Positions 1-64,000 are shown, counted from the first letter of the stretch. The stretch is 64,000 nucleotides of DNA from Vicinamibacterales bacterium (GCA_965215105.1 OZ244051.1:4866896-4930895), one strand, 5' to 3'. Program-made: numbers and translations. The notes: generated by a model from the letters alone, not told the origin.

Positions 1-177
1 GGGGACCGCCGTCTGCGGCAGGAGATGGGCCACCGGCAGCAGCGACTTCACCTCCCTGACGCAGTCGAGGGAGGCTTCGAGGTGCGCCTCGAAGCGGCTC
101 CGCTCGGCCCTGCCGAGGGCCCCGAGGGCGTAGAGGGCGGCTTGGCCGTCGAATCCGCCGGGCGTCGGCTCGGTCAT
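1..177 (-). CDS. anti-sigma factor, N-terminal part only (gene runs off the left window edge)
   Basis: Minus-strand translation from ATG at 177 gives MTEPTPGGFDGQAALYALGALGRAERSRFEAHLEASLDCVREV..., an anti-sigma-like N-terminus. The ATG overlaps the sigma gene stop (ATGA). Confidence 0.55.
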   Translation of the reverse strand, partial: MTEPTPGGFDGQAALYALGALGRAERSRFEAHLEASLDCVREVKSLLPVAHLLPQTAVP

Positions 178-677
178 GCCGTCAGCGTCTCCCGCAACTT
201 CATCAGGCCGGCGCGTATGCGGGTCCTGACCGCCTCGGGCGGCTGCTCGATGCGTTCGGCGATCTCGGCCGCGGTCATGCCTTGGAGACCGGCGAGCTCG
301 ATGGCGGTGCGCTCGATGACGGGCAGGTCGGCCAGCGCCGCCCGCAGCCGGGCCGCCGCTTCGTCCGACAGGGGCGGGCGCTCGTCGGCGATGGCGGGCA
401 TCGGCACGTCGATGACCGCGGGATCGTCCGGGGGCGACGCGGACAGGGCCCGAAGCTGCTCGATGGCGCGGCGGCGGGTCGCCGCAAGGAGCCCGGATGC
501 CGTCGGTTCGGCGTCGCCGTCGGCCCCCACCATGCGCGACCAGGCATCGGCGAAGACCGCCTGCACCACCGTCTCCGCCTCCCCCTGGTCCTGGAGGATG
601 CGGAGGGCCAACCCGTACATCGCCCGGACGTGCCGATCGTACAGCCCCTCCAGATCGCGTGGGTCAGCCTCGGCCAT
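174..677 (-). CDS. ECF-type RNA polymerase sigma-70 family factor
   Basis: 167-aa ORF. Region 2-like LYDRHVRAMYGLALRIL...AETVVQAVFADAW and region 4 HTH ERTAIELAGLQGMTAAEIAERIEQPPEAVRTRIRAGLMKLR. Confidence 0.85.
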   Translation of the reverse strand: MAEADPRDLEGLYDRHVRAMYGLALRILQDQGEAETVVQAVFADAWSRMVGADGDAEPTASGLLAATRRRAIEQLRALSASPPDDPAVIDVPMPAIADERPPLSDEAAARLRAALADLPVIERTAIELAGLQGMTAAEIAERIEQPPEAVRTRIRAGLMKLRETLTA

Positions 678-687
678 GTATGGAATA

Positions 688-2145
688 TTACTTCACCCGC
701 CCCGGTGCGCGGGTTGGTACAGAGGCCGCCTTCGTGGTCGCCGGTGGTCGCGGACCGTCCGGTGCGGGTGGAGGCGCGGGCGGTCCCGTACCCGGCTGGT
801 TCGTGCTCAGCCACTCGTGGACGCGCTCGAGCACGGTCGCGATCGCTGCCCGCTGGCGCTTCAACCGGGCGCGGGCGCGGAGCGGGGTCTGCCGGGTGGC
901 GAGGAAGGCGCGCACGAGCCGGACGACCGCGGCCTGCCGCTCGATGGCGCTCAGCCCCGTGAAGGCGAGACCGACGAGCCCGATCGCCGTCGCCGCCCCG
1001 ATGCCGGCGCCGAACCACAGCCCGCTCGCGACGGACAGGGCCGCGATCCACGCCCCGTAGACGACGGCGCCGCCCAGGACCTCCCAGGCGGCGCGGCTCT
1101 GCGGGTCGGGGGCCTTGCCGCTGAGCGCCCACGTGCCGTAGTACGGGACCGCGAAGCACGCCAGGGCGAGAGCGGCCAGGGGCCCCGTCAAGATGGCGCG
1201 GCCGCCTTCCCGCAGGACGAACCGCAGCACCCGGCCCGCCGGCATCCGCCGGTCGAGGTCCTGCTCGCGCAGCCCGAGGGCGCGTAGCTGCTCGTCGTGG
1301 GCGAGCACGTCGGCGAGGATGGCGTCGTGGCGGTCGGGATGCTCCTCGCGCAGGCGGTCCATGCCCCGCGCGATCAGCCGGCGGCGGCGGACGCGCTCGG
1401 CCGGATCACGCGAGACCCCCCGGGCGGCGGCGTAGAGGCGGTCGACGCGGTCGACGAGCGGCAGGTCCGACCGCGGGTCCGCCTCGATCATCACCCGCCG
1501 CAGCCGGGCGGCGATGCGGTCGGTCAGGACGCGGGTGGCGCCGTGCGGGTCCGCACGGAAGGCGTCCACGAGGTCGCCGGCGTCGAACGGCCGGCCGTAC
1601 AGCGCGGTCATCCTCGACCGGAACATCGGCAGGCGGTCGAAGTTCAGCCCGACCGGCACGATGGCGACTGGCCGTCCGGCCGCCGCGGCGGCCAGCGCCA
1701 TGCGGGCGGCGCCGGTCCTGAGCGGCTCGAGGCGGCCGCTGACGTGGCTGATGCCCTCGGGGAAGAGGCAGATGGCGTCTCCCCCGGCGAGGGCCCGCTC
1801 GACCGCCGCGAACGTCTCGATGTTGCGCGAGGTGTCGACGCCGGGGTCGATGCGCCGGTACACCGGTATCGCCCCGGACCGGCGGACGAAGGGGCTCAGC
1901 ACGTGCCGCTCGAACAGGGTCGACTTGGCGAGGAACCGGACCGGCCGGGTGGCCGTGCCCTGGATGACGGCGGGGTCGAGGACGGTGTTGGGGTGGTTCG
2001 CGACGAGGAGGACGGGGCCCTCCGGCAGCGGCGGGCCGACCCGGTCGATGCGGTAGAAGATCGACGTTCCCAGCACCGCGAGCCGCCAGAGCACCGGGCT
2101 GCCGGGATACCGGCGGTCGGGCGGCTTCCCGTCTGCAAGGCGCAT
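688..2145 (-). CDS. PlsC-family 1-acyl-sn-glycerol-3-phosphate acyltransferase with C-terminal membrane domain
   Basis: 485-aa ORF. Acyltransferase motifs LVANHPNTVLDP (HX4D block), FPEGISH and AIVPVGL, with a hydrophobic C-terminal third. Confidence 0.8.
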   Translation of the reverse strand: MRLADGKPPDRRYPGSPVLWRLAVLGTSIFYRIDRVGPPLPEGPVLLVANHPNTVLDPAVIQGTATRPVRFLAKSTLFERHVLSPFVRRSGAIPVYRRIDPGVDTSRNIETFAAVERALAGGDAICLFPEGISHVSGRLEPLRTGAARMALAAAAAGRPVAIVPVGLNFDRLPMFRSRMTALYGRPFDAGDLVDAFRADPHGATRVLTDRIAARLRRVMIEADPRSDLPLVDRVDRLYAAARGVSRDPAERVRRRRLIARGMDRLREEHPDRHDAILADVLAHDEQLRALGLREQDLDRRMPAGRVLRFVLREGGRAILTGPLAALALACFAVPYYGTWALSGKAPDPQSRAAWEVLGGAVVYGAWIAALSVASGLWFGAGIGAATAIGLVGLAFTGLSAIERQAAVVRLVRAFLATRQTPLRARARLKRQRAAIATVLERVHEWLSTNQPGTGPPAPPPAPDGPRPPATTKAASVPTRAPGRVK

Positions 2146-2295
2146 GACGGGTGCATTCTAGCGGGGAATCGCCGTCTGCGGCTTCCCTTGACCGCCAACC
2201 CAATCCCAGGAGTCCGTGCCGTGGAACCTCCCAGCCGTGCTGGCATCGCAGAACCACGCTGTCTCGTGCCGGTACGTCGAGAGGAACAAGCCCAG

Positions 2296-2571
2296 GTGGA
2301 CGTCAAGGAAGCCGCGCAGGCCGCCAAGGCCTACATCATCGATCTCTTCGCTGACGAGCAGATCGAGCACGTCGGCCTGGAGGAGGTCAGGTTCGACCAC
2401 ATGGCCGAAGCGTGGGACATCACGATCGGGTTCTCCCGCCCCTGGGATCGAGGCGCATTGGGGACAATCATCGCCGGCCCGGCGCATCGCAACTACAAGA
2501 TCGTTCGCATCAACGACAAGGATGGTGAAGTCCTGTCGGTGGCCCATCGCGCTTTGACCGCCGCGGATTGA
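2296..2571 (+). CDS. small hypothetical protein, possible partner of the downstream PIN protein
   Basis: GTG at 2296 preceded by gagagga. 91 codons (VDVKEAAQAAKAYIIDLFADEQIEHVGLEEV...). The stop lies 4 nt before the PIN gene start. Confidence 0.45.
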   Translation: MDVKEAAQAAKAYIIDLFADEQIEHVGLEEVRFDHMAEAWDITIGFSRPWDRGALGTIIAGPAHRNYKIVRINDKDGEVLSVAHRALTAAD

Positions 2572-2575
2572 TGCG

Positions 2576-3031
2576 ATGCCGGCGAACCGGATCCTCATCG
2601 ACGCCAATCTGCTCGTTTTGTTCGTCGTGGGCAGGACGGGTCGGCAGTTGATTGCGAAACACCGCCGCCTGCGCGAATTCTCCGTGGATGACTACGATCG
2701 GCTGGTCGGAATCCTCAGCATGGTGGACCAGCTGGTCGTGACGCCGAATACGCTCACCGAAACATCCAATCTTCTCGCCCAGCACCACGAACCGGAGCGT
2801 TCCCGGTTTCTCGACGTGCTTCGATACGTCATCGAGAACAGCCAGGAGGTCACGGTCGCCAGCGAGGAGGCCGCCCGCAGCCGTGTGTTTCGGCGGCTCG
2901 GGCTCACCGATGCGGCCGTTCTGGACATCGCTTCGGCAGAGACGCCCGTACTCACGGTCGACCTGGATTTGTTCATTGCCGCGTCGACCAAGGATCCGCA
3001 CGCCGCGGTGAACTTCCGGCATCTCGCCTGA
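2576..3031 (+). CDS. PIN-domain protein (putative toxin ribonuclease)
   Basis: 151 aa with acidic residues in PIN-like positions: ILIDANLL near the N-terminus, then LTDAAVLDIA and TVDLDL. Confidence 0.6.
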   Translation: MPANRILIDANLLVLFVVGRTGRQLIAKHRRLREFSVDDYDRLVGILSMVDQLVVTPNTLTETSNLLAQHHEPERSRFLDVLRYVIENSQEVTVASEEAARSRVFRRLGLTDAAVLDIASAETPVLTVDLDLFIAASTKDPHAAVNFRHLA

Positions 3032-3111
3032 ATCCGCCGGACCACGTGACAGCCCCGAGGCTAGGCGGCTAGGCGACTTGCTCGAACGGCCTTGCGGCGG
3101 CCGCCACAAGG

Positions 3112-3858
3112 CTACGGCCGGGCGGCCGCGAACCGCAGGCGGACGTAGTCGACCACCCAGGTGCCGTCGGTGCGCAGGATGCGCGGGGCGAGCCGCTCCC
3201 GCATCTCGGCGAGCAGCGCCGGCCGTTCGGACTCCGGCGCCGCGGTGATGAACGCCTGCGCGAACACCTCGAGCCAGTGAACGACGTCGCCGGGGAGCGG
3301 GGTCGGGCGCGGGAACCGCTGGATGGAGTCGACCCGGAAGCCGCGCCGCTCGAGGCGGGCCCGGTACTCGTCGGCGGTGGGGAAGTACCAGGGATCTGCA
3401 GCGGCGCTGTCGATTCCCCGTGCTCCGAGCGCTTCGGCGAAGCACTCGCGCACCGAGGCGACGCACCCGGCGCCGCCGCACTCGGCCACGAACCGCCCGC
3501 CCGGCTTCAGGGCCCTCCAGACCCCGTCGATGGCCGCGTCGGCGTCCCGCACCCAGTGGAGGGCGGCGTTGCTGAACACCGCGTCGAACTCCGCGTCGAA
3601 GGGAAGCTCGCGGGCGTCGATGATGCGGGCGTCGAGCCCCCGCTCGAGCGCCGCCCACACCTGCTCGGGGCTGCTGTCGACGCCGACGACGAGGCAGCCG
3701 GCATTCCGCAGCCGCTCGGTGAGGGCGCCGTCCCCGCAGCCGAGGTCGAGGATGCGCTCGCCCGGCTGTGGGGCCAGCAGATCGACGACCGGTGCGCCGA
3801 GGTCCGAGACGAACCGGGCGTGCGCGGCGTAGGATTCGGGGTCCCAGTGCTGGGTCAT
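3112..3858 (-). CDS. class I SAM-dependent methyltransferase
   Basis: 248 aa. SAM motif I ILDLGCGDGALT, then VVGVDSS, AVFSNAALHW and LKPGGRFV. Confidence 0.85.
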   Translation of the reverse strand: MTQHWDPESYAAHARFVSDLGAPVVDLLAPQPGERILDLGCGDGALTERLRNAGCLVVGVDSSPEQVWAALERGLDARIIDARELPFDAEFDAVFSNAALHWVRDADAAIDGVWRALKPGGRFVAECGGAGCVASVRECFAEALGARGIDSAAADPWYFPTADEYRARLERRGFRVDSIQRFPRPTPLPGDVVHWLEVFAQAFITAAPESERPALLAEMRERLAPRILRTDGTWVVDYVRLRFAAARP

Positions 3859-3924
3859 GGCGTGTGGTCAGTGCCTACGGAACCCGCGGGCGGCGTCCGC
3901 CGCGTTGCCGGTCCTGACGGGAGT

Positions 3925-4623
3925 CTATGGCGCGGAATCCGCGGCACTGTCGAGGGCCAGCGCGCCGGTGTAGATGGCCATGCCGACGACCGCGTCGATG
4001 CCGGCGGCGTCGAGGGCGTCTATCTCCTCGCGGGTGGTGATGCCGCCGGCCGCGGTGACGCGCCGGCCCGTCGCCGCCGCCACCGCGCGCGCCGCGCCGA
4101 GGTCGGTGCCGGTCATCAGCCCCTCGCGGTCGACGTGGGTGTACAGGAACTCGCCGCAGTACGGCTCGAGCCGCCGCACCGCCTCTACCGCGGTCACCTC
4201 GACTGGCTCGGTCCAGCCGCGGATGACGACGCGGCCGGCCTTGCTGTCGACCGCGCCGATGATCCGCTCGACGCCGACCGCGTCGGCGAGGGAGCGCGCG
4301 AACGCGAGGTCGGGCCGGCCTTCGCGGAAGAGGGCCGAGCTGACGATGACCGCCTGCGCGCCGTAGCCGAGCACCGCCTCGGCGCGCGCGACGGAGCGGA
4401 TGCCGCCGCCGACCCGGCAGGGCAGCCGCGGCGCGACCCGCCGCACCAGCGCGTCGTTGTCGCCCGACCCCATGGCCGCGTCGAGGTCGATGAGCTGCAC
4501 CTTGGGGAACCCGGAGAACCGCGCGACCCACCCGTCGATGTCGTCGCTCTCGATGGCGAGCCGCTCGCCTTGCACGAGCTGCACCACGCGGCCGTTCTTG
4601 AGGTCGATGGACGGGATCAGCAT
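3925..4623 (-). CDS. hisA: ProFAR isomerase HisA
   Basis: 232 aa. [19 protein letters not shown]..., GGGIRS, GAQAVIVSSALF. Sits in the his operon context. Confidence 0.9.
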   Translation of the reverse strand: MLIPSIDLKNGRVVQLVQGERLAIESDDIDGWVARFSGFPKVQLIDLDAAMGSGDNDALVRRVAPRLPCRVGGGIRSVARAEAVLGYGAQAVIVSSALFREGRPDLAFARSLADAVGVERIIGAVDSKAGRVVIRGWTEPVEVTAVEAVRRLEPYCGEFLYTHVDREGLMTGTDLGAARAVAAATGRRVTAAGGITTREEIDALDAAGIDAVVGMAIYTGALALDSAADSAP

Positions 4624-4770
4624 GAGTCCCCGGCCGCCGCGCGCGGCGCGGCGTTCTCTAAGTCGACGGACGGGATCGGCATGGCCTCGGGTTTCGCGCG
4701 GGCGGCGCGGCGTTCCTCGAGGTCGATGGACGGAATCAGCATGGCGTCGGGTCCGTCGCCTCGGGCGGGA
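4591..4770. repeat. about 60-bp tandem repeat (about 3 copies) spanning the hisF stop / hisA start junction
   Basis: The ATGCYGAT-CCGTCC-TCGAC unit starts (minus strand) at 4742, 4682 and 4623. The copy at 4742 overlaps the hisF stop (ATGCTGA). Only the 4623 copy continues as hisA. Confidence 0.85.
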
Positions 4771-5551
4771 CGCCGGCCGCGCGCCCGACCGGCCGCGGCA
4801 GCCGCACGGGGATGCCGTGCGCGTGCAGGTGGGCCTTGAGGTCCTCGACCGCGTGCTCTGCGTAGTGGAATATCGAGGCGGCGAGGGCGGCGTCGGCCCG
4901 GCCCGCGGTGAAGACGTCGACGAAGTGGTCGAAGTTGCCGGCGCCCCCGGACGCGATGACGGGGATGGGCACGGCCGACGACACCGCCGCCGTCAGCTCG
5001 CAGTCGAAGCCCTGCCTGGTGCCGTCGCGGTCGATCGAGGTCAGCAGTATCTCGCCGGCGCCGCGGTCGGCCGCCTCGCGCGCCCACTCGACGGCGTCGC
5101 GCTCGGTGCCCTGCTGGCCGCTGCGGACGTAGATGCGGAAGCGGCCGCCCTCGCGCTTGGCGTCGATGGCGACGATGACCGCCTGGCTGCCGTAGCGCCG
5201 GGCCAGGGTGGTGATGAGCTCGGGCTGGGAGAGGGCCGCGGTGTTGATGCCGACCTTGTCGGCGCCGGCCTCGATGGCCGCCTCCGCGTGGTCCTCCCCG
5301 CGAATGCCGCCGCCGACGCACAGCGGCAGGAAGATCTCGCGCGCGACGGCCCGGATGGTCTCGGCCAGCGCCTTCCGCCCCTCGATGGTCGCGGTGACAT
5401 CGAGGATCACCACCTCGTCTATGCTCTCGCGGTTGTAGCGGGCGGCGAGGGTGGCGGGGTCGCCGGCGTTGCGCAGGCCCTCGAAGTTGATGCCCTTGAC
5501 GACGGCGCCGTCGCGAACGTCGAGGCAGGCGATGATGCGTTTCGACAGCAT
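4736..5551 (-). CDS. hisF: imidazole glycerol phosphate synthase cyclase subunit HisF
   Basis: Start chosen at [20 protein letters not shown] (residue 267 of ORF 4736..6349). CVGGGIR, ASGGAG and ASIFHY motifs. Has a 17-aa non-canonical C-terminal tail. Confidence 0.9.
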
Positions 5552-5655
5552 GGTGATCTCCGGCTGCTCCCTCGCTGCGCCTTGCCGGGCGGGTGTTCCT
5601 TGCCCGCCGGCGCCCTCGCCGATCTCGGCGCCACGCGGGGTTCCACGACGGGCCC

Positions 5656-6267
5656 TCAGCACACCCGGCACAGGAAGTTGCGGAGAATGCGGAGTCCCAC
5701 GTCCGACGACTTCTCCGGGTGGAACTGTACCCCGCCCACCGCGCCGTGCTCGACCGCGGCCGCGAACTCGACGCCGTAGCGGGTCGACCCCACGCAGCTC
5801 CCGGTGACGGGGGCGGCGTAGGAGTGCGTGAAGTAGACCTGGTCGCCCTCGTCGACGCCCTCGAGCAGCCACGAGTCGCGCGTGCGGTGCAGCGAGTTCC
5901 AGCCCACGTGCGGCACCTTGAATGCCTCCGACCCGTCGTCTTCGTCGGTGATCAGGCTGCACGTGCCCGGCAGCAGCTCCAGGCCGGGGTGGCCGGGCGC
6001 CTCGGCGCTGCCGTCGAAGAGCCACTGCATGCCGACACAGATGCCGAGCATGGGCCGCTCGCGCGCGATGTGGTCGCGGATGGCGGCGCGCCAGTCGGGG
6101 CCAAGGGCCGCCGTGACCTCGAAGTTGCCGACGCCAGGGACGATGACGCCCGCCGCCGCCTCCAGGGCCGCCGGGGCGGCCGGCGTCGTCACCGGCGCCC
6201 CCAAGTGGGCGAGCGCCTTGCGCACCGACGTCAGGTTCCCCGCGCCGTAGTCGATCAACGCAATCAT
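5656..6267 (-). CDS. hisH: imidazole glycerol phosphate synthase glutaminase subunit HisH
   Basis: 203 aa. [19 protein letters not shown] (catalytic Cys), VQFHPEKS. Confidence 0.92.
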
Positions 6268-6291
6268 TTCGGCAAACCGTCCCGCGCCCGC

Positions 6292-6879
6292 CTACATCAA
6301 TCCCTTGGTGCTCGGCAGGCGCTTCGCCATGCGGTCGTCCTTGTCGCACGCGACCCGCAGCGCGCGCGCGAACGCCTTGAAGATGGCCTCGACCTGGTGG
6401 TGGCTCGACCGGCCGTAGAGCACCTTGACGTGCACGTTGGCCCGCGCCCCCAGCGCGAAGCCCTCGAAGAAGTCGTGCAGCAGCTCGGACTGCAGGTCGC
6501 CGACGAGCCTGACGCGCAGCCGCAGGTCGACCACCGCGTGGGGACGCCCCCCGAGGTCGATGGCGGCGACGCCGAGGGTCTCGTCCATCGGCATGACGAA
6601 GTAGCCGGCGCGGTTGATGCCGCGCCGCGTCCCGACGGCCTTCGAGACCGCCTCGCCGAGGGCGATGCCGACGTCCTCCACGGTGTGGTGCTGGTCGACG
6701 TCGAGGTCGCCGGCCGCGTCGATCCGCAGGTCGAAGGCGCCGTGGCGCGCCACCAGCTCGAGCATGTGGTCGAGGAAGCGGATGCCGGTGCTGACCGCGT
6801 ACCGGCCCTGCCCTTCGATGCCCAGGCGGACGGTGATCTGCGTCTCGGTCGTGCGCCGTTCGATCCTTGCGCGTCTCAT
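6292..6879 (-). CDS. hisB: imidazoleglycerol-phosphate dehydratase HisB
   Basis: Start at [15 protein letters not shown] (residue 22 of ORF 6292..6942). [14 protein letters not shown] and [17 protein letters not shown] motifs. Confidence 0.9.
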
Positions 6880-7058
6880 GGCAGCACCCCGCGGTTGGTG
6901 GCAGCGAGCATCCCGCGGGTCATGGCGGCAACGCCCCGCCACTCGATCGGTGCGCGTCTCGTGGCAGCAGCACCCCGCCGGTCGCGGCAGCCGCGGGCCG
7001 TCGTCGTCCGCGCCGGGGCTCCGCCGCCTGTCGTCGCGACACGCGGCGTCGTCGTCAT
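6861..7058. repeat. degenerate tandem duplication of the hisD stop / hisB start junction
   Basis: cgatccttgcgcgtctcatggcagcaccccgcgg (6861-) recurs as cgatcggtgcgcgtctcgtggcagcagcaccccgccgg (6945-), period about 84 bp. The hisD stop at 7055-7057 overlaps an orphan ATG (ATGA). Confidence 0.7.
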
Positions 7059-8299
7059 CGGCTCCCCTTCACGCGCAGCCGCACCGACTCGGCGTGGGCG
7101 GTCAGCCCCTCCGCCTCGGCGAGGGTGAGAATGGTCGGGGCCAGGGCCTCGAGTCCCTCCCGCGTGATGCGCTGCGCGCTCTGCACCGACACGAAGTCCG
7201 ACGCGCCGAGGCCGCCGCGGAACCGCGCCGCGCCCCCGGTGGGCAGCACGTGGTTCGACCCCGTGGCGTAGTCGCCGGCCGCCTGCGCGGCGTGCGGGCC
7301 GATGAACACGGTGCCGGCGCGGGTGGCGCGCGCCGCGACCTCTTCGTCGAGGCACACGAGGTGCTCGGGCGCGATGTCGTTGGCGAGGTCGACGGCCTCG
7401 TCGAGGGAGCGGGTGACGACGATGACGCCGTTGCGCTCGATGGACGTCCGCGCCGGCCCGTCCGCCGGCAGCCGCTTCTCGACCTGCCGGGCGACGCGCG
7501 CCGCGAATCGGCGGTCGGGGGTGAGCACGACGGACCGGGCGTCGGGGTCGTGCTCGGCCTGCGCGACGAGGTCGGCCGCGATCCAGCGCGTCTCGCCGCG
7601 CGCGGCGACGACGACGATCTCGGTCGGGCCGGCGTGGAAGTCGATGGGGCAGTCGGCCGACACCAGCGCCTTGGCGGCGGCGACCCAGGCGCTCCCCGGT
7701 CCGACGATCTTGTCGACGCGGGGGACGGTGGCGGTGCCGTAGGCGAGGGCGGCGACGGCGTGGGCGCCGCCGAGCCGGAACATTCGCGTGACGCCGGCGA
7801 TGGCCGCCGCCGCGAGGGTCGCGGGGTCGGGGCGCGGGCAGGTCACGACGACCTCGGGCACCCCCGCCACCCGCGCGGGGACCGCGGTCATCAGCAGCGA
7901 CGACGGCAGCGGGTAGCGTCCCGCCGGGACGTAGCAGCCGACCCGCTCGAGCGGGGTCACGCGCTGCTCGATCTCGACCCCCGCGGTGACCGTCGTCCGC
8001 CACCCCCGCGGAAGCTGGCGCCGCGCGATGCGCCGGATGTGGCCGGCCGCGGTGCGCAACGCCGCCCGCAGCTCGGCGGGGACGGCCTCGAGCCCCGCCC
8101 GCATCTCCTCCGGCGAAACCTCGACGGGGCCGTCGAGGCGGTCGAAGCGCCGCGCGTAGCGCAGCAGCGCCTCGTCGCCGGAACGCCGGACCGCGCTCAC
8201 GATACGGGCGACCCGGCGGATGAGGGTGGGGTCGACGTCGTCGCGGCGGTCGACCAGGCGCCGGACCGCCGCCCGATCCGACGAGTCTACGATCTGCAT
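7055..8299 (-). CDS. hisD: histidinol dehydrogenase HisD
   Basis: Start at [12 protein letters not shown] (residue 27 of ORF 7055..8377). [27 protein letters not shown] and [13 protein letters not shown] motifs. Confidence 0.9.
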
Positions 8300-8505
8300 C
8301 GGAGCACAATCCGGTCGATCGGCAACCCGGCGGTGTCCGTCGCCGCCGCATGAAGCCGGACGGCCGGACGATCCCACGAGTCGAAGGTCCGCATCACAGC
8401 ACGATCTCGTTCAGGGGGGCTCGACGATGCCCTCCGCCGCGCCGCCCTGGTCACAACACGATCTTGTTCAGGGGGAACTCGACGATGCCCTCCGCCCGCG
8501 TCGCC
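8300..8505. repeat. duplicated hisG 3' end (57 bp) plus duplicated hisD 5' end (about 95 bp) between hisG and hisD
   Basis: 8394-8450 copies 8451-8505 including a stop (..GATCGTGCTGTGA vs ..GATCGTGTTGTGA). 8300-8394 (ATGCGGACCTTCGACTCGTGGGATCG..) copies the hisD start (ATGCAGATCGTAGACTCGTCGGATCG..). Confidence 0.8.
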
Positions 8506-9341
8506 TTCAGCCTCGGAATCAGCTCGCGCACCGACGACTCCTCGATGATCGTCGAGACCGCGACCCATGCGTCGTCGCTGAGGGGGGCCACCGTGGGGTC
8601 GTGCAGGGCCGGCAGCAGCCCGAGCACCGCGTCGAGGTCGGCGCGGCGCACGTTCAGCATCAGGCCCACCCGGCCCTGGGCCTCGATGGCCGCGCGCAGC
8701 AGCAGCGCGATGTTCTCGATCTTCGTCCGCTTCCACGCGTCCTCGAGGGCGGCGGGGTTCGCGATGAGCTGGGGGTTCGACTCGATGACGGTGTCGATGA
8801 TGCGCAGCCGGTTGGCGCGCAGGGTCGACCCGGTCTCCGTCGCCTCGACGATGGCGTCGGCGAGCAGCGGCGGCTTGACCTCGGTCGCGCCCCACGAGAA
8901 CTCCACCTTGACGGGAATCTCGATCCGCTCGAACCAGGCCTCCGTCACCCGCACCAGCTCGGTCGCGATGGTGGCGCCGGCGAGGTCCTGAGGGGTGCGG
9001 TACTTCGAGTCCTCGGGCGCGGCCAGCACCCAGCGCACCTTGCGGAAGCTCTGCTTCGAGTAGACGAGGTCGGCGACGTCGACGACCTCGTCGCCGGTGG
9101 CGGCGTGGTGCTCGGCAATCCAGTCCTGGCCGGTCAGCCCCGCGTCGAGGGCGCCGTGGGCGACGTAGCGCGCCATCTCCTGAGCCCGGATCAGCGTGCA
9201 TTCGATCTCGGGATCGTCGATGCTGGGATAGTAGGAGCGCGAGCTGGTGTAGATGTTGAAGCCCGAGTTCGCGAAGAGCTGGACGGTCGAGTCCTGCAGC
9301 GAGCCCTTGGGGATGCCGAGCCGTAACGTCGTGTCAGCCAT
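8451..9341 (-). CDS. hisG: ATP phosphoribosyltransferase HisG (long form)
   Basis: 296 aa. [31 protein letters not shown], and a C-terminal regulatory domain. Confidence 0.9.
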
Positions 9342-9362
9342 GGTCGATGCGTGAACGGTCGA

Positions 9363-9713
9363 TTAGCGGGGCGAGGACGCCGCGGCGGTCTCGTCCGCGA
9401 GCGGCTCGAGCGTCTTGAAGAAGCAGGTCCGCTCGCCGGTGTGGCAGACGTTGCCCTCGCCGTTGCGGGTGACCTTCAGCAGCACCGTGTCGTCGTCGCA
9501 GTCGACGAGCATCTCCCGCACGGTGAGGGTGTTGCCCGACGTCTCTCCCTTCATCCACAGCTTGCCGCGGGTGCGGCTGAAGAAGGTGGCGAAGCCCGAG
9601 CGGCGGGTGAGGTCCAGCGCTTCCTGGTTCATGAAGCCGACCATGAGGACCTCGTTGCTCGAGGCGTCCTGCACGACGGCGGGGATGAGTCCGTCCAGTT
9701 TCGAGAAGTCCAT
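9363..9713 (-). CDS. hisI: phosphoribosyl-AMP cyclohydrolase HisI
   Basis: 116 aa. [55 protein letters not shown]. Confidence 0.9.
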
Positions 9714-9764
9714 GTCGTGTCCTGTCGCGCGCCGGTGCCCGGATCGCTTGCCCGGTGGGCCTCC

Positions 9765-9799
9765 AAAAAAAAAAGCCCCGCCGGGGTTGTCGGCGGGGC
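9765..9799 (-). terminator. strong intrinsic terminator immediately upstream of hisI (candidate attenuator)
   Basis: On the minus strand, a 9-bp GC stem (GCCCCGCCG / CGGCGGGGC, 9775-9783 with 9791-9799) and 7-nt loop are followed by T10 (9765-9774). It lies 52 nt before the hisI ATG, with no upstream minus-strand gene to terminate. Confidence 0.75.
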
Positions 9800-9833
9800 G
9801 GTCGCATGCGTTGGCGGTGACGGGGCGGTCGCG

Positions 9834-9908
9834 CTACCTCACATGCAGATCCGCAGCCCCGCCCCGGTGGACGGTGGGCTGCGCCGTGTGGTGGCCGTGC
9901 CGCGTCAT
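9834..9908 (-). promoter_or_regulatory. candidate His-rich leader peptide ORF (MTRHGHHTAQPTVHRGGAADLHVR)
   Basis: 24-codon ORF from ATG 9908 to TAG 9834 with His at codons 4, 6, 7, 14 and 22. It ends 35 nt before the terminator stem. No clear Shine-Dalgarno. Confidence 0.35.
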
Positions 9909-10003
9909 GATCTGAAGTACCCTATCCGACGCGGTCTGGTGTGTCAAATCGGCGCCGGCCGGGGCGCCCCCGGCGGAGGCCGGAATCGGTGCGGTGAAGC
10001 GCG

Positions 10004-10729
10004 ATGCCCGAGAACGCCGGGACCGGAGGCGGACGGTGGGTGGCCCTCCATTCGGTCAACGTCCGCATCTGCCACTGGGTCAACGTCGTCGCCGGCGCCT
10101 ACCTGCTGCTGAGCGGCATCCACATCTTTCTCGACTTCCCCGAGCTCTACTGGGGCCATACCGGCTACCAGGGCTACCCGGCGATCTTCCGGCTCGCCGA
10201 CTGGGGCATCTCGTGGGACGAGGCGGGGGCGATGGGGGACCGCCGGTGGGGGCGGAACTACCACTTCACCTTCGCGTGGGTCTTCCTCGTCAACGGGCTC
10301 GTCTACTTCGGCTGGAACGTCGCGACCGGCCGCTTCCGCGAGCGCCTCGTGCCGCGCCGGGACGAGCTCACCGCCGCGCACCTCGGGCGCGACCTGCGCG
10401 CGCACCTCCCCTGGCGCCGGCGCGCGCGCGCCGGCGCCACGAGCTACGGCGTGCTGCAGAAGCTCTCCTATCTCCTCCTGCTCCTGGTCTACGTGCCGCT
10501 GATGACGCTGACGGGGCTCGCGCAGTCGCCCGGCTTCACGGCCGCGATGCCGTGGCTGCTCGACATGTTCGGCGGCCGCCAGTCGGCGCGGACCCTGCAC
10601 ACCGTCGGCACCGTGGTGTTCGTCCTCTTCGTCGCCGTGCACGTGCTGGAGGTGGTGGCGGCCGGCGCCGTCAACCGCATCCGTGCGATGATCACCGGCA
10701 AGCTCCGGTTGCCCGCGGAGGAGTCATGA
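10004..10729 (+). CDS. membrane b-type cytochrome (cytochrome b561 / thiosulfate-reductase cytochrome b-like subunit)
   Basis: 241 aa with several hydrophobic helices and conserved His (ICHWVNV, YHFTFAW, LHTVGT, VAVHVLE). ATGA overlap with the downstream Mo-oxidoreductase gene. Confidence 0.7.
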   Translation: MPENAGTGGGRWVALHSVNVRICHWVNVVAGAYLLLSGIHIFLDFPELYWGHTGYQGYPAIFRLADWGISWDEAGAMGDRRWGRNYHFTFAWVFLVNGLVYFGWNVATGRFRERLVPRRDELTAAHLGRDLRAHLPWRRRARAGATSYGVLQKLSYLLLLLVYVPLMTLTGLAQSPGFTAAMPWLLDMFGGRQSARTLHTVGTVVFVLFVAVHVLEVVAAGAVNRIRAMITGKLRLPAEES

Positions 10730-11514
10730 GCACGCCGATATCCCCACCGCGTCGGATCGCCCGTCCCCGCATCCTCTCCCGGCGCCGCCTGCTGGCGCAG
10801 GTGCCCGCCCTCGGCACGCTGATGGCGGCCGGATGCTCGCGCGACGTCTACGTGCCGCCCCGAGTCCGCGGGGGCCTCGTCGGCGCCGCCGACGTGCTCA
10901 CCATGAGCACCAACCGGCTGCTGCTCCGCGACCAGCCGCTGGCCCGCGAGTACGGGCCGGAGGACATCGCGCCCGACTTCCCGACCTGGGGCCAGACCAA
11001 CCCCGACGACGAGGAGTACCAGCGCCACCGGCGGGAGGGGTTCCGCGACTGGCGCCTGCCGGTCGGCGGACTCGTCGGCCGCCCGACCTCGTTCTCGCTC
11101 GACGACATCCGGCGGCTGCCGTCGCGCACCCAGATCACCGCCCACGTCTGCGAGCAGGGCTGGTCGGCCATCGCCGAGTGGACCGGCGCGCCCCTGCTGC
11201 GGGTGCTCGAGGCGGCGGGCGGGCTGAAGCCGGAGGCGCGCTACGTGATGCTCGACACCGTCGACGGCTGGTACGAGGGCATCGACCTGTTCGAGGTCGT
11301 GCACCCGCAGACCATCCTCGCCTGGGGCCTCAACTGCGGCGACCTGCCCGTCGGCAACGGCGCGCCGCTGCGGCTGCGCGTCGAGCGCCAGTGCGGCTAC
11401 AAGAACCTGAAGTTCCTGAAGTCCATCCGGGCCGTGGACTCGATGGCCGGCTTCGGCCGCGGCACCGGCGGCATCAACTCCGACTGGGGATTCCACTGGT
11501 ACGCCGGCGTGTAG
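10726..11514 (+). CDS. sulfite-oxidase-family molybdopterin oxidoreductase (YedY/MsrP-like), Tat/lipoprotein signal
   Basis: 262 aa. SRRRLLAQVPALGTLMAAGC signal, HVCEQGWSAIAEWTGAPL, GAPLRLRVERQCGYKNLKFL. Confidence 0.85.
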   Translation: MSTPISPPRRIARPRILSRRRLLAQVPALGTLMAAGCSRDVYVPPRVRGGLVGAADVLTMSTNRLLLRDQPLAREYGPEDIAPDFPTWGQTNPDDEEYQRHRREGFRDWRLPVGGLVGRPTSFSLDDIRRLPSRTQITAHVCEQGWSAIAEWTGAPLLRVLEAAGGLKPEARYVMLDTVDGWYEGIDLFEVVHPQTILAWGLNCGDLPVGNGAPLRLRVERQCGYKNLKFLKSIRAVDSMAGFGRGTGGINSDWGFHWYAGV

Positions 11515-11867
11515 GGAGCCGTGGCAGGGGCCCTGCCGCCTTTCCTGGTGATGGTTCCGGGGCCGATGGGTTCCGGGCCGGCTCGGCAGTCGGTGGCGGC
11601 ACGCCGCGTTGCCCCGCGGGGCGTCGGTCCGCCCACACGGGTAATTCACACACGACGCCCGATTGCCGATAGACTAATGGACTGCTCTGTGGCGACGGAG
11701 CGGACTTCCACAGTTGGGTTGGACGAGAAGACCGGAACCGGGAGGCGATCTGCCGGATGGACGGCCGCATGCACGACGAGACGTCGCGGGCACCGGGACA
11801 CCGATACGGAGCGTGCGCGTCGCCGGCGGGGCCGGCGGGCGCCCGCCGCCGGGGGGCGAATCCCGCG

Positions 11868-14800
11868 ATGGCCCTTGTCGTCGCCGTGCTCGCCGCGGCG
11901 GCGTTGCCCGCGGCGGGTCAGGTGTCTCCCACCGTGGTCGTGGCGCCGTTCACGAACGTGAGCCGCCAACCGGCCGACGACTGGATCGGCGCGGGCATCG
12001 CGGAGACCATCGCCATCGATCTGCAGGGCGCGGGGTTGGCGGTGGTGGAGCTCGGCGCCGCCGATCCGAAGCGCCTCGAGTACCGCGGCGCCCCGCGCGG
12101 CTCCGACCTCGCCGCGTATCGCCGGCAGGGCGCCGTCTGGTTGATCGACGGCACCCTGCAGCGGGTGGGAGACGCCCTGCGCATCACCACCCGGATCGTG
12201 GACATCGAGACCGGCGCGGTCGAGTTCGGCACCCGGTTGGACGGCGGGGTCGCCGACCTCTTCGACGTGCAGGACGAGGTCGCCGCGGTGCTTGCGGCGC
12301 GCCTCTCGGCGGCCGCGGAGGGCGGGTACGTCACCGCGGCCGGGAACGCGCCGCGTGACCCCGCCGCCAGGCTCGAACGGGGTCGCCGCGGCCCGGCCCG
12401 GCTCGCCCCGGCGTTCCGGAACGCGCCGGTCCCGCCCGTCGCCGCCGCGGTGCGGCCCTCGGGCGCCGGCCTGCGGCCCGCCGCGCCCGAGGGCCGCACG
12501 CCGGCCGAGCCTCGGCCCCCCGCGCCATCGGCCGGGTCCGAGCAGCCGGTCAGCGGCAGGCTGGCCTTCGGCTCCGCTCCCGCCGGCGGGTCCGCGCCGC
12601 CCCCGGCCGCCGGGCAGCGCCGGCGCCAGACCGGTGGCGGCGCTGGAGGCTTCGCCCCGACCCCGCTGGGCCGGCCGACCGCGGTCATCGGGCGGACGAA
12701 CACCCCGCCCGAGATCGACGGCCGGCTCGACGACTCGGTCTGGGAGACCGCCACCCACATCACCGACTTCGTCCAGATCGCGCCGGTCGAGGGCGCGCCG
12801 GGGTCGGAGGAGACCGAGGTGTGGATGGCCTACGACAGCGACCATCTCTACTTCGCCTTCTACGCCCACTACACGCGGCCCGAGACCATGCGCATCAACC
12901 GGGCCGACCGCGAGGAGATACGCGGCGACGACCGCATGGCGATCCTGTTCGACCCGTTCCTGGACCAGCAGCGGGCGTACCAGTTCGAGGTGAACGGCTA
13001 CGGCGTGCAGGCCGACTCGCTCGTGAACGCCGACGGCAGCACCGGGTTCTCGCGGTCGAGCGGCAGCGGGTCGGCGAGCCGGGGCAGCGGTCCGCGGCGC
13101 AGCGGCGGCAGCGGCATGAGCAGCTCGGGGCAGTTCGGCATCCGCGGCGACGACTCGTGGAACGCGCTCTTCGACAGCGGCGGCCAGGTCGTCGCCGACG
13201 GCTGGACGGCGGAGATGCGGATTCCGTTCAAGAGCCTGCGGTATCCGTCCCGCGCGGCGGGGGTGGGCCACCGGTGGGGGTTCCAGATCACCCGGGTCAT
13301 CCGCGACAAGTCCGAGGCGCAGTCGTGGTCGCCGATCTCGCGCGGCGTGGCGGGCCAGCTCACGCAGTTCGGCACCCTCGAGGGCCTGTCCGCCATGTCG
13401 CTGAGCCGCAACCTCGAGCTCCTGCCCGAGGTGACCGGCTTCAGGCTCGGCGCGCTCGACACCGGCACCGGCGAGTACTCTGCCGACGACCCCTCCGGCG
13501 AGCTGGGCTTCGGCGTCAAGTACGGCATCACGCCGAACCTGACGGCGGACGTCACCTACAACCCCGACTTCTCGCAGATCGAGTCGGACCGGCCGCAGAT
13601 CGAGACCAACCAGCGCTTCGCGTTGTTCTATCCCGAGCAGCGTCCGTTCTTCCTCGAGGGGCAGGAGATCTTCCAGACCGCGACGCCGCTGACGCTGGTG
13701 CACACCCGCACCATCGTCGACCCCCGCTTCGGCGGCAAGCTGACCGGCAAGGTGGGCCAGACCACGCTGGGGTTCGTGGTGGCCGACGACGAGGCGGCGG
13801 GCCGTCTCGACGACACCGGCCACCCGCAGTACGGGACCACCGCGCAGACCGTCCTCGGGCGCGCCCGCTACGACTTCTATGCCGAGTCGTATCTCGGCGC
13901 CATCATGACGGCGCGGGAGTTCGGCGCCGACCACAACCGGGTCGCCGGCATCGACGGGCGTTTCCGGCTGGGCCGGACCCACCGCGTGAGCTTCCTCGCG
14001 GCGGGCTCGGAGACGCAGGACGAGGCGGTCGGCTCGCTCTCCGGGGGGGCGTTCGAGGCCGATTTCTCGAAGCAGGGACGCAACGTCAGCTACAATGTCG
14101 CCCACAGCCGCATCGACCCCGGCTTCCTCACGAATTCCGGCTTCCTGCCGCGCGTCGACCTCCAGCAGACCAGCGGCACCGCGTCGTACCGCTGGTGGCC
14201 CGAGTCGACGGTGATGACGTGGGGCCCCTCGGTGACCTACCTGCGCCTGTACGACCACTCGGGCACGCTGCAGGACGAGCAGCTCCAGGGCACCGCGAGC
14301 TTCTCGTTCCGCAACAACATGGCCATCACCGGCATGGTCAACCGCGACCTCGAGCGCTACGGGGCCGTCGACTTCCGGAAGACCGGCTTCGGCTTCTTCG
14401 GGGTCATGAGCGCGCGCATCCTGTCGGTCTACGGCGGCTACAACTGGGGCGACGGCATCCTCTACGACGCCGACAGCCCCTACCTGGGCTGGTCGACGGT
14501 CGGCAACGTCAACTTCCGTTTCCAGCCCACGTCCCGGCTGCGGACGGAGTTCACCATGGTGTCGAGCGACTTCGTCGAGCCGATCTCGCAGACCGACATC
14601 TTCAACGTCAAGATCTTCCGCACCCGCACCACCTACCAGTTCACCGACCGGCTGCTGGCGCGCTACATCATGGAGCACAACACCGCGGCCACGACCCTCG
14701 GCAACAACGTGCTCTTCACCTACCGGGTGAACGCCGGCACCGTCATCTTCCTCGGCTACGACGACCGCTACCGGCAGGGCATGATGATCGACAGCCTGCT

Positions 14801-14873
14801 GTTCCCGACCACCGAGCTGCTACGGACGAACCGCGCCTTCTTCGGCAAGATCTCGTATCTGTTCCGGTACTGA
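11868..14873 (+). CDS. large secreted/outer-membrane protein, DUF5916 / CBM9-like C-terminal region with an unrelated N-terminal domain
   Basis: Start at MALVVAVLAAAALPAAGQ (signal-like; residue 38 of ORF 11757..14873). IDGRLDDSVWE...WMAYDSDHLYFAF block, with a beta-strand-rich, aromatic C-terminus ending ...KISYLFRY. Confidence 0.7.
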   Translation: MALVVAVLAAAALPAAGQVSPTVVVAPFTNVSRQPADDWIGAGIAETIAIDLQGAGLAVVELGAADPKRLEYRGAPRGSDLAAYRRQGAVWLIDGTLQRVGDALRITTRIVDIETGAVEFGTRLDGGVADLFDVQDEVAAVLAARLSAAAEGGYVTAAGNAPRDPAARLERGRRGPARLAPAFRNAPVPPVAAAVRPSGAGLRPAAPEGRTPAEPRPPAPSAGSEQPVSGRLAFGSAPAGGSAPPPAAGQRRRQTGGGAGGFAPTPLGRPTAVIGRTNTPPEIDGRLDDSVWETATHITDFVQIAPVEGAPGSEETEVWMAYDSDHLYFAFYAHYTRPETMRINRADREEIRGDDRMAILFDPFLDQQRAYQFEVNGYGVQADSLVNADGSTGFSRSSGSGSASRGSGPRRSGGSGMSSSGQFGIRGDDSWNALFDSGGQVVADGWTAEMRIPFKSLRYPSRAAGVGHRWGFQITRVIRDKSEAQSWSPISRGVAGQLTQFGTLEGLSAMSLSRNLELLPEVTGFRLGALDTGTGEYSADDPSGELGFGVKYGITPNLTADVTYNPDFSQIESDRPQIETNQRFALFYPEQRPFFLEGQEIFQTATPLTLVHTRTIVDPRFGGKLTGKVGQTTLGFVVADDEAAGRLDDTGHPQYGTTAQTVLGRARYDFYAESYLGAIMTAREFGADHNRVAGIDGRFRLGRTHRVSFLAAGSETQDEAVGSLSGGAFEADFSKQGRNVSYNVAHSRIDPGFLTNSGFLPRVDLQQTSGTASYRWWPESTVMTWGPSVTYLRLYDHSGTLQDEQLQGTASFSFRNNMAITGMVNRDLERYGAVDFRKTGFGFFGVMSARILSVYGGYNWGDGILYDADSPYLGWSTVGNVNFRFQPTSRLRTEFTMVSSDFVEPISQTDIFNVKIFRTRTTYQFTDRLLARYIMEHNTAATTLGNNVLFTYRVNAGTVIFLGYDDRYRQGMMIDSLLFPTTELLRTNRAFFGKISYLFRY

Positions 14874-14979
14874 TCTGCACGCCGCCCATCCACTTGTTCC
14901 AGGTCTGAATCTCGCGGTCACCGTCCGCCACCGCCAGCGGCATGGCGACCACCCGGCCGGCCGCGCGGGGGGAGGCCCC

Positions 14980-16131
14980 ATGAGCGAATCGGATTCCGGC
15001 ATCACCCTCGGCATCGAGGAGGAGTTCTTCCTCGTCGATCCCGAGACGCGCGATCTGCTGTCCGATCCGGACCGGCGCATCTTCGAGGCGTGCGAGCGGA
15101 ACCGCGGCCCCCACAACGCGGTGCCCGAGTTCCTGCGGTCGCAGATCGAGACCGGCACGAAGGTCTGCGGGACGGTGAGCGAGGCGCGCGAGGCGCTGCG
15201 CGAGACCCGCCGGCTGGTCGTCGAGGCGGCGGCCGAGCACGGCGCCGCGGTGATGGCCGCCTCGACGCACCCGTTCGCGGCGTGGCGGGCGCAGATGGTC
15301 ACCCCGAAGCAGCGCTACGAGCGCTTCGTGGTCACGTTCCAGGAGAGCCTGCGGCGGCTCGTCATCGGCGGCATGCACATCCACGCCGGCTTCGGCGACC
15401 CCGACTCGCGCATCCGGGTCATGACCGCGCTCCGGCGCTACCTCCCCCTGCTGCACGCGCTGTCGACCTCGTCGCCGTTCAACGGCGGCCGGGAGACCGG
15501 GTTCAAGAGCTACCGCCTGACCATCATGGGGGCGATCCCTCGCACCAGCCTGCCCGGCCCGCTGTCGACGCGCGCCGACTACGACCTGCTCGTGGACGCC
15601 TACATGCGCATGAGGTTCATCGACAGCGCGAGCGAGCTGTGGTGGGACATCCGCCCCTCCGACGCCTTTCCCACCGTCGAGATGCGCATCTGCGACACCT
15701 GCCCGAGCATCGACGACGCGGTGACCATCACGGCGCTGTACTCGTCGCTCGTCCGGCGCCTGATGCGGCTCGATCGCGAAGGCCGGCTGCCCCCCGAGCC
15801 GCCAACGGAGATCATCGCCGAGAACCGGTGGCTCGCGCAGCGCTACGGCGTGCTCGCGTTCTTCGGCGACGACGGGAGCGAGGGCCGGGTGGACATCGAG
15901 GACCATGCCGCCGCCCTCGTGGAGCAGCTCGCCGACGACGCGCGCGCCCTCGGCTGCGAGGCCGAGCTGCGCCGCGTGACCGACATCATCCGCGACGGCA
16001 CCGGCGCCGACCGGCAGATCGACCACTTCCGCCTCCGACGCCTGGAGGGCGACACCGAGGAGGAGGCCCTGCGGTCCGTCGTCGATCTGGTGGTCGCCGA
16101 GACGCGGGAGGGCATCGACGCCCGCGCGTAG
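14980..16131 (+). CDS. ybdK: carboxylate-amine ligase, YbdK / glutamate-cysteine ligase family 2
   Basis: 383 aa. LGIEEEFFLVD, GMHIHAG, SSPF..G..TG..SYR, WWDIRPS...PTVEMRICD. Confidence 0.85.
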   Translation: MSESDSGITLGIEEEFFLVDPETRDLLSDPDRRIFEACERNRGPHNAVPEFLRSQIETGTKVCGTVSEAREALRETRRLVVEAAAEHGAAVMAASTHPFAAWRAQMVTPKQRYERFVVTFQESLRRLVIGGMHIHAGFGDPDSRIRVMTALRRYLPLLHALSTSSPFNGGRETGFKSYRLTIMGAIPRTSLPGPLSTRADYDLLVDAYMRMRFIDSASELWWDIRPSDAFPTVEMRICDTCPSIDDAVTITALYSSLVRRLMRLDREGRLPPEPPTEIIAENRWLAQRYGVLAFFGDDGSEGRVDIEDHAAALVEQLADDARALGCEAELRRVTDIIRDGTGADRQIDHFRLRRLEGDTEEEALRSVVDLVVAETREGIDARA

Positions 16132-16232
16132 TGCGTCGCCGCGGCGTTCGCGGCGCCGGGTCCTGCGTCTCGTCGAGGGGGCGGGTGAACGCCCCGCGTC
16201 CACCGTTCTCCCCGCCGTCGCCGCCTCGACGT

Positions 16233-16826
16233 TCACCGCCCGCCGTCCTGGCGCGCGCCTGACGGCGCCTCCAGCGGCAGGGCCGTCGACGCCTTCACCT
16301 CGTTGACGACGATGCTCGTGTGGATGCGGTCGACCCCGTCGATCCGCATCAGCCTCTCGAAGAGCATCGTCTCGAGCGTCTTGTGGTTCGGCACCACGAT
16401 CTTGATCAGGTAGTCGGACTCCCCGGTCAGGTAGTGGCACTCGAGAACCTCGGGAATCCCCTGCACCTCGTCGCGGAAGCGCGCGACGCAGTCGGGTCGG
16501 TGGTGGGCCAGCTTGACCTCGACGAAGCAGAGCAGGTCGAGGCCGACCGCCTCGCGGTCGACGAGCGTCGTGTACCCCCGGATGACTCCGGTCGCCTCCA
16601 GCCGCCGCACCCGGCGCTGCAGCCCCGGCGGCGACAGGCCCAGCCGCCTCGCGAGATCGACGCTCGTCGCCCGGCCGTGCCGTTGCAGCAGCCCCAGCAG
16701 CCGCCGATCGAGGTCGTCGAGCCGCGGCGGCCAGTCCCCGCCGCGCGTCCCCGTCGCCCGCCGTCCCTGCGCTTCCGTCTGGCCGTTCATCGACGAATCG
16801 TTCGAGTTGATTGGTTTGTTAGTCAT
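16233..16826 (-). CDS. Lrp/AsnC family transcriptional regulator
   Basis: LDDLDRRLLGLLQRHGRATSVDLARRLGLSPPGLQRRVRRLEATGVI plus a RAM/ACT-like C-terminus. The N-terminal extension makes the start uncertain. Confidence 0.85.
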   Translation of the reverse strand: MTNKPINSNDSSMNGQTEAQGRRATGTRGGDWPPRLDDLDRRLLGLLQRHGRATSVDLARRLGLSPPGLQRRVRRLEATGVIRGYTTLVDREAVGLDLLCFVEVKLAHHRPDCVARFRDEVQGIPEVLECHYLTGESDYLIKIVVPNHKTLETMLFERLMRIDGVDRIHTSIVVNEVKASTALPLEAPSGARQDGGR

Positions 16827-16918
16827 CAGGGTCCGTTTGGCTCATAAAAAAAGCAAGTAATGTCATTCAGAGATTTTAGTTGTTGAATGATATCAGAAAG
16901 TGTTGCTATCGTGAGTAC

Positions 16919-18127
16919 ATGTCAGTCGCGACCCTCGATCACCCGGGGAGCACCGCCGCCGCGGCGCCGCCGGGAATGGCCCGCTCGCGTCTCCGCGAGT
17001 TCGCGCTGCTGCCGCCGCGGCCCGGCTTCGTGTCGCTCGCCGGGGGCCTCCCCGCCCCCGAGCTGATACCGCGCGCCGCCTATGCCCGGGCCCTCAGCGA
17101 TGTCCTGACCGACGACGCCGCCGCGATGCAGTACGGCCCGCCGCACGAGCCGCTCCGCGAGCGCATCGTCGAGCTGATGCGCGAGCGGGGCATCGACTGC
17201 GACCCCCGCCAGGTGCTGCTGACGTCGGGCGCCCAGCAGGCGCTGAGCCTCGCCGCGCAACTGCTCCTGGCGCCGGGGGCCGAGGTGCTCACCGAAGAGC
17301 ACGTCTACGCCGGCCTGCGCCAGGCGCTCCTGCCGTACCGGCCGTCCATCCTGACCGTCCGCACGGACCACGACACCGGCATGGACGTCGACGGCGTCCG
17401 CGCCCTCCAGGCGCGGGGGGCGCGGCCCGCGTTCATCTACGCGATGGCCGACACCCACAACCCGTGCGGCGTCCGCCTCGGCCGCGAGCAGCGCCGGGGG
17501 CTCGCCGCGCTGGCGCGCCGGTTCGGCGTCCCCGTCGTCGAGGACGACACCTACGGGCTGCTGCGCTACGACGGCGACTGGCTGCCCGCCCTGCGCGCGC
17601 TCGACCCCGAGTGGGTCGTCTACGCCGGCAGCTTCTCGAAGATCCTCGCGCCCGCGCTGCGCCTCGGCTGGCTCGTGCTGCCGCCGCGCCTCGCGGCCGG
17701 GGCCGGGGTGCTCAAGGAGGCGGCCGACCTGGAGTGCTCGGCCCTCACCCAGCGCGCCGTCGCCCGGCTGCTGCGGCACGGCTTCGCGGGCCATCTCGAC
17801 CGCATCCGCGCCGCCTACCGGCGCCGGCGCGACGCCATGCTCGCGGCCCTGCGCGACCACTTCCCCGAGGGCGCCCGGTGGACGCGTCCCCCCGGCGGCT
17901 TCTTCGTGTGGGTCGAGCTGCCGCGCGGGCTCGACGCCGACCGCCTCTGCGAGGAGGCGCTGGCCGAGGCCCGCGTCGCCGTCGTGCCGGGGTCCGCCTT
18001 CGCGGTGGCGGCCGGGGCGCCGGCGAACCGCCTGCGCCTCAGCTTCTCGAGCTGCGCCCCCGACGACATCCGGACCGCCGTCGAGCGTCTCGGATGGCTG
18101 CTCCATCGGAGACTGCGCCATGCCTGA
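16919..18127 (+). CDS. PLP-dependent class I/II aminotransferase
   Basis: Start at MSVATLDH (residue 14 of ORF 16880..18127). SGAQQAL, NPCG, YAGSFSKILAPALRLGW (PLP Lys), and a C-terminal RLSFS motif. Confidence 0.85.
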   Translation: MSVATLDHPGSTAAAAPPGMARSRLREFALLPPRPGFVSLAGGLPAPELIPRAAYARALSDVLTDDAAAMQYGPPHEPLRERIVELMRERGIDCDPRQVLLTSGAQQALSLAAQLLLAPGAEVLTEEHVYAGLRQALLPYRPSILTVRTDHDTGMDVDGVRALQARGARPAFIYAMADTHNPCGVRLGREQRRGLAALARRFGVPVVEDDTYGLLRYDGDWLPALRALDPEWVVYAGSFSKILAPALRLGWLVLPPRLAAGAGVLKEAADLECSALTQRAVARLLRHGFAGHLDRIRAAYRRRRDAMLAALRDHFPEGARWTRPPGGFFVWVELPRGLDADRLCEEALAEARVAVVPGSAFAVAAGAPANRLRLSFSSCAPDDIRTAVERLGWLLHRRLRHA

Positions 18128-18264
18128 CCGATTTCCCATTCGCCGCATCGACCATTCCATCGGAGACCGCGCGGTGGCTGACCGATTTCCCATTCGCCGC
18201 ATCGACCATTCCATCGGAGACCGCGCGGTGGCTGACCGATTTCCCATTCGCCGCATCGACCACA
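18103..18264. repeat. 54-bp x3 tandem repeat spanning the aminotransferase stop / hppD start junction
   Basis: The unit ccatcggagac.gcgc......ctgaccgatttcccattcgccgcatcgacca.. occupies 18103-18156, 18157-18210 and 18211-18264. Copy 1 carries ATGCCTGA (start/stop overlap). Copies 2 and 3 carry GTGGCTGA and match each other except for their last three bases (att in copy 2, aca in copy 3). Confidence 0.9.
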
Positions 18265-19340
18265 TCGAGCTTCACGTCGGGAACGCCCGGCAGGCCGCCG
18301 CGTTCTACCGGCACGCGTTCGGCTTCCGCGTCGCCGCCTACCGCGGCCTCGAGACGGGATGCCGCGAGACGACCTCGTACGTCCTCGAGTGCCGGGCGAT
18401 CCGCTTCGTGCTCACGAGCGGCCTCGCTCCCGACCACCCCGCCGCCCGGTTCGCCCATGCGCACGGCGACGGGGTGGCGGTCGTCGCCCTCGAGGTGCCC
18501 GACGCGGCGTACGCCTTCGCGGAGGCGCGCCGGCGCGGCGCGGCCGGCGCGGCCCCGCTGGTCGAGGAGCGGGACGCGCACGGCGTCTTCCGGTCCGCGG
18601 CCGTCCGCGCCTACGGCGACACCGTGATCCGGTTCGTCGAGCGGCGGGGCTACGACGGCGTCTTCGCCCCGGGGTTCGAGCCGCACGGCGCGTCCGAGGT
18701 GCCGGCCGACGACGTCGGCCTCGCCGCCGTCGACCACGTCGTCGCCAACGTCGAGCTGGGCCAGATGGACCGCTGGGTGCGGTTCTTCGCGGAGACGATG
18801 GGGTTCAGCGAGATGCTGCACTTCGACGACGAGGCCATCTCCACCGAGTACTCCGCCCTCATGTCGAAGGTCATGCAGGACGGGGCGGGCCGCATCAAGT
18901 TCCCCATCAACGAGCCCGCGTCGGGCCGCCGCAAGTCGCAGGTCGCCGAGTACCTCGACTACTTCGGGGGCCCCGGCGTCCAGCACGTGGCGCTCGCGAC
19001 CCGCGACATCGTGGAGACCGTCTCGCGGATGCGCGCGCGCGGCCTCGCGTTCCTGCCCGTGCCCGACGCCTACTACGACGACCTCGGGGCGCGCGTCCCC
19101 GCCGTCGCGCCGTACGTCGGCGAGCTCGCCCGCCTCGGCATCCTCGCCGACCGCGACGAGGACGGGTACCTGCTGCAGGTCTTCACCCAGCCCGTCCAGG
19201 ACCGGCCGACGCTGTTCTTCGAGGTCATCGAGCGGCGCGGGGCGAGGGGCTTCGGGCAGGGCAACTTCAAGTCGCTCTTCGAGGCGATCGAGCGCGAGCA
19301 GGCGCGCCGGGGCAACCTCGTCGAGGCGGTGGCGTCATGA
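18120..19340 (+). CDS. hppD: 4-hydroxyphenylpyruvate dioxygenase
   Basis: 406-aa ORF. IDHIELHVGNARQAA, DHVVANVELG, GVQHVAL, LLQVFT, FFEVIERRG...GFGQGNFKSLFEAIE. The first 36 codons are the repeat (DRFPIRRIDHSIGDRAVA x2). An alternative GTG start at 18228 is in copy 3. Confidence 0.9.
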   Translation: MPDRFPIRRIDHSIGDRAVADRFPIRRIDHSIGDRAVADRFPIRRIDHIELHVGNARQAAAFYRHAFGFRVAAYRGLETGCRETTSYVLECRAIRFVLTSGLAPDHPAARFAHAHGDGVAVVALEVPDAAYAFAEARRRGAAGAAPLVEERDAHGVFRSAAVRAYGDTVIRFVERRGYDGVFAPGFEPHGASEVPADDVGLAAVDHVVANVELGQMDRWVRFFAETMGFSEMLHFDDEAISTEYSALMSKVMQDGAGRIKFPINEPASGRRKSQVAEYLDYFGGPGVQHVALATRDIVETVSRMRARGLAFLPVPDAYYDDLGARVPAVAPYVGELARLGILADRDEDGYLLQVFTQPVQDRPTLFFEVIERRGARGFGQGNFKSLFEAIEREQARRGNLVEAVAS

Positions 19341-19386
19341 GCCGCCGCCCGAGGCGGGGACCGGCTCGCCGAAAGGGAGGAACACC

Positions 19387-20250
19387 ATGACCGGCAGGGA
19401 CTTCGACACGTTCAAGGGCACCGTCGAGCGCGAGCTGATGCGCCATCCGGTGGTGACGGACAACGCCTACACCGCGTGGTTCGCCGAGGGCCGCGTCCCC
19501 CTCGACCACCTGCGGCACTTCACCGTCCAGTTCTCGGTGTTCTCCAACCAGTTCCTGCTCGCCGCCCTCAACCGCGTCATCAACGCCGGCACGCTCGAGG
19601 CGGCGCGCGAGAGCAAGGAGATATTGCTGAACGAGCTCGGCGTCATCTACGCCGACGGCGGGCGCGCGGCCGACCGCGAGCGCGCGCCCGGCGTCGCGGG
19701 GCCGACCGATGCCGACCGCGAGGGCGACCCCGCGCTGGTGTCGACCACCGGCACCGTCGACGGCGGCACGTTCCGCTTCCGGGCCGCCCACTTCGAGTGG
19801 CTGCTGCGGTTCGGCGCCGCCCTCGGCCTCGGGTTCCGCGACATGGGCCAGCGCCGCCACGGCGACCCCGGCACCCTGTTCTTCTGCGACGAGCTGTTCC
19901 GGCTCTACGGCAGCAGCGACTACAACGAGGCGATGGGGGCGTCGTTCGCGGTCGAGAACTGGGCCGCCGCGGGGTTCTGGAAGGAGCTGATCCGGGGGCT
20001 CGAGCGCGTCAAGGCCGAGCAGGTCCCGGCCCTGCCCCTCGCGTTCTTCACCTGGCACGACAGGCTCGAGGAGAACCACCGCGAGCACGTCTGGCACGAG
20101 CTGCGGGCCTGCCACGACTCGCCCGCGTTCGAGGGCGACGCGTTCATCGCGGCCGGGGTCGAGATGCTCGACGCGGTGGGGGGGTTCTGGGACGGCCTCT
20201 ACGCCGCGCGGCCCCGGGGCACGGGGGCGGGGCTGCTGGCGACCGCGTGA
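19387..20250 (+). CDS. heme-oxygenase-like (TenA/PqqC/CADD-type) iron-dependent redox enzyme family protein
   Basis: 287 aa, helical. FSVFSNQFL..., NELGV, SFAVENWAA, and WHDRLEENHREH (E/H-rich metal-ligand-like spacing). Confidence 0.55.
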   Translation: MTGRDFDTFKGTVERELMRHPVVTDNAYTAWFAEGRVPLDHLRHFTVQFSVFSNQFLLAALNRVINAGTLEAARESKEILLNELGVIYADGGRAADRERAPGVAGPTDADREGDPALVSTTGTVDGGTFRFRAAHFEWLLRFGAALGLGFRDMGQRRHGDPGTLFFCDELFRLYGSSDYNEAMGASFAVENWAAAGFWKELIRGLERVKAEQVPALPLAFFTWHDRLEENHREHVWHELRACHDSPAFEGDAFIAAGVEMLDAVGGFWDGLYAARPRGTGAGLLATA

Positions 20251-20317
20251 AGAGCGGGGATGGACCCGCTCAGCCTCAAGGGCCGCGGGCGCCACTCTCG
20301 CGTGGCTCGACGGCAGG

Positions 20318-21328
20318 TCAGCGGTAGCGTTCGAGCCAGGCGCGCAGCCGCGCCGCCTCGCCGGCCGCCGCGGGGTCGTGTTCCACCTGGTGAAGGCGGG
20401 TGCGGACCACGAACAGGTCCATGTCCTTCTCGCTCGGCGCGTCGCGCTCGACGATCTCCCGCACTTTCCGCGGGAAGAAGCTGCCCCAGTCGGGCCGGCG
20501 GCCGTCCACGTCGGTGAAGCCGTACTCCTTCGCCAGCCCCCAGCTCGAGAACAGGCCGCCGCTCCTGGCCCCGACGTCCGGATCCGCGGCCAGCGCCGCC
20601 ACCGCCCGCCCGACATGGCACGGCGTCTCGGACTCGGCGAAGTACGGGTCCTTCTCGATGGCGTCCCGCCAGTTCGCCTCGGTGACGCCGCAGTGCTCGA
20701 GCACCGCCTCCGACCGCATGAGCCCCGGCGTGAGGGCGAGGGCGGTCACGCGGTGCGCGTGCAGGTCGGACGCCATCCCGTACGCGAGCCGGATGACCGC
20801 GTTCTTCGCGAGGTCGTAGAAGAGGTTGCCGCGGTACCCGAGGGTGTCGCCGTCGGTGACCTCGACGACGAGCCCGGCGTTGCGTTCGACCATGAGGGGA
20901 ACGCCGTGCCGGCTCGTGACGAGGTGGCTGTGGACCGCGCGCTCCAGCAGCTCGAGCCCCTGCGCGGTGGAGAGCTCCCAGAAGGGCCTGCCCCACTCGG
21001 TCAGGGCGTCGCCGCCCCAGACGTCGTTGACCAGCACGTCGAGCCGGCCCTCGTCGGCGCGGACGCGGGCGAACAGCCGCTCGACCTCGGCCTCGACGGT
21101 GTGGTCGGTCCGGACGGCGATGGCGCGCCCGCCCGCGGCGGTCACCAGCTCCGCCGTCTCCTCGATGGTCTCGGGCCGCCCGGCGGTGGCGGGCCGCCCC
21201 CGCACGCTGCGTCCGGTGCAGTAGACGGTGGCCCCGGCCGCGCCCAGCATCCGGGCGATGCCCCGCCCGGCGCCGCGGGTGGCGCCGGCGACGACGGCGA
21301 CCTGGTTGAGGAGGGGCTGGTCGGGCAT
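20318..21328 (-). CDS. SDR family oxidoreductase
   Basis: 336 aa. VAVVAGATRGAGRGIA (TGxxxGxG-like), LVNDVWGG, YDLAKNAV (YxxxK). Confidence 0.85.
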   Translation of the reverse strand: MPDQPLLNQVAVVAGATRGAGRGIARMLGAAGATVYCTGRSVRGRPATAGRPETIEETAELVTAAGGRAIAVRTDHTVEAEVERLFARVRADEGRLDVLVNDVWGGDALTEWGRPFWELSTAQGLELLERAVHSHLVTSRHGVPLMVERNAGLVVEVTDGDTLGYRGNLFYDLAKNAVIRLAYGMASDLHAHRVTALALTPGLMRSEAVLEHCGVTEANWRDAIEKDPYFAESETPCHVGRAVAALAADPDVGARSGGLFSSWGLAKEYGFTDVDGRRPDWGSFFPRKVREIVERDAPSEKDMDLFVVRTRLHQVEHDPAAAGEAARLRAWLERYR

Positions 21329-21559
21329 CCGGTCCTTCGCGTTCGGGCCTGTCGTTCAGTCCGCCCCCCCGGCCGTGCCCGCCGCTGGGACGCGCCCCGC
21401 CCCCGGGCCCCCCTGCCGGGCCGGGCACACCCCCCCGCTGCCGCTGAGGGCCGAGGGCCTCGACGAGGACTCCCGCCGCACATCCCCCGGAGCCCGGCCG
21501 GTCGGTCTGACGCTGCGGCGCGAGGGTCTCCGCGGCGCGCGAGGTCTCGAGCCTCTCCG

Positions 21560-21976
21560 TCAGAGCCTCAGCAAGGGGCGGTCGGGCGACTCGGGGCGCG
21601 TGCCGAGCGTCCGGGTCACGCCGTCGGCCACCAGATCGAGCTGCTCCATGACGACCTGACCGACCAGGGCGTCGGTGCCCGCCGGAACGACGACGCAGTT
21701 GACAGGCATCCAGCGGTCGCCGATGCTGACGGTCACGGGGCCGGCGACCGGCCGCTCGCCCCGTCGTCCGTCGGCATAGGCGCACGCGACGCTGCCCACG
21801 ACCTCCACGCCGAGCCGCTCCACGACGTCCTCGGGCAGCGCGAGCATCACCGCGCCGGTGTCCGCGACCGCCTTGACGGTGACGCGCCGGACGTCGGCCT
21901 CTTGCAGATGCCCCGCCTTGGCCAACGCGCGGTCCCGGTCGTTCTCCAGCCCAACGTCGACGACGATTTCACCCAT
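21560..21976 (-). CDS. retropepsin-like (clan AA) aspartyl protease
   Basis: 138 aa from MGEIVVDV. Contains VADTGAVMLALPE (DTG active-site motif) and a late VVVPAGTDALVGQVVME. Confidence 0.6.
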   Translation of the reverse strand: MGEIVVDVGLENDRDRALAKAGHLQEADVRRVTVKAVADTGAVMLALPEDVVERLGVEVVGSVACAYADGRRGERPVAGPVTVSIGDRWMPVNCVVVPAGTDALVGQVVMEQLDLVADGVTRTLGTRPESPDRPLLRL

Positions 21977-22054
21977 CGCGGATCTCTCCTTCACCACTCT
22001 ACCGCATCGACTCGACCATGGCCCGGCCGCCACACGCCCGTCCGCCGCCGGCCG

Positions 22055-22335
22055 AAGCGCCATGCGCCGGAACGCCGGCATCTCGTCCGGCCACTCGCGC
22101 CACGAGGCGCGCCCGGCGGTTCTCTCTGCAAGACCAAGTTGCAAAACCAAGGCCAGGAGTTGCTGCGCGAGTATGTGGAACGGTTCCGGTGGGGGGGCGA
22201 CGGATTCTACGTTACCTGTCGAGCCAGAGTTGCAGCAGGTCGGATGCTCTCAGGAATTCGTCGTCCGATGTTGCCAGGAAGAGACAGTTGCGAGCCGTTC
22301 CGGGTCGAACGCGGATTCGCAACTCACGGCTCAGG
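22055..22335 (-). pseudogene. internally deleted remnant of a second brxHI-like (Lhr-type helicase) gene
   Basis: 22300-22332 matches helicase 25408-25440 (5' end), 22201-22303 matches 24301-24403, and 22060-22200 matches 24165-24300. It translates as ..RPGTARNCLFLATSDDEFLRASDLLQLWLD.. with frame breaks. Confidence 0.65.
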
Positions 22336-22350
22336 GTGGCGGAATCGCCC

Positions 22351-23019
22351 TCACGAATCCTCGCGCGCCGACGGCTCATGAGCGGAGGCGGCCAAGGGCG
22401 AGGCCTCGCTGATCGAGGGCGGCTCGGAACGGGTCGCGGCGCGATCATCCGGGGCGGCGGTACCCTCGAAATCGCTCCGCTGGAAGAGCGGAATGAAGTG
22501 CCCGACTTCGCGGCGGATGTTGGCGGCGCCGTCCTGCTCCCCGCGGTCGACGAGCGCCATCGCTCCGACGACCTTGCAGCCGGCCTCGCGCGCGGCCTTC
22601 ACGGCCTGGAGCAGCGACCCCCCGGACGTGACGACATCGTCGACGATGACGACCTTGGCTCCTTGTCCAGGCGGATTCTCGATGAGGCGCTTCGTGCCGT
22701 GGCTCTTCGGCTGCTGTCGGACGTAGAAGCCCTGGATCGGGCAATTCCGCACCTGCGAGAGCACGATCATCGCGCTCACGATCGGATCCGCCCCGAGCGT
22801 CCGTCCCCCAACGGCATCCGGACGCTCGGGAAGCTGGTCGAGCGCATCGAGGAAGGCCTGCCCCGCGAGGTACGCCCCTTCAGCGTCCAGCGTTACCAGC
22901 TTGCAGTCGAAGTAGAAGCTCGACTTCGCGCCGGTGCTGAGCGTGACCTCGCCGGTCCGCCGGGCTCGGGTCGCCAGCAGGTCCCGGAGTCGGCGAGTTC
23001 CCGCCTGGGTGTCGATCAT
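22351..23019 (-). CDS. pyrE: orotate phosphoribosyltransferase
   Basis: Start at MIDTQAG (residue 18 of ORF 22351..23070). LSTGAKSSFYFDCK and the PRPP loop VVIVDDVVTSGGS. Confidence 0.85.
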   Translation of the reverse strand: MIDTQAGTRRLRDLLATRARRTGEVTLSTGAKSSFYFDCKLVTLDAEGAYLAGQAFLDALDQLPERPDAVGGRTLGADPIVSAMIVLSQVRNCPIQGFYVRQQPKSHGTKRLIENPPGQGAKVVIVDDVVTSGGSLLQAVKAAREAGCKVVGAMALVDRGEQDGAANIRREVGHFIPLFQRSDFEGTAAPDDRAATRSEPPSISEASPLAASAHEPSAREDS

Positions 23020-23028
23020 GGCTCTGCC

Positions 23029-23197
23029 CTGGCCCGCCAATCGTCGCCTGCGGCTCCGCTCGGCGCCCAACCAACCCTGCCAGGAGTCTGCGCCGTTCTA
23101 CGGCGCAGACTCCTGGCCCGCCAATCGTCGCCTGCGGCTCCGCTTGGCGCCCAACCAACCCTGCCAGGAGTCTGCGCCGTTCTACGGCGCAGACTCC
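23029..23197. repeat. 84-bp x2 intergenic tandem repeat, each unit carrying a perfect 13-bp-stem hairpin
   Basis: Units at 23029-23112 and 23113-23196. Hairpins GGAGTCTGCGCCG-ttcta-CGGCGCAGACTCC at 23083-23113 and 23167-23197. Lies between the brxHI stop and the pyrE start. Confidence 0.85.
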
Positions 23198-23323
23198 TGG
23201 CGAACGGTGGCGACATCGATGCGCGGATTATACGTCCCAACGCTCCTGACACGCCTGACCCGTGAGGAGCTGCGTTCCGGTGCACCACCGGAACGGCGTC
23301 GGGAGCCCATCCGTCCCGAGGCG

Positions 23324-25435
23324 TCACGGGAGTGTTGCGGACCAAATCGGTTCGTGCAAACACTTTTCGACGCTCCGCGTATCCGAGCCGCGCCTCCTGA
23401 TGGTTCGGTCTGCGAGTTTTCTGGGCAGACATTCCGAGAACTTGAGTGAGTCCAGGGCGTCGTCCGATACGGGGAAGAGGTTCTCCGGCCCGCCCGAGCG
23501 TGCGTTGCGAAGTTGTGCCTTTAGTTCCTCAACCTTGACGTCATCGCGGAGCCGGATGGAGAGATTGTCCTCGCGGGAGGTCGAGAGGCGCAGCGGCCCG
23601 GCCAGCTCTCCGAGGACGGCGTTCGCCCGGAGGCCGGCGAAGGTCCACCAGCGGCTGACGCCGGCCGGGTCTCGGACGACCGCGGTGCCTTTGGCGTCGA
23701 CCCACGAGAAGTCCCGTTGGAGCTCGTCGAGCCTCGTCCGGGCCCGCTTGCTGGTGTCGATGCCGGGCGATCCCTCGACCAGGACCTGACGGACGGCGCG
23801 ACAGAGGTCGAAGGAGAGGGGCACTCCGGGTCCGATCCAGCGCGAGCGTCCCCGCTCGACGGAAGGCTTGACGTAGGCGACCCGGTGGTCCCGGTCGATG
23901 TGCGACACCTCCCAGCTCCTGCCTCCGAGCAGGAGCACTACGGGGCCGTCGCGGCGGACCTGGAACGAGAGCGGATGCACGACACCGAGCTCCGTCCGCC
24001 CGTGGCGCACTGAGAAGAGCGGGTCGCTGGTGAACACCGACATCAGCTCCATGAAGTGCCGCCGGCCGAAGGAGCGCTCGCCCTCGACGCCGACCGACAG
24101 CATTCCGCCGTCGTCGAACAGCAGGCCGCGCCCGAGCATGCACTCGATGATGTCGTCGAGATGCCCGGCCGCCATCGTCCGGAACGCGGGCACCGCGCCG
24201 AGCCAGTCGCGCCACGTCCGCCGCCCGATGCGCCCCTCCTGCAGGGCGAGGGCCAGGAGCTGCTGCGCGAAGACGTGGAACGGCTCCGGGGGCGGAACCA
24301 CGGATTCGACGTAGCCGTCGAGCCAGAGTCGGAGCAGGCCCGACGCTCTGAGGAAGCCGTCGTCCGACGTGGCGAGGAACAGGCAGTTCCGGGCCGTGCC
24401 GGGCCGGCGCCCGGTTCGGCCCAGCCGCTGCAGGAACGAGGCGACGGTCGCGGGCGCGTCGATCTGGATGACGCGGTCGAGGTCGCCGACGTCGATGCCG
24501 AGTTCCAGCGTGCTCGTGGCGACGATGACGCAGTCGCGGCTCCGCGAGAACGCTTCCTCGGCCCGCCGGCGCTCGTCGAGGGCGAGCGAGCTGTGCGAGA
24601 CGAAGGTCTCGGCGCCGCATCGGCGGAGCTCGGCGGACAGCGCCTCGACGCCGGCGCGGCTGTCGCAGAACACGAGCCGCTTCTCGCCACGGTGCAGCGC
24701 GGAGATCACCTTGGCCGCGTTGCGGACGCTCCCGACGTGGTCGAGGTGAGCGCTCGCCGGACCGGCCGCGTCACCGCTTGGCGCGACGACCCGGCGCGGC
24801 CGCGACGAGGCGGGGGCCAGCCAGTCGAGGAGCGCGCGGGGGTTCCCGATGGTCGCGGAGAGGCCGAGGCGCTGGATCTCGCGTCCCGCCAGGCGGCGCA
24901 CGCGCTCCAGGACCGCGAGCAGGTGCCAGCCGCGGTCGTCGCCGGCGAAGGCGTGCAGCTCGTCGACGACGACGGCCTGCAGATCCCGGAAGAGCACGCG
25001 GGGCTCGGACCGGCTCGAGACGAGCATGACCTCGATCGACTCCGGCGTGGTGAGCAGCACGTCGGGCCGTTCCCGCAGGATGGCCCGCCGCCGGGCGGCG
25101 CCCACGTCCCCGTGCCACTGGTCGACGCGGCGTCCAACCAGGGCGCCGTAGCCCCGGAGCCGTGACTTGAGGTCGTTCAGCAGGGCCTTGATCGGGCAGA
25201 CGTAGAGCACGCTCAACCCGCTCCAGCCTTCGGTCAGCATGCGGGACAGCAGCGGGAACACCGCGGCCTCGGTCTTGCCGCCGGCGGTGGGCGCCAGCAG
25301 CAGGGCATGGTCCCCGTCCAGCACGGGAGGGATGGCGCGCTCCTGGAGGGGCCGGAGGGATGTCCACCCGAGCGAGTTGACGATGTGATGCTGAAGCGCG
25401 GGGTGCAGCCGGTCGAACGCGGATTCGTGGCTCAC
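23324..25435 (-). CDS. brxHI: BREX type 2 Lhr-like DEAD/DEAH helicase BrxHI
   Basis: APTAGGKTEAA (Walker A), VVDELHAF (DExH), LSATIGNP, helicase C (ATSTLELGIDVG, QRLGRTGR), plus an Lhr-type C-terminal extension. The GTG start at 25435 is my choice; the ORF extends to 25585. Confidence 0.85.
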   Translation of the reverse strand: MSHESAFDRLHPALQHHIVNSLGWTSLRPLQERAIPPVLDGDHALLLAPTAGGKTEAAVFPLLSRMLTEGWSGLSVLYVCPIKALLNDLKSRLRGYGALVGRRVDQWHGDVGAARRRAILRERPDVLLTTPESIEVMLVSSRSEPRVLFRDLQAVVVDELHAFAGDDRGWHLLAVLERVRRLAGREIQRLGLSATIGNPRALLDWLAPASSRPRRVVAPSGDAAGPASAHLDHVGSVRNAAKVISALHRGEKRLVFCDSRAGVEALSAELRRCGAETFVSHSSLALDERRRAEEAFSRSRDCVIVATSTLELGIDVGDLDRVIQIDAPATVASFLQRLGRTGRRPGTARNCLFLATSDDGFLRASGLLRLWLDGYVESVVPPPEPFHVFAQQLLALALQEGRIGRRTWRDWLGAVPAFRTMAAGHLDDIIECMLGRGLLFDDGGMLSVGVEGERSFGRRHFMELMSVFTSDPLFSVRHGRTELGVVHPLSFQVRRDGPVVLLLGGRSWEVSHIDRDHRVAYVKPSVERGRSRWIGPGVPLSFDLCRAVRQVLVEGSPGIDTSKRARTRLDELQRDFSWVDAKGTAVVRDPAGVSRWWTFAGLRANAVLGELAGPLRLSTSREDNLSIRLRDDVKVEELKAQLRNARSGGPENLFPVSDDALDSLKFSECLPRKLADRTIRRRGSDTRSVEKCLHEPIWSATLP

Positions 25436-25445
25436 GACTCGCGGT

Positions 25446-25901
25446 TCACGGCTTCGACGCCGGCCGCAGGCTTGCCGGGCTTGCCTGCGTACCGGGTTCG
25501 GACCAGTCGACGATGTCGAGGTCGTCGATTCTCGCAAGATGTCGGATGTTCGCGGTGGCGAGCTGCGCCGGCAGGCTGAGGGCAATCGATGCGATGGCGA
25601 TGTCCATGTCCTCGATCGGAGTTCCCCGATGTTGCAGGGCGGCCTTCCAGTGTCCGAACGCCCGCGTCGCCGCCTCGTTCCAATCGGTCCAGCGCACCAC
25701 GGCGCGCAGGCGCTCGAACTCGTTCGCGAGAAGTCGTCGGCGACGCGATTCAGGCGGCAGGCGCGACAGGCCGAAGTGGATTTCGGCCGCGACGGGCGCG
25801 CAGAGGTAGACGGTCGACGGATCCTGCTCGCGCAACAGCAGCAGGGCGTGCGTGCGCCGGTGCATGAACGCCGAAGCGGCGCTCGTGTCGAGGAGGAGCA
25901 T
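25446..25901 (-). CDS. vapC: PIN-domain toxin VapC
   Basis: 151 aa. MLLLDTSA..., DMDIAIASIAL, TANIRHLARI. Confidence 0.8.
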   Translation of the reverse strand: MLLLDTSAASAFMHRRTHALLLLREQDPSTVYLCAPVAAEIHFGLSRLPPESRRRRLLANEFERLRAVVRWTDWNEAATRAFGHWKAALQHRGTPIEDMDIAIASIALSLPAQLATANIRHLARIDDLDIVDWSEPGTQASPASLRPASKP

Positions 25902-26161
25902 CAGAACTGCGGGCGCGTGCGACTCCGCCGAGCGTTCTCGACGGCCTTCCGGAAGTCCTTTTCGCCCTGCTGGAGGTCCCGCAGATCGGCGTCGCTCAGG
26001 TGATCGTTGGAGAACAGCTCCGGGGGCCAGCGAGTGCGTTCTTCAACCGCACGCTCGCACGATTCCACGATCAACCGGTTCCGACTCGTCCCCCGCTCCG
26101 CTGCTATCCGATCCAGACTGACCAGCAGCGCTTGTGGCAGATGAACGCTCGTGTTCGGCAT
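25901..26161 (-). CDS. vapB: ribbon-helix-helix (CopG-like) antitoxin VapB
   Basis: Start at MPNTSVHLPQALLVSLDRIAAERGTSRNRLI (residue 37 of ORF 25901..26269). The stop overlaps the vapC ATG. Confidence 0.75.
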   Translation of the reverse strand: MPNTSVHLPQALLVSLDRIAAERGTSRNRLIVESCERAVEERTRWPPELFSNDHLSDADLRDLQQGEKDFRKAVENARRSRTRPQF

Positions 26162-26311
26162 GGCTTTCCTACCCGAACATGTTATACCACATCGACAGAG
26201 CTGACCTACAGCCGGCCCGTAAGCGCGGTAACAGGGGTGCACGACAGGAGGTGAGACGCCAACGAGCACGATACCCGAATCGCCGGCCTGCCCCGTACCA
26301 GGGCGGTCATT

Positions 26312-27646
26312 TCACAAGTCGGTCCGGCCCCACGGCTCCAGCTCGACATCGTCCGGCGTGGTCGCGGCGCGGGCGTTGCGCTCGACGTCGGTCAGCTCGC
26401 CGTCCGCGAGGGTGAGGGCGTAGTCGCGCCGCGGGTCGAAGTCGGGGTGGAGGTCGATGCGGTCGAGCACGTCCTGAACCAGCTTCTTGAGGAAGACCCG
26501 CGGCGCGATGCCGACCCGCCCGCCCAGACCGCCGGTAACGGCGCGGGCGAGACTGTTCAGGTACGCGTCGTCCGCCCGTTCGAGAACGCGTCCGCGGGCG
26601 GCGGCCCCCTCGGCGTAGAGATTACGAATCTTCCGCCCGACCGCCTCCAGGCGCGGGAGGTCGAAGTTCTGCAGCCGCACCTGCGGCGCCCGCGGGTTGT
26701 CGAAGCGGTGGGCGCCGGAGAAGTCCACGGCGAGCCGCTGGGCGAGGGGCGGCAGGCGCTGCACGCCCTGCGGTCCTTCGAAGAACGCGGGGGTCCCGGT
26801 GATGACGAGGTAGAGGCCCGGGAAACGGCCGGAGTCGACCTCGTCGATGACCTGCCGGAGGGCGTTCAGGCTCTTCTCGCGCACGTCGCTCCGCACGCGC
26901 TGCAGCGTCTCGACCTCGTCGAGCACGAGGACCAGCCCCGAGAAGCCCGAGTCGCGCAGGATGACGAGCAGGCCCTGCAGGAAGCTGAGCGCGCCGAAGT
27001 GGTCGAGGTCGCCCTTGACGCCGGCGTACCGCTTGGCGGCGGCGCCGACGTTGGGCTGGCCGCCGACCCAGGCCAGGAGCGCTTCGGCCGTGGCGCGATC
27101 GTTCCCCGCGACGGCCCGTCGATAGCCGCGCAGGGCCGCCGCGAACGCCGGGGCGTGGCGCGCGACCGACGCGAGCCGCCGCTCCATGAGGTCGGTCGTC
27201 CGGGCGAGCAGCGCCTCCGCGTCGCCCTCCCCGACGCGGCCTTCGGCGAGGACGTCCTCCTCCAGCGCGTAGAACCAGTTGTCGAGGATGGACCGGAGGG
27301 CGCCGGCCTGCGTGCCCGCGGTCGAGAGGCGTTCGATCAGCCGGCGGTAGACGGTCTCGAGACGGTGCAGCGGCGTCTCCGTCTCGGAGATCTGCACCTC
27401 GGCCGCGGCGAATCCCTCGCGTTTCGCCCGTTCCTGCAGCCACCGCACGAAGAAGGTCTTCCCGCTGCCGTACTCGCCGCGGACGGCCTTGAACTTCGCG
27501 CTCCCGGCCGCGACCGACGCGAGCTCTTCGCCCACCACGCCGTTGAACCCGTCGAGCCCGACCGCGAACGCGTCCAGACTGCGCCGGGGAACGGTCCCGC
27601 GCCGCAGGGCGTCGACGATCTCGTGGCGTCGCTGAGAGCTGATCAT
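26312..27646 (-). CDS. brxD: BREX ATPase BrxD (DUF2791-type P-loop protein)
   Basis: Start at MISSQRRHEIVDALRRGTVP (residue 35 of ORF 26312..27748). RGEYGSGKTFF Walker A, LVLVLDEVE Walker B. Position after pglZ fits BrxD. Confidence 0.8.
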   Translation of the reverse strand: MISSQRRHEIVDALRRGTVPRRSLDAFAVGLDGFNGVVGEELASVAAGSAKFKAVRGEYGSGKTFFVRWLQERAKREGFAAAEVQISETETPLHRLETVYRRLIERLSTAGTQAGALRSILDNWFYALEEDVLAEGRVGEGDAEALLARTTDLMERRLASVARHAPAFAAALRGYRRAVAGNDRATAEALLAWVGGQPNVGAAAKRYAGVKGDLDHFGALSFLQGLLVILRDSGFSGLVLVLDEVETLQRVRSDVREKSLNALRQVIDEVDSGRFPGLYLVITGTPAFFEGPQGVQRLPPLAQRLAVDFSGAHRFDNPRAPQVRLQNFDLPRLEAVGRKIRNLYAEGAAARGRVLERADDAYLNSLARAVTGGLGGRVGIAPRVFLKKLVQDVLDRIDLHPDFDPRRDYALTLADGELTDVERNARAATTPDDVELEPWGRTDL

Positions 27647-27667
27647 CGGTGGGGTCGTCGCAAGCCG

Positions 27668-27811
27668 GCTCGGACATCGCCGCTCTGCCGCGCCGCTGTC
27701 CGCTGAACCCGTCCTTGCAGAGCGCGACGGCTGCTGCATCCGCGTCATTACCGTCCCTGCTGCGCCGCTGTCCGCCCAAACCCCATCCGGGCAGGTAGTC
27801 AGCGCCTCCCG
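27668..27811. repeat. about 72-bp x2 degenerate tandem repeat in the pglZ-brxD spacer
   Basis: ctgccgcgccgctgtccgctgaacccgtcc (27685-27714) recurs as ctgctgcgccgctgtccgcccaaaccccatcc (27757-27788), and the flanks are also similar. Confidence 0.6.
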
Positions 27812-27828
27812 CGGGCGGCGGCCCCGGT

Positions 27829-30762
27829 CTACGGCGCAGGTTCCCGAGCTTCGTCACCCGAGAGACCGAACTGCGTATCGAGCAGATCGCGGTTCATCTC
27901 GACGGTCTCCGACGACTCGTCGACCGACAGCACCGCGTAGCCGTCGACGTTCAGCACCCGGCGCAGGGCCGACACGATGCCGCCGAGCCGGAACAGCGGG
28001 ACGCCGAGGCTCTCGGCCAGCGCGGGGAGGGTGAGCTTGCCGCCGCGGGCGTCGAGCGCGGCCAGGATGGCCCGGATGCGCTCGTCGGGCAGCGCCGTCC
28101 GCGCCGCCTGCTTGCGCTGCTCGGCGAACAGATCCGTGCCGAACAGGCGGTCGATCCACGTCTCGGCCGAATGGGGCGCCTCCGGCTCCAGAGCCGCGAA
28201 CAGGTCCCCGGTCTCCCCCCGGGGCGGCGGTCGGCGAGCCGGTGCCGCCGGCCGGGGTTCGTTCGCCCCGGCAACCGCGTAGTCGACCGTCCCGCCAGGC
28301 GCCGGCGCCGCGGATGCGGGCGCCGCGTCCGTTCCGCCCCGCCATCGCCACCAGGCCGGCTCCTCCGGCCCGACTTCGCGCCACCCGGCGAGCTGCGCCG
28401 TCGTCTCCGGCAGGGCGAAGACGCCGAGCGGAAGCACCACCTCCTGCGGCGACGCTCCGCCGTGGTAGCCGTTTTTCTTCATGCCGAAGCGGACGCGCTC
28501 GCTCCACGGCGCCAGCAGGCGGCCGCCCTCGGCGACGACGCGCGGACCCTGCAGCAGCACCTCGTCGTCCGCGGGCGGGCCGGCGGCGGGCCGCCAGCGC
28601 TCCGCGCCCCCCTCGGCGACGTCGCGCAGCGTCGTCCCGCGCTCGAGCACGTGGCCATGGTCGCTCGCGAGCACCACGACCCGTCCGCTCGAGCGGCAGG
28701 CTTCGAGCAGGTCCTCCAGGGGGCCGATGTACCGCGCGGTCCACGGGACGGGCACCTGGTCGCCCTTCGCGAGGTGGTCGTCGACGGCGTTGATCACGAC
28801 GCCCACGACGCGGCGGTCGGGGTCGGCGACGGCCTCGGCCACGCGGGGGGAGACGCCGGCCGCGCCGGCTTCGCGCAGGTCGCCCTTGTGAAAGAGCACC
28901 GGCGGTGCGCCGGGTGTGCAGGCCGAGCGCAGGCCGTCGTGCCGGGCGAAGCCGTCCTTCTCCTTCGCGGCGTTCCCGGCGGCGACCGCGCCGCAGAGCA
29001 GACTCGTCCGCGACACCTCGGTCACCGTGGGCAGGGCGGCGACGACCACGGGACGTTCCGGTGCATCCTCCGCCACCAGCTCGATCCATCCGCGCCACAT
29101 CAGGTCGTGCTCGAGCTCGCGGAAGACGGCCATGCTCATCGCGTCGACCACCAGCAGCAGCACCGGCTGCACCCGGGCGAGGGGCGCGACGCACCGGTCG
29201 AGCACCGCCTCGACGCCGAGCAGGCTCCGCTCGTGGGGGCCGGCGCCCGGCCAGCCCGCGAGGAGCCCGCCGAACGCCCGGTTCTCCTGCTCGCGCGCCT
29301 CGTCCGCCCGCTGCGCCAGGGCCGCGTACGCCTCCGCGACGACCGGCGACGGGTCGCCGTCCCAGAGCCGCGCGCGCGCCCGGTCGACGAAGCCGCCCTC
29401 ACGCGCATAGCCGCGGGCGGCCCCGCCGAACGCGCGCGCGGCCGCGGCGTCGCCGCGCCGCCGCGCCGCGAGCCAGCCCGACAGTCGCAGGGCCATCTCG
29501 ACGCCGGCGGCGCGGCGCGGCTCGCCCGCCGCGAGCGCGTGGTCGAGCACCCGGTCCGCGGCGTCCCGCAGCGGGTCCGGAAGCGAAGCGACGGGCGTGT
29601 CGTGGCCGGCATCATGAGTCTGGCGGGCGGTCTGGTCCCGGCCCCCGCCGGCGGGGTCGGCGGCACCATCGGGCTCGCCGACCTCGTGACGCGCCAGCGG
29701 CGCGCCTGCCTCGCCGCCGACGAACGCGGCCAGCTCCCGTCCGAGCGCGGCGAGCCGCTGCTCGAGGGACGCCCGCAAGATCGCGCTCCGCCCGGCGAGG
29801 TCTTCGGCGCCCAGCGTCCGAATCAGGTCGTCGGCGTCGGCGAGCACCGCTTCCACCGCCCCGTGCGGTCCCGGTCCCGTCGCCTCCGCGGAAGGGGCTT
29901 CCGCGGGCGGGGCGAGCCGGCGCCGGACCACCCGCTCCGCCGCGGCCGTCCACCCGCGGGCGAGGGCCGCGTCCAGGTCGTGCAGGCCGAGCAGCGCCTC
30001 CAGCTTGCCCCTGGCCCTGGCCGCCCGTTCGTCGCCCTTTCCGTCGGCGTCGAACAGGACCCGCGCCACGAGGCCGACCGAGACGGTCCGGCGCCCGAGT
30101 CGTCCCGCGCACTCGAGAATCGCCCGCGCCGTGCGCCCCGCGCTGTCCTCCGCCGCGACGGCCAGCCCCGTCCGCACCGCTGCCGGCAGGGCGTCCAGCG
30201 TCCGCACGGGGTCGCCGTCCAGCGCCCACGCGAGCAGCGCCTCGGGGTCGCGCTCGCCGCGCGGGATGCCGGCGAGGGCCTCGAACAACCGGCGCCAGGC
30301 CGTCTCGGCGTCCAGGAACCCGCTCGGCGCCGGGGGGTAGCCGCTCTCGGGCTCCGCGTTGAGCAGCGCCGGCGCCGCCCACTCGTGGCGGTCGGCCAGG
30401 CGCGGGTCGACGTACTGGGCCTTGAACCGTTCCTTCACGAGCTGCCACGCCTCGATCGAGACCAGTTTGCGGCGGGCGAGCCGCGCAAGCACGTCCTCGC
30501 CCAGCTCGGTCTCCGGCAGGTCGGTCAGCACCACGAGCGGCGGACCGTCGGCGCGGAGGTCGACGAGGCGTTCGCGCAACGCCAGCACCGAGCCGCACCG
30601 GGCGACGGGGAGCTCTTCGGAACCGATTCGCAACGCCGGCGGCGCCGTCGCCGCGTCGTCGAGGACCGGCAGGCCGATGCCGATGACGCGCGCGTCCGGG
30701 TACTGCTTGCGGATCGACTCCACCTGGGCCCGTATCTGCACGAACGAGGGGACCCCGGTCAT
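27829..30762 (-). CDS. pglZ: BREX alkaline-phosphatase-superfamily protein PglZ
   Basis: Start at MTGVPSFVQIRAQVESIRKQ (residue 15 of ORF 27829..30804). PglZ core LLLVVDAMSMAVF..., VVVLASDHGHV. Confidence 0.88.
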   Translation of the reverse strand: MTGVPSFVQIRAQVESIRKQYPDARVIGIGLPVLDDAATAPPALRIGSEELPVARCGSVLALRERLVDLRADGPPLVVLTDLPETELGEDVLARLARRKLVSIEAWQLVKERFKAQYVDPRLADRHEWAAPALLNAEPESGYPPAPSGFLDAETAWRRLFEALAGIPRGERDPEALLAWALDGDPVRTLDALPAAVRTGLAVAAEDSAGRTARAILECAGRLGRRTVSVGLVARVLFDADGKGDERAARARGKLEALLGLHDLDAALARGWTAAAERVVRRRLAPPAEAPSAEATGPGPHGAVEAVLADADDLIRTLGAEDLAGRSAILRASLEQRLAALGRELAAFVGGEAGAPLARHEVGEPDGAADPAGGGRDQTARQTHDAGHDTPVASLPDPLRDAADRVLDHALAAGEPRRAAGVEMALRLSGWLAARRRGDAAAARAFGGAARGYAREGGFVDRARARLWDGDPSPVVAEAYAALAQRADEAREQENRAFGGLLAGWPGAGPHERSLLGVEAVLDRCVAPLARVQPVLLLVVDAMSMAVFRELEHDLMWRGWIELVAEDAPERPVVVAALPTVTEVSRTSLLCGAVAAGNAAKEKDGFARHDGLRSACTPGAPPVLFHKGDLREAGAAGVSPRVAEAVADPDRRVVGVVINAVDDHLAKGDQVPVPWTARYIGPLEDLLEACRSSGRVVVLASDHGHVLERGTTLRDVAEGGAERWRPAAGPPADDEVLLQGPRVVAEGGRLLAPWSERVRFGMKKNGYHGGASPQEVVLPLGVFALPETTAQLAGWREVGPEEPAWWRWRGGTDAAPASAAPAPGGTVDYAVAGANEPRPAAPARRPPPRGETGDLFAALEPEAPHSAETWIDRLFGTDLFAEQRKQAARTALPDERIRAILAALDARGGKLTLPALAESLGVPLFRLGGIVSALRRVLNVDGYAVLSVDESSETVEMNRDLLDTQFGLSGDEAREPAP

Positions 30763-30917
30763 GCGCCGTCCTTCCCCACCGCTCGGCGGCCGGAACGTCG
30801 GCATCGCGCGAACGAGGCGACCCCGGTTGTGCGCCGCCCTTCACTATTGCTCGGCGGCTGGGGCGGCGTCGGCGTCGCGCGAACGAGGGGACCCCGGTCA
30901 TGCGCCGTCCTTCTCCC
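30741..30917. repeat. about 70-bp tandem repeat (2.5 copies) spanning the pglY stop / pglZ start junction
   Basis: cgaacgagg.gaccccggt..tgcgccg.cctt starts at 30741, 30810 and 30881. The copy at 30881 holds the ATGA overlap with the pglY stop (30898-30901). The copy at 30741 holds the working pglZ ATG (30762). The middle copy has GTG/ACA instead. Confidence 0.88.
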
Positions 30918-33900
30918 CGCGCCGCAGCTTCCAGGTGATCTCCAGCCGCGCGCCGGGCTCCTTGCGCAGCAGCTCGTCGAGCCCCGCCGTGACCTCGCGC
31001 AGCCGTTCGGCGTCCAGTCCGCCCCGCGAGCCTTGGGGGGTGATGGTGGCGCCGACGCCCGAGCCGGCCGCGCCACCGCCCTCGAGCTGGCCGCCCGTGC
31101 CCCCGCCCCCGAGCTGGTCGCCCGCACCGCCGTCATCGAGCTGGCCGGCCGGGCCACCGCCCTCGAACTCGCCGCCAGCGTCCTCGCGTACGGCGGCCCC
31201 ACCCCGGCCGGTTTCCTGGCCGGCCGGTTGCGAGGGCTCGTCCTCCGCTCCCGTTGCGGGCGGCGTCGGTGTCGGTGTCACCGTCAACGGCGGGCGCGCC
31301 AACAGATTGGCGGCCCGGTGCGCCAGATCGGGAAGCCGGGGGGCGAGCGCCACGGCGTACTCGTCGGCGGCCAGTGCCTCTCGAAGGTCACTCAGAAGAC
31401 GCTGCGCGTCGTCCGCACGGTCGTCCGTCAGCCGGGCGAGCGGCGCGAAGAGCTGCCAATGGGTTCGCTCCAGAGCGTCCACGACCGCGCCCGCCTTGCC
31501 GATGCTCGTCCCCATCGCTTCCAGAGAGGTCGCGGGCTGCGTCTCCGCAAGATTCTCGATCCGCGCCCGGCCGCGAGGCGCGGTCAGCGACTGCACGAGG
31601 GCGCGGCTCGCGCGGGCGGTGCGGAGGCGTTTGGCGTCTTCTTCGTCGATGGAGAAGTCCGCGCCGAGGGCGGCGAGTCGTTCGACCAGCGTGTCGCACG
31701 CGGCGCCCTGCTTCGCCGCTGCCTCGCCGAGCCGCTCCGCCAGGTCGCTCACGTTGCTCGCGTTGCGCAACGGCGACACCGTCAGCCCGAACACCCTTCC
31801 GGCGCGTTCGACGGCGGTGGTCCAGGCTTCCTGCGCGGGCAGCGCCTCTTCGCGAAGCTCGACGTCGTCGGGCAGGTCGTCGAGCTTCGCGGGCCACGGG
31901 CCGCCGTGGCGCCGGAACGCGAGGTTCGCCTGATCCGCATAGACCAGGATGACGAGGTTCGCGGCCGCCGCCGGCAGCCCCATGCGCCGCGGGTGGTCCA
32001 TCGCTTCGCGCAGCTTGCCGACGGTGAGCGGCTTGTCGAGCCGCTCGAAACGGCTGAACCAGTGCCGGCCGACGACGAAATGGGTCTCGCCCATCTCGCC
32101 GAGCCGCAGGGGTACCGCGATCTGCGCCATCGACGGGCGCAGCGGCTTGTCGATGGCGACGCGTCCCTCCGGCTCTTGCACGGCGCGCGACACTTGCTCG
32201 TGCACGCGGCGTAGCGCCGGCGTCCTGACCGACGCGCCGAAGTCGGGGTGCACCGGGTAATGGCTCGCGCAAAGCTGGTCGAACAGGTTCCCGAGCGCCT
32301 CCCGCAGGTTGGCCCGCGCGGGGGGGCGGGGCTCGAACGCGGGATCGAGCGACTGGAAGTGCTCGGCCGGCGGGTGCGACTCGTCGACCGACCCGGGAAT
32401 GGGATTCTCGACGCCGTAGGCGCCCTCCAGGTAGTGGATCAGGCGCTGCCTGAGCTGGCTCTGCTGATTCCGCAGGAGCTCGCGCGCCGACGCCTGATCG
32501 ACCGGCGAGAGATGCGTCGCGAAGTCGCGCAGCCGCTCGCCGGCCAGGACGTGGTCGATGCGGACCAGCGTGCCCAGATCGCGCTGCGCCGAGGGGCTCA
32601 GGAAGGACGGCAGCCAGACCAGGGTCCGCGCCCGCGCGTCGCGCCCGCGGAAGTCGTTGAGCCGCGCGAGGTCGTCGGCCGGGGTATGACCCGGGTCGTC
32701 GAAGGGGAAGTCGATGACCACCTTGCGTTCGTCCCCCCGCGTCGCCAGCGACTCGTCGGGCAGCTCGCGTACGTTGGCGAAGATCACCTCGAAGCGACGC
32801 TGGGTGCCGCGCCACGCCGCGTCGTGGTAGAGCACGAGCTCGTCGCGGTTCTCGATGCCCAGCGCGTCGAACAGGACCTCGCGGACGAGCCGGCGCCGGT
32901 TGCCGGCGTTGTCGTGCCGGCCCGCGCCGGCGAGGATGCCCTCGGTGTCGACGGCCGAGAGCTGCAGGGTGATGACGGGATTGGCGGGATCGTCGCCAAT
33001 GCGGACATCCCCGATCTCGGCCGCCCAGGCGCGGCAGCGCCGCAGTACCTCCTGGCCTTCGCGCCCCTCGATCGGCGTGCGTATCGACCCGTGGTTGAGG
33101 GCCGCGAGCCGCGCCGCGGTCAGGTTCTTCAGCGCGTCGACCTCGGGCGCGAGGGCCGACAGCAGCAGCGTCTTGGCGAGCCGGTCGTCGGCGCGCAGGG
33201 CGCGGGCGGTGCGGTCGTCCCTGGGCCGCGCCGCCGCCTCCGCCTTCGAGATGCCGTGCCGGCCCTCGATGAGCGGCAGCAGCTTCCGGCGGTAGAGGTT
33301 CCGCGCGTTCTCGAAGTGGTGGCGCGCGCCCTCGGTGAACGGCTCGTCGCCCTCGGCGATCGCGTCGAAGAGGTCGCCCACGGGGACGATCTCGCCGAGG
33401 TCGAGCGTGTCCCGCCCGTCGACCAGCAACTGCAGCATCACCTTCAGCGCCGTCCGCTCGCGCTGGAGGAGCGACGACACCGCGACGAGGGTCTCGACCA
33501 GGGCCGGACTGAAGGGATAGACCTTGCGGAACGCGGCGGTGTCGGCGCGCGGGGTCAGCAGCGTCTCGAACACTTCGCGGCGCACCTTCTCGGTCTGCGC
33601 GTAGGCGTCGTCGATCTGCCGGCGCGCCGCCTCGCTCCGCGGGCGCAGCAGCCGGCGCGCGGCGATCTCGGGCAGGTTGCGGTCTTCCAGCGTGATGCGC
33701 TCGAAGCGGGCCTCCCACCACTGCAGCACGTCGGCGAACCCGAGCTGCAGCGCGCCCGTCACCTGCTCGCCCACCAGCTCGCGCAGGTCGCGCTGCCGCG
33801 CCACGAAGCTCACGATGGGGACGGCCCGGCCCGCCGTCTCCGCCTCGACGAGCTTCGAGACCTTCGGCCCCTCCTCGTTGAGGAAGCGGAGGTCGGCGGC

Positions 33901-34737
33901 GTGGGTCGCGAGCCACAGGATGAGCTCGTCGAGGAAGAGCACCAGGGCGTCGTAGCCCAGATCGCGCGCGTGCCGCGCGATCACCGCCAGCCCCTCGTCG
34001 AGGGGGACGAACGCCTCGTCGCTCCCCCGCGCCACGTCGCGGTAGCCGCGGAAGAACGAGTCGACGAGCGCGGCGACGAGCCGGCTGCGCTCCTCGGCCC
34101 CGGCGGGGGCGCCGAGGGCGGCCTCGAAGCTCGCGGCGTCCCACCGCGCCGAAAGATCGCCCCAGCCGGCGGCGCTCGCTGTAGTACTCGCGGCGGTCTC
34201 GTTCACGCGGTCGAAGAACGCCTCGTCGCCAATCTGCGCCCGCAGCCGCCGCGCGTCGTCGAAGAGCCCCGCGCTACGGTAGACGCCCGGCGTGGGCGCG
34301 TCGGGGTGGAGCTCGGCGACCCGCGCCGCGTAGCCTCCCAGCACCGCCGCCTCAAGGCTCGGCTTGCCGATCATGTGATAGGGCGCGAGCAGGAAGCGCC
34401 GGCCGGCGAGCCAGTCGCCGTGCCGCGTGACGACGCCTTCGAGACCCTCGGCGGCGCGGGCCTCCGCGTGCTGCTGCAGCAGCAGGTGGAGCACGGCCAT
34501 GAAGTGGCTCTTGCCGCTGCCGAAGCTGCCGTGCAGGTAGGCCGCCTTGCTCGAGCCCGACGCCAGCGCGCCCTTGATGAGGTCGAGCGCCCGGTCGAAG
34601 GCGTCGGCGAGCTGCGGCGTGACGACGTAGGTGCGCAGCGTCTCGGCGGGCTTCGCCACCCCCTCGGAGAGCCGCAGGACGAAGTCGTCGCGATGGACCC
34701 GTTCGGGGATGTCGATGAGGTCGCGGATGGGCGTCAT
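30898..34737 (-). CDS. pglY: BREX large P-loop ATPase PglY (BrxC-like)
   Basis: 1279 aa. AAYLHGSFGSGKSHFMAVLHLL Walker A, VLFLDELILW Walker B. Size and position between pglX and pglZ fit PglY. Confidence 0.85.
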   Translation of the reverse strand: MTPIRDLIDIPERVHRDDFVLRLSEGVAKPAETLRTYVVTPQLADAFDRALDLIKGALASGSSKAAYLHGSFGSGKSHFMAVLHLLLQQHAEARAAEGLEGVVTRHGDWLAGRRFLLAPYHMIGKPSLEAAVLGGYAARVAELHPDAPTPGVYRSAGLFDDARRLRAQIGDEAFFDRVNETAASTTASAAGWGDLSARWDAASFEAALGAPAGAEERSRLVAALVDSFFRGYRDVARGSDEAFVPLDEGLAVIARHARDLGYDALVLFLDELILWLATHAADLRFLNEEGPKVSKLVEAETAGRAVPIVSFVARQRDLRELVGEQVTGALQLGFADVLQWWEARFERITLEDRNLPEIAARRLLRPRSEAARRQIDDAYAQTEKVRREVFETLLTPRADTAAFRKVYPFSPALVETLVAVSSLLQRERTALKVMLQLLVDGRDTLDLGEIVPVGDLFDAIAEGDEPFTEGARHHFENARNLYRRKLLPLIEGRHGISKAEAAARPRDDRTARALRADDRLAKTLLLSALAPEVDALKNLTAARLAALNHGSIRTPIEGREGQEVLRRCRAWAAEIGDVRIGDDPANPVITLQLSAVDTEGILAGAGRHDNAGNRRRLVREVLFDALGIENRDELVLYHDAAWRGTQRRFEVIFANVRELPDESLATRGDERKVVIDFPFDDPGHTPADDLARLNDFRGRDARARTLVWLPSFLSPSAQRDLGTLVRIDHVLAGERLRDFATHLSPVDQASARELLRNQQSQLRQRLIHYLEGAYGVENPIPGSVDESHPPAEHFQSLDPAFEPRPPARANLREALGNLFDQLCASHYPVHPDFGASVRTPALRRVHEQVSRAVQEPEGRVAIDKPLRPSMAQIAVPLRLGEMGETHFVVGRHWFSRFERLDKPLTVGKLREAMDHPRRMGLPAAAANLVILVYADQANLAFRRHGGPWPAKLDDLPDDVELREEALPAQEAWTTAVERAGRVFGLTVSPLRNASNVSDLAERLGEAAAKQGAACDTLVERLAALGADFSIDEEDAKRLRTARASRALVQSLTAPRGRARIENLAETQPATSLEAMGTSIGKAGAVVDALERTHWQLFAPLARLTDDRADDAQRLLSDLREALAADEYAVALAPRLPDLAHRAANLLARPPLTVTPTPTPPATGAEDEPSQPAGQETGRGGAAVREDAGGEFEGGGPAGQLDDGGAGDQLGGGGTGGQLEGGGAAGSGVGATITPQGSRGGLDAERLREVTAGLDELLRKEPGARLEITWKLRRGEKDGA

Positions 34738-35099
34738 GTCGGGCCGGTCCGCGCAGTCCCAGCGTCAGCGCTCGGCGCCATTTCATAGACCGTCCTGCCT
34801 TCCCTCAACGCCGGCGCGATGACGAGCCAATGGGAGTCCTTGTGCCGCCGGAGGTCTTCCGGCCAGGCGACCACGATGTCGACCGGCGGGCGCGGCTTGG
34901 GCAGGCTGCGGTAGATCAGGGCGGCCGTTTTCCTGTGGTGACACTTGTCCTTCACGACAAGCAGGTCGAGATCGCTCGAAGACGTCATCTCGCCCCGGGC
35001 GGCGGAGCCGAACAGGATGATCTTCTCCGGCGCCACCGCGTCGACGATGCTCTCGACGATGCGCCCGACAACGCTGTCCAGCGACTCTTGATCCATCAT
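34734..35099 (-). CDS. minimal nucleotidyltransferase (MNT/MntA-like) domain protein
   Basis: Start at MMDQES (residue 35 of ORF 34734..35201). ILFGSAARGE...SDLDLLVV NTase motif. The stop overlaps the pglY ATG (ATGA). Confidence 0.75.
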   Translation of the reverse strand: MMDQESLDSVVGRIVESIVDAVAPEKIILFGSAARGEMTSSSDLDLLVVKDKCHHRKTAALIYRSLPKPRPPVDIVVAWPEDLRRHKDSHWLVIAPALREGRTVYEMAPSADAGTARTGPT

Positions 35100-35225
35100 C
35101 GTGATTATGCCGCGCCGGCCGGCGCGGCGGCAATCGCGGCCGGGGCGTCCGTGGCGGCACGGCCCCCTGCCGCAGCCTCGTTCTGCCCCGACCGGCGGCA
35201 CGCGGCGTACCGCGGGGCCATGTCG

Positions 35226-35654
35226 TCATGGGGATTCGCCAGGCGAGGCTCGGCCGGGGTCGGGCAACAGGAATCTGCACCTGGGACCGGGGGCTCGGCT
35301 CAGACGGGCATCGAGCGTGGCCAATGGTACGGCCAGCGCCTCTGCGCAGCCGACGTACCAGGCGTCGTAGGGCGTCAGGTTGGAACGCAGCTCCCAGATT
35401 CGTTCCGCGTACGGCCCGAAGGGCAGCAGATCGATCGGAAAGCCGACGATTTTCCGGTAGCCACCTGTCGCCTGCGGGCTGGATATCTCGTTCGCCATCT
35501 CGGCGCGCCGCAGTACGCGAGCAGCCTCGATCGGAGCCAACTGGGGCGCGATCAGGTGTTTGCTCGCGATGATGCCACGAGCCCAGCGGTCATTGGGTCC
35601 GGCGTTGAGCACCGCCGCAACCAGCAGGGAGGCGTCGATGACGACCGATTCCAT
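35226..35654 (-). CDS. vapC: PIN-domain toxin VapC
   Basis: 142 aa. VVIDASLLVAAVL, TPYDAWYVGCAEAL, LATLDARL. Confidence 0.8.
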   Translation of the reverse strand: MESVVIDASLLVAAVLNAGPNDRWARGIIASKHLIAPQLAPIEAARVLRRAEMANEISSPQATGGYRKIVGFPIDLLPFGPYAERIWELRSNLTPYDAWYVGCAEALAVPLATLDARLSRAPGPRCRFLLPDPGRASPGESP

Positions 35655-35660
35655 CGCCGG

Positions 35661-35903
35661 TCAGTCACGGCCACGGACAGCGTCGAGGTGACGGAGAATG
35701 TCCTCCGTCGCCATGTGTGTCCCGGACTCCTCGACCCGTTCGCGCACCGGCTCGCGCCATTGGTCGATGCACGGCCGCGAAGCCAGGCGCTCCAACTCGT
35801 CCCGCAAGTACACCTGCATCGACTTGTTGGCCCGGGCTGCGCGGGCCAACAACTCGTCACGCACCACTTCCGGGACGTCCCGCACCGTGATGTGTACGGC
35901 CAC
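35661..35903 (-). CDS. vapB: FitA/VapB-type antitoxin
   Basis: (V)AVHITVRDVPEVVRDELLARAARANKSMQVYLRDELERLA. GTG at 35903 (alternative TTG at 35939). Ends 6 nt before vapC. Confidence 0.7.
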   Translation of the reverse strand: MAVHITVRDVPEVVRDELLARAARANKSMQVYLRDELERLASRPCIDQWREPVRERVEESGTHMATEDILRHLDAVRGRD

Positions 35904-35966
35904 GGGTGAAATTATGTCGCGGTTCCGAGCGAGTCGCAACCGCGGCCGGACGGGTGGTCGTCGGCG

Positions 35967-38900
35967 TCATCCCGACGCCTTGCGGCGGCCCCGACGCTCG
36001 GGCGGCGCCCAGGCCTGGAGCGCCTCGCGGGTCAGCGAGAGCCCCCGCGCCTCGTCGTCGATGAACGCCTCGAAGTAGTCGCCCATCCCGACGTCGAACT
36101 CGGGGTCCGGCTGGTTGTGGTACTGCCGCACCCACGGCAGCAGCTCCAGCAGCGCCGCGAGGAGGGGCGTCAGCCGCTCGGCCGTCCAGCCTTCCTGTTC
36201 GCGCATCTGCGTGAAGTACCCGGCGACCGCCCGACTCTGCTCCAGCGCGTTCCAGCCCGCCCAGCCGACCACCAGCGACGGGTCCGCGTCGCGTTCGCAG
36301 AAGGGCAGGCTGACGAAGCGCTCCTTCGGCACGTCGAGCTTGCCGCGCAGGCGCCACCAGACGCCCTTGCGGAAGTCGGCCGACTCGTACCGCGGCGGGA
36401 CGGGGATCGCGCCGATCTCTTTCGCTTTCAGCGCCGCTGCCGCCTCCGGGGTGAGGTGTTCGGGATCCGATTCGGGCAGCTTCACCCGCGCGTCGATCGC
36501 ATCCTCGCACCGCTGGTGTTCCCACGTGCTCTCCCAGGCCGCGCGCTTGCGGAGTCCCGACGGCTTGTAGCGGAGGACGGGCAGCAGCGGGACGCTCTCG
36601 CCCTCCACCAGACCGGCGACCAGCTTCCCGACGTCGAAGTCCGGGCGCCCCGTGTACAGCTCCGCGACCTGCAGGAACTCGTGATCCTCCCGCATCCGGT
36701 CGGCCAATGCCGCGGCGGTCGTCAGGCGCGGCTCCGACCAGAGCGACGGGGCTTCCAGCCGATCGAGCAGCCAGCCTCGGAGCGCCCGCTCCTGCTGCGT
36801 CTCCCACGGTTTGTCGTTCCACCGACGCTTGTACTCCGGCTGTTCGATCAGGGCGACGCTCGCGTTCTTCTCGATGGTGTCGATCCGCCGCTGGACCAGC
36901 TCGCGGTACGCGGCCGGCCAATGCGTGGGGATCTCGGTGATGGGCGTCGAACCGTGCCGGCCGTGCCGCTCGAACCACTTCGTCTCTGCCTCGCCCGCCG
37001 CTACTTTGCGCGCCAGGACGATCTCGAAGGCGCGCTCGCCGAGGTGGATGGCCGGTATATCGCCACGGGGCAGGCAGAGGTCGTCTTTCATAATCCCGTA
37101 GAGACGGTAGCAGCGCCAGTCGAGCTCCTCCTGAAGAGCGATCATTCGCTCGCGGATTTCGTGGGCGCGTGTGCGTGCCGCTTCCAGGGAGACAGCGGAC
37201 GGCAAGCTGCGGCTGACCAGCGCGGCGGGAAGCACTTGAATCCTCTCCTGCCCGAGAGTGTCCAGTTCGCACGCGAGATCGACGGGTGGATTGGCGGCAA
37301 CGGGAAAAGTGAGGAGCTTCGTCCTGTCCCACTCTAGTCGCTCCTGCCAGCGGCCGTCGGGATAGCCGCCTCTCGGGAACAGGGTTGCCCGTCCCCAGAA
37401 ACACGCTGTCGAACTGTTGAGCAGACCGAGGAGTTCAAGGTGATCGTCCTCGCCAGCTCCCACCGGCAGCTTGATCACGGGCGCGGTTTGCTTGAAGACC
37501 TTACCGCCGCCGCGATCCAGCACGAAGTGGTTGTGCGTTGCGACGAACGCGAAGGCGAGCAAGAACTTGGATGTCAGGCGACCTCGCGCGAGATAACGGT
37601 ACTCATGCCATTGCAGGCCCGATTCCTCGGGTAACTTGCCGAACATGAGTCGGTTCTTGAGATTCGTCCGGAGAATCCAAAAAAGTTGGTGCAGCCGCCC
37701 GATCTCCGAAACAGGACGATATGGAACACTTGGTGAATTGTCGTCGTAGACAGCCGCAACGGCTTCTCCAGGAGCAATCTGCCAATCACGCACCGAGTCC
37801 CCTGTCCCGAATTCTCGCGTTGGCACCGAGTAGCGGCGCCAGAAGGACGGAGGCGCTACAAATGCTTCGTCTTCTCCCGTGATCGCCATGAACCCCACGG
37901 ACTCGACCAGGGAACCGAGGGAGCCGAGGTCCGCCTTGGCGGTGTTCTCGATGATCTCTTTGAGCTCCGTCGCTCCGCCCCCGCCGATGCTCCACGGATG
38001 CCCGTGGAAACGCTTCCGGGGCACGTCGGACACGCTCACGAACTCGCTTTCCGACCCGGGCCGGTCGATCTGCGCGACGACCGCCGACCAGACGCGACCG
38101 TGTGCGGGGTCATCCGGTATCGCGGGCTCGCCCTTGATGCCCATCACCGCGCGCACGCTCCGGTCGACGGACCGGCGGTGCCGTCCGAACAGGATCACGG
38201 TCGGCGTCCCGTGGCCGGGGATGTAGGCGCCGGACGTGTCGACCACGTGGGTCATGTCCCAGCGCGGGATGAACTCTTCGACGAGCTTCCTGCCGAACTC
38301 GCGCTTCATGAACGAGTTGGCCGTGATCATCCCGACGAAGCCCGCTGGTCCCGCTGCATCCGGCGGCGCGGGCGTCTGGGCGAGGTCGAAGAACCGCTCG
38401 GTGAACGGGACGGCGAGCGAGTACTTCCCATGACAGGAGCCGAAGCGCTTCCGGTACGCTTCATTCAGCGCCTTGTCCTTCGGCGTGACGTAGGGCGGGT
38501 TGCCGACCACGACGTGATAGCGCCGTCCGAGGATCTCGCGGAGCGCCTCTGCGTCCTCGGTCTCGTAGATGTGGGCCAGCGGGTTGTGTGAGGGATCGAG
38601 ATACTCCTGGCGTGCGCCGGTCAGGCCGGGCCGCGGGCCGTGGAACAGGGAGTCGCCCGCCGCCACGTGGAGCTGGAAGGCGGGCGCATCGGCGAGACGC
38701 CGCACGTCAGACGCGAGGAGCGCGGCGACGCACAGGCGGAAGCGGGCGATCGCGGCGGCGAAGGGATTCAGGTCGACACCCGCCACCTGTTCGAGAACGC
38801 GGCTGGCCCGCTCGCGCGGGTTCGTGCCCGGCTCGTGCCGCGCCCACAGCGCATCCAGACGCCGGAACGCGCCCAGCAGGAAATGGCCCGAACCGCAGGC

Positions 38901-39520
38901 CGGATCGATCAGGCGTACCTCGCGGAAGCCGAACTCCTCGACGGCCGGCGTGAGCGTGCGGTCGAGGATGAACTCCTCCACGAACTCGGGCGTCTGGAGC
39001 AGCGCGTATTGCTTGCGGGCGCCCTCGGAGAGATCCTGGTAGAGGTCGCCCAGGAAGCGCGTGTCCAACGCGGAATCGGTGAAGTCGTGCCCGAGGGCGC
39101 CCGATTCGGGATCGATCCGCTGCCACAGACCGAGCAGCCGGGTCGCCGCGTCGCCGGAAAGGAGCTCGGGATCGACCGACCAGAGTGGATTGTGCTCCTC
39201 GTCGAAGAGCTGTCCGGCGACCGGGAGGGCCGCCACCGCGCGGAAGACGTGCAGCAGGTACTCGCGGTCGGTGTCGGTCGGGTGCGCGCGAAAATAGAGG
39301 TTGTGCTCGTCGAGCGCGCGGCGGCGCCGGTCGCCGGGGCCGGACAGGCGGGGCGGATCGACGAGGGCGTTGTCCTCGAGAAAACGCACGAAGACGCAGC
39401 CGAGGATCCAGGCGACGGCCACCTGCGTTAGACGCTCTTCGCGCCAGGAATCGTAGGTCTCCGCGGTGCGTTCTCGCTCGAACGCCCTCCGGTACTCGTC
39501 CTGCACGGATGATTCCAGGT
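35967..39520 (-). pseudogene. pglX: BREX adenine-specific DNA methyltransferase PglX, main 3' portion, severed from its 5' end by an IS
   Basis: VVGNPPYV (NPPY catalytic motif), LIDPACGSGHFL (SAM motif), about 1180 codons. The native reading frame continues at 40815-40807 on the other side of the IS. Confidence 0.88.
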
Positions 39521-40806
39521 CACTAGTGTCCCACACACCATCAAATAAAGGCGGCTTGAACCTTCCATGTCTGGTAGAATGATTGTTGACGCAAGTCATT
39601 CAAAAGACAGGAGATCCAAGCCGTGGCCCATCATAACACAGTCTTCGCGCAACTCCTCAGGTTCCTTCCGAGACATGAATTCGACGCCGAGGCGCGCGAG
39701 CACCAGTGCGGTCAGGGGCTGCGCGTCATGAGCCGCTGGGCGCAGTTCGTGGCCCTTGGCTTGGCGCAGTTGACGGGCCGACAGAGCCTGCGGGACATCG
39801 TGAGCAACCTCGGCGCCCAGGGGCGCAAGCTCTACCATCTCGGCGTGGGAACCGTCAGTCGCTCGTCGTTGGCGCGCGTCAATACCGAGCAGCCGTACAC
39901 CCTCTACGAAGCGCTGTTCGGACGCCTGTTGAGCCGCTGCCAGGAACGCGCGCCGAGGCACGGCTTTCGGTTCAAGAACAAGTTGTACTCCGTCGATGCG
40001 TCCACCATCGATCTGTGTCTGTCGGTCTTCCCGTGGGCGTCGTTTCGGCGCACGAAGGCGGCCGTCAAGCTGCACGTCGGACTGGATCACGGCGGCCATC
40101 TGCCGACTTTCGTCAGTGTGACCGACGGCAAGACCGCCGACGTCACGGCGGCCCGTATCTGGGAGTTTCCGGCCGGCAGCGTGGTCGTGGCGGACCGCGC
40201 GTATCTGGACTTCAAGTGGTTCCATCAGTTGCAGGCGCGGGGCGTGACCTTCGTGACGCGCCTGAAGCGGGGCGTGCGGTATCGGGTCACGGAAGCGCAC
40301 GCCGTCCGCCCCGGGACCGGGGTCATCAGCGACGAGACGATCGAGCTGACGAGCGCGCGTGGCCGCAAGGCATATGGTGAGCCGCTGCGGCGGGTGGTCT
40401 ACAAGGACCCGGAGACGAAGAACCGGTACGTGTTCGTGACCAACAACACGACGTGGGTGGCCAAGACGATTGCGGACATCTACAAATCGCGGTGGCAGAT
40501 CGAGCTGTTTTTCAAGTGGATCAAGCAACATCTGAAGGTGAAGCGGTTCGTGGGCCGGTCGAAGAACGCGGTCTTGACGCAGTTGTGGGTGGCGATGTGC
40601 ATGTACCTGGTGTTGGCGTATCTCAAGTTCCTCATGCGAGTGAGTTGGAGCCTTTACAAGATGCTGCAGGTGCTCCAGCTCAACCTGTTTGAACGTCGGC
40701 CACTCCTGGATCTTCTCACGACGCCGTCGCCACCGGGTTCTGGCCCTCCCGACCCCCAGTTGTCGTTGACGTGGGCCTAAAATCACCAAAATGTGGGACA
40801 CTAGTG
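39521..40806 (+). mobile_element. IS4-family insertion sequence, 1286 bp, 15-bp terminal inverted repeats, 9-bp target-site duplication
   Basis: IRL CACTAGTGTCCCACA (39521-39535) and IRR TGTGGGACACTAGTG (40792-40806). Direct ATTCCAGGT copies at 39512-39520 and 40807-40815. Confidence 0.92.
39623..40780 (+). CDS. IS4-family DDE transposase
   Basis: 385 aa, GTG start after aggag. SVDASTIDL, VVADRAY, and YKSRWQIELFFKWIK (the Y-2-R-3-E-6-K signature of IS4-type transposases). Confidence 0.9.
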   Translation: MAHHNTVFAQLLRFLPRHEFDAEAREHQCGQGLRVMSRWAQFVALGLAQLTGRQSLRDIVSNLGAQGRKLYHLGVGTVSRSSLARVNTEQPYTLYEALFGRLLSRCQERAPRHGFRFKNKLYSVDASTIDLCLSVFPWASFRRTKAAVKLHVGLDHGGHLPTFVSVTDGKTADVTAARIWEFPAGSVVVADRAYLDFKWFHQLQARGVTFVTRLKRGVRYRVTEAHAVRPGTGVISDETIELTSARGRKAYGEPLRRVVYKDPETKNRYVFVTNNTTWVAKTIADIYKSRWQIELFFKWIKQHLKVKRFVGRSKNAVLTQLWVAMCMYLVLAYLKFLMRVSWSLYKMLQVLQLNLFERRPLLDLLTTPSPPGSGPPDPQLSLTWA

Positions 40807-40999
40807 ATTCCAGGTCTGGACGTTCCCTGCAACGTTCTCGCAGGTCATCTTCGAGGTCCGCGCGCACACGCGTCAGCTCCGCGAGCAGACGCCCGGCGTC
40901 GATCACGAGTCGCCTCGCTCGTCGCCGCCGTCGTCCCGATTGCGACCCAAGTCGTTCCCGTGCGTGGTCTCCATGCGGGTGGGCATCGCCCGGTATCAC
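40807..40999 (-). pseudogene. pglX: PglX 5' fragment (first about 30-64 codons)
   Basis: ..VIDAGRLLAELTRVRADLEDDLRERCRERPDLE joins in frame to SSVQDEYRRAFERERTAETYDSW.. once the IS and one TSD copy are removed. Possible starts: GTG 40999 or GTG 40905. Confidence 0.75.
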
Positions 41000-41673
41000 C
41001 GCCGGGCAGGCTGTGCTACGCTGACTGTGGCTGCTGGGTGCATTCTACAAGACAGTCATGACGTTCGGGATCGAGCTCGACGGCGAGGACGATGGCCCCC
41101 TGGCTGGCTGCCGTACCGGATCCCTCGGGGATGATGCGCTGCCGCGAGACCCGGTGCCGACACGGTTGCTCGGGTCCAGGCCCCGGTGTTGGGCGTGATC
41201 GCGGAGCGGTTGAGGGCGGGAAACCGCGCTCGTGCTTCGGAACCGGTCGACGCGCTGTGAGTCGGCGAGGAAGGCGCAAGGTGTGCTCGAAGCCCTCGGC
41301 CCAATCGGGCGGGACGCTGGCCAGACGCCGCAACGCGTGGCGGGGCGGTTTCGTGTTGGCCTGCCGGAGTGATGACGATGTCACGGATCACGTCCGGGCC
41401 GACGCTGCCCGATCCGCCACCAGATCGACCAAAGCCCGACTCCGCTGGCAGATCGAGGCTGTGTACCGAATCGATGAAGCCCTTGGGGCCAGGACCAAGC
41501 GTTCATTGCGATCGTCGACGACGATCCAGGGCGGTGAAGCCCCGCCGGCTCGGTGACTTGGGGGCTCGCCGGCGCGGGTCACCGCACAGGCCACCGCATC
41601 GGTGGGGAAGTCGGCCGCACGAGGACACGTGTTCGGAGGAGCCGACAGGACCTTGATCCTGGATCGCATCCTG

Positions 41674-41687
41674 GTGTAAGCTTACAC
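41674..41687. promoter_or_regulatory. perfect 14-bp palindrome, candidate operator of the XRE repressor
   Basis: GTGTAAGCTTACAC lies 10 nt upstream of the XRE ATG and overlaps a possible -10 (TAAGCT), with TTGATC 18 nt upstream. Confidence 0.55.
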
Positions 41688-41696
41688 GAGACAGCC

Positions 41697-42035
41697 ATGA
41701 AGCCCTTCGGCATGTACGTTCGTGAACTTCGGGAAAAAAAGGACTTGTCGGTCAGGGAACTCGCCAAGAGGTTGCGGTTGTCAGCTCCCTTCCTGTCCGA
41801 CGTCGAGCTTGGACGACGACATCCGTCCGACCAAGTCCTGTCGAAGCTGGCACGTGAGCTTGACACGACAGTGGCGGAACTTCGGCGGCACGATGCACGG
41901 GCGCCGATTCCAGAGCTGCGGCGAATCGCAGCCAACAACCCGGTCATGGGTTTCGCGCTACGAAAAGTCGTCGAAGATGAAGTCGACCCGGCGGATCTGC
42001 TCCGCTACTTGCATGAACGGAAGGCGAAACGATGA
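41697..42035 (+). CDS. XRE-family helix-turn-helix transcriptional regulator (CapH-like)
   Basis: 112 aa. YVRELREKKDLSVRELAKRLRLSAPFLSDVELGRRHPS is a Cro/C1-type HTH. Confidence 0.85.
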   Translation: MKPFGMYVRELREKKDLSVRELAKRLRLSAPFLSDVELGRRHPSDQVLSKLARELDTTVAELRRHDARAPIPELRRIAANNPVMGFALRKVVEDEVDPADLLRYLHERKAKR

Positions 42036-42745
42036 GGAATCTCCGCGCGAACGCAGGTCCGTTCACCCAAAGACCGTTCTTTACCCGCAACGACTTCGAG
42101 CAGATTTGCGAGGACGAACTGAGGCAGAACGGCCTGCTGCCATCCGAGCCGGCTCCTGTCCGCATCGATCGCTTCGTGGAGAAACGCTTCAAGATCCAGC
42201 CGTCGTACGAAGACCTGCCCGGCGGTCTCTTGGGGTTCACCCGCTTCGGGTCCGGGGGAGTCGAAGAAATCGTGGTGTCCAGGGCTCTGGACGACGAGGG
42301 TACTGTCGTCGCGGAGCGACGCCTGAGGACCACACTCGCCCACGAGAGCGGCCACGGGCTGTTGCACGCTTCCCTCTTTGCGTTCGGTACACGACCCGAT
42401 TCGCTCTTCGGCGATGGCTTGGACGGTCACGCGCTGAAGATCCTCTGCCGCTCCGACGGGATCTCTGGCTCCGAGACGTCACGCCGAGAATCGTCGCGCC
42501 AATGGTGGGAGTACCAGGCGAATCAGGCGATGGGAGCGCTTCTCCTGCCCAGGCCACTGGTGCAGGCCGCGCTCGTTTCCGTCTTGGAACCTCGCGGCGT
42601 ACTTGGCACGCCCATCCTGCCCATCGATCGGCGCGAACCAGTTGCGCGACTCCTTGCCGACACGTTCGACGTGAATCCGGTTGTAGCTCGATTGCGGCTG
42701 GACGTTCTGTTCCCCGTAGCTGCGGCCGAACAGTTGACACTCTGA
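42032..42745 (+). CDS. ImmA/IrrE-family zinc metallopeptidase (CapP-like)
   Basis: 237 aa. HEXXH in TTLAHESGHGLLH, later EYQANQAMGALLLP. The start overlaps the XRE gene stop. Confidence 0.8.
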   Translation: MRNLRANAGPFTQRPFFTRNDFEQICEDELRQNGLLPSEPAPVRIDRFVEKRFKIQPSYEDLPGGLLGFTRFGSGGVEEIVVSRALDDEGTVVAERRLRTTLAHESGHGLLHASLFAFGTRPDSLFGDGLDGHALKILCRSDGISGSETSRRESSRQWWEYQANQAMGALLLPRPLVQAALVSVLEPRGVLGTPILPIDRREPVARLLADTFDVNPVVARLRLDVLFPVAAAEQLTL

Positions 42746-42762
42746 TTTTTTTTGCGTATAGT
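42734..42762 (+). promoter_or_regulatory. near-consensus sigma-70 promoter for the downstream Ubl/E1 operon
   Basis: TTGACA (42734-42739), 17-nt spacer containing T8, then TATAGT (42757-42762). An AT-rich island in a GC-rich genome, followed by AAGGAGGG and the ATG at 42807. Confidence 0.65.
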
Positions 42763-42806
42763 GTAAGCTCATGTTAGCTTTATATGCACGAAGGAGGGCG
42801 CGCTGA

Positions 42807-43007
42807 ATGAGCAAGAGCACAAGGACCGGACTCAGGCCGGGCATGAAGGCGCCCGTCTCCGGCCAGTACCGGGAAGTCGGACCGCGGGGAGGCTCTGGTC
42901 GTGAGGTGACAGTTGTCAAGGGTGAGTCCCTTCCTCCCAGCCGGCAGCCCGGCAGCAGCTACAGAGTCGTAGATCCCACCGACAACAAGTCTGGACGCTG
43001 GCGATGA
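42807..43007 (+). CDS. small basic Gly/Pro-rich protein, YjzC-like
   Basis: 66 aa. GMKAPVSGQYREVGPRGGSGREVTVVKGESLPP. Strong RBS. Confidence 0.6.
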   Translation: MSKSTRTGLRPGMKAPVSGQYREVGPRGGSGREVTVVKGESLPPSRQPGSSYRVVDPTDNKSGRWR

Positions 43008-43075
43008 GGAGGCTGCGCACTCCCCTGACGAGCACTGCTGACTGACTGCCATGACAACCATGGCGGCGAACACCG

Positions 43076-43390
43076 ATGGAGGATGAAATGCAACAGGTTC
43101 ATGAGCGTGACCGCGAACGCAACGACGACAAGCAGCGACGCGATCCGCACGACAAGGGGTTTTCGATCATCGTCAACGGGCGAGAAAAGACCGTCGAGGA
43201 TGAAGAGCTGACGTTCGATCGGGTGGTGGCTCTCGCATTCGACGCTCCGCCGACTGGTGAGTTCATCTGTTTCACTGTCACCTACAGGCGTGCAGGAGGC
43301 CGCAAGCCGGAGGGTACGCTGATCGAAGGCGGATCGGTGAAGGTGAGGAACGGAACGATCTTCAATGTCACCGTCACTGACAAATCGTAG
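43076..43390 (+). CDS. beta-grasp ubiquitin-like protein (single 'Multiubiquitin'-type domain) with charged N-terminal tail
   Basis: FSIIVNGREKTVEDEELTFDRVVALAFD....FTVTYRRAGGRKPEGTLIEGGSVKVRNGTIFNVTVTDKS. An alternative ATG at 43088 sits behind GGAGGA. Confidence 0.6.
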   Translation: MEDEMQQVHERDRERNDDKQRRDPHDKGFSIIVNGREKTVEDEELTFDRVVALAFDAPPTGEFICFTVTYRRAGGRKPEGTLIEGGSVKVRNGTIFNVTVTDKS

Positions 43391-44546
43391 CCCCGATCTG
43401 AAGAGGTTGTCGGATGACGGGTATGACGTCGACGTCGTGTCGGGTCATCTCGTCATCCGTGACGTACCCTACGTCAACGCCGCTCGGCACGTGAAGCAGG
43501 GCATCTTGGTCTCCACGTTGGACATGGCCGGCGACGTAACTATCCGGCCAACCACCCACGTGGTCATGTTCCGCGGCGAGTATCCCTGCGATTCCAACGG
43601 TCGGGAACTCGCGAAGATCCGATGCGGTAGCAAGCGGCAGGTAATCGCCGACGAACTGGTTATCGATCACTCCTTTTCCAGTAAACCTGTCAACGGCTAC
43701 GAGAATTACTTCGACAAGATGACGACCTACATCGCCATTATCTCAGGTCCCGCAGAAGCCATCGATCCAGGCACTACGGCGCGTCCGCGGCGGGTGTTGG
43801 AATCGAGCGTTCCGGACACCGTGTTCAAGTACGTCGACACCGCATCGAGCCGGGCGGGGATTACGGCGGTTTCCCGCAAACTTGAACTGCGCAGGATCGC
43901 GATCGTCGGTGTCGGAGGAACCGGCTCCTACATTCTGGACTTGGTTGCGAAGACTCCCGTGCGGGAGATTCACCTCTTCGACGGGGATGACTTTCTTCAA
44001 CATAACGCGTTCCGCTCCCCCGGCGCGCCATCTCTGGAGGAATTGAAAGCGATTCCGAAAAAGGTCCGGCGCCATGCCTCTCATTACGGCCTCATGCGAA
44101 CCGGCATCGTGGAGCACGACGCCAACCTCGATGCGTCCAACGTAGATGCCTTGGAGACCATGGACTTCGTGTTCATCTGTGTGGATCGCGGTGAGGCGAA
44201 GCGACCCGTTGTCGAGAAGCTGGAACAGTCCGGTATCCCGTTCATTGACGTTGGGATAGGTATAGAGCTGGTGGATGACCAGTTGCAGGGTGTCGTCCGG
44301 ATAACGGCGAGCACAACGGACAAACGTGAGCATGTGCGAGACAAGAAGCGGATCGGGTTGTCCGGTGGTGACGCGGATGGCGTGTATTCTCGCAATATCC
44401 AGATTGCCGAGTTGAATGCTTTGAACGCGGCGCTCGCGGTAATCAAATGGAAGAAGCTGTTCGGATTCTACCGAGACCTGGAAAACGAGTATTTCAGCGC
44501 ATACACGGTGGACGGCAATTCTATCGTCAATGAGGACTGCGCATGA
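43365..44546 (+). CDS. ThiF/E1-like adenylyltransferase with unassigned about 170-aa N-terminal domain
   Basis: RRIAIVGVGGTGSYILDLV (GxGxxG), HLFDGDDFLQHNAFR, and NIQIAELNALNAALAVIKWKK. Overlaps the upstream gene by 26 nt. Confidence 0.8.
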   Translation: MSPSLTNRSPDLKRLSDDGYDVDVVSGHLVIRDVPYVNAARHVKQGILVSTLDMAGDVTIRPTTHVVMFRGEYPCDSNGRELAKIRCGSKRQVIADELVIDHSFSSKPVNGYENYFDKMTTYIAIISGPAEAIDPGTTARPRRVLESSVPDTVFKYVDTASSRAGITAVSRKLELRRIAIVGVGGTGSYILDLVAKTPVREIHLFDGDDFLQHNAFRSPGAPSLEELKAIPKKVRRHASHYGLMRTGIVEHDANLDASNVDALETMDFVFICVDRGEAKRPVVEKLEQSGIPFIDVGIGIELVDDQLQGVVRITASTTDKREHVRDKKRIGLSGGDADGVYSRNIQIAELNALNAALAVIKWKKLFGFYRDLENEYFSAYTVDGNSIVNEDCA

Positions 44547-44986
44547 ATCAGCCGATGGTTTTGGCGCATGAATTTGTCAGGACCGTTCCGAACGAACTAG
44601 ATGAACGGACACTCTATGTGTCTATGGACTACGCCACGGTGGTGCACACGTGCTGCTGCGGGTGTGGTCGGGAGGTGGTGACGCCGCTGGGCCCTACGGA
44701 CTGGAAACTCATTTATGATGGCGTGTCGATTTCGCTGCATCCTTCGATTGGTAACTGGAGTTTCGAGTGCCGATCTCACTATTGGATCGAGAGGAGTGCC
44801 GTCATGTGGGCTGGTCGTTGGTCTAGAAAGCGAATTGCGGCCGGTCGGGCGCATGATCGGAGAGCAAAAGAGAGCCACTACGGTGGTGTGGGGATGAGTG
44901 CAAAAGGGGACAGAGTCGGGACCGACGCTGGACGGGGCGGGAGATTCTGGTCGTGGTTGTCACAGTTGTGGTCAAGGCGTGGCTGA
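44543..44986 (+). CDS. small Cys-rich protein, DUF6527-like; candidate non-canonical E2
   Basis: 147 aa. HTCCCGCGREVVTPL, LHPSIGNWSFECRSHYWI. ATGA overlap with the E1-like gene. Confidence 0.55.
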   Translation: MNQPMVLAHEFVRTVPNELDERTLYVSMDYATVVHTCCCGCGREVVTPLGPTDWKLIYDGVSISLHPSIGNWSFECRSHYWIERSAVMWAGRWSRKRIAAGRAHDRRAKESHYGGVGMSAKGDRVGTDAGRGGRFWSWLSQLWSRRG

Positions 44987-45350
44987 GCAACGCGCGGTAC
45001 CGCGCGATTCGGACGTGCTTGCGATGGAGCGTGTTCGGCCGGACGGTTTTTGGCATAAGGGACGACAACGGTGGTGCGGTGGCAGGGGTGCGGACCGACG
45101 TTGGGGGTCGGGCGGCCAATGAAGTTGAGTTGGTCTCTATGGGTGACACGACCAGCAGGTCGGTGTCCGGCGGGGCGACAAGTGAGGGTTGGCGGGCATC
45201 CGGTGGTTGATGCTGATTCTCTGAAAGGGTTCGGGGGGCGGACGGTCGCCCGGGTGGGTGTGGGCGTAGGGGCGAGTCTAGGCGGCACGGGGGGCGCCAG
45301 CGTTGTCCTGCGAGGCGGCGTGAATCGCCGACGAGCGCCCGTCATCTGGG

Positions 45351-45600
45351 CTAGAAGCGCAGCAGAGCAAGAGCGACGGCCAGCACTATTCCCGCGATCC
45401 AGTGATAGATCTTCAACTCGGTTTCGATCGCTGTGAGACGTTCCGCGGGCGGATCACGGCCGCGACGACGATCGCCTGATGCGGGACTCGCACGGCTTCG
45501 TCCGCCAGCCCCCCGTACAAGGCCGTCGTTCGCTCGGCGCTGCTTGTCCGGAAACCGCGGGTCGAACCGATGGACCAGGATGTTCGTGTCAACGAGGGCA
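45351..45600 (-). pseudogene. frameshifted, truncated PIN-domain (VapC-like) remnant
   Basis: One frame reads ALVDTNILVHRFDPRFPDKQRRA and a second frame continues ..LYGGLADEAVRVPHQAIVVAAVIRPR. No intact ORF. Confidence 0.4.
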
Positions 45601-45901
45601 GCCGCGATTGCAAGAATCCTCGCGCGACCACGCGCGGTTGCCGGGCGCCGGCGTGACCTCGACATTCCTGCTGGCGACGGCGCTGGCGGTCCGTCGCTTG
45701 GTTGTGAACAGGCAAAGTCGTGCTGGGTTCCAGCCCGACCAAGCCCCGACGCGGACATCGTCGGTCGCTCACGGTCGAGATCGCGGTCGCACAAGCTGTC
45801 AGAAAACGCGTCAAAAAACATCTTGTTGACAGTCAAGTGCTTTATGTACAATGCTTTACGTCGCCATTAGCGGCGTCAGAAAACATGTCAAGGTGGACGT
45901 C

Positions 45902-47081
45902 ATGGACTGGCAGCGGTTCAGCTTCGAGTACCGGCTCGACCTTGACGCCCTGACTTCCGGCCTGATTCGGATCGAAGCGTCGAGGGAAGCGGCCGCCAAT
46001 CTGGTGCTGCCGCCGGACTGGAAGACGCAACTCGACCGGTTGAACCGGGTGCGCGCCGTTCATGGAACGACCGCCCTGGAGGGCAATCCGCTGTCCGAGG
46101 CGGAGGTCGGCCGGCAGATGGACGTGCTGGCGTCGGCGTCGGCGTCTGCTGAGACGCCGTCCAGGGACCAGCAGCAGGTGCGGAACGCCGGCCGGGCGCA
46201 GGACTGGGTCCGCCGGCGATTCACGCCGACGGCCGCCCCGTTGCGGCGTTCCGACATCCTGCGGATGCACGAGCTGATCACGGAGGGGTCGGACGAGACG
46301 GACAACCTGCCGGCCCGCCTGCGGACGCATTCGGTCGTCGTGGGGACGGAAGCGCGGGGCGGCGTGCATCGCGGCGCGCCGCCGCAGGACGTGTCCGGGC
46401 TCGTGGATCGGTTCGTGGAGTTCGTGAACTCCCGACCGTTCATGGCGCAACACCCCGTCGTGCGCGCACTGCTGGCGCACTTCTTCCTCGTCACGATCCA
46501 TCCGTTCGGGGACGGCAACGGCCGTGTATCGCCTGGTGGAGGCCGGCATCCTGTTCCAGGGCGAGTACAGCGTCTTCGGATTCTACGGCCTGTCGAACTA
46601 CTTCTACCGCCACGGGGACCGGTACAAGCGGCTGCTTCAGCAGAGCCGGCGCACACAGCCGTTCGACCTGAACGCGTTCGTGGCGTTCGGCGTGGAGGGA
46701 TTCGCGGCCGAACTGAAGGGCATCGACAACTTCATCAAGACGAAGCTGAACCGCGTCGTCTACCGGACCACCCTGGTGCGGGCGTTCAACCAGCGGGCCG
46801 GCAAGCGCCGCCGCGTCATCAACCAGCGCGAGTACAACCTCCTGGACTTCCTCCTCCGCGAGACGGAGCCGATCGATCCTTTCGCCGAAGAGCCATCGCT
46901 GAAAATCGAGTACTCGGAACTCCGTCAGGTGCCGTACGTCAAGGGGGTGTATCGGAACGTGACGGCTCGCACGTTCCATCGCGAGCTGACCAGGCTGGCC
47001 GAAATGGGGTTCATCAAGTTCTCCGTTCAGGAACAGGAACCGACGATCGAGATCGACTTCGGGGCCATTGGCAGGTACTGA
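45902..47081 (+). pseudogene. Fic-family protein gene, copy 1, frameshifted
   Basis: Closely similar throughout to the intact copy at 51931..53109, but 2 nt shorter right after the Fic motif (HPFGDGNGRVS|PGGG.. versus ..GNGRVSRLVEAG). The ORF track splits it into 45851..47209 and 46524..47081. Confidence 0.8.
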
Positions 47082-47127
47082 CCGGGGCCGGTCCAACCCG
47101 CCGCGGATATCCTCGGGACCGTCACCG

Positions 47128-47307
47128 CTCACGGTCGAGAGCGTCGTCGTACAGGCTGCCAAACAAGGCACCTCAGAAAAATGCACATGAAAACTCAAGT
47201 GTTTTATAATGAGTGCTTTACACTGTCAAAAACGGTATCAAAAAACGTGTCACGAAAGGCATCGGGAACCGACGATCGAGATCGATTTCGGGGCGACCGG
47301 CAGGTAC
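47128..47307 (+). pseudogene. internally deleted third Fic copy (5' leader fused to the last about 45 bp)
   Basis: ctcacggtcgaga...gtgctttaca..gtcacg leader homology, then gaaccgacgatcgagatcgatttcggggcgaccggcaggtac, which matches the Fic 3' end. Confidence 0.7.
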
Positions 47308-47324
47308 CGGTCCGAACCGTGCGG

Positions 47325-50300
47325 TCAGGGCTGAGACGCGCGTGACGACGGGTCCCCTCCCTCGCCTGGACGTCGGCCGGCGAGCCATGCCGAGGGGATG
47401 CGCGCCCACTGCGCGGCCGTGAACACGGGGATGGGCCTGCCGTCGACCATCGGCCGCGATTCCTGCGCATCGGACGGCACGAGCAGCCAGACGCCGGGCG
47501 GTCCGTCCGGCCCGCCCGCGGCGTCGCGCAGTCCGTCGAGGAACGTCATCTGGTCGTAGCGGGCGAGCAGGCCGAGGTTCGTCAGCAGCACCGCGCGCGG
47601 GGCGGCGGCGAGCTCGGCGCGTACGCGGGGCAGCGCCCGGTGGCCGACGAGGCGGAGGAGGGTGGCCCAGTCGGCGCTGCCGCGCGGGTCGCGGTCGGCG
47701 CGCAGCACGGTGCGCCAGTCGGCGCCGGCTTCGCGGGCGGCGGCCTGCATGTGGCGGATCAGCAACTCATCGGCGCTACGGGCGTCCACGGCGAACGCCG
47801 AGGCCAGGACGCGTTCGGCGTCCGCCAGCCGGCGGGGCGACACGGTGAGGGCGAGGAACGCCCGGCTCTTCAGGGCGCGCCGCAACCGTTCGTCGAAGGC
47901 GTCGGTGTCGTCCCATTCCCCGGCTCCCCCCTCGGCGACGCGGGCCGCACCACCGCTGACGTGCGTATAGCTCGTGGACGAGCCGATCGTGAGGAAGCTG
48001 CGTAGCCGGGAGCGGTAGGCGCGCCGCCCGTCTGGCGGACCCGACCTCCACTGCAGCTCGCTGCCCGCGTCCCGGAGCAGCGCGTCGAGCTCGGGCCGGT
48101 CGGGCAGGGGCGCCGCCTCGGGATAGCGCCCGGCCACGCGCCGCCGGATCTCGTCGGGGTCGAGGGTGTGGGCGCCCGCGAGGGCCCCCAGCGCCAGCCG
48201 GAGCGCCCGGTCGGCCGCCATCCCGCGTGGATAGAGCTCGAGGCGGCTGGAAAGGGCGGCGTTCCGCGAGACGGCGGCGGCGAGCGCGAGCAGGCGGTTC
48301 GGCGCCGGCGGCGCGACCCCGGCCGGCGCGGTCACCGCCTGCAGGGCGTCGATGGCCCGCGCCGGCGAGAGCAGCGGGTCGGCGGCCGACAGCTCGTCGG
48401 CGGTGCGGCCGAGGCGTTGGGCGAAGTCGGCGAGCTTCTGGCCGTCGATGCGCGGCTCGCCGCGGTCGTCGACGGCGTCGCGCGCCAGGAGGACGCCGGC
48501 GGGGTCGTCGAGGCGGCGCACGATCCAGCGCGGCGCCGCGAGGTGACGCTCGACTTCGACCGCGGCCCGCACGCACGCGCCGGCGTGGCGCGAGCGGAGC
48601 GGCTCTTCCTGCACCGACCCGCGGCGCGCGAGGATCGCGGCGGCGAGCTCGGGGCGGGTCATCACGTTCCCGTGCGCCTCGAGCATCTCGACGATGTCGT
48701 GCCGCAGCCGGGTCAGCGCCCCGAGCTTCGTCCAGCGCCGCCGCGACCGCGCCGCCGTCTGGCTGACCGCCACCGGCGTGACCCCGAGCGCCCGCGCGAC
48801 GTCGCTCTGGCTCGGCCACGGCGCGTCGGGCGCGTCGCCGCTCAGCCCCAGCAGGGCCGCCGCCAGCTCGGCGTCGCGCCGCGACTGCGCGGTTCGGCCG
48901 GCGGGCAGCAGCAGCCGCCGCAGCTCGTCCACGCTCGCCTGACCCGCGTCGACGGGGACGTCCGCGTCGTCGCCGGCCGACGGGACCTTCGGCGCCCCGG
49001 CCGCGTCGGGGAACCGCTCGGCCAGTCGCCGGGCCAGGTCGGTGAGCTCGCGCCGGGTCCGGATGCCGACGCCGCGCATGCGGTTCACCTGGATGAGCGG
49101 GAACCGCAGCAGGTCGTGAACCGTGCGGACGCCCATCCGCTCGACGGCGTCCATGGCGCGGGCGCTGAGCCCCATGGCCGCGAGCAGGGTGTCGAGACGC
49201 GCCTGCTCGATGCCGCCGAACGGGGGCGTCGCGCCCGCGGGGTCGGTGTCGGTCTCGGGCCGCGCCGCCGCCAGGAAGAGCTGGCGCCAGGCGCGGAGCA
49301 TCTCTTCGGCGTTGTCGAAGCGGGCGCGGTAGTCGCGGCGCAGCGCCTTCCGGAAGAACGCGGTCAGGTCGTCTCGGACCGCCGGCTCGAACGCGTCGGC
49401 GTCGATCGTGGCTTCGCAGTCGAGGACGGCCGGCTCGCTCTGCCCGTCGCCCCAGCGCGGCAGCGACCCCGCCGCCAGTTGGTGCAGCGTGACGGCCGCC
49501 GCGAACCGCTCGGCGTGGGTGTCCCAGCGGGGCGGCCTGCGCGTCTGCAGGAACGGGTCGAGGTAGTGGCGCGTGCCGGCCAGGACGTTCTCGGCCGGCG
49601 TGCGCGCCAGCGAGAAGTCGAAGAGCACAAGGTGGAGCTGGTTGCCGATCTTGGCCGTGCCGAGGTTGTCGGGCTTGATGTCGCGGTGCGGAATGCCCTT
49701 CTGCTCCAGCCAATCGATGGTGGCCAGCAGGTCTTCGCCGAACCGCTCAAGCAGCTCCAGGTGCAGGCGGCCCTCGTCGCGCAGGCGGTCGGCGAGCGTC
49801 GCCTCGCCCGCGCGGGCCATCAACAGCCCCACCCGCTCGCGCCCCGCGCCGTCGTGGAACGCCAGCACGTCGTGCAGCTCGACGATGTACTGGTGGCGCA
49901 GGCGGCGCAGCGCGTCCGCCTCGGCGCGCAGGCGGTCGTTGTGGTCGGGAGACAGCGCCACCTTCAGCACGTGCTCGCGTCCGTCGCGTTCGACGAGCAG
50001 CGCGAGCGCCGTGCCCCCCTTGCCGAGCCGCCGCTTCATGACGAGACCGTGGCCGAGCTCGTCGCCGGGTCGGGCCTCGATCGGGTCGGGCCGTGGACGC
50101 TCGTCGGGCCGGGTCAGCTCTTCTTCGACGTCTTCGAGCTCCTTCAGGAACTCGCCGACCGACCCGAGCCGGGTCGTCACGGCGGGATGGGTGGCGTACT
50201 GCACGAGAAGCTGGAGGCTCTCGCAGACGCCGTCGAGGTCGGACGAGATGCGCAGACCCTGTTCCCGCTCCAGCCGCTCGGTCATCGCGGCGAGACCCGA

Positions 50301-51599
50301 CGCCGGCGGTCGGCCCGAGAAGAGGTGGTACGCGATGGCCCCGAGCGAGAACACGTCGATCTGCTCGCCCGCCGCGCCGCGCTCGGTCACCGCCTCGGGG
50401 GCCATGTAGACCCAGGTGTCGTCTTCGACGAACGCGTCGAGCCGGCTCGCCCCCACCGTGGCCGATCCCGGCGTCCCGGTCTCGGCCGCGTGGCGCGCCC
50501 CCGTCTGCCAGTTGAACACCTGCACCCGCGGCTGCGCCGCCTCGGGGTCGACGACCAGGATGCTCTGGGGCGACAAGGCCCGGTGGACCAGGCGCTTCGC
50601 ATGCGCGAAGTGCACGGCTTCCGAAATCTGGCGGAGAAGCCGGAGTCGGGTGTCGACGTCGAGGCGGGCGCCGCGTTCGGCCAGCCAGTGGTCGAAGCGC
50701 CGGGAGCCGTCGCGGTGCTCGAAGATGAGCGCCGGCCCGCGGACGTGCTCGGTGTACGCCTTGGCCGCGAGGATGCCCTCGTGCCGCACGTCGCGCAGGA
50801 TCCGGTACTCGCGCCGGGCCGCCCGCTGCAGCGCCACCCGCTCGTCGTCCGAGGCGGCCGGGGGGACCGCGTAGATCCGGACCCGCGCGCGCTCGCCCTC
50901 GATCGCCGCGTGACGCGCCGTCCAGTCCTGGTAGCTCGGCCCTTCGAAGAGGAGCGCGTCGAGCCGGTAGTCGCCCACCCGGTGCATGCGCTGCGACGGG
51001 CGGATGCCCGCCTCGTGCATGGCGCGGCTGACCGCCTTGGCCATCGGCCGGTCGATGCGCGTGCGGGGCGGCGTACCCGCGCTGTGCCGGGTGAGCGCGG
51101 CGACGATGCCGGGTCGCTCGTCCCGCCCCGTCCCGGCGTCGCGGCGATGCACGTGGCCGCGCAGGTCGTCGGTGAGCCGGCAGTCGACGTCCTCGTGCGA
51201 CAGGAAGACGTGGGCTTCCAGGAACGGGCTCGCCGCCTTCTTCCGCAGCGCCGGCTGGCGGCGGAGGAGGGCGATCAGCTTCCTGGCCTTGCGGTTCGCG
51301 AGCAGCAGCGGGTTGTCGACCGTCTCCGGGCGCCCGTCGCCGCGCCACGTCCACGTGCCCGGGTCGCCCTCCACGACGCCGGGCCGGCTCTTGATCTCGA
51401 CGAGGTAGAAGCCCTTCGGCGACAGCACGAGCAGGTCGACCTCGTTGATCGACCCCTCGTCGCCGATGAACTCGAAGTTCGCCCACGCCCGGTACGGCTC
51501 GTGGTCGGGCAGCCGGTCGCGCACGAACGCCAGCGCGTCCCGCTCCCAGGGGAACGCCGAGTCGGTGACCGCCTGCCAGCGGGGCGAGGTTGCTTCCAT
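47325..51599 (-). CDS. pglW: BREX type 2 protein kinase PglW (NERD domain + pseudokinase + Ser/Thr kinase + large C-terminal region)
   Basis: 1424 aa. NERD-like EVDLLVLSPKGFYLVEIK. First kinase-like domain LVHRALSPQSILV (no catalytic Asp). Second domain IPHRDIKPDNL, LFDFSLA. Confidence 0.88.
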   Translation of the reverse strand: MEATSPRWQAVTDSAFPWERDALAFVRDRLPDHEPYRAWANFEFIGDEGSINEVDLLVLSPKGFYLVEIKSRPGVVEGDPGTWTWRGDGRPETVDNPLLLANRKARKLIALLRRQPALRKKAASPFLEAHVFLSHEDVDCRLTDDLRGHVHRRDAGTGRDERPGIVAALTRHSAGTPPRTRIDRPMAKAVSRAMHEAGIRPSQRMHRVGDYRLDALLFEGPSYQDWTARHAAIEGERARVRIYAVPPAASDDERVALQRAARREYRILRDVRHEGILAAKAYTEHVRGPALIFEHRDGSRRFDHWLAERGARLDVDTRLRLLRQISEAVHFAHAKRLVHRALSPQSILVVDPEAAQPRVQVFNWQTGARHAAETGTPGSATVGASRLDAFVEDDTWVYMAPEAVTERGAAGEQIDVFSLGAIAYHLFSGRPPASGLAAMTERLEREQGLRISSDLDGVCESLQLLVQYATHPAVTTRLGSVGEFLKELEDVEEELTRPDERPRPDPIEARPGDELGHGLVMKRRLGKGGTALALLVERDGREHVLKVALSPDHNDRLRAEADALRRLRHQYIVELHDVLAFHDGAGRERVGLLMARAGEATLADRLRDEGRLHLELLERFGEDLLATIDWLEQKGIPHRDIKPDNLGTAKIGNQLHLVLFDFSLARTPAENVLAGTRHYLDPFLQTRRPPRWDTHAERFAAAVTLHQLAAGSLPRWGDGQSEPAVLDCEATIDADAFEPAVRDDLTAFFRKALRRDYRARFDNAEEMLRAWRQLFLAAARPETDTDPAGATPPFGGIEQARLDTLLAAMGLSARAMDAVERMGVRTVHDLLRFPLIQVNRMRGVGIRTRRELTDLARRLAERFPDAAGAPKVPSAGDDADVPVDAGQASVDELRRLLLPAGRTAQSRRDAELAAALLGLSGDAPDAPWPSQSDVARALGVTPVAVSQTAARSRRRWTKLGALTRLRHDIVEMLEAHGNVMTRPELAAAILARRGSVQEEPLRSRHAGACVRAAVEVERHLAAPRWIVRRLDDPAGVLLARDAVDDRGEPRIDGQKLADFAQRLGRTADELSAADPLLSPARAIDALQAVTAPAGVAPPAPNRLLALAAAVSRNAALSSRLELYPRGMAADRALRLALGALAGAHTLDPDEIRRRVAGRYPEAAPLPDRPELDALLRDAGSELQWRSGPPDGRRAYRSRLRSFLTIGSSTSYTHVSGGAARVAEGGAGEWDDTDAFDERLRRALKSRAFLALTVSPRRLADAERVLASAFAVDARSADELLIRHMQAAAREAGADWRTVLRADRDPRGSADWATLLRLVGHRALPRVRAELAAAPRAVLLTNLGLLARYDQMTFLDGLRDAAGGPDGPPGVWLLVPSDAQESRPMVDGRPIPVFTAAQWARIPSAWLAGRRPGEGGDPSSRASQP

Positions 51600-51930
51600 G
51601 GCGTGACGTGGTGGCTGCCCGGGTTGTGGTTTGCTGGCAGCCCCGCCCGCGGAATTCTAGGCGATGTTGCGCGGTTGGCCGCCACGAACGCCTCCACCCG
51701 GCCGAGGAGCGCGTTCTCTGACAGCCCGGGCCTTGGCCAATTCGCGATCTCTCACGTGCTCCGAACGCGTAGTCGACGGCGATTTTGGGGGACCGCTCAC
51801 GGTCGAGATTGCGGTCGTACAAGGTGTCAGAAAATGCGTCAAAGAAATACCGTCGTGGGAGCCAAGCATTTTATGTACAATGCTTTACGTCGTCATAAAC
51901 GGCGTCAGAAAACGTGTCACGGTAGACGTC

Positions 51931-53109
51931 ATGGACTGGCGGCGGTTCAGCTTCGAGTACCGGCTCAACCTTGATGCCCTGACTTCCGGCCTGATCCGGA
52001 TCGAGGCGTCGAGGGAAGCGGCCGTCAACCTGGTGCTGCCGCCGGACTGGAAGACGCAACTCGACCGGTTGAACCGGGTGCGCGCGGTTCATGGAACGAC
52101 GGCCCTGGAGGGCAACCCGCTGTCCGAGGCGGAGGTCAGCCGGCAGATGGACCTGCTGGCGTCGTCGTCGGCTCCTGGGGCTCCGTCGAGGGACCAGATG
52201 CAGGTGCGGAACGCCGGCCGGGCGCAGGACTGGGTCCGCCAGCGGTTCACGCCGACGGCGGCCCCTTTGCGGCGTTCGGACATCCTGCGGATGCACGAAC
52301 TGGTCACGGAGGGGTCGGACGAGACGGACAACCTGCCGGGCCGCCTGCGGACGCATTCGGTGGTCGTGGGGACGGAGACGCTGGGCGGCGTGCATCGCGG
52401 AGCCCCGCCGCAGGACGTGTCCGGGCTCGTCGATCGGTTCGTGGAGTTCGTGAATTCCCGATCGTTCATGGTGCAACACCCGGTCGTGCGTGCACTGCTG
52501 GCGCACTTCTTCCTCGTTACGATCCATCCGTTCGGCGACGGCAACGGCCGGGTGTCCCGCTTGGTGGAGGCCGGCATTCTCTTTCAGGGCGAGTACAACG
52601 TCTTCGGATTCTACGGCCTGTCGAACTACTTCTACCGCCATGGGGACCAGTACAAGCGGCTGCTTCAGCAGAGCCGCCGCACGCAGCCGTTCGACCTGAA
52701 CGCGTTCGTGGCGTTCGGCGTGGAGGGGTTCGCGGCCGAGCTGAAGGGCATCAACAACTTCATCAAGACGAAGCTGAACCGCGTCGTATACCGGACCACC
52801 CTGGTGAAAGCGTTCAACCTGCGGGCGGGCAGGCGCCGCCGGGTCATCAACCAGCGCGAGTACAACCTCCTCGACTTCCTCCTCCGGGAAACGGAACCGG
52901 TCGATCCCTTTGCCGAAGAACCGTCGCTGAAAATCGAGTACTCGGAACTTCGCCAGGTGCCGTACGTCAGGGGGGTGTACCGGAACGTCACGGATCGCAC
53001 GTTCCATCGCGAACTGACCAGGCTGGCCGAAATGGGGTTCATCAAGTTCTCGGTTCAGGAACAGGAACCGACGATCGAGATCGACTTCGGGGCGATCGGC
53101 AGGTACTGA
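51931..53109 (+). CDS. Fic-family (AMPylation/adenylyltransferase-type) protein, intact copy
   Basis: 392 aa from MDWRRF. Fic motif HPFGDGNGRVSR and a winged-helix-like C-terminus. An in-frame upstream ATG at 51880 is also possible. Confidence 0.82.
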   Translation: MDWRRFSFEYRLNLDALTSGLIRIEASREAAVNLVLPPDWKTQLDRLNRVRAVHGTTALEGNPLSEAEVSRQMDLLASSSAPGAPSRDQMQVRNAGRAQDWVRQRFTPTAAPLRRSDILRMHELVTEGSDETDNLPGRLRTHSVVVGTETLGGVHRGAPPQDVSGLVDRFVEFVNSRSFMVQHPVVRALLAHFFLVTIHPFGDGNGRVSRLVEAGILFQGEYNVFGFYGLSNYFYRHGDQYKRLLQQSRRTQPFDLNAFVAFGVEGFAAELKGINNFIKTKLNRVVYRTTLVKAFNLRAGRRRRVINQREYNLLDFLLRETEPVDPFAEEPSLKIEYSELRQVPYVRGVYRNVTDRTFHRELTRLAEMGFIKFSVQEQEPTIEIDFGAIGRY

Positions 53110-53133
53110 CCGGCTGCGGTCCGAACCACGTGT

Positions 53134-53322
53134 TCAGATCCGAGACCAGTGCGCCGGCGGGTCCGGTCCGGGGTCGGTTCCCCTGGCCGGCCGTCGGCCG
53201 GCGAGCCACGCCGAAGGGATGCGCGCCCACTGAGCCGCCGTGAACACGGGGACGGGCTTGCCGTCGATCATCGGGCGGGACTCCTGCGCATCGGACGGCA
53301 CGAGCAGCCAAACGCCGGGGTG
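53134..53322 (-). pseudogene. duplicated 3'-terminal fragment of pglW
   Basis: ..PGVWLLVPSDAQESRPMIDGKPVPVFTAAQWARIPSAWLAGRRP.. versus the PglW C-terminus ..PGVWLLVPSDAQESRPMVDGRPIPVFTAAQWARIPSAWLAGRRP.. Homology stops near 53320. Confidence 0.8.
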
Positions 53323-53372
53323 ATCGCAGATCGGTCCGAAGATGTTGGCCCGCATCGCACGGCGGGCGGGGC

Positions 53373-53849
53373 TCACCCCTGATGATCCATAGGCTGTCGC
53401 CTGTCTGAGGCCGGCGCGTGTACGTCGCCCGGCGCCTCCTTCGCAATCATCACCTCGGTCGCCTTGATCAGCGCCGTCGCCTCGTCGCCGCGCTTGAGGT
53501 CCAGCTCGTCGAGTGCGTCGCGCGTGATGACCGCGGTCAGCCGCTGGTCGCCGATGCAGAGGCGCACCTGGGCGACGAGGCCCTCCCGTCGCACCTCGTC
53601 GACGATGCCCTGCAGGCGGTTGCGGCCGCTGATGCGGACGAGGACGCCGCCGCCCGTGGCGCCGCGCCTGGCGCGGGCGGGCGGCCCGTCGGTGCGCGCG
53701 AGGAGGCGCTCGACCTCGGTCTCGGCGATACGGTGGTGTCCGCCGGCGGTGCGGTTGGTGCGGACCGTGCCGCGGTAGATCCAGTGCTTGAGGGTGGAGT
53801 AGCCGATGCCGAGACGCTCCGCCGCCTGCCGCACCGTCAGCGTGGCCAT
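53373..53849 (-). CDS. molybdate-responsive regulator: excisionase/MerR-type HTH fused to a TOBE (Mop) domain
   Basis: Start at MATLTVRQAAERLGIGYSTLKHWIYRG. C-terminal ISGRNRLQGIVDEV....AVITRDALDELDLKRGDEATALIKATEVMI. Divergent from modA. Confidence 0.75.
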   Translation of the reverse strand: MATLTVRQAAERLGIGYSTLKHWIYRGTVRTNRTAGGHHRIAETEVERLLARTDGPPARARRGATGGGVLVRISGRNRLQGIVDEVRREGLVAQVRLCIGDQRLTAVITRDALDELDLKRGDEATALIKATEVMIAKEAPGDVHAPASDRRQPMDHQG

Positions 53850-54142
53850 CGCGCTGTTGCTCCCGCCTGTCCTCATCCCCGCAACGTCAGCGTCAGCCGG
53901 TCTAAATCACTCCGAATCGTGTAGCGAATCGGATTGAATCATACTATATTGTGCAGATGATTGGCTGGCGGATGACTCGATGTGCAGCCGGTGACGCACA
54001 TCTTGCGCGTCGGGTGGATCGGGGTGCCGCTGCGGGCGGGAGCGGCAGCGGGTTGTCACCGGAGCTGCCGACTCGGCGGACGGTGGACGAACGGCGAGCC
54101 GCCGCGAGGCGGGCGGGCTGGAGGACTCCGCCGCCGCGTTCG

Positions 54143-55117
54143 TTGCGGCATGGGCGGGAAGAACGGGAAGCCGTGGCCGGGGCCGGCCGGGGGCGTCCTG
54201 CGGTCGTGGGGGCGGCGATCCTGGGGTTCGTGGCCGTGGCGGTTCTGTCGTCCTGCGCGGGTCCGGGCGCATCGCCGGCCGACCGGGTGCGCGTGTCGGC
54301 GGCGGTCAGCCTGACGGAGCCGCTGCAGCGGGTGGCCCGGGACTTCGAACGGAATGCCGGCGCCGCGGTCGAGCTGAACCTGGCCGGCTCCAGCACCCTG
54401 GCCGCGCAGATTCTGGCCGGGGCGCCCGTCGACGTGTTCGTCAGCGCCGACGAGCGGCAGCTCGACCGGGTGGCGGCGGAATCGCTGATCGACGCGGAGA
54501 CGCGGGTGGTGCTGCTGTCGAACCGGCTGGCGGTGGTGGTGCCCGCGGGTGCCGGGGCGGCGGCCGCCGCCGGGGCCGCGGTGGCGCGCGACCGAGCGGA
54601 CGTGCCGGCGCCGGGGTTCCAGCGCATCGCTGTCGGCGACCCTGGGGACGTGCCCGCGCCGACGTTCCAGGGCATCGCCATCGGCGACCTTGCGGATCTG
54701 CTCGCGCCGGCGTTCCGGCGCATCGCCATCGGCGACCCGGCCGGCGTGCCCGTCGGGGTCTACGCACGCAGTTACCTGGTGTCGCTCGGCCTGTGGGACG
54801 CGCTGGCCCCCCGCATCGTGCCGACCCGCAGCGTGCGGGCGGCGCTGGCCGTGGTCGAGGCGGGCGACGCCGACGCCGGCATCGTCTACCGCACCGACGC
54901 GCGGTCGTCCGACGAGGTCGCCGTCGCGTTCGAGGTGCCGGAGGACGAGGGGCCGGCCATCGCCTATCCCGCCGCGATTCTCGCCGACGCCCCGAACCGG
55001 GCGGGGGCGGCGCGGTTTCTCGCCCATCTCCAGAGCCGGGCCGGCCGCGACGCGTTCAGGCAGGCCGGCTTCATCGTGCCCGACCGCCTGCCGGTCTCCC
55101 GGGCCGCCGCGCCATGA
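54143..55117 (+). CDS. modA: molybdate ABC transporter substrate-binding lipoprotein ModA (start uncertain: TTG 54143 or GTG 54206)
   Basis: Lipobox AVAVLSSCAG, VSAAVSLTEPL, LAGSSTLAAQI, VFVSADE, RIAIGDPAGVPVGVYA, VEAGDADAGIVYRTDA. Confidence 0.85.
   Translation: MRHGREEREAVAGAGRGRPAVVGAAILGFVAVAVLSSCAGPGASPADRVRVSAAVSLTEPLQRVARDFERNAGAAVELNLAGSSTLAAQILAGAPVDVFVSADERQLDRVAAESLIDAETRVVLLSNRLAVVVPAGAGAAAAAGAAVARDRADVPAPGFQRIAVGDPGDVPAPTFQGIAIGDLADLLAPAFRRIAIGDPAGVPVGVYARSYLVSLGLWDALAPRIVPTRSVRAALAVVEAGDADAGIVYRTDARSSDEVAVAFEVPEDEGPAIAYPAAILADAPNRAGAARFLAHLQSRAGRDAFRQAGFIVPDRLPVSRAAAP
54599..54742 (+). repeat. in-frame 48-bp x3 tandem repeat inside modA
   Basis: DVPAPGFQRIAVGDPG / DVPAPTFQGIAIGDLA / DLLAPAFRRIAIGDPA, then the canonical GVPVGVYA. 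Units at 54599, 54647 and 54695. Confidence 0.9.
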
Positions 55118-55375
55118 ACGTTCCCTTCCCGGCCCTCGACCGCGGGAGGGGCGTCACCGACAGTCGAGGCGACCGGTCCATGAACGATGTCCCTTCCGCC
55201 GCCCCGTTCACGGCGGGCATGGCGGCCGTGACCACCGCCGTCATGCCGCTCCCCGGCCTCGTCGAGGCGTTTGTCCCATGAACGACGTCCTCTCGGTCGC
55301 CCTGTTCACCGCGGGCATGGCGGCCGTAGCCACCGCCGTCATGCTGCCCCCCGGACTCGCGGTCGCGTGGCTGCT
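55112..55375. repeat. tandem duplication of the modA stop / modB start junction (66- and 98-bp units)
   Basis: CCATGAACG occurs at 55112 (overlapping the modA stop), 55178 and 55276 (the real modB start). 55180-55277 is a diverged copy of the first about 85 nt of modB. Confidence 0.88.
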
Positions 55376-55937
55376 CGCCCGCCGCCGCTTCCCGGGACAC
55401 GCGGTGCTCGAGACCCTGGTGTCGCTGCCCCTGGTGCTGCCGCCGGTGGCGACGGGGCTCATCCTCATCACGGTCCTGGGGCGGCGGGGGCTGCTCGGGG
55501 GGCTGCTCGAACGGATGGGCATCGAGGTGATGTTCACGTGGCGGGCAGTGGTGGTGGCGATGGCGGTGATGGGCCTGCCGCTGCTGGTGCGCTCGGCGCG
55601 GGCGGGGTTCGAGCAGGTGGACCGGCGTTACGAGCAGATCGCGGCGACGCTGGGGGCGCGGCCGGCGCGGGTCTTCTTCACGGTGAGCCTGCCCCTGGCC
55701 CGGCGGGGGGTGCTCGCGGGGGCGCTCCTGGGGTTCTCGCGGGCGCTGGGCGAGTTCGGCGCGACGATCATGGTGGCCGGCGCCCTGCCCGGCACGCGGA
55801 CCATCGCCGTGGCCATCTACACCTACACCGAGACCGGTCAGGACGCCGCCGCCGCGGCGATGCTGGCGGTGTCGGCGGCCATCGCCTTCGGCGCCCTGCT
55901 GGCCTCGAACCGGCTGGTCGCGCATCGAGCCGCCTGA
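55278..55937 (+). CDS. modB: molybdate ABC transporter permease ModB
   Basis: 219 aa. EAA-type loop ATLGARPARVFFTVSLPLARRG, RALGEFGAT. Confidence 0.9.
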   Translation: MNDVLSVALFTAGMAAVATAVMLPPGLAVAWLLARRRFPGHAVLETLVSLPLVLPPVATGLILITVLGRRGLLGGLLERMGIEVMFTWRAVVVAMAVMGLPLLVRSARAGFEQVDRRYEQIAATLGARPARVFFTVSLPLARRGVLAGALLGFSRALGEFGATIMVAGALPGTRTIAVAIYTYTETGQDAAAAAMLAVSAAIAFGALLASNRLVAHRAA

Positions 55938-56029
55938 CGCCTGTACCGCGTTGACCGGAACGCCTGACGACATCGCTCATCGAGCCGCCTGACGCCAGTA
56001 CGACCATGATCGGAACGCCTGACGACAAT
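55920..56029. repeat. 55-bp x2 tandem duplication of the modB stop / modC start junction
   Basis: gcgcatcgagccgcctgacgcctgtaccgcgTTGaccggaacgcctgacgac, then gctcatcgagccgcctgacgccagtacgaccATGatcggaacgcctgacgac. Confidence 0.85.
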
Positions 56030-56761
56030 GCCGTCGCGCGCCGGCCGGGCGCGCGGTTCCCGCCCGCCTCGCACGAATCGCGGCCGTCCGGCGAGCCGCC
56101 CGGCGCCGGTGCGGCAGGTCCCATCACCCTCGACTTCGCCCTGGGCCAGGGCGGCTTCGTGCTCGAGATGCGCGAGCGCATCGACGCGCGGGTGGTCGCC
56201 CTGTTCGGCCCGTCGGGGGCGGGCAAGACGACGGTGCTCGAGTCGATCGCGGGGCTGCGCCGGCCGCGGCACGGGGTCATCCGCATCGGGGAGCGCACCC
56301 TCTTCGACGCCGAGGCCGGGGTGGACGTGCCCTGCCACCGGCGGCGCATCGGCTACGTGCCCCAGGACCTCGCCCTCTTCCCCCACATGAACGTGCGCCG
56401 CAACATCCTCTATGGCGCGGGGGCGGGGCCGGGCGGCGGGTTCGAGCACGTCATCGCCCTCCTCGAGCTCGACCCCCTGCTCGACCGCGCCGTCGACGGC
56501 CTGTCCGGCGGCGAGCGCCAGCGCGTGGCCCTCGCCCGCGCCCTCGCCGCGTCGCCCGCCCTCCTGCTCCTCGACGAGCCCCTCGCCGCCCTCGACGCCA
56601 CCCTGCGCTCGCGCATCCTGCCCTACCTGGAGCGCATCCGCGACGAGCTGGCGACACCGATGCTCTACGTGTCCCACGCCGAGGCCGAGGTCCGCGCCCT
56701 CGCCGACTGGGTGGTCGTGCTCGACGCCGGCCGCGTCGTGCGGTCCGGGGCCGGGTTGTGA
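56006..56761 (+). CDS. modC: molybdate ABC transporter ATP-binding protein ModC (no C-terminal TOBE domain)
   Basis: GPSGAGKTT Walker A, LSGGERQRVALARAL signature, LLLLDEPLAALD Walker B. The long N-terminal leader makes the start uncertain. Confidence 0.85.
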   Translation: MIGTPDDNAVARRPGARFPPASHESRPSGEPPGAGAAGPITLDFALGQGGFVLEMRERIDARVVALFGPSGAGKTTVLESIAGLRRPRHGVIRIGERTLFDAEAGVDVPCHRRRIGYVPQDLALFPHMNVRRNILYGAGAGPGGGFEHVIALLELDPLLDRAVDGLSGGERQRVALARALAASPALLLLDEPLAALDATLRSRILPYLERIRDELATPMLYVSHAEAEVRALADWVVVLDAGRVVRSGAGL

Positions 56762-56844
56762 CTTGCCGGGAGCGGCAGGCGCAACCCGGACTCGCGGCAT
56801 GCGCTAGGATCGGCATTGGAGTCCGCTTGTTCCTGAGGTGACAA

Positions 56845-57105
56845 GTGACCATGCCGACTGCAGTCCGGGAACAGGCCATGAACTGGAGAAACCACATCAC
56901 CGTCGATCCCGGAATCTGTCACGGCAGGGCCTGCATTACGGGTACCCGGGTCATGGTGACCACGGTTCTCGACAACCTTGCGTCCGGTCTGGACCCGGAC
57001 GAGATCACCAGAAGCTACCCGTCGCTGACGCGGGAGTCCATCCAGGCTGCGGTCTGCTACGCCGCGGAGCTGGCGAAGGAGCGTGTGATCTCGATATCCG
57101 GATAG
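56845..57105 (+). CDS. DUF433-family protein (antitoxin-like partner)
   Basis: 86 aa. ITVDPGICHGRACITGTRVMVTTVLDNLASG...EITRSYPSLTRESIQAAVCYA. Confidence 0.75.
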   Translation: MTMPTAVREQAMNWRNHITVDPGICHGRACITGTRVMVTTVLDNLASGLDPDEITRSYPSLTRESIQAAVCYAAELAKERVISISG

Positions 57106-57113
57106 GGGTTCGG

Positions 57114-57461
57114 CTGAGATTCAAGCTGGACGAGAATCTGCCGCTCGAACTGGCCGAGCTGTTCCGCCGAAGCGGACATGATGCCCAGACCGTCCTCGAC
57201 GAAGGACTTGCCGGCGCGAGAGACGCTGACATCGCGTCAGTTTGCATTCGCGAACGCCGGGCCGTCGTCACGCTCGACATGGACTTCGCGGACATCCGCA
57301 CGTATCCACCGTCCGAGCACGCAGGAATCGTGGTGTTTCGGCTTGAGAATCAAGCGCGAGATCATGTCCTGGATGTCGGCACGCGGTTCCTGCAGGCGGC
57401 CCTCAGCTCCGGGGCCGGGCCGGCCGGCAGGGCGACCCGGGGGGGTCGCGCTTCTTCGTGA
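57114..57461 (+). CDS. DUF5615-family PIN-like protein; no canonical start codon (CTG at 57114 assumed)
   Basis: (L)[26 protein letters not shown]...[12 protein letters not shown]. It follows the DUF433 gene by 8 nt. No ATG, GTG or TTG is available in frame. Confidence 0.45.
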
Positions 57462-57488
57462 GCCTTCAGGACGACCTGCTCGTACGCT

Positions 57489-57659
57489 ACGGGCATCGGC
57501 GACCTGATTCCCACGCGGTTTATGCCGGCCCGCCAGGACGGGCCGATTCACCACCCGGTCATCCGTCACGAGATCACCCGCGCGCAACGGATCGTCGAAG
57601 GCCAGAACCAGGAGATCCGCCGCACCCTCTCGCGGTACAGCGAGATCGTCGAGCAGTAG
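57489..57659 (+). pseudogene. isolated SecA-like fragment (about 55 codons)
   Basis: ..[40 protein letters not shown] resembles the SecA block ..[40 protein letters not shown].. (recalled from E. coli SecA). Confidence 0.35.
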
Positions 57660-57842
57660 CGCCGGCGTCTCATGGACCGCCGGCAGGCGGACCTACGTGG
57701 TGAGGGACAACCCGTTCCGCGACCAGATCGCCCGGCTCCTCACGGGGCCGGGACGCACGAGCGTCGCCATCTTCGTGGCGATGTGGCTCATGCCGCTGAT
57801 GATCACGTGGGGCCTCGTCGACCGCTACCTGCGCAAATATGG

Positions 57843-58421
57843 TCAGGGCCAGAGGTCGGCGAGGTTGAAGCTCACGGCTTCGAACGGGGCGATCCGGACG
57901 GGCTCGTCATCGGCAGCGGTTGCGATCCTCGCCCACTTCCCTGCGGTGAGTTCGAACGCTTCGAGCGTGCGGTCGGCAGGGTCGACGAGCCACAGGTGGC
58001 GTACTCCCTCTCGTGCGTACACTGGGCGCTTGGCTCCGAGGTCGAGCTTGCGGGTCGATGGCGAGAGGATCTCGCAGACCCAGTCCGGCGCGAGCGTGAA
58101 GTACGCGGTTTCCGGATAGCTCGGCATCCGGGCCCGGCGCCAGCCTGCAAGGTCCGGGACGAGGATGTCGTCTCGGAGGTGCAGCTCGGGCTCGAGGATG
58201 ATCCACCAGCCGCCGGGGCCGCCCCGGCCGAACTGGAACGCTGGGCCGAGGTCCATCTCGAGCGCCGAGGCCGCTAGTGCATGCGGCGCGGCCGGCCGTG
58301 GATTGGTGTACAGCGCGCCATCGACGATCTCGGCCACTTGGTGGGGCGGTGCGTTGAGCACGTCCTGGTACGTCGCCCGTGGCCGTGCATCGGGGTCTCG
58401 CCTTGGCGTTGCCGTGGTCAT
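57843..58421 (-). CDS. Uma2-family (DUF820) endonuclease
   Basis: Start at MTTATPRR (residue 12 of ORF 57843..58454). AEIVDGALY, LVPDLAGW, APDWVCEILSPST, YAREGVRHLWLVDP. Confidence 0.8.
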   Translation of the reverse strand: MTTATPRRDPDARPRATYQDVLNAPPHQVAEIVDGALYTNPRPAAPHALAASALEMDLGPAFQFGRGGPGGWWIILEPELHLRDDILVPDLAGWRRARMPSYPETAYFTLAPDWVCEILSPSTRKLDLGAKRPVYAREGVRHLWLVDPADRTLEAFELTAGKWARIATAADDEPVRIAPFEAVSFNLADLWP

Positions 58422-58592
58422 CGCGTCGTGCCTGCCGGTCGGTCCAGTGTACACGCGATGCCTCTTGGATCGTTGATTGCTCAGTCGGCCTTGGGAATTC
58501 CGGCCCTTGGCGGTTTACTTCCATCACCACCGAGCTGCCCTCCAGGGCCGAGCATCAAGAATGGGACGCTACGTCAGTGTGACGCCGCGCCG

Positions 58593-58799
58593 TTACGCCG
58601 GGCGGGTGACGTCGGTGCCGGCACGTCGGTTGAGCCTCGCGTACAGCTTCACGGTCAGCTCGACAGGAGCGAAGCGTATCGCGACTTCGCGGAGGCGGCA
58701 GGCGATGGGGTTGGTGGTTCGCATGACTCGCGCCGTCCGGCGGCCCTGAGCCACGAGGGCTGCCGTCTTGGGGCGCCGCTCGCGTTCGTACGTCTGCAA
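58593..58799 (-). pseudogene. C-terminal fragment of an FAD-dependent monooxygenase
   Basis: ..QTYERERRPKTAALVAQGRRTARV... is typical of UbiH/salicylate-hydroxylase-type C-termini. There is no upstream Rossmann part, and the fragment abuts the TauD stop. Confidence 0.4.
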
Positions 58800-58826
58800 G
58801 GCGTCCGCGACGTTCGCGCCTGCTGC

Positions 58827-59780
58827 TCAGCCGCGGTAGCGGCGCGACCCGCCGTCGCGGTGCCAGAGCCGCAGCATGAGGCGCTTTCGCTCGGGATCGT
58901 CGACGTAGGCGGTGCGCCCGTGGCCGCACCAGCGGTTGTTGACGAACTGCAGCTCGCCCGGCCGGAGCGTGAACTCGCAGCACAGGTCCGGGTCCTGCAC
59001 CACGCGGGTCATCGTCTCGAACGCGGCTCGGGTCGCCTCGTCCATCTCGATCCCCGCCGTCTCGTAGCCGGCCGGGATCGTGAAGTGGGTATAGCGGCAG
59101 CGCAGGTCGGGCCGCAGCTCGAAGACGGGGAAGAACACGGTCTGCGGCTCGTCCGGCCAGAAGTCGCCCTGACGGTCCTGGTGGAAGGGGAGATAGAGCC
59201 GTTCGAGCAGCCGCGGGTGCTTCGCGAGCAGGGCGTTGTGGACCGAGCAGAAGCTCACGAAGCGGCTCGCCCCGCCCTCCCGGGCGGCGCGCAGGCAGAG
59301 CAGGCTCACGTGGTCGGGCGGCGCGTGGTTGAACGAGTTGTCGACGTGCGGGGGCTGCGCGACGCCGGTGCGGTAGCCGCGGACCCCGATCCGCTTCTTG
59401 ACGCCGGTGTCGGTGACCTCCACCAGGATCTCGCCGTCGCGGGTCTGGACCACGGGGCGGCCGACCATCGCCGCGAGCAGCCAGAACACGGCTTCGATCC
59501 GGGGGCGGGCGGCGAGCTTCTCGACGGGGATCCGGTCCACCACCGCCACGCCGGGACCCTCGTCCAGGCGCCGGCGCACCTCGCCCAGCAGGCCGCGGCA
59601 GGCGTCGAGCTCGTAGTCCGCGGGGTCGAGCAGGCAGGTCGGCACGGGGTCGCGCTCGAGCGCGTGCGCGAGGCGCTCGATCTCGTCGAGGCAGCTCGAC
59701 GGCAGCGCGATGCGCCAGTCGCTCTCGCGAATCGTGCTCCGGGTCCAGGCGCGCGGGCCGGTGATCGGCTCGCGGATCAT
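58827..59780 (-). CDS. TauD/TfdA-family Fe(II)/2-oxoglutarate dioxygenase
   Basis: Start at MIREPITG (residue 15 of ORF 58827..59822). PPHVDNSF (HxD), FVNNRWCGHGRTAY (distal His/Arg). Confidence 0.75.
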   Translation of the reverse strand: MIREPITGPRAWTRSTIRESDWRIALPSSCLDEIERLAHALERDPVPTCLLDPADYELDACRGLLGEVRRRLDEGPGVAVVDRIPVEKLAARPRIEAVFWLLAAMVGRPVVQTRDGEILVEVTDTGVKKRIGVRGYRTGVAQPPHVDNSFNHAPPDHVSLLCLRAAREGGASRFVSFCSVHNALLAKHPRLLERLYLPFHQDRQGDFWPDEPQTVFFPVFELRPDLRCRYTHFTIPAGYETAGIEMDEATRAAFETMTRVVQDPDLCCEFTLRPGELQFVNNRWCGHGRTAYVDDPERKRLMLRLWHRDGGSRRYRG

Positions 59781-59834
59781 GGACGGGGCCGGGTCTCGGG
59801 CGGAGCGCGGCGTGGCTCGCATCGAACCGGCCGA

Positions 59835-60596
59835 TCAGCGCGCGCGCGAGTGCTCGAGAAAGAACGAGACGATCCGCTCGCTGGTCCCGCGCGGGTAGAC
59901 GTGGGCGCCGGGATGGATCCAGGTCATGACCGGTGCCGCGGTGCCGGCGCCGTACACCGTGCACCCGGCGCCGCAGCCGGTCGTCGCGTCGACGCCGTTC
60001 ACGTCGATGGCGACGGCTATCGCGGCTTCCTGATCGGAGAAGCGGACCACCCGGTCGCTCTCCCCGGCCACGTGGAAGACGGGCCGGGGCACGGTGGGCC
60101 GCACCGACGGCCGGAGCCGGGCCGCCACCGGGGCGTAGGCGGCGAACACGGCGGGACGCTCCGCCCAGAGGAGGTAGGCGAACATCCCGCCGTTCGAGTA
60201 GCCCGTCGCGTAGATGCGGTCGTCGTCGATGGCGTACGTCTCGCGCAGCGACGCCAGGGCGACGTCGACGAGCGCGAGGTCGCGGTTGCCGCCCCCGGGC
60301 TCCACCCGCCAGCCGGGGAGGCCGCGGCGCGTCGGGAGTCCCTGGAAGTACACGACGATCGCCTCGGGCCAAGCCACGTGGATGTTCGTGTACTGGAAGT
60401 TCTGCGCGTTGTCGCCGAACCCGTGGAACGACAGGATCAGCGGAGACCCTTCCGCCGCGGGTGACGCGGGGGCGTGGACGATGGCTTGGCGCGTCTCGCC
60501 GTCGACCTGCCATCGCATGACCTGCGCGGCGGCGTCGGGGACGCCGGGAATCAGCAACAGGCCGACCAGTACCGCGTGCGTCAGGCGTGTCTTCAT
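59835..60596 (-). CDS. secreted alpha/beta hydrolase, PHB-depolymerase/LpqC-type esterase
   Basis: Signal MKTRLTHAVLVGLLLIPGVPDAAAQ, LILSFHGFGDN, nucleophile elbow ATGYSNGG. Confidence 0.75.
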   Translation of the reverse strand: MKTRLTHAVLVGLLLIPGVPDAAAQVMRWQVDGETRQAIVHAPASPAAEGSPLILSFHGFGDNAQNFQYTNIHVAWPEAIVVYFQGLPTRRGLPGWRVEPGGGNRDLALVDVALASLRETYAIDDDRIYATGYSNGGMFAYLLWAERPAVFAAYAPVAARLRPSVRPTVPRPVFHVAGESDRVVRFSDQEAAIAVAIDVNGVDATTGCGAGCTVYGAGTAAPVMTWIHPGAHVYPRGTSERIVSFFLEHSRAR

Positions 60597-60612
60597 CAGA
60601 TGCCTCCACTGC

Positions 60613-61917
60613 CTACACCCCGATGCCCAGCACGCTGAACAGCAACCAGGACACCAGCCCCCCCACGACGGTCATCGACAGGCCCCACGCCATCAGCTTG
60701 TTGAACAGGTCGCGGGTGTCCACGCTGGGGTGGGCGGCGGCCATGCACAGAGCGCCGAGCGTCGACAGCGGCGAGACGTCGACGAGGTGCCCGCCGACGT
60801 TCATCGCCGAGGCGAGCGCGATGGGCTCCACCGACAGCCGCTGCCCGAGCTCGGCCACGGTGGGGAGGAACGCGGGCAGCACGACCCCCGAGGTGCTGCT
60901 GTAGATCGAGATGAACCCCGTCGACGCGGCCATGATGAACGTGGGGGCGATGGCCGCGGGGCGCTCGATGAGGTCGGTGAAGAGGTCCAACCCGCCGGTC
61001 TGGCCGAGTACCTCGATGAGCACGGTGACCCCGCACACCATCATGATGACCCGCCACGGCATGATCTTTACCGCCTCGAGCTCGTCGCCGGCCTTGAGCA
61101 GGCTCAGCAGCACCGCCCCCGCGAACGCCCCGAGCCCGACGTCGACGTCGAAGAAGATGACGCTCACGATGAGCGCGGCGATGACGGCCAGGGTGACGAG
61201 GTGCGTCCGCGAGAAGGTGACCGTGCCGGCGTCGTCGACGCCGTCGCTCCCGTCGCTCGACGGCACGTCCACCGCCCCCTCGTGGTAGCGGCCGAGGAGC
61301 TTCAGGCCGCCGAAGGCGAAGTAGGCGGTGAACACCACGACGGTGTGCGCCATCATGTTGTTCAGGTAGTTGTAGAGCTCGTACCCGCCCATCCCGAACT
61401 GCTCCATCACGCCGTTCACGATGACGCCGGTCGGCGCGATGGGCGAGAGCGACCCCGCGTTGGCGCCCATGCCCGTCATGATCGCCATCAGGAACGCCGG
61501 CACCCCCACCTGTCCCGCCACCGCCATCGACATGGGGGCGATGATCGCGGTTGCGGCGATGTTGCCGGGCCCGATCGACGCGAGGAGGAACGCGAGCAGG
61601 AAGAACATCATCGGCATGACGCCGACGTTGCCGCGGGCGTAGCTGACGGCGCGGTGGGCGATCCGGTCGAGGGTGCCGTTGAGCTGGGCCATCGAGAACA
61701 GCAGGGTGACGCCGGCCAGGGTCAGGAAGAGCCGGGCGGGGAAGCCCGCCATCACCTCGCGCGCGCTCATCCCGGCGACGTAGACGCCGACGAGCCAGGC
61801 GAGCGAGATGGCCAGGAAGCCGACGTGCAGCCGGATGGTGCAGCTTACGACGATGGCCACCGCGAGGGCGCCGAGGGAGATGGCCGCGACCGGGTCTACC
61901 GAGCTGAACAGGTCCAT
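60613..61917 (-). CDS. anion permease of the ArsB/NhaD superfamily (SLC13/CitMHS-like)
   Basis: 434 aa, highly hydrophobic, with two homologous halves separated by an acidic loop (SSDGSDGVDDAG). Confidence 0.65.
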   Translation of the reverse strand: MDLFSSVDPVAAISLGALAVAIVVSCTIRLHVGFLAISLAWLVGVYVAGMSAREVMAGFPARLFLTLAGVTLLFSMAQLNGTLDRIAHRAVSYARGNVGVMPMMFFLLAFLLASIGPGNIAATAIIAPMSMAVAGQVGVPAFLMAIMTGMGANAGSLSPIAPTGVIVNGVMEQFGMGGYELYNYLNNMMAHTVVVFTAYFAFGGLKLLGRYHEGAVDVPSSDGSDGVDDAGTVTFSRTHLVTLAVIAALIVSVIFFDVDVGLGAFAGAVLLSLLKAGDELEAVKIMPWRVIMMVCGVTVLIEVLGQTGGLDLFTDLIERPAAIAPTFIMAASTGFISIYSSTSGVVLPAFLPTVAELGQRLSVEPIALASAMNVGGHLVDVSPLSTLGALCMAAAHPSVDTRDLFNKLMAWGLSMTVVGGLVSWLLFSVLGIGV

Positions 61918-61999
61918 GGCGGGCGATCATATCGCGGATGCCGGTGCGCCCCGGGGTTGACCCCGGCCCCCGGCCGCGCCATTCTCTGACCGCCGGCCG

Positions 62000-62446
62000 A
62001 TGTTCTTCTACCTCGCCCATCACGGAGACGCCCTCGGGCCCGAGGTCGACCCCCAGCGGCCCCTGTCGTCGCGCGGGCGCGGTCAGGCCGACGCGTTGGC
62101 CGCGCGGGCGGCGGCGCGGGGGGTGCGCCCCGCCGCCATCTGGCACAGCGGCAAGCTGCGGGCCCGCCAGACGGCCGAGGCGTATTGGCGCGCCTGCAAT
62201 CCCCTGGCCGAGTTCACGGCCACCCGGTGGGCGCAGCCTGGCGACCCCCCGCGGCTCGCCGACCTGCTCGAGGCCGAGACGCGCGACGTGATGCTGGTGG
62301 GCCACATGCCGCACGTCGACAGGCTGTTGCGCCGCCTGCTGGGCGGGGACGAGGGCCTGTCGCCGTTCCCCGTGAACGGGCTGGTGGCGGTGGAGCGGGT
62401 GGACGAGGCGTGGGTCGAGCGGTGGCGCCTCGCCGCGCCGGCGTGA
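62000..62446 (+). CDS. sixA: phosphohistidine phosphatase SixA (histidine phosphatase superfamily)
   Basis: 148 aa. FFYLAHHGDA (RHG-like), LSSRGRGQA, VMLVGHMPHV. Confidence 0.75.
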   Translation: MFFYLAHHGDALGPEVDPQRPLSSRGRGQADALAARAAARGVRPAAIWHSGKLRARQTAEAYWRACNPLAEFTATRWAQPGDPPRLADLLEAETRDVMLVGHMPHVDRLLRRLLGGDEGLSPFPVNGLVAVERVDEAWVERWRLAAPA

Positions 62447-62486
62447 GCCGCGCCTTCGACTGCCGGGAGGGGTGCCGGGCAGATCG

Positions 62487-63980
62487 TCAGGCCGGCCGCG
62501 GGCCCTGATGCAGCCGGTCGAGGTGCTCCTGCAGCAGCTCCCACGCCCGGCGGACGTGGCGCTCCTCGGTGCGGATGTGCCCGACGGCGAGCCGCAGGGC
62601 GAAGCGGCCGTCGAGGCGCGTGTGCGACAGGAACACCTCGCCGGTGGCGTTCACGGCGTCGAGCAGGCGGGCGTTCAGGTCGTCGAGGTCGCCGGCCGGC
62701 TCGGCCGGGTTCGCGCGGAAGCACACCACCGAGAACGGGGCGGGGGCGAGGCGCTCGAAGCGGCCGTCGGCATCGACCCACGCCGCGAAGAGCCGGGCGA
62801 GCCGCATGTGCTCGGCGAGGCGGCGGCGGATGCCGTCGGCCCCGAAGTAGCGCAGCACCATCCACAGCTTCAGGGCGCGGAACCGGCGCCCGAGCTGCAC
62901 CCCGGTGTCCATGAGGTTGCGCACCGCCCCCGGCTCGCGGCTCTGCAGGTAGTCGGGGGTCAGGGCGAAGGCCTCCTCCAGCCGGTCCATGCGCCGGCAG
63001 TAGAGGGCGCTCAGGTCGAAGGGGATGAACAGCCACTTGTGGGGGTTGACGACCAGCGAGTCGGCGCGGTCGCATCCCGCCAGGGTCTCCTCGTGACCGG
63101 GCACCATGGCCGCCGCCCCCGCGTAGGCGGCGTCGACGTGCAGCCACAGCCCCTCCCGCTCGCAGACGTCGGCGATGGCCGGCACCGGGTCGACGCTCGT
63201 CACCGCGGTGGTGCCGACGGTCGCCACCACCGCCAGCGGCGTCATGCCGTTCCGCCGGTCCTCCTCGATGGCCGCGGCGAGGGCGTCGGGGCGCATGCGG
63301 AACCGCTCGTCGGTGGCGACGCGCCGCAGCCCGTCGTGTCCCAGCCCCAAGGTCATCACCGCCTTGTCGACCGACGAGTGGGCGTGCTCGGAGCAGTAGA
63401 CGCGCGGCGCGGGGAGGTCGGGGCGGCCGGCGAGGCCGCGCTCGCGCACCTCGGGCACCGCCTGCCGGGCCGCGGCCAGCGCGTGCAGGGTCGAGATGGA
63501 GGCGGTGTCGTAGATGACCCCCTCGAAGTCGTCGGGCAGCCCGAGCAGGCGCCGCAGCCAGCCGAGGGCCACCCCTTCGAGCTCGGTCACCGCCGGCGAG
63601 GTGCGCCACAGCATGCCCTGGGCGTTGAACGCGGCGCTCAGGAAGTCGGCGAGGATGCCGGGGCCGCTGGCGCTGATCGCGAAGTAGGCGAAGAACCCGG
63701 GGTGGTTCCAGTGGGTCAGGCCGGGGACGACGATGCGCTCGACGTCGTCGCGGATGGCGCTCCACGGCTCGCCGGCGTCGGGCGCGGCCGGGGGCAGGGC
63801 GTCGCGGACCTCGCCCGGCTTCACCCGCGACAGCACCGGGTAGCGCTCGGCCTCTTCCAGGTACCGCGCGATCCAGTCGACCAGCTCGTGGCCGGCCCGC
63901 CGGAACGCCGCCGCGTCCATGTCGCCGAGGGGGGGCGGGGACGGGGGAGGCGGTGCACCGTCGGGAGGGTGTTCGGCCAT
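62487..63980 (-). CDS. PLP-dependent aromatic L-amino-acid (group II) decarboxylase
   Basis: 497 aa. THWNHPGFFAYF, TASISTLHAL, AYAGAA, VNPHKWLF (PLP Lys). Confidence 0.85.
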   Translation of the reverse strand: MAEHPPDGAPPPPSPPPLGDMDAAAFRRAGHELVDWIARYLEEAERYPVLSRVKPGEVRDALPPAAPDAGEPWSAIRDDVERIVVPGLTHWNHPGFFAYFAISASGPGILADFLSAAFNAQGMLWRTSPAVTELEGVALGWLRRLLGLPDDFEGVIYDTASISTLHALAAARQAVPEVRERGLAGRPDLPAPRVYCSEHAHSSVDKAVMTLGLGHDGLRRVATDERFRMRPDALAAAIEEDRRNGMTPLAVVATVGTTAVTSVDPVPAIADVCEREGLWLHVDAAYAGAAAMVPGHEETLAGCDRADSLVVNPHKWLFIPFDLSALYCRRMDRLEEAFALTPDYLQSREPGAVRNLMDTGVQLGRRFRALKLWMVLRYFGADGIRRRLAEHMRLARLFAAWVDADGRFERLAPAPFSVVCFRANPAEPAGDLDDLNARLLDAVNATGEVFLSHTRLDGRFALRLAVGHIRTEERHVRRAWELLQEHLDRLHQGPRPA

Positions 63981-64000
63981 CGGTCCTTGGTGTGCGAGGA

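Follow-up and report, generated by a model that had tools for sequence, protein, structure and literature searches.

Locus-specific minisatellites at the operon junctions of a Vicinamibacterales genome, and the reading frames conserved across them

Operon junctions in a Vicinamibacterales (Acidobacteriota) genome carry locus-specific minisatellites: tandem duplications that bridge the stop codon of one gene and the start codon of the next, in units that align to the ends of the adjoining genes. Such arrays are commoner in the clade formed by this genome and its relatives at 89-93% nucleotide identity than in other loci, the same junctions are expanded recurrently in sister species, and the reading frame across the resulting spacers is conserved, a pattern in the sequence which suggests strong selection to keep adjoining genes translationally coupled. 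The reading that we favor, with some confidence, is that short tandem duplications are in excess throughout the clade and pass through a filter of selection, which would keep both genes and the hand-over of ribosomes between them.

Tandem duplications at operon junctions

The window, i.e. the whole stretch of DNA that was analysed (64,000 nucleotides, 70.7% GC), comes from a soil acidobacterium. Arrays were called twice, with Tandem Repeats Finder and with an independent direct-repeat search, and the two pictures agree. Locus-specific duplications of 48-99 nt occur at seven operon junctions and, weakly, at an eighth (pglZ/brxD); to these come an in-frame array within modA and a further junction, between hppD and the next gene. 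An earlier note, made from the sequence alone, had described nine loci including the modA case, of which both repeat searches bear out seven, hisD/hisB and pglZ/brxD being weaker; its gene names agree with a Pfam check, and every junction that it listed stands, but the list was incomplete, having overlooked hppD/next gene. The features are:

4587-4753, minus strand: hisF/hisA array, 59 nt x2.8 (three copies of a 59-60 nt unit)
6876-7058, minus strand: hisD/hisB junction, 175-nt spacer of decayed copies (~75% identity)
8287-8505, minus strand: hisG/hisD junction, 57-nt x1.9 array at 8394-8505 and an older 98-nt duplication
18102-18262, plus strand: aminotransferase/hppD array, 54 nt x3.0
19337-19390, plus strand: hppD/next-gene junction, relay ORF
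27674-27782, minus strand: pglZ/brxD junction, weak; two related pieces of ~26-38 nt (26 nt at 85% identity), 72 nt apart
30741-30920, minus strand: pglY/pglZ array, 71 nt x2.6, spanning ATGA
31050-31184, minus strand: repeat inside pglY, 27 nt x4.4, in frame
54588-54752, plus strand: repeat inside modA, 48 nt x3.4, in frame, in the solute-binding domain
55114-55359, plus strand: modA/modB junction, a 66-nt and a 98-nt unit; 98 nt x1.9 array at 55178-55359
55918-56027, plus strand: modB/modC array, 55 nt x2.0

In single-copy relatives these junctions are overlapping stops and starts (ATGCTGA, TGATG or ATGA), which represent the ancestral state. The expanded forms have the layout that the note had proposed: the first copy retains the stop of the upstream gene together with a start that overlaps it (ATGCTGA, ATGA or ATGCCTGA), and the last copy provides the working start.

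In hisF/hisA, the unit consists of the last ~24 nt of hisF and the first ~36 nt of hisA. The hisF stop (TGA, 4736-4738) lies within ATGCTGA and the true hisA start is ATG 4621-4623; a relay ORF of 41 codons (4617-4742), also present in the public gene call, leads from the hisF stop to the TGA of the hisA ATGCTGA. In hisD/hisB, the decayed copies derive from the hisB start and its upstream sequence, and the spacer is bridged by one relay of 60 codons, which opens in the ATGA of the hisD stop (7055-7058) and closes in that of the hisB start (ATG 6877-6879). In hisG/hisD, the 57-nt duplication covers the tail of hisG (stop at 8451-8453), while the older 98-nt duplication spans TGATG and has left a decoy TGATG at 8392-8396. 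As a correction to the earlier finding, hisD begins not at this decoy but at the ATG at 8297-8299, in the context CGATG. The relay here has 35 codons; it opens at ATG 8394 and is closed by a TAG (8287-8289) that is made by GTA, a rare codon (1.6% of Val codons); the decay of TGATG to CGATG and the GTA-made TAG co-occur in the same four genomes.

In aminotransferase/hppD, copies 2 and 3 are 91-93% identical to copy 1 and one base apart from each other; the first carries ATGCCTGA at 18120-18127 and the others GTG (18174, 18228) in place of its ATG. The array is in frame, and a start at ATG 18120 would add 36 residues to the N-terminus of HppD. The neighboring relay, of 17 codons, links two ATGA overlaps, one on the stop of hppD and one on the next gene's start (19387); in relatives, this junction is either a 4-nt overlap (L166, L169) or a spacer of 124-255 nt. 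Each of the two pieces at pglZ/brxD precedes an ATG (27748, ~27676) that shares the frame of brxD. In pglY/pglZ, the stop codon of pglY occupies 30898-30900 and the genuine start of pglZ is ATG 30760-30762; the ATGA of the middle copy has decayed to ACAA, and the decoy ATG reads out of frame through pglZ, making this one of the few broken relays.

In modA/modB, three ccATGAacg motifs (55114, 55180, 55278) derive from the 66-nt and 98-nt units, and a relay of 55 codons (55114-55281) opens on the stop of modA and closes in the ATGA where modB starts. The modB/modC unit comprises the tail of modB, a gap of 13 nt and the first 22 nt of modC; its relay of 13 codons, from TTG 55951 to TGA 55990-55992, reproduces the original geometry of stop to start, with the ATG of modC downstream at 56006. 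Within genes, the modA repeat duplicates an FQRIAIGDP..VP segment, and in all clearly intragenic arrays the period is divisible by 3 (24, 27, 33, 36, 48, 51, 54).

A check on junction preference, which the note had called for at the scale of the genome, gives a clear enrichment within the window: six of the eight long-period arrays reach a junction between co-directional genes, while 20,000 random placements give 0.74 such arrays on average and never more than 5 (P < 5e-5). Of the window's junctions that were tight at first, roughly one in three is now expanded. The other ~6 kb of non-coding DNA in the window holds no home-made arrays, all extragenic ones being at ancestrally tight co-directional junctions; nor are there arrays at the tight junctions of a lower-GC island at 41-46 kb. 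By Shine-Dalgarno strength, junction starts are not separable from other starts. An 84-nt x2 array at 23028-23201 is of another nature, a dispersed hairpin element of the REP/BIME/MITE kind (fold z = -4.9, copies in L001 and L046) that is unrelated to the junction units.

Frame conservation across the spacers

Across 16 loci in related genomes, 31 of 36 expanded junction states contain an unbroken chain of mini-ORFs, every one of which opens on the stop before it and closes on the start after it (ATGA, ATGCTGA or TGATG), so that stop and start overlap or lie within a few nucleotides of each other at every hop. After a random indel of 1-2 nt, only 26% of chains stay intact (binomial P = 9e-14; 9e-11 against an expectation of 1/3); since the 36 states share ancestry, and perhaps represent 15-20 independent events, these values are optimistic, although the result is still significant. 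The hisD/hisB spacers have lengths of 34, 37, 73, 79, 100, 178, 229, 256 and 304 nt, all nine equal to 1 modulo 3, with ORFs of up to 102 codons. In aminotransferase/hppD, four independent duplications (54, ~60, 15 and 150 nt) are all in frame with hppD. The exceptions are pglY/pglZ and the hisD/hisB of L008, which are out of frame, the hppD/next-gene junction of L171, which is broken, and the hisG stop in the window, which has no adjacent start.

In E. coli and Haloferax, termination-reinitiation is almost lost across ~20 nt of untranslated spacer (PMC10666635); spacers of 60-300 nt would thus uncouple the genes if untranslated, and would have to stay translated for coupling to persist. From the frame pattern we infer that the mini-ORFs are translated, and they would then mediate the coupling. 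The note's view that the genes have been pulled apart thus holds physically, but probably not functionally, given the relay chains, and selection for uncoupling, which it had considered, does not fit the keeping of frame (31/36 overall; 1 modulo 3 in hisD/hisB; 4/4 in aminotransferase/hppD): this is the signature of selection preserving coupling, not breaking it.

Recurrence, age and origin of the arrays

Counting arrays with a period of at least 30 nt, density in the clade is 9.5 per 100 kb (33 in 349 kb), a value that may be inflated because the relatives' loci were picked for the arrays that the window has there. It compares to 1.7 per 100 kb in other Vicinamibacterales his loci (22 in 1.32 Mb), 3.0 in those of them with a GC content of at least 70%, relative to which the excess is only about 3-fold, and 0.5 in metagenome mod loci (3 in 0.64 Mb). 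The link to the lineage suspected in the note is upheld as a higher frequency (9.5 against 0.5-3 per 100 kb).

Sister species expand the same junctions with different unit boundaries, which marks the events as independent; the choice of loci inflates this apparent recurrence as well. The hisF/hisA unit is 59-60 nt in the window and L001, ~95 nt in L003 and 50 nt in L004 and L006; that of modB/modC is 55 nt in the window and 74 nt in L165. Copy number ranges across species from 1 to 4 in hisF/hisA, takes values of 1, 2, 3, 5 or more in modA/modB, and generally differs between genomes at 89-93% identity. At the his junctions, spacers expanded mainly within the clade. Three short-read contigs (SPAdes, other samples) match the his region of the window with 99.8-99.9% identity and no more than one gap, and show no differences in copy number in that region.

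Identity between copies ranges from 100% to less than 70%, with old copies at 67-80%; the units are GC-rich. In the youngest arrays the junctions are blunt, with microhomology of 0-3 nt and in one case a filler of 4 nt, which is unlike the product of simple slippage at direct repeats. The origin put forward in the note, a bias of slippage or repair, is a possible one. Tandem duplications from a few to ~100 nt are known from duplication mutators such as rad27/FEN1-deficient yeast, and from the end-joining of staggered nicks; those of the rad27 type are flanked by direct repeats of 3-12 nt, in contrast to the microhomology and filler of the young arrays here.

Comparison with known systems

The ETR and QUB loci of M. 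tuberculosis are locus-specific VNTRs, or minisatellites, and resemble the present arrays in being home-made repeats of tens of nucleotides, with intragenic periods divisible by 3 and a copy number that varies between lineages. We know of no description of VNTRs of this type that systematically straddle stop and start or keep a relay frame. The junction arrays consist, as VNTRs do, of head-to-tail copies of a locus-specific unit, but polymorphism within the species is absent from the three contigs (his region only), where they are invariant at 99.8-99.9% identity.

By analogy, the arrays are best read as a home-made counterpart of mycobacterial MIRUs, a comparison that the note had drawn and that is apt in operon position, in units of 40-100 nt and in the overlapping unit ORFs. 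MIRU units hold a small ORF that overlaps the flanking stop and start, so that insertion little affects expression, and a review puts the tolerance of MIRUs down to this (PMC12548453); the same would apply to translated junction spacers. In both systems, tandem units of ~40-100 nt (periods of 30-150 nt here) lie between co-transcribed genes, with a copy number that varies between lineages; the geometry of coupling is seen in 31 of the 36 states here. However, MIRUs are one dispersed, apparently mobile family, whereas here each locus has its own unit, copied from the adjacent genes, and the host is an acidobacterium, not a mycobacterium.

Borg elements show a genome-specific propensity for many independent, locus-specific tandem repeats, whose periods within ORFs are always divisible by 3 (PMC9879509), as are the intragenic periods here. 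Their repeats, however, are A-rich, essentially perfect and often accompanied by flanking partial repeats, features which the GC-rich, diverged units here do not show; bridging of stop and start is unreported for them, whereas the present arrays are tied to operon junctions. Finally, each hop in an array recreates the ATGA, TGATG or ATGCTGA geometry required for termination-reinitiation at -4/-1 overlaps (PMC6728339, PMC10666635); the known cases couple two real genes directly, whereas the genes here are separated by as many as three non-functional mini-ORFs, built from fragments of genes.

A proposed mechanism and its alternatives

In the reading that we favor, the tandem duplications of 15-150 nt that are unusually common in the clade, through more frequent formation or less frequent removal, reflect a process that is probably near neutral. 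Where one spans the stop codon of A and the start codon of B, in a pair of neighboring genes A and B, A would still end in the first copy and B would begin in the last; with both genes intact, such duplications would survive, while out-of-frame duplications within genes would be purged. With each added copy would come a decoy start of B, joined to A's tail and stop. Where the length of the unit falls into the right class modulo 3, the spacer would become a chain of one to three mini-ORFs, along which ribosomes ending on A could be passed to B by termination-reinitiation, much as at the original 4-nt overlap; if it is a multiple of 3, the decoy start would extend B N-terminally; and duplications that would send ribosomes out of frame over the start of B are rare. 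Arrays later gain or lose units and decay by substitution, with the frame kept. Pure permissiveness leaves the distribution within the window unaccounted for, so that persistence, positive selection or a hotspot is needed in addition; as arrays would be hard to erode by imprecise deletion with the frame kept, they could build up at tight junctions.

Positive selection is the strongest rival to this filtering of near-neutral duplications, if an unlikely one: added relay ORFs would attenuate or retune ribosome delivery downstream or, in a variant, free the upstream C-terminus and the downstream start from the constraint of overlap, with copy number as an evolvable rheostat of operon stoichiometry. 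The expansion of a third of the tight junctions next to array-free non-coding DNA, the repeated events at the same junctions in sister species and the variable copy number between species are all as such tuning would predict. Against it, the equal copy number of the three strains shows that the arrays are not fast contingency loci, old copies drift freely with only the frame retained, and like duplications occur at the 3' end of DUF8091 (L165, L167, L171), a convergent gene end where there is no coupling.

Somewhat less likely again is that duplications arise preferentially at gene boundaries, for instance through transcription-replication conflicts, R-loops where ribosomes leave the mRNA, or local features of gene starts, so that the enrichment would reflect origin and not survival. 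Independent events do cluster by site (three in hisF/hisA, four in aminotransferase/hppD, two or three at the DUF8091 3' end), and non-coding DNA away from operon junctions is free of home-made arrays; however, genes themselves (modA, pglY and further ones in relatives) contain in-frame duplications of the same size class, the units have no sequence motif in common, the tight junctions of the lower-GC island lack arrays, and the modulo-3 bias is a mark of selection that a hotspot alone would not leave.

It is very improbable that the repeats are regulatory elements of RNA or DNA (processing sites, stabilising hairpins, protein-binding arrays) instead of translated spacers. For Borg elements, a role as regulatory RNAs has been suggested for the tandem repeats between genes, but the junction spacers are no more stably folded than shuffled sequence (z from -1.6 to +0.6), have no Rfam match, and conserve the reading frame while their sequence decays.

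That a mobile, dispersed element such as a MIRU, REP or MITE was inserted at the junctions can be given hardly any credence. Position and ORF overlap are as described for MIRUs, and the clade does have a genuine dispersed element, the 84-nt hairpin, of which one copy lies within the hisG/hisD array of L001; but the relatives of L001 have that array without the element, the junction spacers are not the dispersed, stable hairpins of REP, BIME or MITE families, and every unit copies the adjoining gene end and gene start. The units are unrelated between loci, as the note had claimed: in an all-against-all local alignment of ten units, no pair scores above the maximum of 200 shuffles. A mobile origin is refuted for the junction arrays.

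That the arrays are assembly or polishing artefacts, which the note had named as a possible refutation, or chance similarity in GC-rich sequence, is refuted with near certainty: several relatives are long-read assemblies, in which tandem repeats are error-prone, but the three short-read assemblies independently reproduce the his arrays, homologous arrays occur in MAGs of independent studies, copies differ by up to ~33%, without long identical stretches to mislead an assembler, and the permutation result argues against chance.

Implications

The filtered-duplication reading has a bolder extension, to which we would give well under even chances, namely that a distinctive mutational process of the clade (e.g. 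end-joining of staggered breaks or altered flap processing) writes what extrapolates to several hundred duplications of 15-150 nt per genome, and that the junction arrays form a working layer of mini-ORFs whose number sets the supply of ribosomes to each downstream gene. If this were so, the stoichiometry of operons in these bacteria would be evolvable through the gain and loss of units.

Junction arrays and their ancestral overlaps

The gene names of the earlier note match the Pfam results: the window, with a GC content of 70.7%, carries a his operon on the minus strand (hisI-hisG-hisD-hisB-hisH-hisF-hisA), an aminotransferase gene followed by hppD, a BREX cluster (pglX, pglY/brxC-like, pglZ, brxD) and a modA-modB-modC run. 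Long-period arrays are recovered both by TRF and by an independent direct-repeat search at hisF/hisA, hisG/hisD, aminotransferase/hppD, pglY/pglZ, modA/modB and modB/modC, as is the in-frame 48-nt array claimed within modA. Most of the at least nine junction cases first described thus stand, hisD/hisB as older copies of ~75% identity, but pglZ/brxD is weak; a tenth junction of like architecture lies between hppD and the next gene (19337-19390). Co-directional junctions are touched by six of the eight long-period arrays, where 0.74 would be expected by chance and the maximum among 20,000 random placements in the window is five.

Each unit joins the tail of the upstream gene to the head of the downstream one, and units at different loci are unrelated, as the earlier note had it. 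Reading of the sequence also bears out the anatomy it proposed: in the first copy a start overlaps the stop of the upstream gene (ATGCTGA, ATGA, ATGCCTGA), and the working start is in the last. Overlaps of exactly these types are present in relatives that have one copy; tight coupling is thus ancestral. The hisG/hisD junction combines an older 98-nt duplication across TGATG with a 57-nt duplication of the hisG tail; the hisD start had been placed at this TGATG, but the true start is at 8299 (MQIVDSS...), in agreement with the public gene call. An artefact is ruled out by three short-read contigs from other samples, in which the same his region is 99.8-99.9% identical to that of the window and shows one gap at most. 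The junction observation is therefore confirmed and extended.

Excess in the clade and recurrence at single junctions

The window's HisD is matched best by metagenome-assembled Vicinamibacterales (Acidobacteriota): nine loci, L001-L008 and L012, share 83-96% amino acid identity with it, and some 70 others are more distant. Relatives obtained via ModB homologues (L164-L172) share 89-93.5% nucleotide identity with the window and are sister species, not strains. No exact-protein record was found for the window's ModB, ModC or post-hppD gene product, so that the strain-level comparison covers the his region. A metagenome scan with ModB returned only relatives at ≤85% amino acid identity, nearly free of arrays, which serve as background and not as clade members. 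The lineage-specific excess suggested earlier is borne out by array density.

Density of non-overlapping arrays with a period of at least 30 nt.
Clade sequence (349 kb): 9.5 arrays per 100 kb
Other Vicinamibacterales his loci (1.32 Mb): 1.7 arrays per 100 kb
Subset of these with GC ≥70%: 3.0 arrays per 100 kb
Metagenome mod loci (0.64 Mb): 0.5 arrays per 100 kb

The three his junctions measure ~70-300 nt in most clade members; elsewhere, where the genes are adjacent, they are mostly shorter than ~60 nt. Strains that share 99.8-99.9% identity have identical arrays in the his region, and species at 89-93% have differing arrays. Single junctions have been duplicated more than once, with differing unit boundaries. 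At hisF/hisA, the window has three copies and L001 four of a 59-60 nt unit that extends from -24 to +36 relative to the ATG, L003 has a unit of ~95 nt, L004 and L006 one of 50 nt (-5 to +45), and L005, L007 and L012 a single copy. At modB/modC, the expansion is 55 nt in the window and twice that in L171, L165 has an unrelated 74-nt duplication, and L166 and L169 keep a 4-nt overlap. At aminotransferase/hppD, the window has 54 nt ×3, L165 ~60 nt, L164 15 nt and L171 150 nt ×2, and at modA/modB the copy number ranges from one to at least five across genomes. Away from operon junctions, a further array in L001 (117 nt ×3) lies across a gene start. In the lower-GC part of the island (41-46 kb, 60-64% GC), tight 4-nt overlaps occur without arrays.

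Insertions of other kinds are found at his junctions. L009 (13297-13452) and L010 (4398-4553), with 75-76% HisD identity and 65% GC, carry at hisF/hisA a different, 109-nt insertion, edged by runs of the heptamer CAGAAGK and its reverse complement and forming one ORF whose stop overlaps the hisA start. At hisB/hisH, insertions of 124-227 nt occur in L002 (5078-5300), L004 (11970-12128), L005 (12105-12234) and L006 (12132-12252), and the spacer in the window and the other relatives is only 12-28 nt; these insertions match neither one another nor other fetched sequence, except for an internal 23-nt direct repeat in L002. A 108-nt array in L003 is a false positive, an ordinary Sel1-like protein repeat.

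Frame conservation in the spacers

Read from the start that overlaps the upstream stop, the spacers consist of one to three ORFs, of which the final stop meets the true start. These relay ORFs form an intact chain where each stop overlaps the next start or lies a few nucleotides from it.

Relay ORFs in the window.
hisF/hisA: 41 codons
hisD/hisB: 60 codons
modA/modB: 55 codons
modB/modC: 13 codons
hppD/next gene: 17 codons
hisG/hisD, from the decoy TGATG: 35 codons

At hisD/hisB, spacer length is 1 mod 3 throughout (34, 37, 73, 79, 100, 178, 229, 256 and 304 nt), and each spacer is a single open frame of at most 102 codons from ATGA (GTGA in L005) to ATGA; the sole exception is L008, with a 24-nt spacer. 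The modA/modB spacers (73, 127, 163, 219, 291 and 369 nt) contain an intact chain in every case.

Frame states of 36 expanded spacers from seven junction families.
Intact chain: 31 of 36
In-frame extension: 1 of 36
Out of frame: 2 of 36
Broken: 2 of 36

With a simulated random indel of 1-2 nt, 26% of the same spacers stay intact; the binomial probability of 31 in 36 is 9e-14 (9e-11 against one third), and since the 36 states share ancestry, so that the independent trials are fewer, perhaps 15-20, these values overstate a frame bias that nevertheless remains strong. The proposal that the duplications pull the genes apart translationally is not upheld, as the relay frame is kept in these 31 states. 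Clearly intragenic arrays have periods of 24, 27, 33, 36, 48, 51 and 54, each divisible by 3. Two such in-frame arrays concern modA: in the window (54588-54752, 48 nt ×3.4) the array falls in the solute-binding fold of ModA, where the conserved IAIGDP..VP segment is repeated, and in L164 (8644-8795, 54 nt ×2.8) it lies in the 5' region of the gene.

Beside hisD, the window (8287-8299), L001, L002 and L003 have CGATG in place of TGATG; in the same four genomes, hisD codon 4 is GTA (1.6% of Val codons), making a TAG that ends the relay ORF 10 nt into hisD, and genomes that retain TGATG have ATC at this codon. The change at codon 4 looks compensatory. At aminotransferase/hppD, the first ATG is in frame with hppD after all four independent duplications; in L165, where the unit is 61 nt, a 1-nt deletion restores the hppD frame. 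In the hppD array, copies 2 and 3 carry four changes relative to copy 1, all within 10 nt at the decoy start, the copy of the gene's start that precedes the true one (18168-18177 versus 18114-18123; CTGCGCCATGCC versus CCGCGCGGTGGC, ATG to GTG), the rest of the 54 nt being unchanged; this cluster could stem from a multi-nucleotide event or from selection acting on that start.

Proposed working of the relay

In experiments in E. coli and Haloferax, an untranslated spacer of ~20 nt nearly abolishes termination-reinitiation (PMC10666635); an untranslated spacer of 60-300 nt would thus uncouple the genes. Each added copy instead brings its own start, on the stop that precedes it, and its own stop, on the start that follows, and with these supplied at every hop ribosomes could pass along. 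The frames suggest that the mini-ORFs are translated. Passing ribosomes along in this way is also the rationale given for the tolerance of MIRUs (mycobacterial interspersed repetitive units) in mycobacterial operons (PMC12548453). On this reading, short tandem duplications are in excess throughout the clade, and the arrays are those that came through two filters: the flanking genes must each be left intact, and the hand-over of ribosomes must be kept or the downstream protein extended in frame.

Shine-Dalgarno strength is the same at starts after arrays as at other starts, a comparison of little power as SD-like sequences are weak throughout. They are weak or absent before most genes of the window, operon-first genes included, and SD pairing may matter little for initiation in this organism. 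A role in RNA structure was rejected, the spacer folds being no more stable than shuffles; neither Rfam nor tRNA matches were found across the whole window.

Origin and placement of the duplications

Home-made arrays are absent from the window's other ~6 kb of non-coding DNA, and three explanations for their placement remain, which are not exclusive: junction arrays may persist longer, only unit-precise or in-frame deletions being tolerated there; expansion may be positively selected, for tuning of stoichiometry or relief of the overlap constraint; or gene boundaries may be mutational hotspots. Duplications at convergent gene ends and in-frame ones within genes argue for a general process with filtering. 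A DUF8091 gene that faces a convergent gene carries arrays at its 3' end in three genomes (80 nt ×2, 100 nt ×2 and 93 nt ×2.9) with differing boundaries, the 80- and 93-nt units in L165 and L171. Recurrence at the same junctions argues for a high rate.

In the few young arrays, the junctions are blunt and microhomology spans 0-3 nt. The youngest, at the DUF8091 3' end in L167 (4593-4792), has two copies of 96 nt with 100% identity and, between them, four nucleotides (GCCT) unlike either flank; in this one clean case the joint resembles end-joining with filler more closely than direct-repeat slippage. Target-site duplication upon insertion and loss of an 84-nt element was rejected as a general cause: the element is flanked by hisG/hisD copies in L001, and the window's 6-nt remnant (CCAGGG only) is consistent with its later deletion, but L002, L004 and L006 have the 98-nt duplication without it.

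The 84-nt element and a putative defence island

The 84-nt ×2 repeat at 23028-23201 is a different object from the junction arrays, a dispersed element. Its two tandem copies lie 13 nt upstream of a phosphoribosyltransferase gene, and folding of the unit gives a pair of stable hairpins (-49 kcal/mol, z = -4.9). Further copies are found within the hisG/hisD array of L001 (4739-4808) and in the distant relative L046 (6323-6403; 66% HisD identity), with fragments in L006, L007, L008 and L034; the element has no match in Rfam and resembles one of REP or MITE type belonging to Vicinamibacterales.

The segment at ~23.3-53.4 kb is mostly missing in L171, the closest relative at the mod locus, where only 35224-35998 aligns. 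GC falls to 60-67% at 36-46 kb, and the segment looks like a defence and mobile island.

Genes of the island.
DEAD/Lhr-like helicase
BREX genes: brxD, pglZ, pglY-like, pglX methylase
Nucleotidyltransferase-family genes
39623-40780: DDE transposase
43365-44986: ThiF/DUF6791 and DUF6527 pair
Two Fic proteins
NERD-kinase protein, 1424 aa

Relation to known systems and implications

The first interpretation is right on origin, on the lineage excess and on the likeness to MIRUs, and wrong on uncoupling; the arrays work like MIRUs but are not one dispersed family, which is the defining test, and are locus-specific minisatellites. They are like Borg repeats in their genome-specific propensity and divisible-by-3 rule, and unlike them in composition, age spread and junction geometry. 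No earlier account of junction-derived duplications with relay ORFs was found in the searchable literature, and a literature search for tandem repeats in Vicinamibacterales found nothing.

For annotation, the arrays yield spurious small genes and wrong start codons. Public gene calls include the 41-aa ORF, and relay ORFs are called as hypothetical small proteins in L081 (7988-8113), L164 (2647-2775, 9778-9930), L167 (9631-9930) and L169 (9873-10004); the called lengths of hppD (370-420 aa) and modA vary with the arrays, a systematic annotation artefact in the clade. The arrays could also be species-level markers in this abundant soil group.

The observed density extrapolates to several hundred arrays per genome, an unusual duplication load, and the gene content of clade versus outgroup could reveal its basis in repair or replication. 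A MIRU-like layout is possible without a mobile element, which bears on the origins of MIRUs. The findings bear on coupled translation, on the evolution of operons and on mutational processes in bacteria. The junctions form a natural test of coupling, in which dozens of insertions of 30-370 nt between coupled genes survive almost only when each step regains the stop/start overlap, and provide comparative evidence, from uncultured soil bacteria, of strong selection on termination-reinitiation coupling in ordinary biosynthetic and transport operons.
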